64,000 nt of DNA, taken from positions 10,422,973 through 10,486,972 of the forward strand of contig OZ037770.1 of the NCBI GenBank assembly GCA_964035545.1, given 5' to 3'. Below the pieces are notes generated by a model. That model saw only the letters and a list, made by a program, of their open reading frames with translations, was not told the origin of the DNA and did not search any database. This DNA is from Bugula neritina (lineage: Eukaryota > Animalia > Bryozoa). The position numbers and the translations under genes are program-made. Numbering within the stretch: the stretch's first letter is position 1; each line of letters starts with the position of its first letter. Positions 1 through 64,000 of the stretch are shown here, piece by piece.

Positions 1-1971
1 AGGCTTACTGCTGAGACTATCAATTGGCATATAATAAATAAATTTGCTGCCTCTAATATGCACTCAGTTTATCATAATGGAAGGACAACTCTGATCTACC
101 TGAAAATGCCCATTTGATTTTATCAACAACAGCCATGGTAAACTTGTATAATTACACTGCTTGCAGTTTGTGTATATTTCTTATGCAAATGCAGGTATTG
201 CTCAGTTATTCAATGACTAGTATTTGGCAATGCACTGTTGCTATTCTTTCATATGACAGAGAAAGCGTTAGCCAATAGGAATCATTATTCCCACTGAGGA
301 GGGGCGCGACTACAATAAACAATCACAGTTGGCATTCTAGTATTAGTTAATGCACTGTTGCTTTACAATGGAATATAGAAAGCATTAGCCAATAGGAATC
401 ATCACATTCTGACTGACAAGGGGCGTGGTTTCAAGAAACAATAATTCAAGTTGGCATAAATTATTCCAAGTTTATTTACAGGTAAAATATTACTATATTT
501 TATAATGAATAGCTACACTATGAAGTAGAACCTAAAGTACAGTATTATACAGAATCATTAAAACATGATGAGTAGAATTATAACTTACTGACCTTACTGG
601 AAAATATACACAATAGTTGAGTATGTGAATTACTGGTTGTATAATAGTGAAGCAGCTATACATTGTAAGAAATTATAAAATATTTACTGTATAAATATAA
701 TGTCACATGTATTCATTATGTTACACGTGTTGCTAATGTATAATAATAATAACATTAGCCAATAGGAATCCTATAGCCTCAGTACCAGTGCAAATACTTG
801 TCAAAGAGAAGGCGACTCTTACTCTGATGTGTATATGTGGCCATTTTGTTGAGGAACTCAATTCTATCTTTATCATCTCAGCACTTACAATGTTATTAAG
901 ATTTACAGTAAAGTATATTTCATAATATTGCTATATATCTGTTGATGAATCTTTCACCAGCTAGGTCCTTTATGTTCTAGTACAATGTTTCTCTATAATA
1001 TGTCACTTTATATTACTCATTGTAATTCATATGCTAATGAAGTGAATATAAATAAAGTATAATTAATAAACTCTTACAATTCAGAGCATGTATATCACAT
1101 GACAATAGATCTTCTGTAGACCTGGGGGAGTAGACTGTTGCACCACCATTGATTAATTAAATATATAATTAATTATTTTCTCATCATGTTGCAGTATAGA
1201 CATTCTTCAGCTCTGATATTTCCTAACTATAGAGTTATACTTAATTATAGTTGATAGCCAACTGCACATGTTGTTAGTGCTACACACTGTAAAATAATTG
1301 CCCCCATTCGAACCACAAACCTCCAGCTTGCAAGCAGGCACACTAACCAATTACACTACAGGGGTTTCGGGATTCCAAGCAACACACACCAGATATATAT
1401 GTCTACAAGTACATGATTATAACCCCATAATCATTACAAAATATGGTTTCAAACTCTTTAATGTAGTGAGGAAAGATAAAATATTATAATGTGCTGATAT
1501 TTAATGTCATGGTGAGGTATAAAACATGTGATGAGATAAACATTAAGCTTTCCTATATGTTGTGTTTGTCATGTATTATAATACAATGGTTTGCTCTTTG
1601 ATGGTTGTAGTTGTATGATTATAGCAAGCCAGTCATTTGTTCCTGTCAATTATTGCAGTTTTTAGGACTTATACAGTTGCTAGAATTTTATAAGCATGTC
1701 TAGAAAAATGCGGTATTTATTTCGTTTCAAAATAATAAAATAATTTAGTATAAGAATTGTCTGAAGATGTGTCAAAACGCTGTATAGCCTTGCAGGCTAC
1801 GGCCTTTTGCATATAATAGTAACTTAGTATTATGGTAAGGAACAGGGATGCCCATAAGCGCAGGATGTAGAAGTAAGACAACCCCGTGCTTTCGTCGGAG
1901 AACTAGAAAACGTTAAAATGGGAGTCGCGCGCTTTCACTCATACATTAATATCCGGTTGTTATCTTCCGTT

Positions 1972-1982
1972 GGGGATTTCCC
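1972..1982 (+). promoter_or_regulatory. NF-kB/Rel-type site in the putative promoter of copy 1
   Basis: GGGGATTTCCC fits GGGRNYYYCC. It lies in the most CpG-dense host block of the unit (about 1850-2000), with TTCCG (Ets-like core) just upstream. Confidence 0.6.
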
Positions 1983-2119
1983 GAACGCCATTACTAACTT
2001 AAACTTTAGTCATTAGTGTCAGTATTCTGCTGAATTGCTGATGAAGTTTCAGTTGACTAAATAAAACTAACTTCCAGAGTGATCAGTGGCTCAAAAGTGA
2101 TTAGATCACACGCGCCAGC

Positions 2120-2757
2120 TACTGTGATTTAACAAAATGCAGTGCTAAATTGTCATTCACTTGCAATTTGCAGCGCTTCTACTTGCCACTTTATTACTTA
2201 TTACTTAATCTTATTACAGTAGTACTAGTAGTATTACTATTAGTATTAGTAGTGGTAATAACACTAGTAGTACTTTAATAGTAGTAGTACTACTAGTGAA
2301 TTACTAGTTTTCTACTAGCAGTACTATTACTAGTACTACATTAGTACTAGTAGTAATAGTAATACTATTAGTATTAGTATTACTATTAGTTTTAGTATCA
2401 CTCTGACTTATAGTTAAAATATTATTATTAGTAATAGTGTAATACTGTGATTTAACAAAATGCAGTGCTAAATTGTCATTCACTTGCAATTTGCAGCGCT
2501 TCTACTTGCCACTTTATTACTTATTACTTAATCTTATTACAGTAGTACTAGTAGTATTACTATTAGTATTAGTAGTGGTAATAACACTAGTAGTACTTTA
2601 ATAGTAGTAGTACTACTAGTGAATTACTAGTTTTCTACTAGCAGTACTATTACTAGTACTACATTAGTACTAGTAGTAATAGTAATACTATTAGTATTAC
2701 TATTAGTTTTAGTATCACTCTGACTTATAGTTAAAATATTATTATTAGTAATAGTGT
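2120..2757. repeat. Direct tandem duplication of about 320 bp in the TAG/TAC-rich region upstream of copy 1
   Basis: TACTGTGATTTAACAAAATGCAGTGC starts at 2120 and again at 2443; the copies are nearly identical. Confidence 0.85.
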
Positions 2758-3731
2758 CACTGATACTAATACTAATAGCAATACTGTAATAGTATTACAG
2801 TATTATGACTACTACAACTGTTAGAATCATTATCATATTTATACTCATAGCCATAGTGATAGTGACCCTGTCTACTTATAGTTACACTAATACTAATAGT
2901 AACATTATCATATGACTAACACTTTTCGAAATAGAATGTAATTAATGAAAGTGCATGTGATTGAATCATTGTCATTAGTGTTATGAATAATAACCTATAA
3001 GTGCGAGTATCAATATGAGTGTAAGTATGATTATCTGAATACCAAAACATATAATACTGAGTCCTATACTTATAGTTACTATAAGTATAAGACTCCCAGT
3101 ATCAATATTCAGGTTGACATTTACCTGCATTAGCCATTCACTGAATCAATAACTTTGAGTATCAACATATAGTTAATATCGAATATGAATATCAAGATGA
3201 AGACCGCTGTTAAGTGTTAGTGATTATTAGTATCACTCTGACTATCCATATTACTAAGAGTGGAAGTAACAATATCCTTATTCTATGTTCTAAATATAAG
3301 TTTTCAAATTTATTGTAAATCTCTGTAACTACATGACATAGTACAATATGTGTACAGCATCCTGTTGGTTAATCAAATTGTGGGAATTCTTTGTGAATTT
3401 CCTTTTCAATATTTGAAAATTTTCAAGTTCAAGTCGAATGATTTTATCAAATTAGTTATTATTAATTATCCACTGCTTATAGCTAATGTTTTTACTTTTA
3501 ATCTGCCTCTTTTGTATTGCTTTTTTGATATTTGAAAGGCATGCAGTTTTAATTCATGGGGTTTCACTGTAACTCAGTAATTTAGTGCTGGTTTTTGATA
3601 GAACACATATTATGTGTATTTTAACTGCTTCTAGAGATTTGTTTTGTTTGTTTTATTTTTTCCTATCAATGTTTCTAAGAAAAAGTGTTTTTATGCAAAG
3701 CTTACATTTCTATTTTATAGAGTAGGTCTAA

Positions 3732-6700
3732 ATGGCAGAGGCTGCAGTGGAAAAAGTTGAGTGTGGATTCTGTTTACTTGAAGAAGGTTTAGAGAATCCC
3801 AAGTGTCTACCATGTGGTCATGTACACTGTTTACTGTGTCTTACTCGTAATGTTGATGTGAATGACATGATCAGGTGTCCCTGGTGTAGGTAAGTTAGTA
3901 GTTTTGTATAGGCAGAGCTGAGACATACTTTTGGTAAAGAGTTATGATTTACATCATATGTTTTACCTTATAAAAAATTCTTGCATTTCGTTGAAATATA
4001 GTTTCAATTATCACTGAGTAATTATGTGTCTTGTCACAGAGAAGTGTTTGATGTGAGAGTGGAGAATCTTCCCTCTGCTGATGTAGAGGACAACTCCGTA
4101 TCATGTGACGTCTGCACTAAGAAAGGGATAGAGAAAGTACCAGCAGTAACCTACTGTACTGTGTGTCGTAAACTATTTTGTAGAAAACATGAGGAGGTAA
4201 TTCCCTAGCATAACTCTTTTTAAATCAGTGAGTGACTGTTTATTTTTTTGTTGCTCAGCTTTTCAAAGTGATTGTCATAATTAGCTATAAATTTACTTCA
4301 GTGTGAAATTCTTTTATTTTCTTAAAGACATCCCCCACAATTTGACAATATTTTACATTTTTTTTGCTATGCATGGCTGAGTTTTTTTTAATATAATAAT
4401 TAATATTAATTGACCCTTGTTCATCACAGTCAACAAGTAGTCTTGCATTCTGTAAAACCTTTTTGGGGGTTTACTAAGCAGATAAAATACATTATTTTGT
4501 ATCTAACATCATGAGGATGTAATGCTCTGTAGTGATAGCCTCTAGACTGTGTTCTTAACCTCGCTATGTGCAGTTGAGTTATGTTTCTCAGTAAATATGT
4601 ATTCTGTTATATTCAGTCACATGATGACACCAGTGATGACCACCAGAAGATGACCATCTCTGACTACAGAATACAAGCCAAGAGATTGGAGAAACGAGTT
4701 TGTCCCAAACACACAGCATATCCCTACTCACTGGGATGTAAAATCTGCGTTCAGATATTTTGTTTGCAATGCACATCTTCAACCAACTTATGTGTTGGAG
4801 GTACAGAATTTTTATACTATTATTTCATGCTATAATTATCATTCAACTTTGGTTTGCTTAATGCAATTTTTCTGTTTTTTTTTTAGTCGGAGATAATGTG
4901 CTCTTTGCCTTTTGCATTTACTTGAATTCTTCAAGATTGATATCAAAATTTATAAAGTTAGCATAGCAATCTAATAGTAAAAACAGACCTGGCTGAAAAA
5001 ATAGTACGACACAGTTAAAAAATACCTTTGAATAATAATGATTGATGTTAGGATTTTTATGCTGTGATTTTATGCTATACTTATTTGGCAACTTTTGATC
5101 TTTTAGTAATTATGATAGTGCATTAGTTGGCTTTTTAAAAATAACTTGAATCTTTTAACAAGATGAGGTCAAAATGTATAAAGTTAATGTAGGAATTAAA
5201 TAGTAAAATCAGACCTGACTAAAAAATAGCATGACAGAGTTGGAAACATATGTTGGATTGACATTTTCTCTGATTGGAACTCAACCAGTCTTTATACAAG
5301 ATGTTGTACACCAATAATATGAAATACTTGTTCACAATGAGCCTGTATTGAATGAGTTCCAAACATAATTTGAAATATACTAATAAATTGCTTGTGCAGA
5401 TTGAAATGAATCTATATTGTATTACACAGATTCTGAGCATAAGCTGGTTAATTTGGATGACCTAATTAAAGACCTGATCAATATTGATGAATTGACTTCT
5501 GCAGAAGACAGGATGTCCGCCCACTTTAAACAATTATCTAAAACCTTATCTGATTTTGATACGGAGACTGGTGAATTGCTGAATATTCTTCATACACAGC
5601 GAGATGAGCATGTAAGATTATTATTGGTGTGATATATTTTAATATGCTTATGAATCTTTTATTAGATATTTATGCTTCAACGTGCTGGTAACTTCCGTTT
5701 TTCGGAATTGCCTTGCTTTGATTAACTAGGTCACAAATCTCGATATTTGAAGGTTTAAATAAAAGTAAAAAAGTAACAGTGCTATCTTTAACTTCCTGTA
5801 ACTTTTGTGTTGAGTTCTCAGTCTTATAATAATATATACTTAGCTAGTTGATATCATATTATCAAATACTTGTTTTAGTTGACTGAAGTGAGACTAAAGT
5901 ATGAGAAACTGGAGAAGGAATTCTCAGCTAGTAGAAAGAAGACTAAAGAGGAACTGAACAGATACATGGAGAGAGAAGTTGGAACTGTTTTGTCTCAACT
6001 GAGTAACAATAGAATGAAAATAGAAGCTCAACTTAGACAAAACCATCAGGTTTGTAGAATTCAATATTTTCCACTAAACTGATTTTCCATTTTACTGTTT
6101 TCTGTCTTGTAATAATTTCTACTTATGATTTACACTTTGCGGTGTGTAAGAGATTCTAGTAGGTAGGCCTGTTTCTTTTCTCAATTCCTTGGGACCACCA
6201 GCAATGGTGCTGTCAAATAAATTTGTATATGTAAGACGGTTTTGTATGTTTTATAGTGGTATAGGTTATATCATAGTGTATGTTATATAATAGTGTATGT
6301 CGGGGATGGGCAAATGTTTGTGAAATGAGGGGCCAGATCTCAAGATTTAAGGTGTCAGAAGGGCCAGGTTTGTTTGTTGTAAATTCAAGGTACACAATGC
6401 TGAACTATTAATTGCAAATATAAATTGCCTTTTCTTCAGTTTCCTGAGCTAAAAGTGTAAATGCCAGAATGTAGATGCAGAATATAAAAGATATGACAGT
6501 TTATTAATTTAACAAGTTGTATATAGTTTTCTAAGCAAGAAAGCAGCAAATAATATATTGGGTACACTTAGAGTACTGGAATTAGTGAGAAGTATAAAAA
6601 ACACTTTTAGTAGCCATATTAGCACTAATGTCACTGCTAGTTGTGGGTTCATGTATGGCTACTTGCAGATGTTCTTTGGTGAGCTAGCTGTGTTCTATTA

Positions 6701-6819
6701 CTATTTGTATATGGTTCATGCTAGAAAACATGCATTTGCATCTATAAGTATAACTAAATCACAGGCTATAATTGTTATTCATCTGGTGCTGTTTTAATTT
6801 ATTACAGGAAATAGACTGA
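3732..6819 (+). CDS. TRIM-family gene copy 1 (type A), truncated: RING, B-box, B-box, coiled coil only; exons 6-8 deleted
   Basis: Exons 3732-3889 (MAEAAVEKVECGFCLLEEGLENPKCLPCGHVHCLLCLTRNVDVNDMIRCPWCR, C3HC4 RING), 4040-4196, 4617-4800, 5430-5611, 5879-6049, all GT-AG and in frame. At about 6755-6765 intron 5 jumps to the 3' region of the unit. Splicing to the acceptor at 6807/6808 would add EID-stop (287 aa); that last join is inferred. It could be a pseudogene. Confidence 0.75.
6301..6372. mobile_element. Possible left end of a hAT/Charlie-type MITE in intron 5 (also about 61483-61555)
   Basis: C(A/G)GGGATGGGCAAA...GGGGCCAGAT resembles such termini; no right end or TSD found. Confidence 0.25.
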
Positions 6820-7689
6820 TGTGGAACAGGAAGTAGTTTTTACAGCAGACACATCTAGTTATTTGGTTTAGAAAGTGACAAGTGAAAAGGCAGCTGATTG
6901 GTCCATTCATCTGACCTAGTAACACTCTATGGTTACATTACCATGTCATTCATATGATACTTATTGTAACATTATTCTATATTATCTATCATACAGGACT
7001 GAGAACTAAGTAGTAGCAGTTATTGTATATTATCTTTCTTATAGGAGTGAAAACTCTGTAGTACACCATTTCTATTAATAATCAAAGGCAGTTTTATTAT
7101 ATATAGTATATATATTTCAAGACTAATAAATGGCTTAAACTAGGAAATGACCTTTTATATCTACAGGGCAACAAGGCATATTATATTGATGGTAGTGTTT
7201 ACAAATTACTCTTTACGTGGTAACAGTAAATCAACAAATTCCAAATCCCGCTAATGGTACATATATCATTTAACCAGCATATTGTAAATATTGGAAACTT
7301 ACAATGTAATATTGTCTTAGTAATATTATGCACATCAAAGTGTGGTACACTGGCTTATATACATTCAAGGGGCATGTTATATTCCCTAGCATGTTATCAG
7401 TGAACAAAATATTATAAACATTATGAAGGCTTACTGCTGAGACTACCAATTGGCATATAAGAAATAAATTTGCTGCCTCTAATATGCACTCAGTTTATCA
7501 TAATGGAAGGACAACTCTAATATGGCAGAAAATGCCCATTCCAGTTTCTCTAAACAACCACGGTAAACTTGTGTAATTACAGTGCTTGCAGTTTGTGTGT
7601 ATTTTTCTATATGCAAATTGCAAGTATTGCTCAGTTATTCAATGACTAGTATTTGTATTGTTGCTTGTCTTTCACATCTAATAGAGAAA

Positions 7690-7862
7690 GCATTAGCCAA
7701 TAGGAATCACCACATCATTCCTACTGAGGAGAGGCTTGACTACAATAAACAATTACAGTTGGCATTCTGTTACCAGGTAAAGCACTGTTGCTTTACAATT
7801 ATATATAGAAAGCATTAGCCAATAGGAATCATTACATTCTGACTGACAAGGGGCGTGGTTAC
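7690..7862. promoter_or_regulatory. Duplicated CCAAT-box plus GC-box module
   Basis: CATTAGCCAATAGGAATC followed by (G)GGGCGTG-type boxes, twice per unit. Also at about 265-430, 20950-21120 and 48155-48322. Confidence 0.35.
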
Positions 7863-8234
7863 AAGAAACAATCATTCAAGTTGGCATAAATTATTCAAGG
7901 TTTATTTACAGGCTGCAGGTAAAATATTACTTTTTAATAATGAATAGATACACTATGAAGTAGAACCTAAAGTACAGCATTGTACAGAATTATTAAAACA
8001 TGATGAGTAGAATTATAACTTACTGACCTTACTGGAAAATATACACAATAGTTGAGTATGTGAATTACTGGTTGTATAATAGTGAAGCAGATATACATTA
8101 TAAGAAATTATGTAATATTTACTGTATAAATATAATGTCACATGTATTCTGTAACACATAATAAATACATAAATTAGAAAGACAGAAAAATATAAAAGCA
8201 ATATGAAAGACAGTTTAGAGGTCAGTGGACAGTT

Positions 8235-9116
8235 CTATGTAACACAGAGTAAGCCTTTGAGCTCTAGAAGAGCAGAGTGAACAGATTCAGTGAACTTTGA
8301 CATCTCCGTTCTGTGTTGATTTGTAGACTGAGTGACTGAAGCTATGCTGGAGAATTCAGACAAGTAATGATGAAGAATGTCAAAGTGTGGTTCAGTCTTA
8401 TGTTTCTCCAGAATGTAACTCTGCATCTCATTGTACTTAGCCTGTGATACAACATTATAACTCAGTGTAGATGTGTGGAGCATAGTCTATTTATTAATAC
8501 AAGATGGTAGAAAAATGTTCTTTCTATAAGCAGCTCCTAATTGAAGGTTCTCAAGTTGAGAATTTAGGTTGGTACTTCGAACTCCAAACTGAGAGGCCTT
8601 CAAACTACTGCATTCGATCACCCCCAACTCGGGGCTGCTTATAGATAATTTCGTAGAGAAAATATTGTACTTCAGCCGGCAAAATATTAAATATTAAAGT
8701 TATGCACATAAACACCCTGTATGTACATGAAAAGTGTGCAGGAAAATATACTTACTGGATATAGAACAATAAGGTAGTAGAGAGTGTGAGATATTATTGT
8801 CGTCAGGTCAAGGTCAAACGCCTCAAACAACATTGTGTTTAAAATTGGCTGTAAACAAACAAAACTACATATATTAGATAAGGCAGAAAAGGTGTTGATT
8901 TGTGTATAGGTGTGAATTGTACTTTTCAAGATGGCTGCTACCAACATGATGAAGTGTAGTGCATTAGTTGAAGTAGAAACTCACAGCAAGGGTGAAGAAA
9001 CAGAAAGACAATTAAAGGATAGAAGGGAGTTTTTGCATAAAATACACTCAGATGTAGGAAAATATGATAGCCTCAGTACCAGTACAACCACATGTCAAAG
9101 AAAGGCGACTCTTACT
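8235..9116 (-). pseudogene. XPO4: Exportin-4-like 3' gene fragment (last exons), between copies 1 and 2
   Basis: Minus-strand exon 8848-8756 (ttttgtttgtttacag|PILNTMLFEAFDLDLTTIISHTLYYLIVLYP|gtaagt) and terminal exon 8441-8235 (gtatcacag|AKYNEMQSYIL...ELKGLLCVT-stop). These match my recollection of the vertebrate XPO4 C-terminus (LVFDML...FYTLVCLHQ-AEYSELV...VGGLLCVK). The upstream exon-like segment 9116-8985 has in-frame stops. Confidence 0.7.
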
Positions 9117-10012
9117 CTGATGTATATAATATGTGGCCATTTTGTTGAGGAACTCAACTCTATCTGTATCATCTCAGCACTTACAATGTTATTAAGATTT
9201 ACAGTAAAGTATTTTTCATAATATTGCTATGCATCTGTTGATGAATCTTTCACCAGCTAGGTCCTTTATGTTCTAGTACAATGTTTCTCTATAATATGTC
9301 ACTTTATATTACTCATTGTAATTCATATGCTAATGAAGTGAATATAAATAAAGTATAATTAATAAACTCTTACAACTCAGAACATGTATATCAAATGACA
9401 ATAGATCTTCTGCAGGCCTGGGAAAGTAGACTGTTGCATCAGAACTGAATAATTAAATATAATTTATAAGTATTTTCTCATCATATGCTGCAGTATAGAC
9501 ATTCTTCAGCTCTGATATTTTCAAACTATAAATTTATACTTATAGTTGATAGTCAACTGCACATATATTTAGGTAGAAATACCAGATTTGTGTAATAGCT
9601 TGTATATATATGAGTTTTAAGTTTTAACCCTATGAACATAACAACATATAGTTTCAAACTATTTAATGTGGTGGGGAAATATACAATATGTGATAATCTT
9701 TCATGTCATGCTGAGGTGTATAACATGTATGTAATGAGACGGCCAAGCCTTTAAATCATTCCACATTTGTTGTGCTTGTCATGTATTATAATACAGTAGA
9801 ATTGTACAGAGGTTGTTTAAGAAACTGTTTTGCAAAGTTAATGATTTTTGCAAGCCAGTCATTTGTTCCTGTCAATTATTGCAGTTTTTAGGACTAATTA
9901 CAGTTGCTAGAATTTTATAAGCATATTTAGAAAAGTGCAATATTTATTTTATTTTAAAATAATATAATAAATTGGTATAATAATTGTCTAATGATGTGTC
10001 AAAACGCTATGT

Positions 10013-10156
10013 AGGCTTGTAGGCTTGTAGGCTTGCAGGCTTGCAGGCTTGCAGGCTTGCAGGCTTGCAGGCTTGCAGGCTTGCAGGCTTGCAGGCTTGC
10101 AGGCTTGCAGGCTTGCAGGCTTGCAGGCTTGAAGGCTTGCAGGCTTGAAGGCTTGC
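10013..10156. repeat. Octamer minisatellite (AGGCTTGC)n, about 18 units
   Basis: Direct reading; it explains the spurious ACKPASLQ ORF. Confidence 0.95.
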
Positions 10157-10329
10157 GCGCTACAGCCTTTTGCATATAATAATATTATTATGGTAAGGAG
10201 CATGCATGTCCATAAGCGGAAGATGTAGAAGTAAGACAACCCCGTGCTTCTGTCGGAGAACTAGAAAAGGTTAAAATGGGAGTCGCGCGCTCTCCTTCAT
10301 ACATTAATATCCGGTTGCTATCTTCCGTT

Positions 10330-10341
10330 GGGGATTTCCCC
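10330..10341 (+). promoter_or_regulatory. NF-kB/Rel-type site, copy 2
   Basis: GGGGATTTCCCC in the homologous block. Confidence 0.6.
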
Positions 10342-10559
10342 GAACGCCATTACTAACTTGTGCCATTAGTGTCAGTATTCTGCTGAATTGCTGATAAAAT
10401 TTTAGTTGACTCAATAAAACCAAACTTCAGAGTGATCAGTGGCTCAAAGATGATTGGATTAAACGCTTTAGCTACTGTAATTTAACAAGATGCAGTGCTT
10501 AATTGTCATTCACTGGCAATTTGCAGCGCTTCCACTGGCCGCTTTATCACTTCTACTTA

Positions 10560-11100
10560 AAGTTATAGTTATACTTATAGTTATACTCATAGTTACAGTT
10601 ATTAATATTACTTATTAGTTATTACAGTAGTAGTAGTATTACCATTAGTATTATTAGTGGTAGTAGTACTAGTAGTACTTCAATAGTAGTACTACTTTTA
10701 GTGAAGTACTAGTGTTTTTACTAGCAGTACTACTACTAGTACTTCACTAGTGATTAGTGAAGTACTAGTACTAGAAAGTAGTAGTAGTAGTGCTTGGCAC
10801 TATCACTATGGCTATTAATTGAAAATTCGTTTTGAATTTGACTTTCAAATTCAACACTGATTATGAACTAGAATACTATTATGAGTATCGTTTTTAAACT
10901 CAGTATGAGTATCAGCATGACTATGAGTATGAGACATGAGGTTAAGTTAGAGTATTCGTTGATTAAATTTAATAGTATTACTATTAGTTTTAGTATCACT
11001 TTGACTTATAGTTATATTATTAGTATTAGTAATAGTATTACTGATACTAATACTGTAATAGTATTAAAGTATTACGACTGCTACAACTGTTAGAATCATT
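10560..11100. repeat. Cryptic simple sequence (TAG/TAC/TAT triplets, AGTACT/ACTAGT, TATAGT hexamers) present in every unit
   Basis: Also about 2200-2900, 24400-24800, 32880-33030 plus 38880-39270, and 50950-51260. Confidence 0.8.
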
Positions 11101-12413
11101 ATCATATTCATACTGTTAGCCATAGTGACACTGTCTTTTGATAGTGATACTAATAGTAACATTATCATATAACTAACACTTTTTGAAATAGAATGTGATT
11201 AATGAAAATGCATGTGAGTGACTATCACTATCACTTACACTATCACTCTGACTATGGTTTTTTGCTGCGTGTTTGTTGGTAACCACTACCCTAACCAATA
11301 ATCATTATAAATATAAGCCTCTTTACACTTTAAAACTATTACTATGATTATGGGTATGGCATTGTAGATATCACTATAACAACTATAAGTGTTATTACTT
11401 ATCAATTATCATGTTTGTTGTAATTAATGAATAAATCATTATAATTCTAGTGATTATGAATGATTAAATTATTGTCATTAGTGTTATGAATAATAACCTA
11501 TTAGTGTGGGTATCAATATGAGTATAAGTATGATTATCTGAATACCAAAACATATAATGCTGAGTCTTATACTTATAGTTACTATAAGTATAAGACTCCC
11601 AGTATCAATATTCAGGTTAACATTTACCTGCATTAGCCATTCACTGAATCAATAATTTCAAGTGTCAACATATGTGACCTGACACCACAAAACAGGAGAT
11701 GTATATAAAGTTTCCAAAACTTAGTTATAATTATGAAATGATAGAGCAGACTTTCCCAAACATTTTGCACTTTATTTAAAGTCTCTAGCACAAATAGAAC
11801 TTGAGATATCAACATCAGCCATTCACTGAATGAGTATCAACATATAGTTAAGATGGAATATGAATATCAAGATGAAGACCACTGTTAAGTGTTAGTGATT
11901 ATTAGTATCACTCTGACTATCCATATTACTAAGAGTAGAAGTAACAATATCCCTATTCTATGTTCTAAATATAAGTGTTCAATTTTATTGTGAATATTTG
12001 TAACTACATGACATAGTACAATATGTGTACAGCATCCTGTTGGTTAATCAAATTCTGGAAATCTTTTCGATTCAATAGTTGAAAATTTTAAGCAGTTCAA
12101 GTCGAATGGTTTTATCAAATTAGTTATTATTAATTATCCACTGCTTATAGCTAATGTTTTTACTTTTAATCTGCCTCTTTTGTTTTGCTTTTTGATATTT
12201 GAAAAGCATGCAGTTTCAATTCATGGGGTTTCACTGTAGCTCAGTAATTTAGTCCTGGTTCTTTATAATACACATATTACTTGTATTTTAAATGCTTCTA
12301 AAGATTTGTTTTGTTTGTTTTATTTTTCCCTTACAATTCTTTGTTGAAACATGTTTCTAATAAAAATTGTTTTTATGTAAAGCTTACATTTATATTTTAT
12401 AGGGTTGGTCTAA

Positions 12414-15400
12414 ATGGCAGAGGCTGCAGTGGAAAAAGTTGAGTGTGGATTCTGTTTACTTGAAGAAGGTTTAGAGAATCCCAAGTGTCTACCATGTGGT
12501 CATGTACACTGTTTACTATGTCTTACTCGTAATGTTGATGTGAATGACATGATCAGGTGTCCCTGGTGTAGGTAAGTTAGTTTTATATAGACAGAGCTAA
12601 GATATACTGTTGGTAAAGAGTTAATGATTTACATCATATTATGTTTTACCTTATAATGATTTATTGCATTTTGTTATATATAGTTTCAATTATTACAAAG
12701 TAATTACGTCTCATGTCACAGGGAAGTGTTTGATGTGAGAGTGGAGAATCTGCCATCTGCTGATGTAGAGGACAACTCCGTATCATGTGACGTCTGCACT
12801 AAGAAAGGGATAGAGAAAGTACCAGCAGTAACCTACTGTACTTTGTGTCGTAAACTATTCTGTAGAAAACATGAGGAGGTAATTCCCTCACATAACTCTT
12901 TTTAAATCAGTTTATGACTGTTTATTTTGGTTGTGATCAGCTTTTAAATGTGATTGTCACAATCAGCCAAAAGCTTTTATGTTTTTTATGGCATTCTCCA
13001 GAATAGGACAATCTTTTAAAAAAAATTCCGCTATTCATAGTTGAATTATATTTATCAGTAAACATATATTCTGTTATAATCAGTCACATGATGAAACCAG
13101 TGATGACCACCAGAAGATGACCATATCTGACTACAGAATACAAGCCAAGAGACTGGAGAAAAGAGTTTGTCCCAAACACACAGCATATACCTACTCACTG
13201 GGATGTAGAGTCTGTGTTCAGCTGTTCTGTGTGCAGTGTGTATCTCAGACTAACTTGTGTGTTGGAGGTAACTCTACTGTTCTCATATCCTTTCATATCA
13301 ATACTTTAGAGCTTTTTACTTGTGTTGTAGTATGTTTGAGTATTTAGTCTTAGTAGGTCACATTGTCTATCAACACTGTCTATTCATTCTTATTTCGGAA
13401 GCTTGAATACTGTTATTGTGTATTCATCACATAAAAGAAGGTAGAAGACAATACAGAAGTGATGCTTCAAACAAGTTGTGGGTTCATTAGTTCTGGTATT
13501 CTGGCTCCAATATTATTGTTACAGTAAAATCAAGAATATCCCATTAAACTCAAGATTTTAGAGTCTTCTTAGCTGAGTCTATTTAATTGCATATGTGTGC
13601 AGTTTTATGATTTGTTTCATTACTCGATATCCTTTCTGGCAAGCCAATCAATGAAGCGTATTGGAAATCTTGTGGCAGCAGTAGCCAATGAAATTTGAGC
13701 CATTCTTATGCGAAGGAATTTATTCACTCCTATAAAATTCAAATTGTGGCAGTGTTAGTTGGAGTTCATAAATCTCAAGAGTTCAAATAGGGTTCAATCA
13801 GGAAAGACTCGGTCTCATTACTCATAATATCTAAGTTAATCCACAACCTAAATACATGTTTAAATAGTGCTGGGTGGCATGGGAGTTTGTTAGTTCATTG
13901 AAGTATATAATGTCAAGGAAAGGCATTTTTATTAAAATATTAATAGTGCTGTTGTGCTCCTGTGCCCTGTTTGAATTAGTCGTTAGCCAGATTTAAGAAA
14001 AAACCTTCTATCAGGGGCTCTCCCACAGAGATGGCGACTATAAACTTTTAATAATGGTGATATTGTCATTGTTATTCAGGCAAATATTAGTATACATATG
14101 ATTGCATCACTGTGATGTAGATTCAGAACACAAGATGGTTAGTCTAGATGAACTTATCACACAGTTGACAAACATAGAAGAACTGATAACTACTGAAGAT
14201 AAGACATATCATCTCTTCAAACAGATATCTAAGGCTATATCTGACTTTGATACTGAGACTGAAGACTTGCTAAGTATTCTTCATACACAGAGAGATGAAC
14301 AGGTGAGATTCTGAAGAACACAGGCTACTCTCATGTGTTTTCATAGTTCTGTAAGATGTTATTGGTTGGTTAATGTCTAAGAAATAGTGATTAGTTTGTT
14401 TTACTGTAATTCTCATAGTATACAGCAAGACAAAGTGAAAGGGCCTAACTGATTGTTGCAAGTCTAGGAAGTGCTAACCAATATTCTAGCTAAATTTATT
14501 TAATTTAATTTAATTTATTTAATTTTATGTCTACTTTCTGATTTCTAACTTGGGTTGGGGATGTTGAATTTGCACCACAACTTTTTTATGGGCTTGTGAC
14601 TGGCATTTTGCTTATTATCTTCTTCACATCAGCCACTGTAATGCTTAAGTTCTCTTGTTTTTCTATATGCTCCAGCTTGCTACTTACTTTATTTAGCCAT
14701 TCTGCATTCGTATTATGCTTCGTTGGCTGGCCCCAGATGTTTTGCCAGAACGCTTTTGACTCTTCCTTGTCAGGTGCCTCTTTAGATGTACATTCAGTTC
14801 CTTGTAATTCTTGATAGAAGCGCTTTTCATTGTTTGTAAAACATCCTGTTCTGGTTATTATTATTATTATTATGAGTTATTTATTAACTTTTTTTTCAGG
14901 TTCAATTTACATTCGCTCAGATAATTTTAATTCTTGTAATAAGTACATGAAATATATCTAACAGACTTGTGTCAAGCCTTTGATTTTTTCAATAATCAAA
15001 TTCTCAAACTGCCTAATTAGTTTTTTGCCTGCGTCTTGATTTGATTTTGCTAGGAATTAACTTGACTTTTCTGGCTTGCAGTGACTTTAACTTTAGGAGG
15101 TTTTACATATAAGTTGTGTTTTAGTTGACTGAAGTGAGACTAATGTATGAGAAACTGGAGAAGGAATTCTTAGCTAGTAGAAAGAAGACTAAAGAGGAAC
15201 TGAACAGATACACGGAGAGAGAAGTTGGAACTGTTTTGTCTCAACTGAGTAACAGTAGAATGAAGATAGAAGCTCAACTTAAGCGAAACAACCAGGCATG
15301 TAGACTTCAGTTACCATAACAATATATAGTGGCTCTTTGAATTAATAACAATAAATACTCGTAGTAATGAAAACTAGAAATTATTGTTGATAATATGTAC

Positions 15401-18400
15401 TTGTAATATATTATATCAGGCACATTTTTTAAAAATTTATTATTTAATTTTATGTTTTTGCCACATCAGTTGGTAGACCACACACGTTGATATAATGCTC
15501 TAGATAATGAATCTGGTATAATGACTTATGTGTAGTTGAAGCACTACTAATTGTATTTTGTTTTTATGATTTGTAGGTGGATCTGGTTGAAGGATTTGCA
15601 GAGATTAAAGACAGAATACAGAGGCTGATATCTGTTGAGATACCTAAACTAGAGCTGTGTGATGTCATGTCTCTAAAGGTCAAAGGTTAGTATACTAAAC
15701 TAGAACTGTGTGATGTCATGTCTCTAAAGGTCAAAGGTTGGTATACTAAACTAGAGCTGTGTGATGTCATGTCTCTAAAGGTCAAAGGTTAGTAGACTAA
15801 ACTAGAACTGTGTGATGTCATGTCTCTAAAGGTCAAAGGTTAGTATACTAAACTAGAGCTGTGTGATGTCATGTCTCTAAAGGTCAAAGGTTAGTATACT
15901 AAACTAGAACTGTGTGATGTCATGTCTCTAAAGGTCAAAGGTTAGTATACTAAACTAGAGCTGTGTGATGTCATGTCTCTAAAGGTCAAAGGTTAGTATA
16001 CTAGACTAGAGCTGTATCACCGGCTTTCCATGTACCGATCTCAGATCGATCTTAGCGAGATCGATCCATGGAAAGACGTCAAAGATCGATCTCAGTCGTT
16101 CTGAGCTGGTCGGTCTGTAGAGCTCGAACTCAGATCGATCTCAAAGCAATAAGACCATGGAAAGACGAAAGATCGATCTGAGAAGTGGAAAAATGACTGC
16201 TCGCTACAATGTTGTCTGCTAATAAAAATGATAACTTATTGATAATTACTAAGCAAAGTATTAAATAATTATGATAGCCACCTTTTCAGATGCCAAAACT
16301 TTGACTTTCAGTACAACGATTAAGAAAACTCAATTATATGCAGTAGAAGGTAAAAAAATGGGAGAATTTAAATTGAGTTTAAATGACTATTAAAACTTAG
16401 TTTCATTAGCTATTTTCTTTGTAATTTTAAGCCTAACAGTCCTGTAAGTTTATTAATAATCTGCAAAACAGCCATTAATTTTATATAAGCTGTCAAGCTA
16501 AAAAATTAAAATTAATTATTTTAAATTGGCCAAATTACCAAACACTGAAAGCTTTGCTGCGTATAGTTTATAGCTGGGATTAAATTTTAGACTACGGCCA
16601 TCTTATTTTCAACAGTAGTAGCTTTAATCACTCAAATAGGTGAACAAATTATACTTTTAAAGTATCCTTCACTTGAGAGGAGACAACTTCGCGAGATCGA
16701 TCTGACACTCTCATGGAAAAACGATCGATCTGAGCACATTTCTCAGATCGATCTAGCTGAGATCGATCTGAGATCGGTACATGGAAAGCCCGTGTATGAT
16801 GTCATGTCTCTAAAGGTCAAAGGTTATACAACCAAGCAAGTCAAGTTTCTTTGATAAGCTGTACTTTTTGACAAGATTTTAATTCCTAATCTGTTGTATT
16901 GGTATTTCAATGCAGGTATAAGATAAATACAAGCCTCATATACATAGACCAGAATATAGTCACATTCACGGGCTTTCCATGTACCGATCTCAGATCGATC
17001 TCGCTGAGATCGACCTGAGAAATGTGCTCAGATCGATCGTTTTTCCATGAGAGTGTCAGATCGATCTCGCGAAGTTGCCTCCTCTTAAGTGAAGGATACT
17101 TTAAAAGTATAATTTGTTCACCTATTTGAGTGATTAAAACTACTACTGTTGAAAACAAAATGGTCGTAGTCTAAAATTTAATTCCAGCTATAAACTTTAC
17201 GCAGCAAAGCTTTCAGTGTATGGTAATTTGGCCAATTTGAAATAAATAATTTTAATTTTTTTGCTTGACAGCTTATATAAAATTAATGGCTGTCTTGCAG
17301 ATTATTAATAAACTTACAGGACTGTTAGGCTTAAAATTATAAAGAAAATAGCTAATAAAACTAAGTTTTAATAGTCATTTAAATTCAATTCAACTTCTCC
17401 CATTTTTTTACCTTCTACTGCATATAATTGAGTTTTCTTAATCATTGTACTGAAAGTCAAAGTTTTGGCATCTGAAAAAGTGGCTATCATAATTATTTAA
17501 TACTTTGCTTAGTAATTATCAATAAGTTATCATTTTTATTAGCAGACAACATTGTAGCGCGCAGTCTTTTTCTACTTCTCAGATCGATCTGGCGTCTTTC
17601 CATGGTCTTATTGACATGAGATCGATCTGAGTTCGAGCTCCACAGACCGACCAGCTCAGATCGACGGAGATCGATCTTTGGCGTCTTTCCATGGATCGAT
17701 CTCGCTGAGATCGATCTGAGATCGGTACATGGAAAGCCGGTGCTTAACTATTATAGTAAATTATGGAAATAGCTAGGAGGAAGTATTACATTAAATATGT
17801 ATATAATGATAAGAATAGTTCCTACAGTCTCCCTTACTAACTTTCACTCAACTTGTACTTTGTAGAGGAGAGGAGAGAAATAGAGGCAGAACTGGTTCCT
17901 GCAGCAGACATGATTATTAGTTTAGATCAAGGAGTGACAACTCCTACTCTCCCTAAATCTCTCAAACTCTTGCAGTCTGTTGATGTTTCTGATTACTGTT
18001 ATTCTGTCTGTAAATATGAAGGTAACACTTATGTAGGGCTGAGTAGTGGAGGGATAGACAGAATAGATGAGAGTTTCAGTGTTTCCAAGTCTTTTATTTC
18101 TCTTACCAACCGGGTAACTGGAATCACAGTCCATAGGAATAAGCTGTATGCTCTAGAGCTTATCAGCAGCACTAATTGGGTGGTGAATGTGTATGATCTT
18201 ACTGGGAAACAGGTGACCAGCTGGTCTCACCATGATAATAGTGGTGGTGTAAACAAACTTGCTAGTGTTGATGAGCAGGTTGTAATTCCTGATAGACACA
18301 GTAAAAGACTTACAATCTACTCTCTTACCGGGGAGGTAATTAAACATGTCCCCTGCCCTCTACTCAGTAATGGTGATATAGCAATATGTGCAGCAGACAG

Positions 18401-19160
18401 ACATTGTGTAGTAGTTTCTGACTATGGTTCTTCTCAAGTATTTAAATTAGACTTGACAACAGAGAAAGTCATCTGGACATGCAAGGATGTATCTCAACCA
18501 CAAGGTGTGACCTGCTATAGAAGTAAATATATTCTTGTGACTAACTACAGCAGTAAAACTACCATCTGGATACTGGATGTGGAGACAGGTTAGTGATTCT
18601 AGCATTATAATCTCTGCTGCAAAATATAATATAACATGTCAACTTTGTTCTGTACATACACTACATATTACTATATTATGATTATACTGTATATTGTATA
18701 CACAAACCACAATCAGTGGGTGTGTTAGCAAGCCATTTGTAATCACAGTAATCACAGCTCTACTGTATATAATGATGTTGAATATTATAAGGATTTCTCA
18801 TAGTTACATGTACCTTCTAGTATATTGTGTATTATTTACACTTGTGTAAAGTAAAGTATGTATTATTGTGTAATAGTTGTCTAAGTGGTTACTCAATGAT
18901 GCAGTTCAAAAATTCATTCCCTAGTGCCATGGTAATAATTTCTCAGTATCATAGTATATTGAATATATAATTTTGTTAGCACATGACTAAAATATATTGA
19001 AACAGTGAACTTGGTATATACTGTAGGTAGACAGTTATCTAAGCTAGAAGATACAACTGTTAGGAGTGAGAGTCATGTACTTGATCTCCATGTGTGTAAA
19101 GACATGCTGATTGTACCCAGATACAGTGAGAAGAAAGTTCTATTCCACCAACTCACCTGA
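12414..19160 (+). CDS. TRIM-family E3 ligase-like gene copy 2 (type B): RING, B-box x2, coiled coil, NHL-like beta-propeller, about 605 aa
   Basis: Exons 12414-12571, 12722-12878, 13084-13267, 14121-14302, 15125-15295 (GC donor), 15577-15685, 17866-18588, 19027-19160. Joined length 1818 nt, open frame ending QLT-stop. Exons 7-8 show blade-like repeats (e.g. VVVSDYGSSQVFKLD, PQGVT). Confidence 0.88.
14602..14856 (-). mobile_element. Fragment of an R4/Dong-like non-LTR retrotransposon (region N-terminal to RT) next to a (TAA)n tract
   Basis: Minus strand reads QNRMF, a frameshift, then TNNEKRFYQEL...PDKEESKAFWQNIWGQPTKHNTNAEWL...ITVADVKKIISKMP. It is absent from the equivalent intron of copy 4; (TTA)n lies at 14855-14872. 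Confidence 0.65.
15645..16017 (+). repeat. 51-bp tandem repeat of the exon-6 3' end plus its splice donor (7 full units, an 8th split by a MITE)
   Basis: Unit TAAACTAGAGCTGTGTGATGTCATGTCTCTAAAGGTCAAAG|GTTAGTATAC, donors after 15685, 15736, 15787, 15838, 15889, 15940, 15991. There are 2 units in copy 3, 3 in copy 4 and 3 in copy 5. Confidence 0.95.
16018..16794 (+). mobile_element. Non-autonomous DNA transposon (MITE), CAC...GTG termini, 3-bp TSD (CMC/CACTA-Chapaev-like)
   Basis: TIR CAC(C/G)GGCTTTCCATGTACCGATCTCAGATCGATCT; TSD TAT at 16015-16017 and 16795-16797; GATCGATCT-rich subterminal repeats. Confidence 0.9.
16967..17742 (-). mobile_element. Second copy of the same MITE, opposite orientation
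   Basis: Same TIRs, internal sequence reverse-complemented; TSD ATT/CTT; empty site GTCACCTTAGCT in copy 3. Confidence 0.9.
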
Positions 19161-19816
19161 ACAGGTATTATGTATATAGTAGGAGTTATGTCCCTCCTAT
19201 GACCATTTTGTAAGCAAATGTAGGTTCCTCTTCGGACTCCTTCATTAAGATATGTCAGGAAGGGACAACTTTAGCAAGGCTATGCGCAATTGTTGGAAAA
19301 ACTAGTAAAATGATAACGTTGGCTAAAACTACTTCCAATCAATGGAATCTCTTTATTCATATACTGTGACATCACACAGCAAAAAGAGTTCCAGCTTGTA
19401 TTTCTGTCCAATTCAACTTACTGTTTGTTGGGGAAGCTTATCCTGACAAACTAACAAAAGTTTTTCTGCTCAAAAGGAATTCTACCTTTCTAGCATCATT
19501 TTGTTATTTGCCTTTTGCAGCTCTATATAAGTAAAGTTAATTTTTTGCAGTAGCCAAGTCATTTTGTTCAATTTTTAAGCTAATTTTGTTTCCTTACATT
19601 CCTGTTGATATTATGTTGTTAGTAATACAATTACATGAGTCATTTACATAGTGCCGACTAACATACTAGATGTATAAAATAAGGGTCTTCTATTTCAGTA
19701 TATTCCAGTATCTTTGTCTCTTCTATAATTATTTGCAATATTTCACAGCCCACATGTGACGAATAGTCAAAATACTATAATTGTTATTCATCTAAAATTG
19801 TTTTAATTTTTTACAG

Positions 19817-20070
19817 AAAATAGACTGATGTGGAACAGGAAGTAGTTTTTACAGCAGACACATCTAGTTATTTGGTTTAGAAAGTGACAAGTGAAAAGGC
19901 AGCTGATTGGTCTATTCATCTGACCTAGTAACACTCTATGGTTACATTACCATGTCATTCATATGATACTTATTGTAACATCATTCTATATTATCTATCA
20001 TACAGGACTGAGAACTAAGTAGTAGCAGTTATTGTATATTATCTTTCTTATAGGAGTGAAAACTCTGTAG
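19817..20070 (+). other. Conserved putative 3' non-coding exon block of the TRIM genes
   Basis: Donor ACAG|GTATTA 4 nt after the stop and acceptor ttttacag| at 19816; block nearly identical at 6808, 30589 and 47341. Confidence 0.5.
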
Positions 20071-21510
20071 CATATGTTTTCTATTACTATTATCATGAGT
20101 CATATTGTATTAATATTAACCACATACTAGTTACATTACATAATTTATGCTCTTCAAAACATATTTGGCTTAGAGCTTCTGTACTTATGAAATATTTTTT
20201 TGTAAAAGATGTGCTGAAGTGAAGGCTTATTCATACTGCAAACTAAAGTGGAAGCTTTCACAGTGTAGAGTATTAGAGATGTTATATTCTTAGTTCTGAC
20301 TTGATAGAAGTCAGTCTCTGTATCACCTTACTGCACTGTCTTTATTTTACTCATTGGTGCACCTTGCATATGTCAACTGAGTATTAAATATATTCAACAG
20401 TTCAACAGAGCTAATAGACCAAATAAATCCTTTACACTGTATCACAGTTATGATGTAGTATTTTATATCTACAGAGCAACAAGGCGTATATTAATGGTAG
20501 TGTTTATTAATTACTCTCTAAGTTGTAACCACAAAAATGTAAATTCTAAATCTCACTGATGCCACACTCTATCATTTAACCAGCATATTATAATTATTGG
20601 AGACTTACAATGTAATATTGTCTTAGTAATAGTATGCACATCAAAGTGTGGTACACTGGCTTATATACATTCAAGGGGCATGTTATATTCCCTAGCATGT
20701 TATCAGTAAACAAAATATTATAAATGTTATTAAGGCTTACTGCTGAGACTATCAATAGGCATATAATAAATAAATTTGCTGCCTCTAACATGCACTCAGT
20801 TTATCATAATGGAAGGACAACTCTAATATGGCAGAAAATGCCTGTTTGAGTTTCTTGAAAAACAGCCTTGGTAAACTTGCGTAAGTATTGCTCAGCTATT
20901 CAAAGACTAGTATTTGGCAATGCACTGTTGCTTTTCATACGATAGAGGAAGCATTAGCCAATTGAAATCAACACCTCATTCCTACTGAGGAGGGGCGTGA
21001 CTACAATAACCAATTACAGTTTGCATTCTAGTAGTAGATAATGCACTGTCGCTTGACAATCATATATAGAAAGCATTAGCCAATAGGGATCATCGCATTC
21101 TGACTGACAAGGGCGTGGTTACAAAAAACAATAATTCAAGTTGGCATAAATTATTCAAGATTTATTTACAGGCTACAGGTAAAATATTACTATTTCACAA
21201 TGAATAGATACACTATGAAGTAGAACCTAAAGTACAGAATTATACAGAATCATTAAAACATGATGAGTAGAATTATAACTTACTGACCTTACTGGAAAAT
21301 ATACACAATAGTTGAGTATGTGAATTACTGGTTATAAAACAGTGAAGCAGATATACATTATAAGAAATTATAAAATATTTACTGTATAAATATAATGTCA
21401 CATGTATTCATTATGTAACATATGTATCTAATGTATAATAAATACATAAATTAGAGCAGCAGAAAAATATAAAACAGTATGAAATACAGTTTAGAAGTCA
21501 GTGGACAGTG

Positions 21511-22442
21511 CTATGTAACACAGAGTAGACCTTTGAGCTCTAGAAGAACAGGGTGAACAGATTCAGTGAACTTTGACATCTCTGTTCTGTGGTGATTTGT
21601 AGGCTGAGTGACGGAAGCTATGCTGGAAAATTCAGACAAGTAATGATGAAGAATGTCAAAGTGTGATTCAGTCTTATGTTTCTCCAGAATGTAACTCTGC
21701 ATCTCATTGTACTTAGTCTGTGATACAACATTATAACTCAGTGTAAATGTGTGGAGCATAGTCTATTTATTAATACAAGATGGTATAGAAAGTATCTCTA
21801 TGAGCATCTCTGAGTTTGAGGTGACTGAGTGCAGTAGTTTGGGGTTTTCGAGTTTGAAGTTCAAGTTGGAACTGTAAAGCCTCTCCCCCTGACCTCAAAC
21901 TCGAGACCCTCAAACTGCTGCACTCAGTCACCCCTAACTCAGAGCTGCTTATAGATAATATTGTAAAAAGTATTGTACTGCAGTCAACAGAAATCTGTGA
22001 AAAGTAATTGAAGCTATGCACTGTATAAAAACCTTGTATGTACATGAAAAGTGTGTAGGAAAACATACTTACTGGATATAGAACAATGAGGTAGTAGAGA
22101 GTGTGAGATATTATTGTTATGAGGTCAAGGTGAAATGACTCAAACAGTATTGCGTTGAAAATAGGCTGTAAACAAACAAAACTACCTGACAATATTAGAT
22201 TAGACAGAGAAGGGGATGGTTGATGTATAGATGTGTGTGAATTGTACTTTTCAAATTGGCTGCTACCAACATGTTGGAGTGTAGTGTGTTGGTTGAAGTA
22301 GAAACTCACAGCAAGTGTGAAAAAACAGAAAGACAATTAAAAGATAGAAGAGAGTTTTTGCATAAAACACACCCAGATGTAGGAAAATATGATAGCCTCA
22401 GTACCAGTACAATCACTTGTCAAGGAGAGGGCGACTCTTACC
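21511..22442 (-). pseudogene. XPO4: Exportin-4-like 3' gene fragment, between copies 2 and 3
   Basis: Exons 22165-22073 and 21717-21511 are open with splice sites intact; upstream segment about 22442-22310 has a stop. Confidence 0.7.
21798..21954. repeat. Inverted repeat (hairpin, probable old MITE) in the last XPO4-like intron
   Basis: CTCTGAG...GGTGACTGAGTGCAGTAGTTTG pairs with CAAACTGCTGCACTCAGTCACC...CTCAGAG. Also 49086-49213; partly deleted at 8524-8644. Confidence 0.7.
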
Positions 22443-23377
22443 CTGATGTATATTATGTGGCTATTTTGTTGAGGAACTCAACTCTATCTTTATCATCTCA
22501 GCACTTACAATGTCATTAAGATTTACAGTAAAGTGTTTTTCATAATATTGCTATGTATCTGTTGATGAATCTTTCACCAGCTAGGTCCTTTATGTTCTAG
22601 TACAATGTTTCTCTATAATATGTCACTTTATATTACTCATTGTAATTCATATGCTAATGAAGTGAATATAAATAAAGTATAATTAATAAACTCTTACAAT
22701 TCAGAGCATGTATATCAAATGACAATAGATCTTCTGTATGGCCTGGGAAAAAAGATTGTTGCACCAGGACTGAACAATTAGATATATAATATAATTATTT
22801 TCTCATCATGTTGCAGTATAGACATTATTCAGCTCTGGTATTTCCTAAATATAGAGTTATATTTTATAGTTGATAGTCAACTGCACATATTTTTAAATCA
22901 ACACCCCAGATTGTGTACTAGTATATGATCTTAATGCTATAATCATAACAGCATATGGTTTCAAACTCTTTAATGTGGTGGGGAAATATAAAATATAATG
23001 TGATAATCTTTCATGTCATGGTGAGGTATATAACATGTGATGAGACAACCCTGCTTTAAAACTATTTCACATTTGTTGTTCTGTCATGTATTATAATACA
23101 GTAGAATTGTACAGAGATTGTTTGCTTTTTGGTAGTTGTAGTTAAATCAATTTTATTGCCAGGTTAATGATTATTGCAAGCCAGTCATTTAATGTTCCTA
23201 TCAATTATTTCAGTTTTAGTAATAATTACAGTTGCTAGAATTTTATAAGCATATTTAGAAAAGTGCAATATTTATTTTATTTTGAAATAGGGTAATATAA
23301 TAATCTATTATAATAATTGTCTAATGAGGTGTCAAAACCCTATATAGGCTTACAAGCTACAGCCTTTCGCATAATAT

Positions 23378-24003
23378 TGTAGTGAATTTTGCCAGTTCAC
23401 TATTATTATGTGTGGGTCGACTTAATCAAAGCCACTGCACCAGGTTGTTTACGATAAGATACTTTATTATTTACACAAATACAAGAAGGTTATTTACTGC
23501 TAGCATGAATAGAAAACGATTACATAATTAGTGAGCTTTAATACACAACTACTCTAAATGAAGTCCCAAGCTGCTCTGCCGGCTAGCTACTCAGCGCACT
23601 GCAACTACGAGTAGCTAGCTCCACCTGCTATCAATTAGTGTGCCTGTCCTGATTGGCTAGCGTTAGTGGTGCCACTGTCGACTGTAAGACGCCGAGTCGT
23701 CTCTGTCGATACTAATTAACTCCATCACCATAAGCATAACACTAGCATCTGCTACTAAGCAGCTAACTGCCAGTGCAAACCATCTACGCCTCCTACAGTT
23801 GTTGATTCCATTTAACTAGTCTTGCCTTGTTTAACTGCGTGCATTAGTAGCTAGCAATAATTGTCCAGCAGATTGTACGCATTCCAATTGTCAGCTATTA
23901 TGATAATTGATCTTCAGTACTTATAGCCATTGTGCCAAGCGTATAGAGAGTAGGCCACGGAGAGTTATCCTTTCGATAATAACATAATCTAAAATCCATT
24001 ACA
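23378..24003 (-). mobile_element. Probable solo LTR (626 bp)
   Basis: TGTAGTG...CATTACA termini, 4-bp ATAT duplication, absent from the other four promoters. Orientation is inferred only from a minus-strand AATAAA near 23463. Confidence 0.75.
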
Positions 24004-24157
24004 ATATATTAATATTATGGTAAGGAACAAGCATGCCCATAAGCGCAAGATGTAGAAGTAAGACAACCCCGTGATTTCGTCGGTGAACTAAAAAAAGGTT
24101 AAAATGGGAGTCGCATGCTTTCAATCAAACAATAATATCCGGTTGTTAGTTTCCGTT

Positions 24158-24168
24158 GGGGATTTCCC
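24158..24168 (+). promoter_or_regulatory. NF-kB/Rel-type site, copy 3
   Basis: GGGGATTTCCC in the homologous block. Confidence 0.6.
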
Positions 24169-26035
24169 GAACGCCATTACAAACTTTAGTGTCCGTATTC
24201 TGCTGAATTGCTGATAAAATTTTAGTTGACTAAATAAAACCAAATTTCAGAGTGATCTGTGACTTGGAGGTTATTAGATCAGGCGCCTCAGCTGCTGTAA
24301 TTTAACAAGATGCAGTGCTAATATGACATTCATTTGCAATTTGCAGCGCTTTTACTTGCCACTCTATCACTATCACTTCAGTATCACTTATGACTTAATG
24401 ACTTATACTATAAGTATAACTATAACTATAAGTTATAGTTATAGTTATATTTCTAGTTATAGTTATACTTATAATATAATTATAAGTTATACTTATACTT
24501 ATAGTTATACTAATATTTATACTTATAGACTATAGTTATTACTTAATACTTTTTAGTTATTACTTATTAATATTAGTTATTACAGTAATATTAGTATTAC
24601 CATTAGTGTTATTAGTGGTAGTGGTACTAGTAGTATTTCAATAGTAGCAGTACTACTAGTGAAGTACTAGATCTTTTACTAGCAATACTACTACTAGTAC
24701 TACTACTACTAGTACTTCACTAGTGAAGTACTAGTAGTAGTACTAGTAGTAGGTATAGTAGTAGTACTAGTAGTAGTTCTTGGCACTATGGCTATTAATT
24801 GAAAATTCATTTTGAATTTGACTTTCAAATTCAACATTGATTATGAATTAGAATACCATGATGAGTATCACCACAACTGTTAGCGTCATTATCATATTCA
24901 TACTCAGGTGACATGGTGACACTGTCTACTAATAGTGATACTAATAGTAACATTATCATGTGACTATCACTTTTTGAAATAGAATGTGATTAATAAAAAT
25001 GCATGTGAGTGACTATCACTATTACTTACAGTATCACCCTGACTATGGTTTTTTTGCTGCGTATTTGTGGATAACCACTACCTTCACCAATAATCGTTAT
25101 AAATATTAGCATTTTTCCACTTCAAAACTATTACTATGAGTATGGCATTGTAGGTATCACCATAACAACTAGGAGTGTTATTACTTATCCATTATCATGT
25201 TTGTTGTAATTAATGAATAAATCATTATAGTTCTAGGTATTGTAAATGATTAAATCACTGTCATTAGTGTTATGTATAATAACCTAAAAGTGTGAGTATC
25301 AATATGAGTATAAGTATGATTATCTTAACACCAAATCATATTATAAACATATAATACTGAGTCTTATACTTATAGTTACTATAAGTATAAGACTCCCAGT
25401 ATCATTATTCAGGTTGATATCTACCTGCATTAGCCTTTCACTGAATCATTAACTTTCAGTTAAGTCAAGTTAGTTAAGATCGAATATGAGTATCAAGATG
25501 AAGACCACTGTAAAGTGTTAGTGATTATTAGTATCACTCTGACTATCCATATTACTAAGAGTAGAAATAACAATATCCTTATTCTATGTTCTAAATATAA
25601 GTTTTGACTTTATTGTGAATATCTGTAACTATATTACATAGTACAATATGTGTACAGGATCCTGTTGGTTAAGCAAATTTGGAAAATATTTTCGGTTCAA
25701 TAGTTGAAATTTTAGGGGTGTCAAGTCAAAGGATTTTATCAAATTATTTGGCATTAATTATCCACTGCTTATACCTATTTTTTACTTTTAATCTGCCTCT
25801 TTTGTTTTGCTTTTTGATATTTGAAAGGCATGCAGTTTCAATTCATGGGGTTTTACTGTAACTCAGTAATTTAGTGCTGGTTCTTGATAGTACACATATT
25901 AGGGTGTATTTTAAATGCTTCTGGAAATTGGTTTTGTTTATTTTATTTCTCTCTTACAGTTCTTTGTTGAAACATGTTTCTAAGAAAAATTGTTTTATGC
26001 AAAGCTTACATTTCCATTTTATAGGGCAGGTCTAA

Positions 26036-29000
26036 ATGGCGGAGGCTGCAGTGGAAAAAGTTGAGTGTGGATTCTGTTTACTTGAAGAAGGTTTAGAGAA
26101 TCCCAAGTGTCTACCATGTGGTCATGTACACTGTTTACTATGTCTTACTCGTAATGTTGATGTGAATGACATGATCAGGTGTCCCTGGTGTAGGTAAGTT
26201 AGTTTTGTATAGGCAGACATAATATTGGTAAAGAGTCAATGATTTACATTATATGTTTTATCTTATACTAAATTATTGCAATCCGTTATATATAGTTTCA
26301 ATTATTACTAAGTAATTATGTGTCTTGTCACAGGGAAGTGTTTGATGTAAGAGTGGAGAGTCTTCCATCTGCTGATGTAGAAGACAACTCCGTATCATGT
26401 GACGTCTGCACTAAGAAAGGGATAGAGAAAGTACCAGCAGTAACCTACTGTAATGTGTGCCGTAAACTCCTCTGCAGAAAACATGATGAGGTATTTAATT
26501 GATTATATAACTATTTACTGTTTAAATCATGCATCATAAACCATATTTGTAATCCTATTCCATTTGTATTTTCTTTTACTTATAGTTATCAATTAATATA
26601 TATTCTGTTATATTCAGTCACATGATGACACCAATGATGACCACCAGAAGATGACAATATCTGACTACAGAATACAAGCCAAGAGACTGGAGAAAAGAGT
26701 TTGTCTGAAACACACAGCATATCCTTACTCACTGGGGTGTAAAGTTTGCATTCAGATATTTTGTTTGAAATGTGCATCTTCAACTAACTTATGTGTTGGA
26801 GGTATGGAATCTTTATGCTATTATTTCATCCTATAGTTATCTTTCACCTTTGGTTTGCTTAATGCAATTTATCAGTTTTCAGTAATTGGAGATAATGCGT
26901 TTTCATTTTACCCAAATTCTTAAAAGTTATATCAAAGTTTATAAAGTTCACGTAGCAATCAAATAGTAAAAACAACCCTGGCTGAGAAAATAGTATGACA
27001 GAGTTGAAAAAATTTGTTTGAATAATGACGATTTGGCGTTAGGATTTCTTCGTATTGTCTTACGTAACATTTTTTGCCAGGGAATTTTATTTGCTGGTTT
27101 CTACACAGACTCAAATGCCTGTCTAAATTTTAAACCAGTAACCTTATCGGCTATATTCTATTTATGCTACTTGAAATACTTGTTTACAGTTAAGCTATAT
27201 TGTATTACACAGATTCTGAGCATAAGCTGGTTAATTTGGATGACCTAATTAAAGACCTGATCAATATTGATGAATTGACTTCTGCAGAAGACAAGATGTC
27301 CGCCCACTTCAAACAATTATCTAAAACTTTATCTGACTTTGATACGGAGACCGGCAAATTGCTGAATATTCTTCATACACAGCGAGATGACCATGTAAGA
27401 TTTTCTAATGGTGCACTTATTTCAGTATAATTATTGTATTTTGCATTAGAACTTTATGCTTAAACATTCTTGTAATTTCTTATCTTTAGATTTGATATGC
27501 TTTGATTACTAAGCCATAAATCTCGATATTTGATAGTTTAGATAGAAGTGGAAAGCAATAATAATATGTACTAAGCTAGTTGATATCATATTATCAAATA
27601 CTTGTTTTAGTTGACTGAAGTGAGACTAAAGTATGAGAAACTGGAGAAGGAATTCTTAGCTAGTAGAAAGAAAACTAAAGAGGAACTGAACAGATACATG
27701 GAGAGAGAAGTTGGAACTGTTTTGTCTCAACTGAGTAACAGTAGAATGAAGATAGAAGCTCAACTTAGACAAAACCATCAGGTTAGTGTAGAATTCAATA
27801 CTTTCTTCTAAACTGAGTTCTCCATTTGACTTGTTTCCTGCCTTGTAATAATTTCTACATATGATTTTACACTTTGTGGTGTGTGAGCTATGCTGTTAGG
27901 TAGGTCTGTTTGTTTTTCTCAGTTACTTGGAAACACAAATAAAATTATGTATGATTTATAATAGTATATGTTATATAATGATGTGCATTATATAAAAATG
28001 TGTGTTATATACTGCATGTTATACTTATTAGCAATGATTAGTGCCAGTAATATATTAAAATATTATAAGCAGCAGTAGGGAGAGACTAGAGTAGAGAGAT
28101 GTGAAGTATATATTGGTTATTGTGTATCTGTCTAGCAACTGTTCATATGTGGTCACATGTTACAGGTGGATCTGGTTGAAGGATTTGCAGAGATTAAAGA
28201 CAGAATACAGAGACTGATATCTGTTGAGATACCTGAACTAGAGCTGTGTGATGTCATGTCTCTAAAGGTCAAAGGTTAGTATACTAAACTAGACTGTGTC
28301 ATATCTCTAAAGGTCAAAGGTTATAATTCTACAGCTTCAACTTCAAACTTCTTTGAAAAGCTGCACTTTGTGACAAGATTTTAATTCCTAATCTGTTGTA
28401 TTGGTATTTCAATGTAGGTACCAGATAGATATAAACCTCATATACATAGACCAGAATATAGTCACCTTAGCTATTATAGTAAATTATGGAAATAGCTAGG
28501 AGGAAGCATTACATTAAATATGTATATAATAAGAAGAATAGTTCCTACAGTCTCCCTTACTAAATTTCACTCAACTTGTACTTTGTAGAAGAGAGGAGAG
28601 AAATAGAGACAGAACTGGTTCCTGCAGCAGACATGATTATTAGTTTAGATCAAGGAGTGACAACTCCTACTCCTCCTAAATCTCTCAAATTCTCACAGTC
28701 TGTTGATATTTCTGATTACTGTAGGTCTGTCTGTAAATATGAAGGTAAAACTTATGTCGGGCTGGATTGTGGTGCAGGGATAGACAGAATAGATGAGAGT
28801 TTCAGTGTTTCCAAGTCTTTTGTTTCTATTACTAAGAATGTGAATGGGATAGCAGCTTACACCAACCAGTTGTATGCTTTAGTGTATGTCAGTGATGACA
28901 ATCCTCGTTGGGTGGTACATGTGTATGATCTTACTGGGAAACAGGTGACCAGCTGGTCTCACCATGATAATAGTAGTGGTATAAACAAACTTGCTATTGT

Positions 29001-29908
29001 TGATGATCAGGTTGTAGTTCCTGATAGACACAGTAAAAAACTTACAATATACTCTCTTACTGGGGAGGTAATTAAACATGTCCCTTGCCCTCTACTCAGT
29101 GATAGTCATATAGCTATATGTGCAGCAGGCAGACATTGTGTAGTAGTTTCTGACTATGATTCCTCTCAAGTATTTAAACTAGACTTGACAACAGAGAAAG
29201 TCATCTGGACATTCAAGGATGTATCTGAACCACAAGGTGTGACCTGCTATAGAAGTAAATATATTCTTGTGACTAACTACAGCAGTAAAACTACCATCTG
29301 GATACTGGATGTGGAGACAGGTTAGTATTGTAATGTATGTGTACAAAATACATTTTTTATTATTATAAACGTATCTCCATATATCTCAGCATATTACTGT
29401 ATGATTATATTGTATACATATATTACCATCAGTGGGTGGATTCGCAGCTCTAATGTATATAATTCTGTATGAAATATACAAGGGTTACACTTAGGCCTTA
29501 GATACATGTGTTTTCTAGTAGGTTGCACATTATTTACTACTGTACAATGCAGGCTATCAACTCATGAGCATATTATCATAAACTTGTTCTTCATATGCTG
29601 AAGTTTTAAAAATTCATTTTCTCTTGTTTCAGTATTTTATGGGAATAATTTAATATAATGTTGTTAGTACTTGACTGAAATGTATTAAGACAATATGTAG
29701 TCACGAGTATGTTTTACTTCAATTCCTGGATATATTATATTATGTTTAGGCTATTCTTTATATTGAACTTGTAGGTAGGCTGTTATCTGTGCTGGAAGAT
29801 ACAACTGTTAGGAGTGATAGTCATGTACTTGATCTCCATGTGTGTAAAGACATGCTGATTGTACCCAGATGTAATGAGAATAAAGTTCTATTCTACCAAC
29901 TCAACTGA
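26036..29908 (+). CDS. TRIM-family gene copy 3 (type A): RING, B-box x2, coiled coil, NHL-like propeller, about 608 aa
   Basis: Exons 26036-26193, 26334-26490, 26618-26801, 27213-27394, 27611-27781, 28166-28274, 28589-29320, 29775-29908. All GT-AG, 1827 nt, open. Confidence 0.9.
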
Positions 29909-30180
29909 ACAGGTATTATGTATTTAGTAATAAGAGTTTCATCCCATTACCTGATGGAGGGTAAGTTTTGCATTTAAATGTTAACAGAGGCTAAAACTAC
30001 TTTCAATCAATGGAATGTGTCTATATACTGTGACATCACACAGCAGAAATAGTTTCAATTTTTCTCTGCTTGTATTTCTATTTAGCCAAAAAAATTTGTT
30101 AAACTTTTGAGTCGTGCCTTTTTATTCTACATTCTGTTGATATTGTTAAATTGTTTTGTTAGCTATTTACATAGTGCTGA

Positions 30181-30417
30181 TGGTGTCCAGTAATAATAGT
30201 GCAGGCAAAACTGGCACAGGTGGCAAAGTAGGTAAAATTGGCAAATTTTCAATATTAGGGTTTTGGGTTGAGGATTTGGAATATATGGGGTTTAGGGATG
30301 AGGTTTAAGGTTGTGGGGTTTTGGAAAAGGTAACACAAGTTTGTCATTTTTACCTTCTTTCCATTTGTGCCATTACTACTTGTGCCATTATTACCTGTTC
30401 CATCATTACCTAAAGTC
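30181..30417. mobile_element. Palindromic insertion with TTAGGG-like core and 8-bp flanking duplication
   Basis: AGTGCTGA on both sides; imperfect arms; empty site in copy 2 (about 19650). Shared with 46934-47169. Confidence 0.6.
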
Positions 30418-31340
30418 AGTGCTGACTAACATACTAAATCTATGACAACTTTCTTGTATGTTTGTCTCCTATATTACTAGCTGTGATATGTCATAAGCTA
30501 CTAATAGTCGTGACACAATATTATATGGGTTAGAATATTATTTATTCATCTTAAGTTGTTTTCTCAATAATCAGTATATTTTTTACAGGAAAATAGACTG
30601 ATGTGGAACAGGAAGTAGTTTCTGCAGCAGACACATCTAGTTATTTGGTTTAGAAAGTGATAAGTGAAAAGGCAGCTGATTGGTCCATTCATCTGACCTA
30701 GTAACACTCTATGGTTACATTACCATGTCATTCATATGATACTTATTGTAACATTATTCTATATTATCATACAGGACTGAGAACTAAGTAGTAGCAGTTA
30801 TTGTATATTATCTTTCTTATAGGAGTGAAAACTTTGTAGTAGGTACTTGCTTTCTATTATTATTATTATCATGAGTCATATTGTATTAATATTAACCACA
30901 TACTAGTTACATTACATAATTTATGCTCTTCAAAACATATTTGGCTTAGAGCTTCTGTGCTTCTGAAACATATTTTTGTAAAAGATGTGCTGAAGTGAAG
31001 GTTCATTCATACTGCAAACTAAAGTAGAAGCTTTTATAGTGTAGAGTATTAGAGATGTTATATTCTTAGTTCTGACTTGTTAGAAGTCAGTCTCTGTATC
31101 ACCTCACTGCGCTGTCTTTATTTTACTCATTGGTGCACCTTGCATATGTCAACTGAATATTAAATATATTCAACAGTTCAACAGAGCTAGTATGCCAAAT
31201 AAATCCTTTACACTGTATCACAGTTATGATGTAGTATTTTATATCTACAGGGCAACAAGGCATATATTGATGATAGTGTTTATTAATTACTCTCTAAGTG
31301 GTAACAGTAGAACCATAAATTAAATCTACAGAGCAACAAG

Positions 31341-31500
31341 TGTGTTGGTTGAAGTAGAAACTCACAGCAAGTGTGAAAAAACAGAAAGACAATTAAAGGA
31401 TAGAAGGGAGTTTTTTCATAAAACACACCCAGATGTAGGAAAATATGATAGCCTCAGTACCAGTACAACCACTTGTCAAGGAGAGGGTAACTCTTACCCT
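31341..31500 (-). pseudogene. Residual XPO4-like fragment (only the degenerate upstream exon remains)
   Basis: Homologous to 22285-22445; a deletion junction at about 31320-31340 removes the last two exons. A shorter remnant is at about 773-825. Confidence 0.5.
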
Positions 31501-32373
31501 GATGTATATATGTGGCCATTTTGTTGAGGAACTCAACTCTATCTTTATCACCTCAGCACTTACAATGTTATTAAGATTTACAGTAAAGTATATTTCATAA
31601 TATTGCTATGTATCTGTTAATGAATGTTTCACCAGCTAGGTACTTTATGTTCTAGTACAATGTTTCTCTATAATATATCACTTTATATTACTCATTGTAA
31701 TTCATATGCTAATGAAGTGAATATAAATAAAGTATAATTAATAAACTCTTACAATTCAGAGCATGTATATCAAATGACAATAGATCTTCTGTAGACCTGG
31801 GGGAGTAGACTGTTGCATCAGAACTGAATAATTAAATATATATATAAGTATTTTCTCATCATGCTGCAGTATAGACATTCTTCAGCTCTGATATTTCCTA
31901 ACTATAGAGTTATATTTATAGTTGATAGTCAACTGCACATATTTTTAGATTTACATACCAGATTTGTGTACTAGTATATGACTTTAACCCTATAAACATA
32001 ACAAACTGTTTCAAACTCTTTAATGTAGCGAGGAAAAATAAAATATTATAATGCAATAATATTTAATGCCATGGTGAGGTATATAACATGTCATGAGACA
32101 AACCAGCTTTAAAATTAATCCCTATTTGTTGTGTTTGTCATGTATTATCATACAATGGTATTGCACAGAAGTTGTTTGCTCTTTGCTGCTATGTCAAGTT
32201 AATGATTAATGCAAGCTAGTCATTTGTTCCTGTCAATTATTGCAATTTTTAGGACTAATTACAGTTGCTAGAAATTTATAAGCATATTTAGAAAAGTGCA
32301 ATATTTATTTTATTTTAAAATAATATAATAAATTGGTATAATAATTGTCTAATGATGTGTCAAAACGCTATGT

Positions 32374-32482
32374 AGGCTTGTAGGCTTGTAGGCTTGCAGG
32401 CTTGCAGGCTTGCAGGCTTGCAGGCTTGCAGGCTTGCAGGCTTGCAGGCTTGCAGGCTTGCAGGCTTGCAGGCTTGCAGGCT
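32374..32482. repeat. Octamer minisatellite (AGGCTTGC)n, about 13 units
   Basis: Same position relative to the promoter as 10013-10156. Confidence 0.95.
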
Positions 32483-32650
32483 ACAGCCTTTTGCATATAA
32501 TAATATTATTATGGTAAGGAGCATGCATGTCCATAAGCGGAAGATGTAGAAGTAAGACAACCCCGTGCTTCTGTCGGAGAATTACAAAAGGTTAAAATGG
32601 GAGTCGCGCGCTTTCCTTCATACAATAATATCCGGTTGCTATCTTCCGTT

Positions 32651-32662
32651 GGGGATTTCCCC
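32651..32662 (+). promoter_or_regulatory. NF-kB/Rel-type site, copy 4
   Basis: GGGGATTTCCCC in the homologous block. Confidence 0.6.
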
Positions 32663-35600
32663 GAACGCCATTACTAACTTGTGCCATTAGTGTCAGTATT
32701 CTGCTGAATTGCTGATAAAATTTTAGTTGACTCAATAAAACCAAACTTCAGAGTGATCAGTGGCTCAAAGGTGATTGGATCAAACGCTTTAGCTACTGTA
32801 ATTTAACAAGATGCAGTGCTTAATTGTCATTCACTGGCAATTTGCAGCGCTTCCACTGGCCGCTTTATCACTTTTACTTAATCTTATACTTATAGTTATA
32901 GTTATACTTATAGCTATACTCATAGTTACAGTTATTAATATTACTTATTAGTTATTACAGTAGTAGTAGTATTACCATTAGTATTATTAGTGGTAGTAGT
33001 ACTAGTAGTACTTCAATAGTAGTACCACTTTTGTTGTGGTGGGTTTTACTAATTTTGAGTATCGTAAACTCACCGAGTAATATATGTAATGCGGCCTTGG
33101 GGTGAGCTCGGGTCGGTGTGCAGTTACGGGTTGATAGCTTGGCTGCGAGGTAACTCCAGTTCCTGTCCGTCTGGTAGGGGTGAAGTTGAGACTCCGGGTT
33201 AGAGTAGTTGGCTGGTGGTGCTCCTCGGTCTATGGTCCTGAGCTAGCACTCACAGACGTACTCTAACACATTCTAATTAGGTTGCATACGTTCTATATAA
33301 CTATTCTCAATTATTCCTCAATCAGTCTCAAGTCTCCCCATTCTCCCATTTTCACTAGGTTATATAGCTATAACACTCACACAAGCCACACCCACGCTAT
33401 AAGTAATATTAATGTCAAACTTAGAGTTGTGCACCCCACACACACATGCAATAGCAAGAGATGACAACTACACATATTTATAATACTTGTAAATCCAGAT
33501 ATAACATTCTCCGTCACAATAAAAATTTACAGTTCCACCTGTAAATACTTAACTAGGGGCATTGCGATTTAGGGATAAATATTGCAGTAACAAGTTCAAA
33601 CTATTAGATATGTAATTACTTTAGGACTACTGGACATATTAGAACTTGCAATATATTAGACATTGGGTATATAATTGATATTAATAGACGTATTGGAAAT
33701 TACTACATACATAGTAACTTTTATATATAGCTGTGAGTGTCTACTAGCCTCACAACTGCTTAATAGGGCTGTGAGATTTACTACTACTATTGACCAAGTT
33801 ATAGAATAGGTAACATACAAGAGAACAGCACAGCAAGAATAAGTTCAACTTCTGTCTATTGAAAGTTGCAAATTTCCTTTTGTTACCTTTTATAAAATAG
33901 AGCCTATCAGATAAAATACTATAGATGCATGTATGCTATATATGTATGTATATAATATATATATTTTTTTTTTTGTTGTAGCGATTGCATCAATTACTAT
34001 TCTTTAAATTAAATGAGTTAGCATGACTTAAGTCTGCATTTCATAGTTAACTAAGCATTATAAATTAAATCTTAAAATTAAAAATTATGCAGGGTATAAT
34101 TAAACTACGTAATTGGTAATGATATATAGCCAATTGTACGTGGTTTGTGGCTGTGTAGCCCTGTCTTCAAAGAAAGTATCAATTACTATGTTTCTAGATT
34201 AATGAGATATTATGAGACATATGCAATTTAATCATAAGCTTACTTCCACATTAAATATAATAACCTTTTAACCTGACAGAAGTTGCTAGACCAATTATTT
34301 TGATTAATGACTTATCTAATTCTAAGTAGCCCCTCTTATTAGTATAAAATCGGCAAGGATTAGCATAATTAGTATAATCTATTCTATATACCATCTTTGT
34401 AACTATAGTGGAAAAATTGTAGTCTGCAATGCTATACACACAGTAATAGCAATGGCCTTGTATTATATTCTGTTTATGTAGCACTAAACTCATATCAGCG
34501 TTTACTCTAATTTAATTGTATGTGGGACTTGAACTAAGGACTTATAATTAATTACTCCTGACTTTTAATATTGGCTGTGGTGACTTACATTTATAAGCTT
34601 GTATTCAATGCTAATTGCAACTATATACATATCAAGCACATTATATGGCGTGGGAAAAGGCTATAACGGAGATTGGAGTATGGTGGTACCAGTCTATACC
34701 AATGTAATATGTGATTAAGGATTAGAGGTCTACGTAGATAAGTGTATTTACTGGGGCTAGTATATTTCTTTATAAGGATAAGGCTAACATAATTAATATA
34801 ATATGATGGCTGCATGAGCCTGCTGCAAACTAAGATGTATATAAATATGGGGAGAATGACAATTGATAAAGGCAATAGGCCCGAGTATCTTTATCACAAT
34901 AATAGAAATGTCTACAAAGTAAAATCCAGGACCCAAAAGAGAATGGAAACACCTTCATCGTACAGAGTTGTGTAATATAATATCTCAAGCAATAATTTCA
35001 AGCTGTCTTGCTGGGTAAGGCTTACAGCTCATTAAAGTTTATGTTTGGTCTACTATTTCCTAAACTGTCTAGTTTGATTCACTTAGGACCAGCTATTAGG
35101 TTAATTAACAAAACTAATTCCCCTTAGATTATCACTAATTGCTTCCAATCTTCAGAACTCAACTATGTCAACATTTTCCTAGAGAATGAAAATTAACCTT
35201 TGATTACTACTCCAGCAGCAAGATGATATCAATTCAACGAACACTATAAACCTGTAGATTCACAAGACCTTGTTGTCATACATACTGAACTTTTCCAGTT
35301 CATTGATCATACACAGCAGTTAGAGAATAATAATGGTATGGTGCAGTAGTCACAGACAATGACTAACTACCAGCTTGAGTTTGTCAAGGTATATAGGCCC
35401 GCATGATTGGTAATGAGCTTAATAGATTATTACTTCAAGAGAAAATCTTATAAGGCGATAAGATGTATTATATATTAATTCGATTAGTAATTTGACTAAA
35501 TAGTATTGCACTTAGGTATAGAGGAGTTTAATTAGAGCTAACTGGGGCCATAATCGGGACAATACATGGGAGTGACTGAGGCTGCACGGGTAGCAGCTGA

Positions 35601-36512
35601 CATGCCCCATGCGCTGCAGTCACATGTAGCAATGCCAGCCCCCACAGTGCCGTCTCCACATATATCCTACTAACAATAATGCGTATATTCTATTTTTCTC
35701 TTGAAGAAGTAATTGCAAACAACATTAATCCCTGGTAACTCTTATATGAATTTGGTACACATAACTACAGTATAATATTTTTATAGCTAGTTTTTTTTTT
35801 TTTTATGTTTTCAAATAAGTAAGCTTATACTGGATTACTGTAGTGTCATACTAAATGAAGTCGTATACTGTAATACATGAGGCGCCAGCACAAGTTGTGC
35901 TTAAATGTGCGTTGTGGCCAGGCAGCAGCGCTTCATTAATAGAAAATTCACAACATGAGATTATATACATATATTCATCACCAACATATAGGAAGTGGTT
36001 AGTATTAATAGCTAGCATGCAGGATAGCAAAATGCACCAGAGTAATGTGCACTCAGTCTATTTCATACGTCTATGAAATTTAGTCTAGTCAATGTCAGAG
36101 TATAGAGCTCTATGGACGTCCAGTAGTAATTTTTGTTTTATGTAAGGCCTGTAAATTTGTTGTATTTCCGTACGGATTTATGCATGTTGTCGGTATACCA
36201 TTATGAAATTTTATATATTCGATCTGTGTCGGCGTCCCATTTTTCTGTAGTGATTCTACGTACGTGTTGCCCTACTGACGTGTCGTCATGGCGATATAAA
36301 TTATACAATTGTTTTTGGATTTGTTGTTCGGGACAGTTTGTGTTTGAAAGCGCTTTATATAAATATCGTATGTAGCCTATTTGTTGAAGTAGCCTATATA
36401 TTATGACAGTATACTGTGTAGCCCTAATTTTTCGATTGAAGTTTAACGTCATTCTGGACGAGCCCTGTAATTCCATAAAATTGTTAGTATATGTGCACAT
36501 ACATTGAATGAT

Positions 36513-36695
36513 GGCCTGCAAGCGTCCAACAGCTCGATAGGCTGGGACTATGGAGTAAATAGTATATCGAGTTGGGCATTAGTGGCCTGCACATGTCCAA
36601 CAGCCGGATGGGCTGGGACTACGGAGGAAATAGTATATCAAGTTGGGCATTAATGGCTTGTACATGTCCAACAGCCGGATGGGCTGGGACTATGA
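36513..36695. repeat. 71-bp tandem repeat (about 2.6 units) inside the LTR element
   Basis: Units start at 36513, 36584 and 36655. Confidence 0.85.
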
Positions 36696-36779
36696 GAAAC
36701 TAATATGGAGATTTATAGAAACTCTTAGGCTGGCTACATAATGGGCTAGTAATTTAATTATATAAATACCTATCTAGAT

Positions 36780-38087
36780 CTAGGTACTGAGGGCTTGTAT
36801 TTGGGCTAGGATATTGTTATTGTTCAGACTGCCAGGGGGGAGAGGGTCAAGTCTGACAATAGCTTTTGAGAAGTATCTCAAAAGCTTGTTGGCCAACCTA
36901 TAAATGTATTTGGTGTGTGGGCCGAATTTTGGCTTACTCAACTTAGGAAAAATTATTTTGTAATTTCCAAGTAATAGAATACCGTTATGCCCTTGGGTTT
37001 GACATTTAACCCTGCCACTTGAGTAGATGTCTTTACCCAGTTTAAAGATAAAAGTGACGCCAAAATAAATGCTTGTGATGGTGTACACCAGGTGTTGTAG
37101 AGTAGAGAAAAGCATGTATACAAGAAGATATATGGCTGCTGTCACAGGGTGATTGCACACATTAAATACCTTATCAGAGGCTTTTGAGCTTGAGTGAAGG
37201 TTGGTTGTGGCAGTCATCACATCCTGATGAAGGCTTGCAGCTATCTTCTCTTCTGGTGAGACTTTGATAGTAGGTCGGACTTGCTCTCCAGTAGCTGAAC
37301 ATGGCGGTGCCGATGAACAGCTGGGGTTGATACCTTCTGCCTCAGTGGCACCGTCTGAGGTTGCAGGTATCTCCGTTGCTGGGTCGCAGTGCTGGGTGCT
37401 TCCGGCAGGTTGTGGGATGGAGAATCTGGACTCAGGGGTCTGGATGTTAGATTCTTCATCTGCCGATCTGCACTCTGAACCTACTTTAGTAATAATACTG
37501 GCGCAGATATGGCATTTGGTAGGTTTCCTACTCGGACTGTCCACACTATGCTTATAGCAAAGTGTGAACAACTCTTCTATGGTTGGTGGATTTTTAAACC
37601 TACCTGCCAGTTGTGGCAGCAAAATGTAACTTAGCTCACGGTTACCTACGCCAGTAGCAAAAGTCTCACCTATAATTGTAAGTTTTGAGCCACTATCTAG
37701 CATATATAGATTATTGCCCTCATCGATAACTCTACATAAAAAGTCTTCTGTAGACTCATGGGCCCTAATATGGAGGTCTAGGAACTTTTTCATCTTTGTA
37801 GAGTGGTTTTTATTAAACTTTTTGTCAAGAACATTAATCAGGGTGTCAAATGAGATTTGGAAATTTGTAGACCTTACAATGTTCTGATAACTTTGTTTTG
37901 CATTACCATAGAGACAAAGGCCTAGGAATTTAACACTTTGCTCATCTGTGAGGTTGAGAACTTTTGCTCGATAGCTAAAATCAGCTTTGGTTCGATACCA
38001 ATTGTCAGAAATATCACCAAATTGATGAACAAAAGCCCAACTTTTGGGGCATCTAAATAAGTGGCACCAGTCACTACATGTGGCCAT
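36780..38087 (-). CDS. gag: Gag-like capsid protein with long C-terminal extension (435 aa)
   Basis: First ORF after the PBS; capsid-like motifs (LTDEQSVKFLGLCLYGNAKQSY, FDTLINVLDKKF, HESTEDFLCRV, ETFATGV), then a low-complexity linker and a hydrophobic segment. Confidence 0.7.
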   Translation of the reverse strand: MATCSDWCHLFRCPKSWAFVHQFGDISDNWYRTKADFSYRAKVLNLTDEQSVKFLGLCLYGNAKQSYQNIVRSTNFQISFDTLINVLDKKFNKNHSTKMKKFLDLHIRAHESTEDFLCRVIDEGNNLYMLDSGSKLTIIGETFATGVGNRELSYILLPQLAGRFKNPPTIEELFTLCYKHSVDSPSRKPTKCHICASIITKVGSECRSADEESNIQTPESRFSIPQPAGSTQHCDPATEIPATSDGATEAEGINPSCSSAPPCSATGEQVRPTIKVSPEEKIAASLHQDVMTATTNLHSSSKASDKVFNVCNHPVTAAIYLLVYMLFSTLQHLVYTITSIYFGVTFIFKLGKDIYSSGRVKCQTQGHNGILLLGNYKIIFPKLSKPKFGPHTKYIYRLANKLLRYFSKAIVRLDPLPPGSLNNNNILAQIQALST

Positions 38088-40594
38088 TGTGTGACATAAA
38101 ATGATATAGGCTATTTATATATGAAATTTGTATGAAATTTGTTTGTGTAAGCCTATGTATGGTTAATCATTTTTGCTTGCACAATAAATGATATAGTATT
38201 TCCACCCCATATTTAAAACAGACACGTCCTCGTGTCAATTTGTGCACAAATCAACAGTAAGATAAAAACAAGCCACATGAAAAAAACAAATTGGAAAAAA
38301 AACTAACTGTACGGGACTTCTATGGCAGTCTCAACTAATAAAACACACAGATAGACTGAGAAACTGGAGCGGTGCACGAGATCGAATGGCACCTCCACCA
38401 AATGTTGTGGTGGGTTTTACTAATTTTGAGTATCGTAAACTCACCGAGTAATATATGTAATGCGGCCTTGGGGTGAGCTCGGGTCGGTGTGCAGTTACGG
38501 GTTGATAGCTTGGCTGCGAGGTAACTCCAGTTCCTGTCCGTCTGGTAGGGGTGAAGTTGAGACTCCGGGTTAGAGTAGTTGGCTGGTGGTGCTCCTCGGT
38601 CTATGGTCCTGAGCTAGCACTCACAGACGTACTCTAACACATTCTAATTAGGTTGCATACGTTCTATATAACTATTCTCAATTATTCCTCAATCAGTCTC
38701 AAGTCTCCCCATTCTCCCATTTTCACTAGGTTATATAGCTATAACACTCACACAAGCCACACCCACGCTATAAGTAATATTAATGTCAAACTTAGAGTTG
38801 TGCACCCCACACACACATGCAATAGCAAGAGATGACAACTACACATATTTATAATACTTGTAAATCCAGATATAACACTTTTAGTGAAGTACTAGTGTTT
38901 TTACTAGCAGTACTACTACTAGTACTTCACTAGTGATTAGTGAAGTACTAGTACTAGTAGAAAGTAGTAGTAGTAGTTGTTGGCACTATCACTATGGCTA
39001 TTAATTGAAAATTCGTTTTGAATTTGACTTTCAAATTCAACACTGATTATGAACTAGAATACTATTATGAGTATCATTTTTAAACTCAGTATGAGTATCA
39101 GCATGACTATGAGACATGAGGTTAAGTTAGAGTATTCGTTGATTAAGTTTAATAGTATTACTATTATTTTTAGTATCACTTTGACTTATAGTTATATTAT
39201 TAGTATTAGCAATAGTATTACTGATACTAATACTGTAATAGTATTAAAGTATTACGACTGCTACAACTGTTAGAATCATTATCATATTCATACTGTTAGC
39301 CATAGTGACACTGTCTTTTGATAGTGATACTAATAGTAACAATATCAAATAACTACCACTTTTTGAAATAGAATGTGATTAATGAAAATGCATGTGAGTG
39401 ACTATCACTATCACTTACACTATCACTCTGACTATGGTTTTTTGCTGCGTGTTTGTTGGTAACCACTACCCTAACCAATAATCATTATAAATATAAGCCT
39501 CTTTGCACTTTAAAACTACTACTATGACTATGGGTATCGCACTGTAGGTACCAGTATAACAAACAGAAGTGTTATTATATATCAGTTATCATGTTGGTTG
39601 TGATTAATGAATAAATTATTATAATTCTAGTTACTGTGAAAGATTAAATCATTGTCATCAGTGTTATGAATAATAACCTATAAGTATGAGTATCGATATG
39701 AGTGTAAGTATGATTATCTGAATACCAAAACATATAATACTGAGTCTCATACTTATAGTTACTATAAGTATGAGACTCCCAGTATCAATATTCAGGTTGA
39801 CATTTACCTGCATTAGCCATTCACTGAATCAATTTGATTTCAAGTATCAACATATGTGACCTGACACCACAAAACAGGAGAGGTATATAAAATTTCCAAA
39901 ACTTAGATATAATTATGAAATGATAGAGCAGACTTTTCCAAACATTTTGCACTTTATTTAAAGTCTCTAGCACAAATAGAACTTGAGATATCAACATCAG
40001 CCATTCACTGAATGAGTATCAACATATAGTTAAGATCGAATATGAATATCAAGTTGAACACCACTGTTAAGTGAAAGTGATTATTAGTATCACTCTGACT
40101 ATCCATAATACTAAGAGTAGAAGTAACACTATCCTTATTCTATGTTCTAAATATAAGTTTTCAATTTATTGTGAATATTTATAACTACATGACATAGTAC
40201 AATATGTGTACAGCATTCAGTTGGCTAATCAAATCTTGGAAATCTTTTCGATTCAATAGTTGAAAATTTTAAGCAATTCAAGTCAAATGATTTTATCAAA
40301 TTAGTTATTATTAATTATCAACTGCTTATACTTAATGTTTTTACTTTTAATCTGTCTCTTTTGTATTGCTTTTTTTATATTAGAGGGACATGCAGTTTTA
40401 ATTCATGGGATTTCACTGTAACTCAGTAATTTAGTGCTGGTTCTTAATAATACACATATTACGTGTATTTTAAATGCTTCTAGACATTAGTTTTGTTTGT
40501 TTTATTTTTCTCTTACAATTCTTTGTTAAAAAAATTTTCTAAAAAAATTGTTTTTATGTAAAGCTTACATTTTCCTTTTATAGGGTAGGTCTAA

Positions 40595-43500
40595 ATGGCA
40601 GAGGCTGCAGTGGAAAAAGTTGTGTGTGGATTCTGTTTACTTGAAGAAGGTTTAGAGAATCCCAAGTGTCTACCATGTGGTCATGTACACTGTTTACTGT
40701 GTCTCACTCGTAATGTTGATGTGAATGACATGATCAGGTGTCCCTGGTGTAGGTAAGTCAGTTTTATATAGGCAGAGCTGAGACATACTGCTGGTAATAA
40801 GTCAACTATTTTCATTTTAAAGGATATTTTTTACCTCATTATGTTATATATGATTTTTATTACTGATGAATAATTCTGTGTCTTGTAACAGGGAAGTGTT
40901 TGATGTGAGAGTGGAGAATCTTCCATCTGCTGATGTAGAGGACAACTCCGTATCATGTGACATCTGCACTAAGAAAGGAATAGAGAAAGTACCAGCAGTA
41001 ACCTACTGTACTGTGTGTCGTAAACTATTCTGTAGAAAACATGAGGAGGTAATTCCCTAACATAACTCTTTTTAAATCAGTTTATGACTGTTGCTGTGTT
41101 TATTTTACTGTTGCTAAGCTTTTCAATGCAAATAATTAGTTATAAATTTACTTTAGTCTAGAGTGCTTTTATTTTATTTATGACACCCTTCACAATATGA
41201 CAATCTTTTTAAATATGTATTCTGTTATATTCAGTCACATGATGAAACTGGAGATGACCACCAGAAGATGACCATCTCTGACTACAGAATACAAGCCAAG
41301 AGACTGGAGAAAAGAGTTTGTCCCAAACACACAGCATATCCTTACTCACAGGGATGTAGAGTCTGTGCTCAGCTGTTCTGTGTGCAGTGTGTATCTCAGA
41401 CTAACTTGTGTGTTGGAGGTAACTCTACTGCTCTTATATCCTTTCATATTATTACTTCAGAGCTTTTTACTTGTATTTAGAGTATTTTTGAGTAATTAGT
41501 CTTAGTAGGCCACAGTGTCAATCAACAATTTCTACTCACCCTTTCCTTTGGAAGTTCGCATTCCATTATTGTTCATTAATCGCAGAAAAGAAGGTGAAAT
41601 ACTTACTATATAAACACTTTACCCAATTATATTTGTAATACTTAGAAACAATTTACCCAATGAAATCAAGAATAACCCATTAAACTCAAGATTTTAGAGT
41701 TCTTGTAGCTGAGTCTTTTTGATTGCATATGTGTGTAGTTTTATGATTTGTTTCCTTGTTCGTTATGCTTTCTGGTGAACCAATTAATGGAGCATGTTGG
41801 ATGTCTTGTGGCATCAGAAGCAAATGAAAATTGAGCCATTCTTATACACAAGAAGTTATCCACTCCTGTAAAATTCAGATTAGACGTGTTAATTGGAATC
41901 CATAAATCTCAAGAGTTCAAATAGGGTTCAGGCAGGAAAAACTGGGTCTCATTACTTGTAATATCTAAGTTAATCCACAACCTGAATACATGCTAAAATA
42001 GTGCTAGGTGGCATGGGAGTTTGTTAGTTCATTGAAGTATATAATGTCAAGGAAAGGCAATTTTATTAAAGTATTACTAGTGATATTGTGCTCCTGTGTC
42101 CCATTTGAATAAATACTGTGCCTGATTTAATAAAAGAGCCCTTTCTATCAGGGGCTCTCCCACAGGGATGGTGACTATAAACTTGCATTAGTTTTGTTAA
42201 TAGTGATGTTGTCATTGTTATTCAAGCAAATATAGATGTACATATGATTACATCACTGTGATGTAGATTCAGAACACAAGATGGTTAGTCTAGATGAACT
42301 TATCACACAGTTGACAAACATAGAAGAACTGATAACTACTGAAGATAAGACATATCATCTCTTCAAACAGATATCTAAGGCTATATCTGACTTTGATACT
42401 GAGACTGAAGACTTGCCGAGTATTCTTCATACACAGAGAGATGAACAGGTGAGATTCTGAAGAACACAGGCTACTCTCATGTGTTTTCATAGTTCTGTAA
42501 GATGTTATTGGTTGGTTAATGTCTAAGAAATTGTGATTAGTTTGTTTTACTGTAATTCTCATAGTATACAGCCAGACAAAGTGAAAGGGCCTGACTGATT
42601 GTTGTAAGTCTAGGAAGTGCTAAGCAATAATCCAGCTAAGAGATCTGAGTTTATTTTACTTTGTATTTGTATTCCCATTTCCAAATTAAGGTGGGGATGT
42701 TGATTTTGTACCACAACTTTTTTATAGGCTTTAGGCTGTTTTCATTTATTTTAATTGAGCAATTAATATTTATAAGCTTTTGCTTCAAGTTCAATTTACA
42801 TTTGCTCAGATAGTTTTAATTCTTCTATAAGGTACATGAAATAATTCTGACAGACTTGTGTCGTGCCTTTGATTGTGCACCTGTCACAAATTCTCAAACA
42901 GCCTAATTAAATTTTGAAGATTTATAACAAGTATACCTATAATTAAAGCTATTAATTTCTTTTGTTTATTTGTACCACTAAATGTGTGTGAATAACCATC
43001 AATGGTTTAAATAGGCTTTTTATTTATTGGCTTGTGAAAAAAGCTGCTTATCACTACAAACTGAGTCATTGTTTGATTTGACTTAAAGTGTATTTCCTGC
43101 GTCCTGATTTGATTTTGCCAGGAATAATCTTGACTTCCCGCTTGCAGTGACTTCAACTTTAGAAAGTTTTACTATAATTCTTACTTATATAAGTTATATT
43201 TTAGTTGACTGAAGTAAGACTAAAGTATGAGAAACTGGAGAAGGAATTCTTAGCTAGTAGAAAGAAGACTAAAGAGGAACTGAACAGATACATGGAGAGA
43301 GAAATTGGAACTGTTTTGTCTCAACTGAGTAACGGTAGAATGAAGATAGAAGCTCAACTTAAGCGAAACAACCAGGCAAGTAGAATTTTATCAGTTATCA
43401 TAGCAGTATAGTGACTATTTGAATTAATAACAATAAATACTTGTAGTAATGAAAACTAGAAATTATTTTTGATGATATGTACTTGTAATATATTATATTA

Positions 43501-46500
43501 AATGCATTTTTTTAAATTTATTATTTAATTTAATTTTTTTGCTACATCAGTTGGTAGACCACATATGTTGATATAATGCTCTAGATGGTGTATCTGGCAT
43601 ATTGACTTATGTTTAGTTGAAACACTACTAACTGTATTTTGTTTTTATGTACTGTAGGTGGATCTGGTTGAAGGATTTGCAGAGATTAAAGAGAGAATGC
43701 AGAGACTGATATCTGTTGAGATACCTGAACTAGAGCTGTGTGATGTCATGTCTCTAAAGGTCAAAGGTTAGTATACTAAACTAGAGCTATGTGATGTCAT
43801 GTCTCTAAAGGTCAAAGGTTAGTATACTAAACTAGAACTGTATCACCGGCTTTCCATGTACCGATCTCAGATCGATCTTAGGGAGATCGATCCATGGAAA
43901 GACGTCAAAGATCGATCTCAGTCGTTCTGAGCTGGTCGGTCTGTAGAGCTCGAACTCAGATCGATCTCAAGGTAATGAGACCATGGAAAGACGCCAGATC
44001 GATCTGAGAAGGAGAAAAAGACTGCGCGCTACAATGTTGTCTGCTAATAAAAATGATAACTTGTTGATAATTACTAAGCAAAGTATTAAATGATTATGAT
44101 AGCCACCTTTTCAGATGCCAAAACTTTGACTTTCAGTACAATGATTAAGAAAACTCAATTATATGCAGTAGAAGGTAAAAAAAACGGGAAAATTTAAATT
44201 GAATTTAAATGACTATCAAAACTTAGTTTCATTAGCTTTTTTCTTCGTAATTTTAAGCCTAACAGTCCTGTAAGTTTATTAATAATCTGCAAGACAGCCA
44301 TTAATTTTATATAAGCTGTCAAGCTAAAAAATTAAAATCAATTATTTTAAATTGGCCAAATTACCATACACTGAAAGCTTTGCTGCGTATAGTTTATAGC
44401 TGGGATTAAATTTTAGACTACTACCATCTTGTTTTCAACAGTAGTAGCTTTAATCACTCAAACAGGTGAACAAATTATACTTTTAAAGTATCCTTCACTT
44501 AAGAGGAGGCAACTTCGCGAGATCGAGCTGACACTCTCATGGAAAAACGATCGATCTGAGCACATTTCTCAGATCGATCTAGCTGAGATCGATCTGAGAT
44601 CGGTACATGGAAAGCCCATGTATGATGTCATGTCTCTAAAGGTCAAAGGTAAAATTTATTTTCTGTCAAACTTTATTGATCGAATTATATCTTTAATTAA
44701 GCTGACAAATTGTGATATGATCTTCATTTCTAATTTGCCTGATCTGTTAATATGGTAATTGTAATGCAAATGATTTGCATATATGACATTCCGGCAGTAT
44801 GTTTTTAGAGTAAAATTTACGTTCAGCACAAGCTCGTTTATTTATAGCTATATATTTTCATGTTCATGTCAGAGTAACATGCATTGATTGGTCTATGAGT
44901 GAATACAGTGACAGTATAAATAGGTTACTAGTACACCCTGTTCATATATTTTCACTATCACAGTCACAGTGTTGGAGATGTCTCCCTTAAAGACTCTCTC
45001 TTTCTCCCTCCTCCTCCCCTCTCTCTCCCCCTCCTTCCCCCTCCTTCCCCCTCTCTCTCCCCCTCCTTCCCCCTCCTTCCCCCTCTCTCTCCCCCTCTCT
45101 CTCCCCCTCTCTCTCCCCCTCTCTCTCCCCTCTCTCTTCCTCCCCATTCTCCTCCCTCTCCCTCTTTTGCTCCCTCCCCCATTCCATCCTCTTTTATAGT
45201 ATCCAGGTATAAGATAGATACAAACCTCATATACATTGACCAGAATATAGCCACCTTGGCTATTATAGTAAATTATGGAAATAGCTAGGAGGAAGCAATA
45301 CATTAAATATGTATATAATAAGAATAGTTCCTACAGTCTCCCTTACTAACTTTCACTCAACTTGTACTTTGTAGAAGAGAAGAGAGAAATAGAGGCAGAA
45401 CTGGTCTCTGCAGCAGACATTATTATTAGTTTAGATCAAGGAGTGACAACTCCTACTCCTCCTAAATCTCTCAAACTATTACAGTCTGTTGATGTTTCTA
45501 ATGAGTGTTATTCTGTCTGTAAATATGAGGATAACACTTATGTAGGGCTCATTAGTGGTGCAGGGATAGACAGAATAGATGAGAGTTTCAGTGTTTCCAA
45601 GTCTTTTGTTTCTATTACTGACAATGTAAATGGAGTCACAGTACATAGGAATAAGTTGTATGCTGTGCAGTACATCAGCAACACTAATTGGGCAGTACAT
45701 GTGTATGATCTTACTGGGAAACAGGTGACCAGCTGGTCTCACCTTGATAGTAGTGGGTATGTAAACAAACTTGCTATTGTTGATGATCAGGTTGTAGTTC
45801 CTGATAGACACAGTAAAAAGCTTACAATCTACTCTCTTACTGGGGAGGTGATTAAACATGTCTCTTGCCCTCTACTCAGTGATAGTCGTACAGCAATATG
45901 TGCAGCAGACAGACATTGTGTAGTAGTTTCTGACTCTGGTTCCTCTCAAGTATTTAAATTAGACTTGACAACAGAGAAAGTCATCTGGACATGCAAGGAT
46001 GTATCGCAACCACAAGGTGTGACCCGCTATAGAAGTAAATATATTCTTGTGACTAACTACAGCAGTAAAACCACCATCTGGATACTGGATGTGAAGACAG
46101 GTTGGTGATTCCATTTTTGTAATGCATACGTGTACAAAATATAATATAACATGTAAACTTTGTTCTGTACATCCACTACATATTACTATATGATTATAAT
46201 TGTATATTTTATACACAAACTACAATCAGTGAGTGAGTGTGTTAGTAAGCCATTTCATCGCAAAATTCGCACATATATTGTTTATATTGAAAATTATAAG
46301 GATTTCTCTTAGCTACATGTACCTTCTAGTATGCTAGTATGCACTGTTTACACATATGCTCAATAAACTATATAATAATGAATAATTACTTTTGAAGTTG
46401 CTATTTCAAAGGTGAAGTTTTATATATCCTAGTGTCATGGCATTGATTCCCCAGTATTACAGGCATATATTGAATATAATTTTGATAAAGCTATATGAAA

Positions 46501-46658
46501 AACATTGAACTTGTTATACTGTAGGTAGACAGTTATCTATGCTAGAAGATACAACTGTTAGGAGTTATAGTAGTGTACTTGATCTCCATGTTTATAAAGA
46601 CATGCTGATTGTACCCAGATGTAGTGAGAAGAAAGTTCTATTCTACCAACTCAGCTGA
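40595..46658 (+). CDS. TRIM-family gene copy 4 (type B): RING, B-box x2, coiled coil, NHL-like propeller, about 606 aa
   Basis: Exons 40595-40752, 40892-41048, 41235-41418, 42267-42448, 43205-43375 (CAG|GCAAGT donor), 43658-43766, 45375-46100, 46525-46658. 1821 nt, open. Confidence 0.88.
43844..44620 (+). mobile_element. Same MITE at the same site as 16018-16794 (insertion shared by copies 2 and 4)
   Basis: TIRs and TAT TSD inside the 51-bp repeat. Confidence 0.9.
44995..45192. repeat. Polypyrimidine (C/T) tract of about 200 bp in intron 6 of copy 4
   Basis: CCCCCTCTCTCT-type repeats; source of several spurious ORFs. Confidence 0.95.
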
Positions 46659-46933
46659 ACAGGTATTATGTATTTAGTAATAAGAGTTTCATCCCATTAC
46701 CTGATGGAGGAAAAGTTTTGCATTTAAATGTTAACAGAGGCTAAAACTACTTTCAATCAATGGAATGTGTCTATTTATATACTGTGACATCACACAGCAA
46801 AAAGAGTTCCATCTTTACTCTGCTTGTATTTCTATTTAGCCAAAAAAATTGTTAAACTTTGGAATAGTGCCTTTTTATTTTACATTCTGTTGATATTGAT
46901 AAATTGTTGTGTTAGTTATTTACATAGTACTGA

Positions 46934-47169
46934 TGGTGTCCAGTAATAATGGTGCAGGTAAAACTGGCACAGGTGGCAAAGTAGGTAAAAAAGGCACATT
47001 TTCAATATTAGGGTTTTGGGTTGAGGATTTGGAATATATGGGGTTTAGGGATGAGGTTAAAGGGTTGGGGTTTGGGAAAAGATAACACAAGTTTGCCATT
47101 TTCACCTCCTTCCCATTTGTGCCATTACTACTTGTGCCATTACTACTTGTGCCATCATTACCTAAAGTC
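46934..47169. mobile_element. Same palindromic insertion downstream of copy 4
   Basis: Homologous to 30181-30417, flanked by AGTACTGA/AGTGCTGA. Confidence 0.6.
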
Positions 47170-48798
47170 AGTGCTGACTAACATACTAAATCTATGACAA
47201 TTTTCTTGTATGTTTGTCTCCTATATTACTAGCCGTGATATGTCATTAGCTACTAATAGCCGTGACACAATATTATATGGGTTAGAATATTATTTATTCA
47301 CCTTAAGTTGCTTTCTCAATACTCAGAATATTTATTACAGGAAAATAGACTGATGTGGAACAGGAAGTAGTTTCTGCAGCAGACACATCTAGTTATTTGG
47401 TTTAGAAAGTGAAAAGGCAGCTGATTGGTCCATTCATCTGACCTAGTAACACTCTATGGTTACATTACCATGTCATTCATATGATACTTATTGTAACATT
47501 ATTCTATATTATCTATCATACAGGACTGAGAACTAAGTAGTAGCAGTTATTTTATATTATCTTTCTTATAGGAGTGAAAACTCTGTAGTACATGCTTTCT
47601 ATTGACAATCAAAGGCAGTTTTATTATATATAGTATATATCTTTCAAGACTAATAAATGGCTTAAACTAGGAAATGACCTTTTATATCTACAGGGCAACA
47701 AGGCATATATTGATGGTAGTGATTACAAATTACTCTCTATGTAGTAACAGTAGATCAAAAAATTCCAAATCTCACTGATGTTATATATCATTTAACCAGC
47801 ATATTGTAAATATTGGAAACTTACGATGTAATATTATCTTAGTAATATTATGTACATCAAAGTGTGGTACACTGACTTATATACATTCAAGGGGCATGTT
47901 ATATTCCCTAGCATGTTATCAGTAAACAAAACATTATAAATGTTATGAAGGCTTACTGCTGAGACTACCAATTGTCATATAATAAATAAATTTGCTACCT
48001 CTAATATGCACTCAGTTTATCATAATGGAAGGACAACTCTAATCTACCAGAAAATGCCCATTTGAGTCTCTCTAAAGTCTAAACAGCCATGGTATAAACT
48101 TGTGTAATTACACTGCTTGCAGTTTGTGTATATTTTTTATGCAAATTAAAGTATTGCCAATTGAAATTAACCCTTCATTCCTACTGAAGAGGGGCGTGAC
48201 TACAGTAAACAATTACAGTTGGCATTCTAGTAGTAGGTAATCCACTGTTGCTTTACAATGATATATATAGAAAACATTAGCCAATAGGAATCATCACATT
48301 CTGACTGACAAGGGGCGCGGTTACAAGAAACAATAATTCAAGTTGGCATAAATTATTCAAAATTTATTTACAGGCTATAGGTAAAATATTACTATTTCAT
48401 AATGAATAGATACACTACAAAGTAGAACCTAAAGTACAGCATTGTACAGAATCATTAAAACATGATGAGTAGAATTATAACTTACTGACCTTACTGGAAA
48501 ATACACACAATAGTTGAGTATGTGAATTACTGGTTGTATAATAGTGAAGCAGCTATACATTATAAGAAATTATAAAATATTTACTGTATAAATATAATGT
48601 CACATGTATGTATTATGTAACACATGTGTTTAATGTATAACAAATACATAAATTAGAGAGACAGAAAAATATAAATATAATGTCACATATATTCATTATG
48701 TAACATATTATGTGTTTAATGTATAATAAATACATAAATTAGAAAAAACAGAAAAATATACACAATATGAAATGCAGTTTAGAAGCCAGTGGACAGTG

Positions 48799-49682
48799 CT
48801 ATGTAACACAGAGTAAACCTTTGAGCTCTAGAAGAGCAGAGTGAAAGGATTCAGTGAACTTTGACATCTCCGTTCTGTGGTGATTTGTAGACTGAGTGAC
48901 TGAAGCTATGCTGGAGAATTCAGACAAGTAATGATGAAGAATGTCAAAGTGTGGTTCAGTCTTATGTTTCTCCAGAATGTAACTCTGCATCTCATTGTAC
49001 TTAGTCTGTGATACAACATTATAACTCAGTGTAGATGTGTGGAACATAGTCTATTTATTATTACATTATGGTATAAAAAGTATCTCTATAAGCAGCTCTG
49101 AGTTGGCGGTGACTGAGTGCAGCAGTTTGGGGTTTTTGAGTTTGAAGTTTAAGTTGGAACTTTACACCCCAAACTACTGCACTCAGTCACCCCTAACTCA
49201 GAGCTGCTTATAGTTGATATTGTAGGAAGTATTGTACTGCAGTCAACAGAAATCTGTGAAAAGTCATTAGGACTATGCACTGTAAAAAAGGGTTTAGGAA
49301 AATATATACTTACTGGATATAGAACAATGAGGTAGTAGGGAGTGTGAGATATTATTGTTAGGAGGTCAAGGTCAAATGACTTAAACAACATTGTGTTTAA
49401 TATTGGCTGTAAACAAACAAAAATACATAAAATATTAGATTAGACAGAGAAAGTGATGGTTGATGTATATGTGTGTGAATTGTACTTTTCAAAATGGCTG
49501 CCACCAACATGTTGGAGTGTAGTGTGTTGGTTGAAGTAGAAACTCACAGCAAGTGTGAAGAAACAGAAAGACAATTAGAGGATAGAAGGGAGTTTTTGCA
49601 TAAAATACACCCGCAGATGTAGGAAAATATGATAGCCTCAGTACCTGTACAAACACTTGTCAAGGAGAGGGCGGGTCCTTAC
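48799..49682 (-). pseudogene. XPO4: Exportin-4-like 3' gene fragment, between copies 4 and 5
   Basis: Exons 49406-49314 and 49005-48799 are open; the upstream segment is degenerate. Confidence 0.7.
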
Positions 49683-50787
49683 TCTGATGTATATATGTGG
49701 CCATTTTGTTGAGGAGCTCAACTCTATCTTTATCATCTCAGTACTTACAATGTTATTAAGATTTACAGTAAAATATATATTTCATATTTCACCAGCTAGG
49801 TCCTTTATGTTCTAGTACAATGTTTCTCTATAATATGTCACTTTATATTACTCATTGTAATTCATATGCTAATGAAGTGAATATAAATAAAGTATAATTA
49901 ATGAACTCTTACAATTCAGAGCATGTATATCAAATGACAATAGATCTTCACTAGACTTGGGAAAGTAGACTGTTGCATCAGAACTGAATAATTGAATATA
50001 ATTTATAAGTATTTTCTCATCATATTGCAGTAGAGATATTCTTCAGCTCTGATATTTTCAAACTATAGAGTTATATTTATAGTCGATAGTCAACTGCACA
50101 TATTCTTTAGTCGAAATACCAGATTTGTGTAAAAGCTTGTATATATATGATTTTTAAGTTTTAACCCTATAACTATAACAACATATGGTTTCAAACTATT
50201 TAATGTGGTAGGGAAATATAAAATATAATGTGATAATCTTTCATGTCATGCTGAGGTATATAACATGTGATGAGACGGCCAAGCCTTTAAATCATTCCAC
50301 ATTTGTTGTGTTTGTCATGTATTATAATACAGTAGAATTGTACAGAGGTTGTTTACTATTTGCTGTTAATAGTTAAAGAAACTGTTTTGCAAAGTTAATC
50401 ATTTTTGCAAGCCAGTCATTTGTTCCTGTCAAATATTGCAGTTTTCAGGACTAATTACAGTTGCTAGAATTTTATAGGCATGTTTAGAAAAATGCAGTAT
50501 TTATTTTAATTCAAAATAATATAATAATTTAGTATAATAATTGTCTAATGATGTGTCGGAACGCTATATAGGCCTACAGGCTACAGCTGTCTGCATATAA
50601 TAATAAATTATTATTTTGTAAGGAACAAGCACTGACCAGGAATATTATTGAGTTCATTGGGAACAAGCATGTCAACAAGAGCGTAGAGTGTAGAAGTAAG
50701 ACAACCCCGGTCTTTCGTTGGAGAACTACAAAAATTGGAATCGCGCGCTTTCGATTATACAAGAATATCCGGTTGCTATTTTCCGTT

Positions 50788-50798
50788 GGGGATTTCCC
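50788..50798 (+). promoter_or_regulatory. NF-kB/Rel-type site, copy 5
   Basis: GGGGATTTCCC retained although the flanking block is rearranged. Confidence 0.6.
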
Positions 50799-52119
50799 GA
50801 ACGCCATTACTAACTTCTGCCTTCAGTGTCAGTATTCTGGTGAATTGCGGATAAAATTTTAGTTGACTAAATAAAATCAACCTTCAGAATTATCAGTGAC
50901 TCAAAGGTACTTCGACTCAAAAGTGCTTCTACTTGCCACTTTTTCGCTTATAGTTATACTTATACAGTTATAGTTATACTTATACTTGCACTTGTAGTTG
51001 TACTTATACTTATAGTTATAGTTTAAGTTATTACTTATTACTATTACTATTAGTTATTAGTTATTACTTAATCTTAGTATAGTAGTAGTATTACTATTAG
51101 TATTAGTAGTGGTAGTAGTACTAGTGGTACTTTAATAATCGTAGTACTACTAATAAGTACTAGTTTTTCTACTAGCACAGTTACAGTAGCAGTACTACTA
51201 GTACTACTAGTACTTCACTAGTGAAGTACTAGTAGTACTACTACTAGTAGTACTTAGCACTATCATCTATGGCTATTAATGCAAAATTCTTTTCGAATTT
51301 GACTTTCAAATTCAACGTTGATTATGATATAGAATATCATTATGAGTATCACTTTCATACTCAGTATGAGTATGAGTATCAACATGACCATGGGGCATGA
51401 GGTTAAGTTAGAGTATTCATTGATTAACTTTAATAGTATCGATTTTACTATTAGTTTTAGCCTCTTTCCACTTTAAAGCTATTACTATGACTATGGGTAT
51501 AGCATTGTAGGTACCAATTTAACAACTATGAGTGTTATTACTTATCAATTATCATGTTTGTTGTAATTAATGAATGAATCATTATAATTCTAGTGATTAT
51601 GAATGATTAAATTATTGTCATTAGTGTTATGAATAATAACCTATAAGTGTGAGTATCAATATGAGTATAAGTATGATTATCCGAATACCAAAACATATAA
51701 TACTGAGTCTTATACTTATAGTTACTATAAGTATGAGACTCCCAGTGTTAATATTCAGGTTAACATTTACCTGCATTAGCCATTCACTGAATCAATAATT
51801 TCAAGTGTCAACATATGTGACTTGACACCACAAAACAGGAGAGGTATATAAAATTTCCAAAACTTAGTTATAATTATGAAATGATAGAGCAGACTTTTCC
51901 AAACATTTTGCACTTTATTAAAAGTCTCTATCACAAATAGAACTTGAGATATCAACATTAGCCGTTCACTGAATGAGTATCAACATATAGTTAAGATGGA
52001 ATATGAATATTAAGATGAACACCACTGTTAAGTGTAAGTGATTATTAGTATCACTCTGACTATCCATATTACTAAGAGTGGAAGTAACAATATCCTTATT
52101 CTATGTTCTATATATAAGT

Positions 52120-55100
52120 GGTGGTGGATGGTGGAACCAAGAGCTGTACCAGTTTACACTACGGACCCCAGCATCCAAGGACTGATGGCAATGATGTACT
52201 GTAGAGAAGTTCCCATCAGTCAAGACTTCATACTAACCTCCAAGCGGTCACCACTGGTAACTGGGTGTAGATACACCCAGGCTAATAGTATGAGGATCTA
52301 TGGGTTGATCACCCAGACAACAATCCATCCAGAAACGTGACACTCTGAGAGGGCGAATTACTCGGCCAGTCACTGCGACTACTGAACTGCTGTGCTCGTC
52401 CTGGACACTCCTTGCCAGCACAGCGTACTTCTTTAGTGGAGAGGGGTGCTTAAGCAACTGACAAAACCCTAAGTATCCTTAAACTTCTTGTCAGCATAAC
52501 CCGATTGAATCATGAAAAGAAAAATGAACACGAAATCATACTGGCAGGACGTCGCCCAGGATAAAAAGGTCCAAATTTCTAAACTCAACCTTGCATCATG
52601 GAACATACGAACAATGCTAGACCGGGAGAACACAGAAAGACCTGAGAGAAGGAGTGCAATCATTTCATCTGAACTACAGAAGTATGGCATCGACATTGCA
52701 GCACTGAGTGAAATCAGATTCAAAGATACAGGTAAAATTCGTGAAGAGTCAGGCTACACCATTTACTGGAGTGGCAAAACTGCATCTGAGCGCAGTGAGT
52801 CAGGCGTGGCCCTTGCTATCAGGAACGAACTTGTTTCGAGACTAATCGAAGAGCCAAAGGCTATAAGCGACAGACTGATGTCACTCAGGGTTCCTCTGTC
52901 TGATGAGCGATGGTGCACTGTGATAGCTGTCTATGCTCCCACGATGACAAACAGCCAAGAAAACATCAACAGATTCTATGACCAACTGAATCAGGCTCTA
53001 AGATCAGTCCCAGCAGCTGATAAGATCTTACTCATGGGGGATTTCAATGCTAGAGTTGGACAAGATCACTCAACCTGGCCCGGTGTGATAGGCAAGTATG
53101 GCTGCGGAAACCTGAACTCCAATGGTGAACTTCTGATCTCAGTCTGTAGTGAACATCAACTGTGCATTACCAACACCTTCTTCAAGCATAAACCAGCTCA
53201 CAAGTTCTCTTGGATGCACCCGAGAAGCAAGAACTGGCATCTCATCGACTTTGTTATCACACGACAACGTGATCTACCAGACATTCTAGACACAAGGGCG
53301 ATGAGAGGGGCGAATTGCAGTACTGACCACATCATGATCAGGTCAAAAGCTAAGCTCCGAGTGAGGAGAAAAATGAAGAAAGGGAGAACACCTTGCCAGA
53401 AGCTGGACGTTTCTCGACTTAAGAATGAGGAAGTAAGACAAGAACTGGAAAAGTCCCTTGCTGGGAAACTGAACTCTGCTCCAGAGGGCGTGGAGAGTAA
53501 GTGGAGAGCATTCAAAGAGATAGTTTATGCAGAGTCAAAAGTGCACCTCGGCACTGTCAGCAGGAAACATGAGGACTGGTTTGACGAGAATAATGATGAG
53601 CTTCAAGAACTCATCCAGAAGAGAAACAAGGCCAGAGCAGACATGTTAACCAGGAATACTCGCTCGAACAAGTCAAAGCTTAGAATGGCTGGCAGAAAAC
53701 TCACAGGAAGATGCAGGGAGCTCAAGAACGACTGGTGGTTGGCAAAAGCTGCTGAACTGCAACGGTTTGCTGACACCAACGACATGAAAGGCTTTTACCA
53801 AAGCATGAAAACTGTTTGGCGTCCAGGAGTGAGTCATCCTGACCAGCTCCTGGCCAGTGACAGCTCAACACTCCTGACAGAAAAACAAGATCTTCTAGCG
53901 AGATGGACAGAGCATTTCAGCAAGCTACTAAACGAGACTCCAGATATTGATGACAACATCATTGAGAACCTGAGACAAGCTCCCATTCAGGACTGGATGA
54001 ACGATTGCCCAGATATTGAAGAGATCATCAAGGCAACTTCGATGCTAAGTGAAGGGAAATCACCTGGCTCTGATGGCATTCACCCGGAGGTTATCAAAAG
54101 GGGAGGGCCCAAACTAATAAGTACTCTCCATGAGATAATAAAGGAGGCATGGAAAACTGCTGTAGTCCCTCAAGATTGGAAAGATGCCCAACTTATAACC
54201 ATCTTCAAAAAAGGTGATCGGAAGCTGTGCGGTAACTACAGAGGTATCTCCCTGCTCTCAATTCCCGGTAAAGTTTTTGCTCGTGTCCTTCTGAATAGAC
54301 TGACATCATATGCAGAAAACTTCCTACCCGAAACTCAGTGTGGATTCCGTAGTGGAAGGGGAACAGCAGATATGATATTTGCACTGAAGCAGATACAGGA
54401 AAAATGCATCGAGCAAAATATGCCCCTGTACATGGTCTTCATTGACTTCACCAAAGCGTTCGATACTGTTGATCGGGCGACCCTGTGGAAGATCTTACAG
54501 AAACTCGGTTTTCCTAGTCACTTCACCAATCTTATCAGCGCTCTCCATATTGGCATGAAGGCCTCAGTCAAGCTGAAAGGGGAGTTATCTGAGTCGTTCC
54601 AAGTCAACAATGGTGTGAAACAAGGATGTGTGTTGGCTCCAACGCTATTCTCTATTTTCTTATCGGCTGTTCTACAGCACGCATTTGAAAACTGTGATAA
54701 AGGCGTCTGGATTCAAAGTAGACCTGGAGCTGATCTGTTCAATGTGAACCAATACAAGTCAACAACAAGAACACAAAAAGTATTGGTTAGAGAACTCATG
54801 TTTGCTGACGACACTGCCTTCGTTGCACACAGCCATGGCGATGCACAGGAATTAGTCAACAGATTCGCCAGAGCTTCCAAAGCTTTTGGTCTGAAGATCA
54901 ATATCAAGAAAACGGAAACGCTCTACCAACCGGCACCTGGAGCCCATGACAGTGGTGACAGTATCTGCATAGATAATGAAGACCTTGCCAACGTCAATAG
55001 GTTTAAATATCTTGGGTCTACAGTGATGTGCAACAACAAGATGGATGAAGAGATTCATACAAGGATGTCCAATGCTTCAATCTCATTCGGCAGACTAAAG

Positions 55101-55613
55101 ACCAAAGTGTGGTACAATAAGGATCTGTCATTCAAGACCAAGTGTACAGTGTACAGAGCCATTGTCCTGTCCTCTCTGCTCTATGGAGCGGAGGCCTGGC
55201 CTGTATACAGGATAGCCGCTCACAAATTCAACACCTATATGATGAGACATCTACACCAGATCTTGAACGTGAAGTGGTGGGATTTCATCTCGAATGAGGA
55301 GACTCTAGCACAGGCAAATCTACCCAGCATGTATGAACTACTCATTCACAAAAACCTGAGATGGGCTGGTCATGTGCATCGAATGGATAACTCTAGATTA
55401 CCTAAGCAAATTCTCTATTCACAACTGAAAGAAGGCACCCGTGGTGTTGGCAGGCCGCGACTGAGATTCAAAGATACCGTTAAACGCAATCTAAAAGACC
55501 TGAAGATCCCTATTGGTAGCTGGCAATCTCTCAGCAAAGACAGATGTAAATGGAGGACCATGATTCACCGGAAGTCATCTTCGGACACGAAGGACAGCTA
55601 ATGATGATGATGA
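52120..55613 (+). mobile_element. Apparently full-length RTE-clade LINE
   Basis: Single APE+RT ORF, 392-bp 5' UTR, (TGA)n tail straight after the stop, TSD TATATAAGT (52111-52119 and 55614-55622); empty site in the other four units. Confidence 0.93.
52512..55601 (+). CDS. APE endonuclease plus reverse transcriptase polyprotein (1029 aa)
   Basis: SWNIRT, ALSE, GDFNA, IDF, TDH endonuclease motifs; KSPGSDG, NYRGISLL, QCGFR, DFTKAFD, GVKQGCVLAP, FADD, YLG RT motifs; RWAGHV and GRPRLRF C-terminus. Confidence 0.96.
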   Translation: MKRKMNTKSYWQDVAQDKKVQISKLNLASWNIRTMLDRENTERPERRSAIISSELQKYGIDIAALSEIRFKDTGKIREESGYTIYWSGKTASERSESGVALAIRNELVSRLIEEPKAISDRLMSLRVPLSDERWCTVIAVYAPTMTNSQENINRFYDQLNQALRSVPAADKILLMGDFNARVGQDHSTWPGVIGKYGCGNLNSNGELLISVCSEHQLCITNTFFKHKPAHKFSWMHPRSKNWHLIDFVITRQRDLPDILDTRAMRGANCSTDHIMIRSKAKLRVRRKMKKGRTPCQKLDVSRLKNEEVRQELEKSLAGKLNSAPEGVESKWRAFKEIVYAESKVHLGTVSRKHEDWFDENNDELQELIQKRNKARADMLTRNTRSNKSKLRMAGRKLTGRCRELKNDWWLAKAAELQRFADTNDMKGFYQSMKTVWRPGVSHPDQLLASDSSTLLTEKQDLLARWTEHFSKLLNETPDIDDNIIENLRQAPIQDWMNDCPDIEEIIKATSMLSEGKSPGSDGIHPEVIKRGGPKLISTLHEIIKEAWKTAVVPQDWKDAQLITIFKKGDRKLCGNYRGISLLSIPGKVFARVLLNRLTSYAENFLPETQCGFRSGRGTADMIFALKQIQEKCIEQNMPLYMVFIDFTKAFDTVDRATLWKILQKLGFPSHFTNLISALHIGMKASVKLKGELSESFQVNNGVKQGCVLAPTLFSIFLSAVLQHAFENCDKGVWIQSRPGADLFNVNQYKSTTRTQKVLVRELMFADDTAFVAHSHGDAQELVNRFARASKAFGLKINIKKTETLYQPAPGAHDSGDSICIDNEDLANVNRFKYLGSTVMCNNKMDEEIHTRMSNASISFGRLKTKVWYNKDLSFKTKCTVYRAIVLSSLLYGAEAWPVYRIAAHKFNTYMMRHLHQILNVKWWDFISNEETLAQANLPSMYELLIHKNLRWAGHVHRMDNSRLPKQILYSQLKEGTRGVGRPRLRFKDTVKRNLKDLKIPIGSWQSLSKDRCKWRTMIHRKSSSDTKDS

Positions 55614-56047
55614 TATATAAGTTTTCAAACTTATTGTGAATATTTGTAATTACATGACATAGTACAATATGTGTACAGCATCCTGTTGGTTAATCAAATC
55701 TTGGAAATCTTTTCGATTCAATAGTTGAAAATTTTAAGCACTTCAAGTCGAATGATTTTATCAAATTAGTTATTATTAATTATCCACTGTTTTTACTTTT
55801 AATCTGCTTCTTTTGTTTTACTTTTTTATATTTGAGGGACGTGCAGTTTCAATTCATGGGGTTTCACTGTAGCTCAGTAATTTAGTGCTGGTTCTTAATA
55901 ATACGCATATTAAGATGTATTTTAAATGCTTCTAGAGATTTGTTTTGTTTGTTTTATTTTTCCTTTACAATTCTTTGTTGAAACATATTTCTAAGAAAAA
56001 GTGTTTTTATGTAAAGCTTACATTTCCATTTTATAGGGTAAATCTAA

Positions 56048-59000
56048 ATGGCGGAGGCCGCAGTGGAAAAAGTTGTGTGTGGATTCTGTTTACTTGAAGA
56101 AGGTTTAGAGAATCCCAAGTGTTTACCATGTGGTCATGTACACTGTTTACTATGTCTTACTCGTAATGTTGATGTGAATGACATGATCAGGTGTCCCTGG
56201 TGTAGGTAAGTCAGTTCTGTATAGGCAAAGCTAAGACATACTGTTGGTAAATAGTTCATGATTTTCATCATATGTTTTATCTTATACTAAATTATTGCGT
56301 TCCATTACATTATATGTTTTACCTTATAATAATTTATTGCATTCCGTTATATATAGTTTCAATTATTACTAAGTAATTATGTGTCTCGTCACAGAGAAGT
56401 GTTTGATGTGAGAGTGGAGAATCTTCCATCTGCTGATGTAGAGGACAACTCCGTATCATGTGACGTCTGCACTAAGAAAGGGATAGAGAAAGTACCAGCA
56501 GTCATATTCTGCACTGTGTGTCGTAAACTCTTCTGCAGAAAACATGATGAGGTATTTGATTGATTATATAACTATTTACTGTTTGGGTAATGCACCATAA
56601 ACCATACTCGTAAGCCTATTTTAGTGATTTTGTGGGTTTATTAGAAATAGATTAAGCAGTCTGCATGCCAGTACTATTCTTTGCTGAATAAAAGTCTTCT
56701 TGGATGATTCAATATAATAGTCTTTATTTCTTATTAGATGTTTCCTCAGAAAGCTCCAGTGTAACACTGACTTAGCACTGGAAATTACCACCACTTCGGT
56801 TGTCCGAAACTCGGCCGAGACTCGGAATTACGTTGGCCGAAGTCGGAAGGTTCTGTCCGTGATCGAACCGACCCTTCCGAAGTCGCACCTTCGGGCTCCG
56901 ATCTCGGTCGAGTTTCGGCTCACATAACTTGTCAAATGTTTAATTATAAAAAAAGGTGGCGGAGGAATACAACTCTAATTACACTGGTACAAAAACATCT
57001 CCGCAATTCTATTACACTATTCCATTTTTTTTTTCGTTGAGTTATATTTTTTAGTAAATATATATTTTGTTATACTTAGCTACATGATGAAACCAGTGAT
57101 GAACACCAGAAGATGACCATATCTGACTACAGGATACAAGCCAAGAGATTGGAGAAGAGAGTTTGTCCCAAACACACAGCATATCCCTACTCACTGGGAT
57201 GTAAAGTCTGTGTTCGGCTGTTCTGTGTGCAGTGTGTATCTCCGAGCAACTTATGTGTTGGAGGTACGAAAGTTTTATGCTATTATTTTCTGTTATTGTT
57301 ATCTGGTATTTTGTAATTTTCTCAATGCAATTTTTAGTTTTTAGTAGTAGGTGATAGTGCATTAGTGGGCTTTTAAAAAGTAATTTGAATCTTTGAACAA
57401 GTTGATGTCAAAATGTATAAATTTTATGTTAAGATCAAATAGTAAAAACAGACCTGACTAAGAAAATAGCATGACAGAGTTGGAAAAATATGTCCGATTA
57501 ATAAATATTGATCTTAATTAGTAACTTATTGTACCAACTACTAGTATTTTTCCTTTATAGCAATTCTTTACATTTTCTCTGATTGGAGCTCAACTAATCT
57601 TGATTCAAGATCTTTACACCAATAATAGAGGGGTTTCAGACATCCCTCCAGAGGAATTTGTATTTTAAAGTTGCCTCCCCCTACAGGGATTGGGGGCAGT
57701 CTCAATGATATATAGAAGGCCCATAAAATAAGTAGAGATGTATGGTTTGAGTGAAGACTACTACTAGTATAAGTTTCATTTTTTCTGAGATTAATATTTT
57801 GGCATAGGTACACATATGAGCAGTTTCAGAAATTTTTTAAAAAATTTTGTTAATGATAAATGGCACAAAAAGAAAACTTCAAAGCATATTTGTGGTTTTG
57901 GTTATTGAGCAAATCTGAAGCTGGCAGCTGTCATTATTATTTGCTTTGCTGACTGTAACCAGTCTGGTTAGAGCTGCTAACCTTTCAACTCTTAGAACAA
58001 TAATAACATGCTCGTACACTATATAGCTGCACTAGTGGGCTCTGTCTTACTAAACTCCAAATGCTCCAAATTATGGGTTGGAACACATGCCTGTACGTTT
58101 ATGAAGGCACTGGCTCATTTGTATTAACATGTTCACGTACTTACACACCTATACTATGAAAATAACTAAGCCACCCTACTATCTAATATTTCTATATATC
58201 AAAAAAATTATTATAAATATAAAGATATGTATTAAAATAGATAGATTAAATTTGTAATTTCAAACAACATCTTATCTAAAAATGCCAAACACTGTATAAC
58301 TATATATATTTTTTAAAAGCATTTGTTTACATGACATGCCTGCAAGTCAATGAAAATATTTAAAGAACAGTAAAAGGAAGCATATAAATTTCAGAATAGT
58401 TTCTTCTTTTCTGAGATAAATATTTTGGAAATGTCCCACAATTCAACATTTAAATTAAGTCTGTAAAAGAATTTTTCACAGTGTATTTTCAATGAATAAT
58501 TATTCTTGCAAGCTGGTTTGTGTTTGTTCTGGCATGCCATTTTACAGTGGTCTAGTTAACTAGGTCAAAGTTCATTGAGGTGGAATTGTTTTATTAACCT
58601 CCTTGTGTCGATAAAATACTATCATTGGATTTAGAGCTTCTCTAAGCAACTTCGCAGTCTGATTAAATATCTGCGATACCTGCCTATTAGACAATCCAAA
58701 CCTAAAAAATAATATACTAAATCTTTGTATTACATGTATGGATGAAAAATAATGCAACAAATTGGCTAAAGCATGTTCAAGTAATGTAAAAAACTCGAAA
58801 TATAAATGAGTCCAACTAGAGCTAGTCAAGTGTGTAGTGTTTTTGGCCGATTTATATGTGTTGTTTAATCAGCTTATTATGTAGTGATGTAATCCTATAT
58901 AATGTAATTTAAGTTAGACAGCTAAAGTTGGACAGTTCTCATCGTGCACTTTCTTGAATAAGCAGTTATGTAATATAGAGAGACAGCTACTCAACAGAGA

Positions 59001-62000
59001 GCTTCAAGCAAACAAAATTCTTGCAACGAGGTTGATTGAATACAAAACAGCTGCTGTTATTCTTATAGCAGCATGCATTGTATAAGAGATAGCCTGATGG
59101 TTCACATAGTTTACATACAGTGACATACCACTGAAAATTATTAGAAACCACAGAAAAGATATAAAGGAGAGAATGCTGGCACAAAGGAAGTATAGCAATG
59201 CGGTCAAATATATGGCTGAAATCTGACCTAGAGATAAATAAGTACAAAATGTACATAATATAGCTAAATCAGTAAAGCCAAATGATTTGATATAAAAAGT
59301 ATTATCTGGGAATTTAGTGAAACTTAGTAGCATTATTTAGAACTCCACCTTTGAGCAAGACCCGTATGGAGTAAAGCCAATCTTAATTTTATTAGTGTCA
59401 TAAGAATGCAGTCATTATGACATAGTTCGTTCTTTCTATACTTTACAGCTGGTACTAAATGTACATTTCAACTTTTTTTGAAAACAAAATAAGTTGCTTT
59501 GGCTGAAAAGTGCTTTTTTTTGATGATTTTTTTTCTGCAATGCAGCAGTATACAATTTACAATGCTCCAAAAACATTTCTTTATTAGGAATGTTGGTATA
59601 CAAACAGCTTGCAAGAATAGTTATTTATTGAAAATACACTGTGAAATTTTTTTTACAGACTTAATTTAAATGTTGAATGGTGGGACATTTCCAAAATATT
59701 CATCTCAGAAAAGAAGAAACTATTCTGAAATTTATATGCTTCTTTTTACTGTTCTCTAAATATTTTCATTGACTTGCAGGCATGCCATGTAAACAAATGC
59801 TTTTAAAAAATATATATAGTTATACAGTGTTTGGCATTTTTAGATAAGATGTTGTTTGAAATTACAAATTTAATCTATCTATTTTAATACATATCTTTAT
59901 ATTTATAATAATTTTTTTGATATATAGAAATATTAGATAGTAGGGTGGCTTAGTTATTTTCATAGTATAGGTGTGTAAGTACGTGAACATGTTAATACAA
60001 ATGAGCCAGTGCCTTCATAAACGTACAGGCATGTGTTCCAACCCATAATTTGGAGCATTTGGAGTTCAGTAAGAGTACAGAGCCCACTAGTGCAGCTATA
60101 TAGTGTACGAGCATGTTATTATTGTTCTAAGAGTTGAAAGGTTAGCAGCTCTAACCAGACTGGTTACAGTCAGCAAAGCAAATAATAATGACAGCTGCCA
60201 GCTTCAGATTTGCTCAATAACCAAAACCACAAATATGCTTTGAAGTTTTCTTTTTGTGCCATTTATCATTAACAAATTTTTTTAAAAAAATTCTGAAACT
60301 GCTCATATGTGTACCTATGCCAAAATAATAATCTCAGAAAAAATGAAACTTATACTAGTAGTAGTCTTCACTCAAACCATACATCTCTACTTATTTTATG
60401 GGCCTTCTATATATCATGGAGACTGCCCCCAATACCTGTAGGGGGAGACAACTTTAAAATACAAATTCCTCTGGAGGGATGTCTGAAACCCCTCTATTGG
60501 AAATATGTATTCACAATGAACCTGTAAGGCACGAGGTCTGAACATATTTTGAGTTACTAATAAATTGCTTGTGCAGATTGAAATGAATCTATATTGTATT
60601 ACACAGATTCTGAGCATAAGCTGGTTAATTTGGATGACCTAATTAAAGACCTGATCAATATTGATAAATTGACTTCTGCAGAAGACAAGATGTCCGCCCA
60701 CTTCAAACAATTATCTAAATCTTTATCTGATTTTGATACTGAGACTGGCAAATTGCTGAATATTCTTCATACACAGAGAGATAAACATGTAAGATTAATA
60801 TTATTATCCAGTGGTATATTAATTTTAATATAATTATTGTAATTTGTATTTGAACTTTATGCTTCAGCATGCTTGTATTTTCATATCTTTAGATTTAATT
60901 TGCTTTGATTACTAAGCCATAAATCTTGATATTTGATAGTTTAAATAAAAGTAGAAAGCAAACAATGCTTTCTATAACTTCCTGTAATTTTTGTGTTGAA
61001 TTCTTTGTCTATTAATTTCATGTGTGCTAAGCTAGTTGATATCGTATTATTGCTTTAGTTGACTGAAGTGAGACTAAAGTATGAGAAACTGGAGAAGGAA
61101 TTCTTAGCTAGTAGAAAGAAGACTAAAGAGGAACTGAACAGATACATGGAGAGAGAAGTTGAAACTGTTTTGTCTCAACTGAGTAACAGTAGAATGAAGA
61201 TAGAAGCTCAACTTAGACAAAACCATCAGGTTTGTAACTAATCCAATATTTTCCACTAAACTGATTTTCCACTTTACTGTTTTCTGTCTTGTAATAATTT
61301 CTACTTATGATTTACACTTTGCGGTGTGTAAGAGATTCTGGTAGGTAGGCCTGTTTCTTTTCTCAATTCCTTGGGACCACCAGCAATTGTGCTGTCAAAT
61401 AAATTTGTATATGTAATACGGTTTTGTATGTTTTATAGTGGTATAGGTTATAGCATAGTGTATGTTATATAATAGTGTATGTCAGGGATGGGCAAATGTT
61501 TGTGAAATGAGGGGCCAGATCTCAATATTTAAGGTGCCAGAAAGGGCAGGTTTGTTTGTTTTAAATTCAAGGTACGCAATTCTGAACTATTAAATGCAGA
61601 TATGAATTGCCATTTCTCCAGTTTCCTGAGCTGAAAGTATAAATGGCAGAATGTAGATGCAGAATACAAAAGATATGACAGTTTATTAATTTACCAATTT
61701 GTATATAGTTTACTAAGCAAGAAAGTAGCAAATAATATATTTGGTACACTTATAGTACTATAATTAGTGAGGAGTGTGAAAAACACTTTTAGTAGCCATA
61801 ATAGCACTAATTTCACTGCTAGTAATGGGTTCATGTGTGGCTACTTGAAGCAAATCTTGCAGATGCTCATTGGTGAGCTAGCTGTGTTCTATTACTATTT
61901 TTATATGGCTCATGCTAGAAAACATGCATTTGCATTTATAAGTATAACTGAATATGCCCAGTACTCTTAGTCCCAGTTTAGCTAGTGTAGGGTACTTCTC

Positions 62001-64000
62001 ACTGGTTACTGGTGAAGTGTAGAAGCTAACTGTTGTTGCAGCAACTGGTAAATTGAGTTGCAACAGCAGCAACATCACATAACCCAAGTTGTAATGCTGC
62101 TATACTTATGCTCTCTGAAGGGTGATTTTTAGTTTCAGCAACTATATTATTTAATGTAAAATATCAGCAGTGACAGAAAGATGTCAAGTATATATTGGTT
62201 ATTGTGTATCTGTCTAGCAACTGTTCATATGTGGTCACATGTTACAGGTGGATCTGGTTGAAGGATTTGCAGAGATTAAAGAGAGAATACAGAGACTGAT
62301 ATCTGTTGAGATACCTAAACTAGAGTTGTGTGATGTCATGTCTCTAGAGGTCAAAGGTTAGTATACTAGACTAGAGCTGTTTGATGTCATGTCTCTAAAG
62401 GTCAAAGGTTAGTATACCAAACTAGAACTGTGTGATGACATGTCTATAAAAGTTAAAAGTTATAACTCTACAACCAAGCAAGTCAATCTTCCCTGACAAG
62501 ATTTCAATTCCTAATCTGTTGTATTGGTATTTCAATGCAGGTATAAGATAGATACAAACCTCATATACATAGACCAGAATATCGCCACCTTAGCTATTAT
62601 AGTAAATTATGGAAATAGCTAGGAGGAAGTATTACATTAAATATGTATATAATGATAAGAATAGTTCCTACAGTCTCCCTTACTAACTCTCACATAACTT
62701 GTACTTTGTAGAAGAGAAGAGAGAAATAGAGGCAGAACTGGTTCCTGCAGCAGACATGATTATTAGTTTAGATCAAGGAGTGACAACTCTCACTCTTCCT
62801 AAATCTCTCAAACTCCTACAGTCTGTTGATGTTTCTAATGGCTGTAGGTCTGCTTGTAAATATGAGGGCAACACTTATGTAGGGCTGGAAAATGATGCAG
62901 GGATAGACAGAATAGATGAGAGTTTCAGTGTTTCTAAGTCTTTTGTTTCTGTTACTAAGAATGTAAATGGAGTAGCAGCTTGTACTAACCAGTTGTATGC
63001 TTTAGTTTTTGTCAGTGATCGCAATCCTTCTTGGGTGGTGAATGTGTATGATCTTACTGGGAAACAGGTGACCAGCTGGTCGCATCATGATAATAGTGGT
63101 GGTGTAAACAAACTTGCTATTGTTGATGACCAGGTTGTAGTTCCTGATAGACACAGTAAAAGACTTACAATCTACTCTTTTACTGGGGAGGTAATTAAAC
63201 ATGTCCCCTGCCCTCTACTCAGTAATAGTCGTACAGCAATATGTGCAGCAGACAGACATTGTGTAGTAGTTTCTGACTCTGGTTCCTCTCAAGTATTTAA
63301 ATTAGACTTGACAACAGAGAAAGTCATCTGGACATGCAAGGATGTATATAAACCACGAGGTGTGACCTGCTATAGAAGTAAATATATTCTTGTGAGTAAC
63401 TACAGCAGTAAAACCACCATCTGGATACTGGATGTGGAGACAGGTTAGTGATTCCAGTATTGTAATGTATGTGTGCAAAATAGAATATATTTAACATGGA
63501 AACTTTGCTTCATATACGCTACATAATACTGTATGATAATACATTAAATTGTATACTCAAACCACAATCAGTGGATGGGCTGTTGGTAAGCCATTCAATA
63601 ATAAAATTCACAGCTCTACTGTATGTAATGGCGTTTATAATATAAATATATAGCTACATTTACCTTCCATTTAGGTTGTACACTATTTACACATTTGCTG
63701 TACAGTGCACTTTACAAATTGATAAGTATATTGTTAGGAAGTTGCTATTATAGGCCCATTGACTATATTTATTGAAACACATGACTAAAATATATTAAAA
63801 CAATATGCAGTCACAAAGGTTTCTCCCCAGTGTCAGGATACATATTATATTCAAGCTATATTGAACTTGTTATATTGTAGGTAGACAGTTATCTATGCTA
63901 GAAGATACAACTGTTAGGAGTGAGAGTAGTGTACTTGATCTCCATGTGTATGAAGACATGCTGATTGTACCCAGATGTCAAGAGAAGAAAGTTCTATTCT
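56048..64000 (+). CDS. TRIM-family gene copy 5 (type A); last exon runs off the window
   Basis: Exons 56048-56205, 56395-56551, 57080-57263, 60607-60788, 61059-61229, 62248-62356, 62712-63443, 63881 to window end. In frame, GT-AG. Confidence 0.88.
56737..57000. mobile_element. Small GC-rich foldback/MITE-like insertion in intron 2 of copy 5
   Basis: Outer arms AGATGTTT...CCAGTGTAA and TTACACTGG...AAACATCT; inner arms CCGAAACTCGGCCGAGA and TCTCGGTCGAGTTTCGG; absent in copy 3. Confidence 0.55.
57628..60494. mobile_element. Non-autonomous foldback DNA transposon, 2.87 kb, with TIRs of about 0.9 kb
   Basis: 57628 to about 58520 is the reverse complement of about 59600-60494; termini GAGGGG...CCCCTC flanked by TA; empty site in copy 1 (about 5318); no transposase ORF. 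Confidence 0.9.

What the first reader, a model, noticed from the sequence alone, without database searches (positions are those of the whole stretch)
1850..64000. Tandem cluster of kB-site-bearing TRIM/beta-propeller genes: candidate diversified invertebrate immune receptor-E3 ligase system
Seen: at least five paralogues with a near-invariant RING/B-box end, a two-type coiled coil, a patchily variable propeller, one propeller-less copy, a perfect kB motif upstream of each, and patchwork relatedness. Known: TRIM proteins pair a RING E3 with a C-terminal recognition domain, and vertebrate TRIM5 and fish finTRIM clusters diversify that domain (B30.2) in tandem arrays. Inference: this array uses the same logic with an NHL-like propeller as the variable sensor. 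I cannot tell whether this locus has been described.
Basis: partly seen in the sequence, partly recalled or inferred. Interest (0 to 1): 0.85.

Follow-up and report, generated by a model that had tools for sequence, protein, structure and literature searches.

The report
Bryozoan diversifying TRIM-NHL ligase array
A moss animal (Bugula-type bryozoan) carries tandem copies of a ubiquitin-ligase gene whose enzyme half stays constant while one face of its target-binding propeller is selected to differ between copies, many with an NF-kB-type site upstream, as expected of an inherited repertoire of intracellular pathogen sensors, although no immune function has been shown.

Summary
Observation confirmed, with qualifications. 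The window holds five of 16 tandem RING/B-box/B-box/coiled-coil genes (G000:C6:10.30-10.52 Mb): 14 full-length and unbroken, one without propeller (window copy 1), one stub. The genome has over 150 related propeller exons. The host is Bugula-like; Watersipora has the same family and exon layout. The propeller is a six-bladed NHL-type fold (top five structural matches are TRIM-NHL proteins). Positive selection is strong (M2a 2dL=185, omega 5.7 at 13% of codons; maximum 32 in 34 recombination-aware null simulations). It falls mainly on the top, ligand-binding face, and the same positions vary in a separate Watersipora clade. Recombination among copies is confirmed; haplotype mis-assembly is not supported. 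The five kB motifs descend from one duplicated block present intact in 10 of 16 genes, but strict kB motifs also lie 0.6-1.8 kb upstream of 9 of about 75 other family genes (0.2 expected). Best reading: an NF-kB-linked, germline sensor-E3 repertoire working like finTRIM/TRIM5 but with NHL in place of B30.2. Expression, ligase activity and immune role are untested here. I found no paper on it; this scan has reported the same family from many other windows of this genome.

The parts
1972..1982 (+). kB-consensus motif in the duplicated upstream block of copy 1 (1.76 kb before ATG)
3732..7051 (+). Copy 1, propeller-less: exons 3732-3889 (RING), 4040-4196 (B-box1), 4617-4800 (B-box2), 5430-5611 (coiled coil type b), 5879-6049, then the 3'-terminal exon from 6808; exons 6-8 deleted (junction about 6759-6766). 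Predicted 287-aa RING/B-box/coiled-coil product ending in the last exon
   Evidence: splicing inferred from homology and GT/AG ends
10330..10340 (+). kB-consensus motif, copy 2 (2.08 kb before ATG)
12414..20060 (+). Copy 2, full length 605 aa: exons 12414-12571, 12722-12878, 13084-13267, 14121-14302 (type a), 15125-15295 (GC donor), 15577-15685, 17866-18588 (propeller blades 1-5), 19027-19160 (end of blade 5, blade 6, stop), untranslated exon from 19817
24158..24168 (+). kB-consensus motif, copy 3 (1.88 kb before ATG)
26036..30829 (+). Copy 3, full length 608 aa: exons 26036-26193, 26334-26490, 26618-26801, 27213-27394 (type b), 27611-27781, 28166-28274, 28589-29320, 29775-29908, untranslated exon from about 30590
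32651..32661 (+). kB-consensus motif, copy 4 (7.94 kb before ATG because of the LTR insertion)
33032..38877 (-). LTR retroelement between the kB block and ATG of copy 4: identical 475-bp LTRs (33032-33506, 38403-38877), 4-bp target duplication, one 435-aa ORF without Pfam match (36780-38087, minus), no pol seen
40595..47578 (+). Copy 4, full length 606 aa: exons 40595-40752, 40892-41048, 41235-41418, 42267-42448 (type a), 43205-43375 (GC donor), 43658-43766, 45375-46100, 46525-46658, untranslated exon from about 47342
50788..50798 (+). kB-consensus motif, copy 5 (5.26 kb before ATG because of the LINE insertion)
52121..55614 (+). Non-LTR retrotransposon (endonuclease plus reverse transcriptase ORF 52512-55601, 1029 aa, short trinucleotide tail, target duplication) between the kB block and ATG of copy 5
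56048..64000 (+). Copy 5, full length 608 aa: exons 56048-56205, 56395-56551, 57080-57263, 60607-60788 (type b), 61059-61229, 62248-62356, 62712-63443, 63881 to 14 bases past the window end

Best explanation
A lineage-specific, germline-encoded repertoire of intracellular sensor-ubiquitin-ligases. Shown: each gene encodes RING(C3HC4)-B-box1-B-box2-helical region-NHL-type six-bladed propeller; the N-terminal half is under purifying selection and partly homogenised, the top face of the propeller is under repeated diversifying selection, and unequal exchange shuffles exons and blades among copies; many copies have a kB-consensus motif upstream. Inferred from TRIM5/TRIM21/finTRIM biology (own knowledge): the coiled coil makes antiparallel dimers with two propellers; binding of a repetitive non-self target (viral capsid or protein, intracellular microbe, parasite effector) clusters the B-boxes and RINGs, which ubiquitinate the target or build signalling chains; NF-kB/Rel raises expression on infection. 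More speculative: near-identical coiled coils within each of two types allow mixed dimers, and the propeller-less copy acts as a decoy or damper, like TRIM5 isoforms without B30.2.
For: Fold: top five of 48,161 chains are TRIM-NHL domains for both models (Z 21.0-21.7 for the five-blade window exon; Z 27.6-29.1, rmsd 2.0-3.1 for a complete Watersipora propeller with 24 strands). Selection: M2a vs M1a 2dL=185, omega2=5.7 on 13% of propeller codons, significant in each of three sub-segments with their own trees; 34 simulations without positive selection on mosaic trees gave at most 32. Location: 32 of 84 top-loop positions have four or more residues against 8 of 167 elsewhere (P=5e-11) and 3 of 39 bottom-loop positions (P=5e-4); D-A loops pairwise dN/dS 1.97, CI 1.12-3.73; top face defined as in PMC4015489. 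Replicate: the selected top positions are also the variable ones in seven Watersipora paralogues (entropy 1.97 vs 0.41, P=3e-10) and in 21 metagenome propellers. 14 of 14 complete genes have no internal stop or frameshift. kB: 10 of 16 local genes; 9 of about 75 other family RING exons, in at least five separate arrays, have a strict motif 0.6-1.8 kb upstream (0.19 expected; P about 2e-6 counting five events); reversed control motif 0. The motif is 566 vs 66 against its reversed control genome-wide and Rel-homology genes exist.
Against: Averaged over the whole top face pairwise dN/dS is 1.35 with CI 0.92-2.00, and B-C loops alone 0.88. Most family genes outside this array lack a strict motif of the patterns searched, five local genes lack the block, and three Watersipora genes show no comparable site near the ATG (their transcription starts are unknown). 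Positive selection shows a changing partner, not that it is a pathogen. Site list is naive empirical Bayes from my own implementation with fixed relative branch lengths.
Confidence: 0.6

Rival explanations
1. Arms race with endogenous selfish elements: the propellers recognise transposon or retroelement proteins or RNAs (NHL domains of Brat and TRIM71 bind RNA on this same face) and silence or degrade them, mainly in the germ line.
For: Closest folds are RNA-binding NHL domains (PMC4015489); the array is full of young retroelements and MITEs; this would also give diversifying selection.
Against: Top-face net charge ranges from -6 to +4 across paralogues, with no conserved basic patch by residue count; kB motifs fit infection-inducible expression better; insertions are expected in any recombining array.
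Confidence: 0.15
2. Self/non-self or symbiont control specific to colonial life: variable intracellular adaptors that act in colony fusion or rejection, or in tolerating and policing resident bacteria.
For: Family expanded in two colonial cheilostomes; no propeller from another Bugula sample exceeds 88% identity to a local copy.
Against: The RING starts at residue 11 and no signal or membrane segment is apparent by eye, unlike known surface allorecognition proteins (own knowledge); similar NHL clusters are commonest in non-colonial molluscs (weak evidence); near-identical alleles may be hidden by the search tool, so between-individual variation is untested.
Confidence: 0.1
3. General substrate-adaptor expansion for stress or protein-quality control, NF-kB-linked but not pathogen-driven.
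For: E3 adaptors often expand by birth and death; kB sites also drive stress genes (own knowledge).
Against: Host substrates change slowly, so omega near 6 at the same face in two genera is hard to explain.
Confidence: 0.1
4. Neutral birth-and-death array: loops are merely unconstrained, omega above 1 is a recombination artefact, and the kB motif is a passenger in a duplicated block; or copies are mis-assembled haplotypes.
For: Recombination is present and does inflate the test (null 2dL up to 32); the kB block is one duplicated sequence whose flanks are as conserved as the motif.
Against: Observed 185 is far outside the null; bottom loops are constrained (0.53); reading frames intact; same sites vary in Watersipora; kB motifs recur in non-homologous upstream DNA of other arrays; paralogous non-coding blocks are mostly 75-95% identical, insertions are copy-specific and all propellers differ, on one 16-Mb contig.
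Confidence: 0.05

Closest known systems
Vertebrate class IV TRIM expansions: fish finTRIM (ftr), btr and trim35/hltr; primate TRIM5/TRIM22
   Same: RING/B-box/coiled-coil scaffold, multigene expansion, recombination, positive selection in the loops of the C-terminal ligand-binding domain (PMC3137616).
   Different: Variable domain is an NHL-type propeller, not B30.2; host is a lophotrochozoan; no antiviral or induction data.
TRIM-NHL proteins (class C-VII: TRIM2, TRIM3, TRIM32, TRIM71/LIN-41, Brat, Mei-P26, NHL-2)
   Same: Same domain order and six-bladed fold; best structural matches.
   Different: Known members are few (three in flies, four in C. elegans, five in mammals per PMC4015489) with a basic RNA-binding top face; here over 150 copies, 12-18% identity to solved NHL domains, no filamin domain, and a hypervariable top face of variable charge.
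Watersipora subatra RefSeq 'uncharacterized' / 'tripartite motif-containing protein 2-like' proteins (e.g. XP_067944866.1, XP_067940943.1)
   Same: Same family: about 600 aa, same eight coding exons with matching boundaries, same variable positions.
   Different: Automatic annotation only; separately expanded clades; no functional description found.
Mollusc NHL-containing hypothetical protein clusters (ESM Atlas)
   Same: Nearest clusters by language-model features, score 0.93, suggesting similar expansions in other lophotrochozoans.
   Different: Weak evidence (recognition value below the tool's threshold); no alignment, orthology or selection test done.

Membership tests
TRIM/RBCC | N-terminal C3HC4 RING with all eight zinc ligands | tested here: met
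   Six RING Pfam models hit exon 1 (best E 1.9e-4, below the curated cut-off); ligand spacing C-x2-C-x13-C-x-H-x2-C-x2-C-x12-C-x2-C complete in all copies
TRIM/RBCC | One or two B-boxes after the RING | tested here: met
   Exon 2 hits ANCHR-like_BBOX (E 3.7e-4), exon 3 hits zf-B_box (E 5e-5, 23.8 bits against cut-off 24.1); Cys/His spacing visible
TRIM/RBCC | Coiled coil after the B-boxes that dimerises the protein | not tested
   About 150 charged residues (exons 4-6) in the expected position; no coiled-coil prediction or model was run for this part
TRIM/RBCC | E3 ubiquitin-ligase activity | not testable with these tools
   Ligands and the Arg after the last Cys are kept in all copies; activity needs an assay
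TRIM-NHL (class C-VII) | C-terminal six-bladed NHL propeller fold | tested here: met
   24 strands in a complete homologue; top five matches are TRIM-NHL domains, Z 27.6-29.1; same five lead for the window exon
TRIM-NHL (class C-VII) | NHL repeat sequence signature (PF01436) | tested here: inconclusive
   No hit in window copies; 6 of 33 relatives hit, best E 5.8e-7
TRIM-NHL (class C-VII) | Conserved electropositive RNA-binding top surface | tested here: not met
   Top-loop net charge -6 to +4 across 14 paralogues and the face is hypervariable; residue count only, no electrostatic map. So filed as NHL-type TRIM, not as an orthologue of the RNA-binding members
TRIM-NHL (class C-VII) | Orthology to TRIM2/3, TRIM32, TRIM71 or Brat by phylogeny | not tested
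   No tree with reference TRIM-NHL proteins was built
finTRIM / TRIM5-type class IV | C-terminal B30.2 (PRY-SPRY) domain | tested here: not met
   C-terminus is a propeller; no SPRY hit
finTRIM / TRIM5-type class IV | Multigene cluster with positive selection in ligand-binding loops | tested here: met
finTRIM / TRIM5-type class IV | Induction by virus or interferon-like signals; pathogen binding | not testable with these tools

The most novel reading that the evidence does not exclude
Cheilostome bryozoans use a repertoire of over 150 NF-kB-inducible cytosolic TRIM receptors in which an NHL propeller has taken the role that B30.2 has in vertebrate antiviral TRIMs, diversified by selection plus blade-level gene conversion, combined through mixed dimers within two coiled-coil types and tuned by propeller-less decoys.
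Probability: 0.3. Interest if true: 0.85.

Novelty: new variant of a known kind. Interest (0 to 1): 0.65.

Why it matters
My literature searches found no description of diversified immune receptors of this kind in bryozoans. If this family senses pathogens, it shows that the TRIM5/finTRIM strategy (constant ligase, fast-evolving recognition face) arose again with a different domain, and that a fold known for conserved RNA regulation can become a variable receptor. It gives concrete testable material: about 15-20 defined residues on one face, a defined upstream motif, a natural propeller-less variant, and a second genus for comparison.

Tried and rejected
PDB sequence search gave only a weak YVTN propeller hit. 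Paper searches found no description of this family; the library lacks most subscription journals. The weak M2a signal in the RING/B-box/coiled-coil half (2dL 13.8) lies inside the range of the recombination null simulated for the propeller and is not claimed. The kB motif is not more conserved than its immediate flanks, so conservation within the array was rejected as evidence. No strict kB pattern at a comparable place in three Watersipora loci. The bacterial promoter scan is irrelevant. Species could not be fixed: a shared transposon in the metagenome contig is only 77-84% identical to this genome's copies.

Full report
Setting. The window is G000:C6:10422973-10486972 of a 216-Mb, AT-rich animal genome. 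The closest propeller relatives (up to 87% identity) come from JGI contigs labelled AY690838, an accession that papers tie to the Bugula neritina mitochondrial genome (PMC2678162). Full-length relatives with a source name were all Watersipora subatra RefSeq proteins. The host is therefore inferred to be a Bugula-type cheilostome bryozoan; the exact species was not fixed.

Anatomy. Exon mapping gives five genes on the + strand with eight coding exons and a 3' untranslated exon: RING, B-box1, B-box2, three exons of a presumed coiled coil, a 714-753-nt exon with the linker and most of five propeller blades, and a last coding exon that completes the propeller. Copies 2-5 translate to 605-608 aa without stops; copy 1 has lost exons 6-8 by a deletion from intron 5 to intron 8 and would give a 287-aa product ending in the terminal exon. 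Pfam supports RING and both B-boxes at sub-cut-off scores. Flanking DNA shows the array has 16 genes over 220 kb: 14 complete and unbroken (one outside the window has lost its stop codon), copy 1, and a terminal stub with three exons. The genome has at least 153 propeller-exon matches, with sister arrays at C6:11.4-11.6 Mb, C6:9.1-9.2 Mb, C3:30.8 Mb and on C4, C5, C7, C8. Three Watersipora genes have the same exon layout. Splicing in this genome is inferred, not observed. Spliced models were used only in scripts; the joined search step was left out.

Fold. The window exon folds with pLDDT 87.5 into five blades; a complete Watersipora propeller gives 24 strands, six blades, with the N-terminal strand presumably closing the ring. 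In an exhaustive structural search both models rank TRIM2, Mei-P26, Brat, Lin41 and TRIM71 NHL domains first. The 30-residue linker leaves no room for a filamin domain.

Domain-wise evolution. Over 14 paralogues pairwise dN/dS is 0.21 for the RING, 0.19 and 0.37 for the B-boxes, 0.24-0.48 for the coiled-coil exons and 0.81 for the propeller; synonymous divergence is lowest in the RING exon (0.08) and highest in exon 4 (0.50), which exists in two types that roughly alternate along the array. This pattern suggests homogenisation of some exons and long retention of two exon-4 types (inference). Nearest neighbours switch between exons and blades, and nearby sites are more compatible than permuted ones (p=0.0005).

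Selection on one face. Using strand assignments from the model (blade 6 assigned by homology) and the top-face definition of PMC4015489 (B-C and D-A loops), 32 of 84 top-loop positions carry four or more residues, against 3 of 39 bottom-loop and 5 of 128 strand positions. A codon site model gives 2dL=185 for positive selection in the propeller, omega 5.7 on 13% of codons, with 15 of 21 high-posterior sites in top loops; each of three sub-segments is significant on its own tree. Because recombination inflates this test, I simulated 34 data sets without positive selection on mosaic trees: the largest statistic was 32. The weak signal in the N-terminal half (13.8) is within that range. Caveat: the tree-free average over the whole top face is 1.35 (CI 0.92-2.00); only the D-A loops are clearly above 1 (1.97, CI 1.12-3.73). 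As an independent check, the same positions are the variable ones in seven Watersipora paralogues (entropy 1.97 vs 0.41, P=3e-10). Top-loop charge runs from -6 to +4, so the conserved basic RNA-binding surface of Brat and TRIM71 is not kept.

The kB motif. It is present before all five window genes, but inside one duplicated block unique to this array (11 copies), intact in 10 of 16 genes, with flanks as conserved as the core. That alone is weak. Stronger: strict 11-12-mer kB motifs of differing sequence and orientation lie 610-1783 bp upstream of nine RING exons in other arrays (C3 twice, C4, C5, C6:9.1 Mb twice, C6:11.4-11.5 Mb twice, C7), read from the coordinate lists; about 0.19 are expected in 2 kb before about 75 genes, P about 2e-6 counting five independent events; the reversed control motif gives none. 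The patterns searched cover only part of the consensus, the expectation uses genome-average rather than promoter density, and transcription starts are unknown. The motif class is 8.6-fold enriched genome-wide over its reversed control and at least two Rel-homology loci exist (NF-kB versus NFAT not resolved). A functional site is likely but unproven.

Artefact checks. Copies differ throughout introns and carry copy-specific insertions (an LTR element before copy 4, a LINE before copy 5, MITEs), on one 16-Mb contig, so haplotype mis-assembly is not supported. Indirect signs are intact frames, RefSeq models in Watersipora and an intron-free homologous ORF from a public run of unknown species.

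Mechanism and verdict. Best reading (0.6): a germline repertoire of intracellular sensor-ligases in which propeller binding to a non-self target clusters RINGs and triggers ubiquitination, with NF-kB-linked expression. Architecture, fold, selection, recombination and motif enrichment are shown; dimerisation, ligase activity, ligand, induction and the decoy role of copy 1 are inferred. Rivals are an anti-transposon role (0.15), allorecognition or symbiont control (0.1), stress adaptors (0.1) and neutrality or artefact (0.05). It works like finTRIM/TRIM5 (PMC3137616) but is not a member, lacking B30.2; it has the TRIM-NHL fold but not the conserved RNA-binding face. No paper describing it was found. 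Earlier agents of this scan reported the same family from other windows of this genome; these notes are not independent evidence. New variant of a known kind; interest 0.65.

Noticed in passing
whole genome G000: The kB-type pattern GGGRAWTTCCC occurs 566 times against 66 for its reversed control; could reflect many functional Rel sites or a repeat carrying the motif (a run of regularly oriented hits at C8:0.3-1.7 Mb looks repeat-like).
   Followed up: partly
G000:C1:16846332 and C1:16852769: A strict kB motif lies 6.4 kb upstream of a Rel-homology exon, as expected for NF-kB autoregulation; not read at sequence level.
   Followed up: no
window:15644-16015, 43728-43836, 62315-62462: A 51-bp unit spanning the end of exon 6 and its splice donor is tandemly repeated (up to 7 copies), giving spare donors; reading into the intron meets a stop at once, so intron retention would yield a propeller-less protein.
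   Followed up: no
window:15296 and 43376: Exon 5 uses a non-canonical GC donor in six of seven type-a genes of the array; type-b genes use GT.
   Followed up: partly
window:33032-38877: Young LTR element with identical LTRs, a primer-binding site resembling the 3' end of tRNA-Ala (from memory), one 435-aa ORF with no Pfam match, a 71-bp tandem repeat and no pol seen: probably non-autonomous.
   Followed up: partly
window:52121-55614: LINE with an intact 1029-aa endonuclease/reverse-transcriptase ORF in the presumed 5' intron of copy 5.
   Followed up: partly
window:16018-16798, 16963-17742, 43844-44624; 57624-60498: Three copies of a ~780-bp MITE (two head to head in copy 2), and a 2.9-kb foldback element with ~900-bp inverted arms (97.7%) in intron 3 of copy 5.
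   Followed up: partly
window:260-430, 755-770, 7690-7860, 20955-21000: Repeated CCAAT-box-like words next to GC-box-like words about 1.2-2.6 kb upstream of the kB block in copies 1-3; may be a second regulatory block.
   Followed up: no
window:10013-10156, 32374-32482: An 8-bp tandem repeat expanded just upstream of the kB block in copies 2 and 4, marking a shared promoter haplotype.
   Followed up: no
L028 (public run SRR4125604): An intron-free 469-aa homologue with coiled coil and propeller but no RING or B-boxes, the mirror image of copy 1; species unknown.
   Followed up: no
G000:C6:10421417-10421550: The gene just before the window has lost its stop codon in the last coding exon and has the most divergent first blade and B-box1 exon of the array.
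   Followed up: partly
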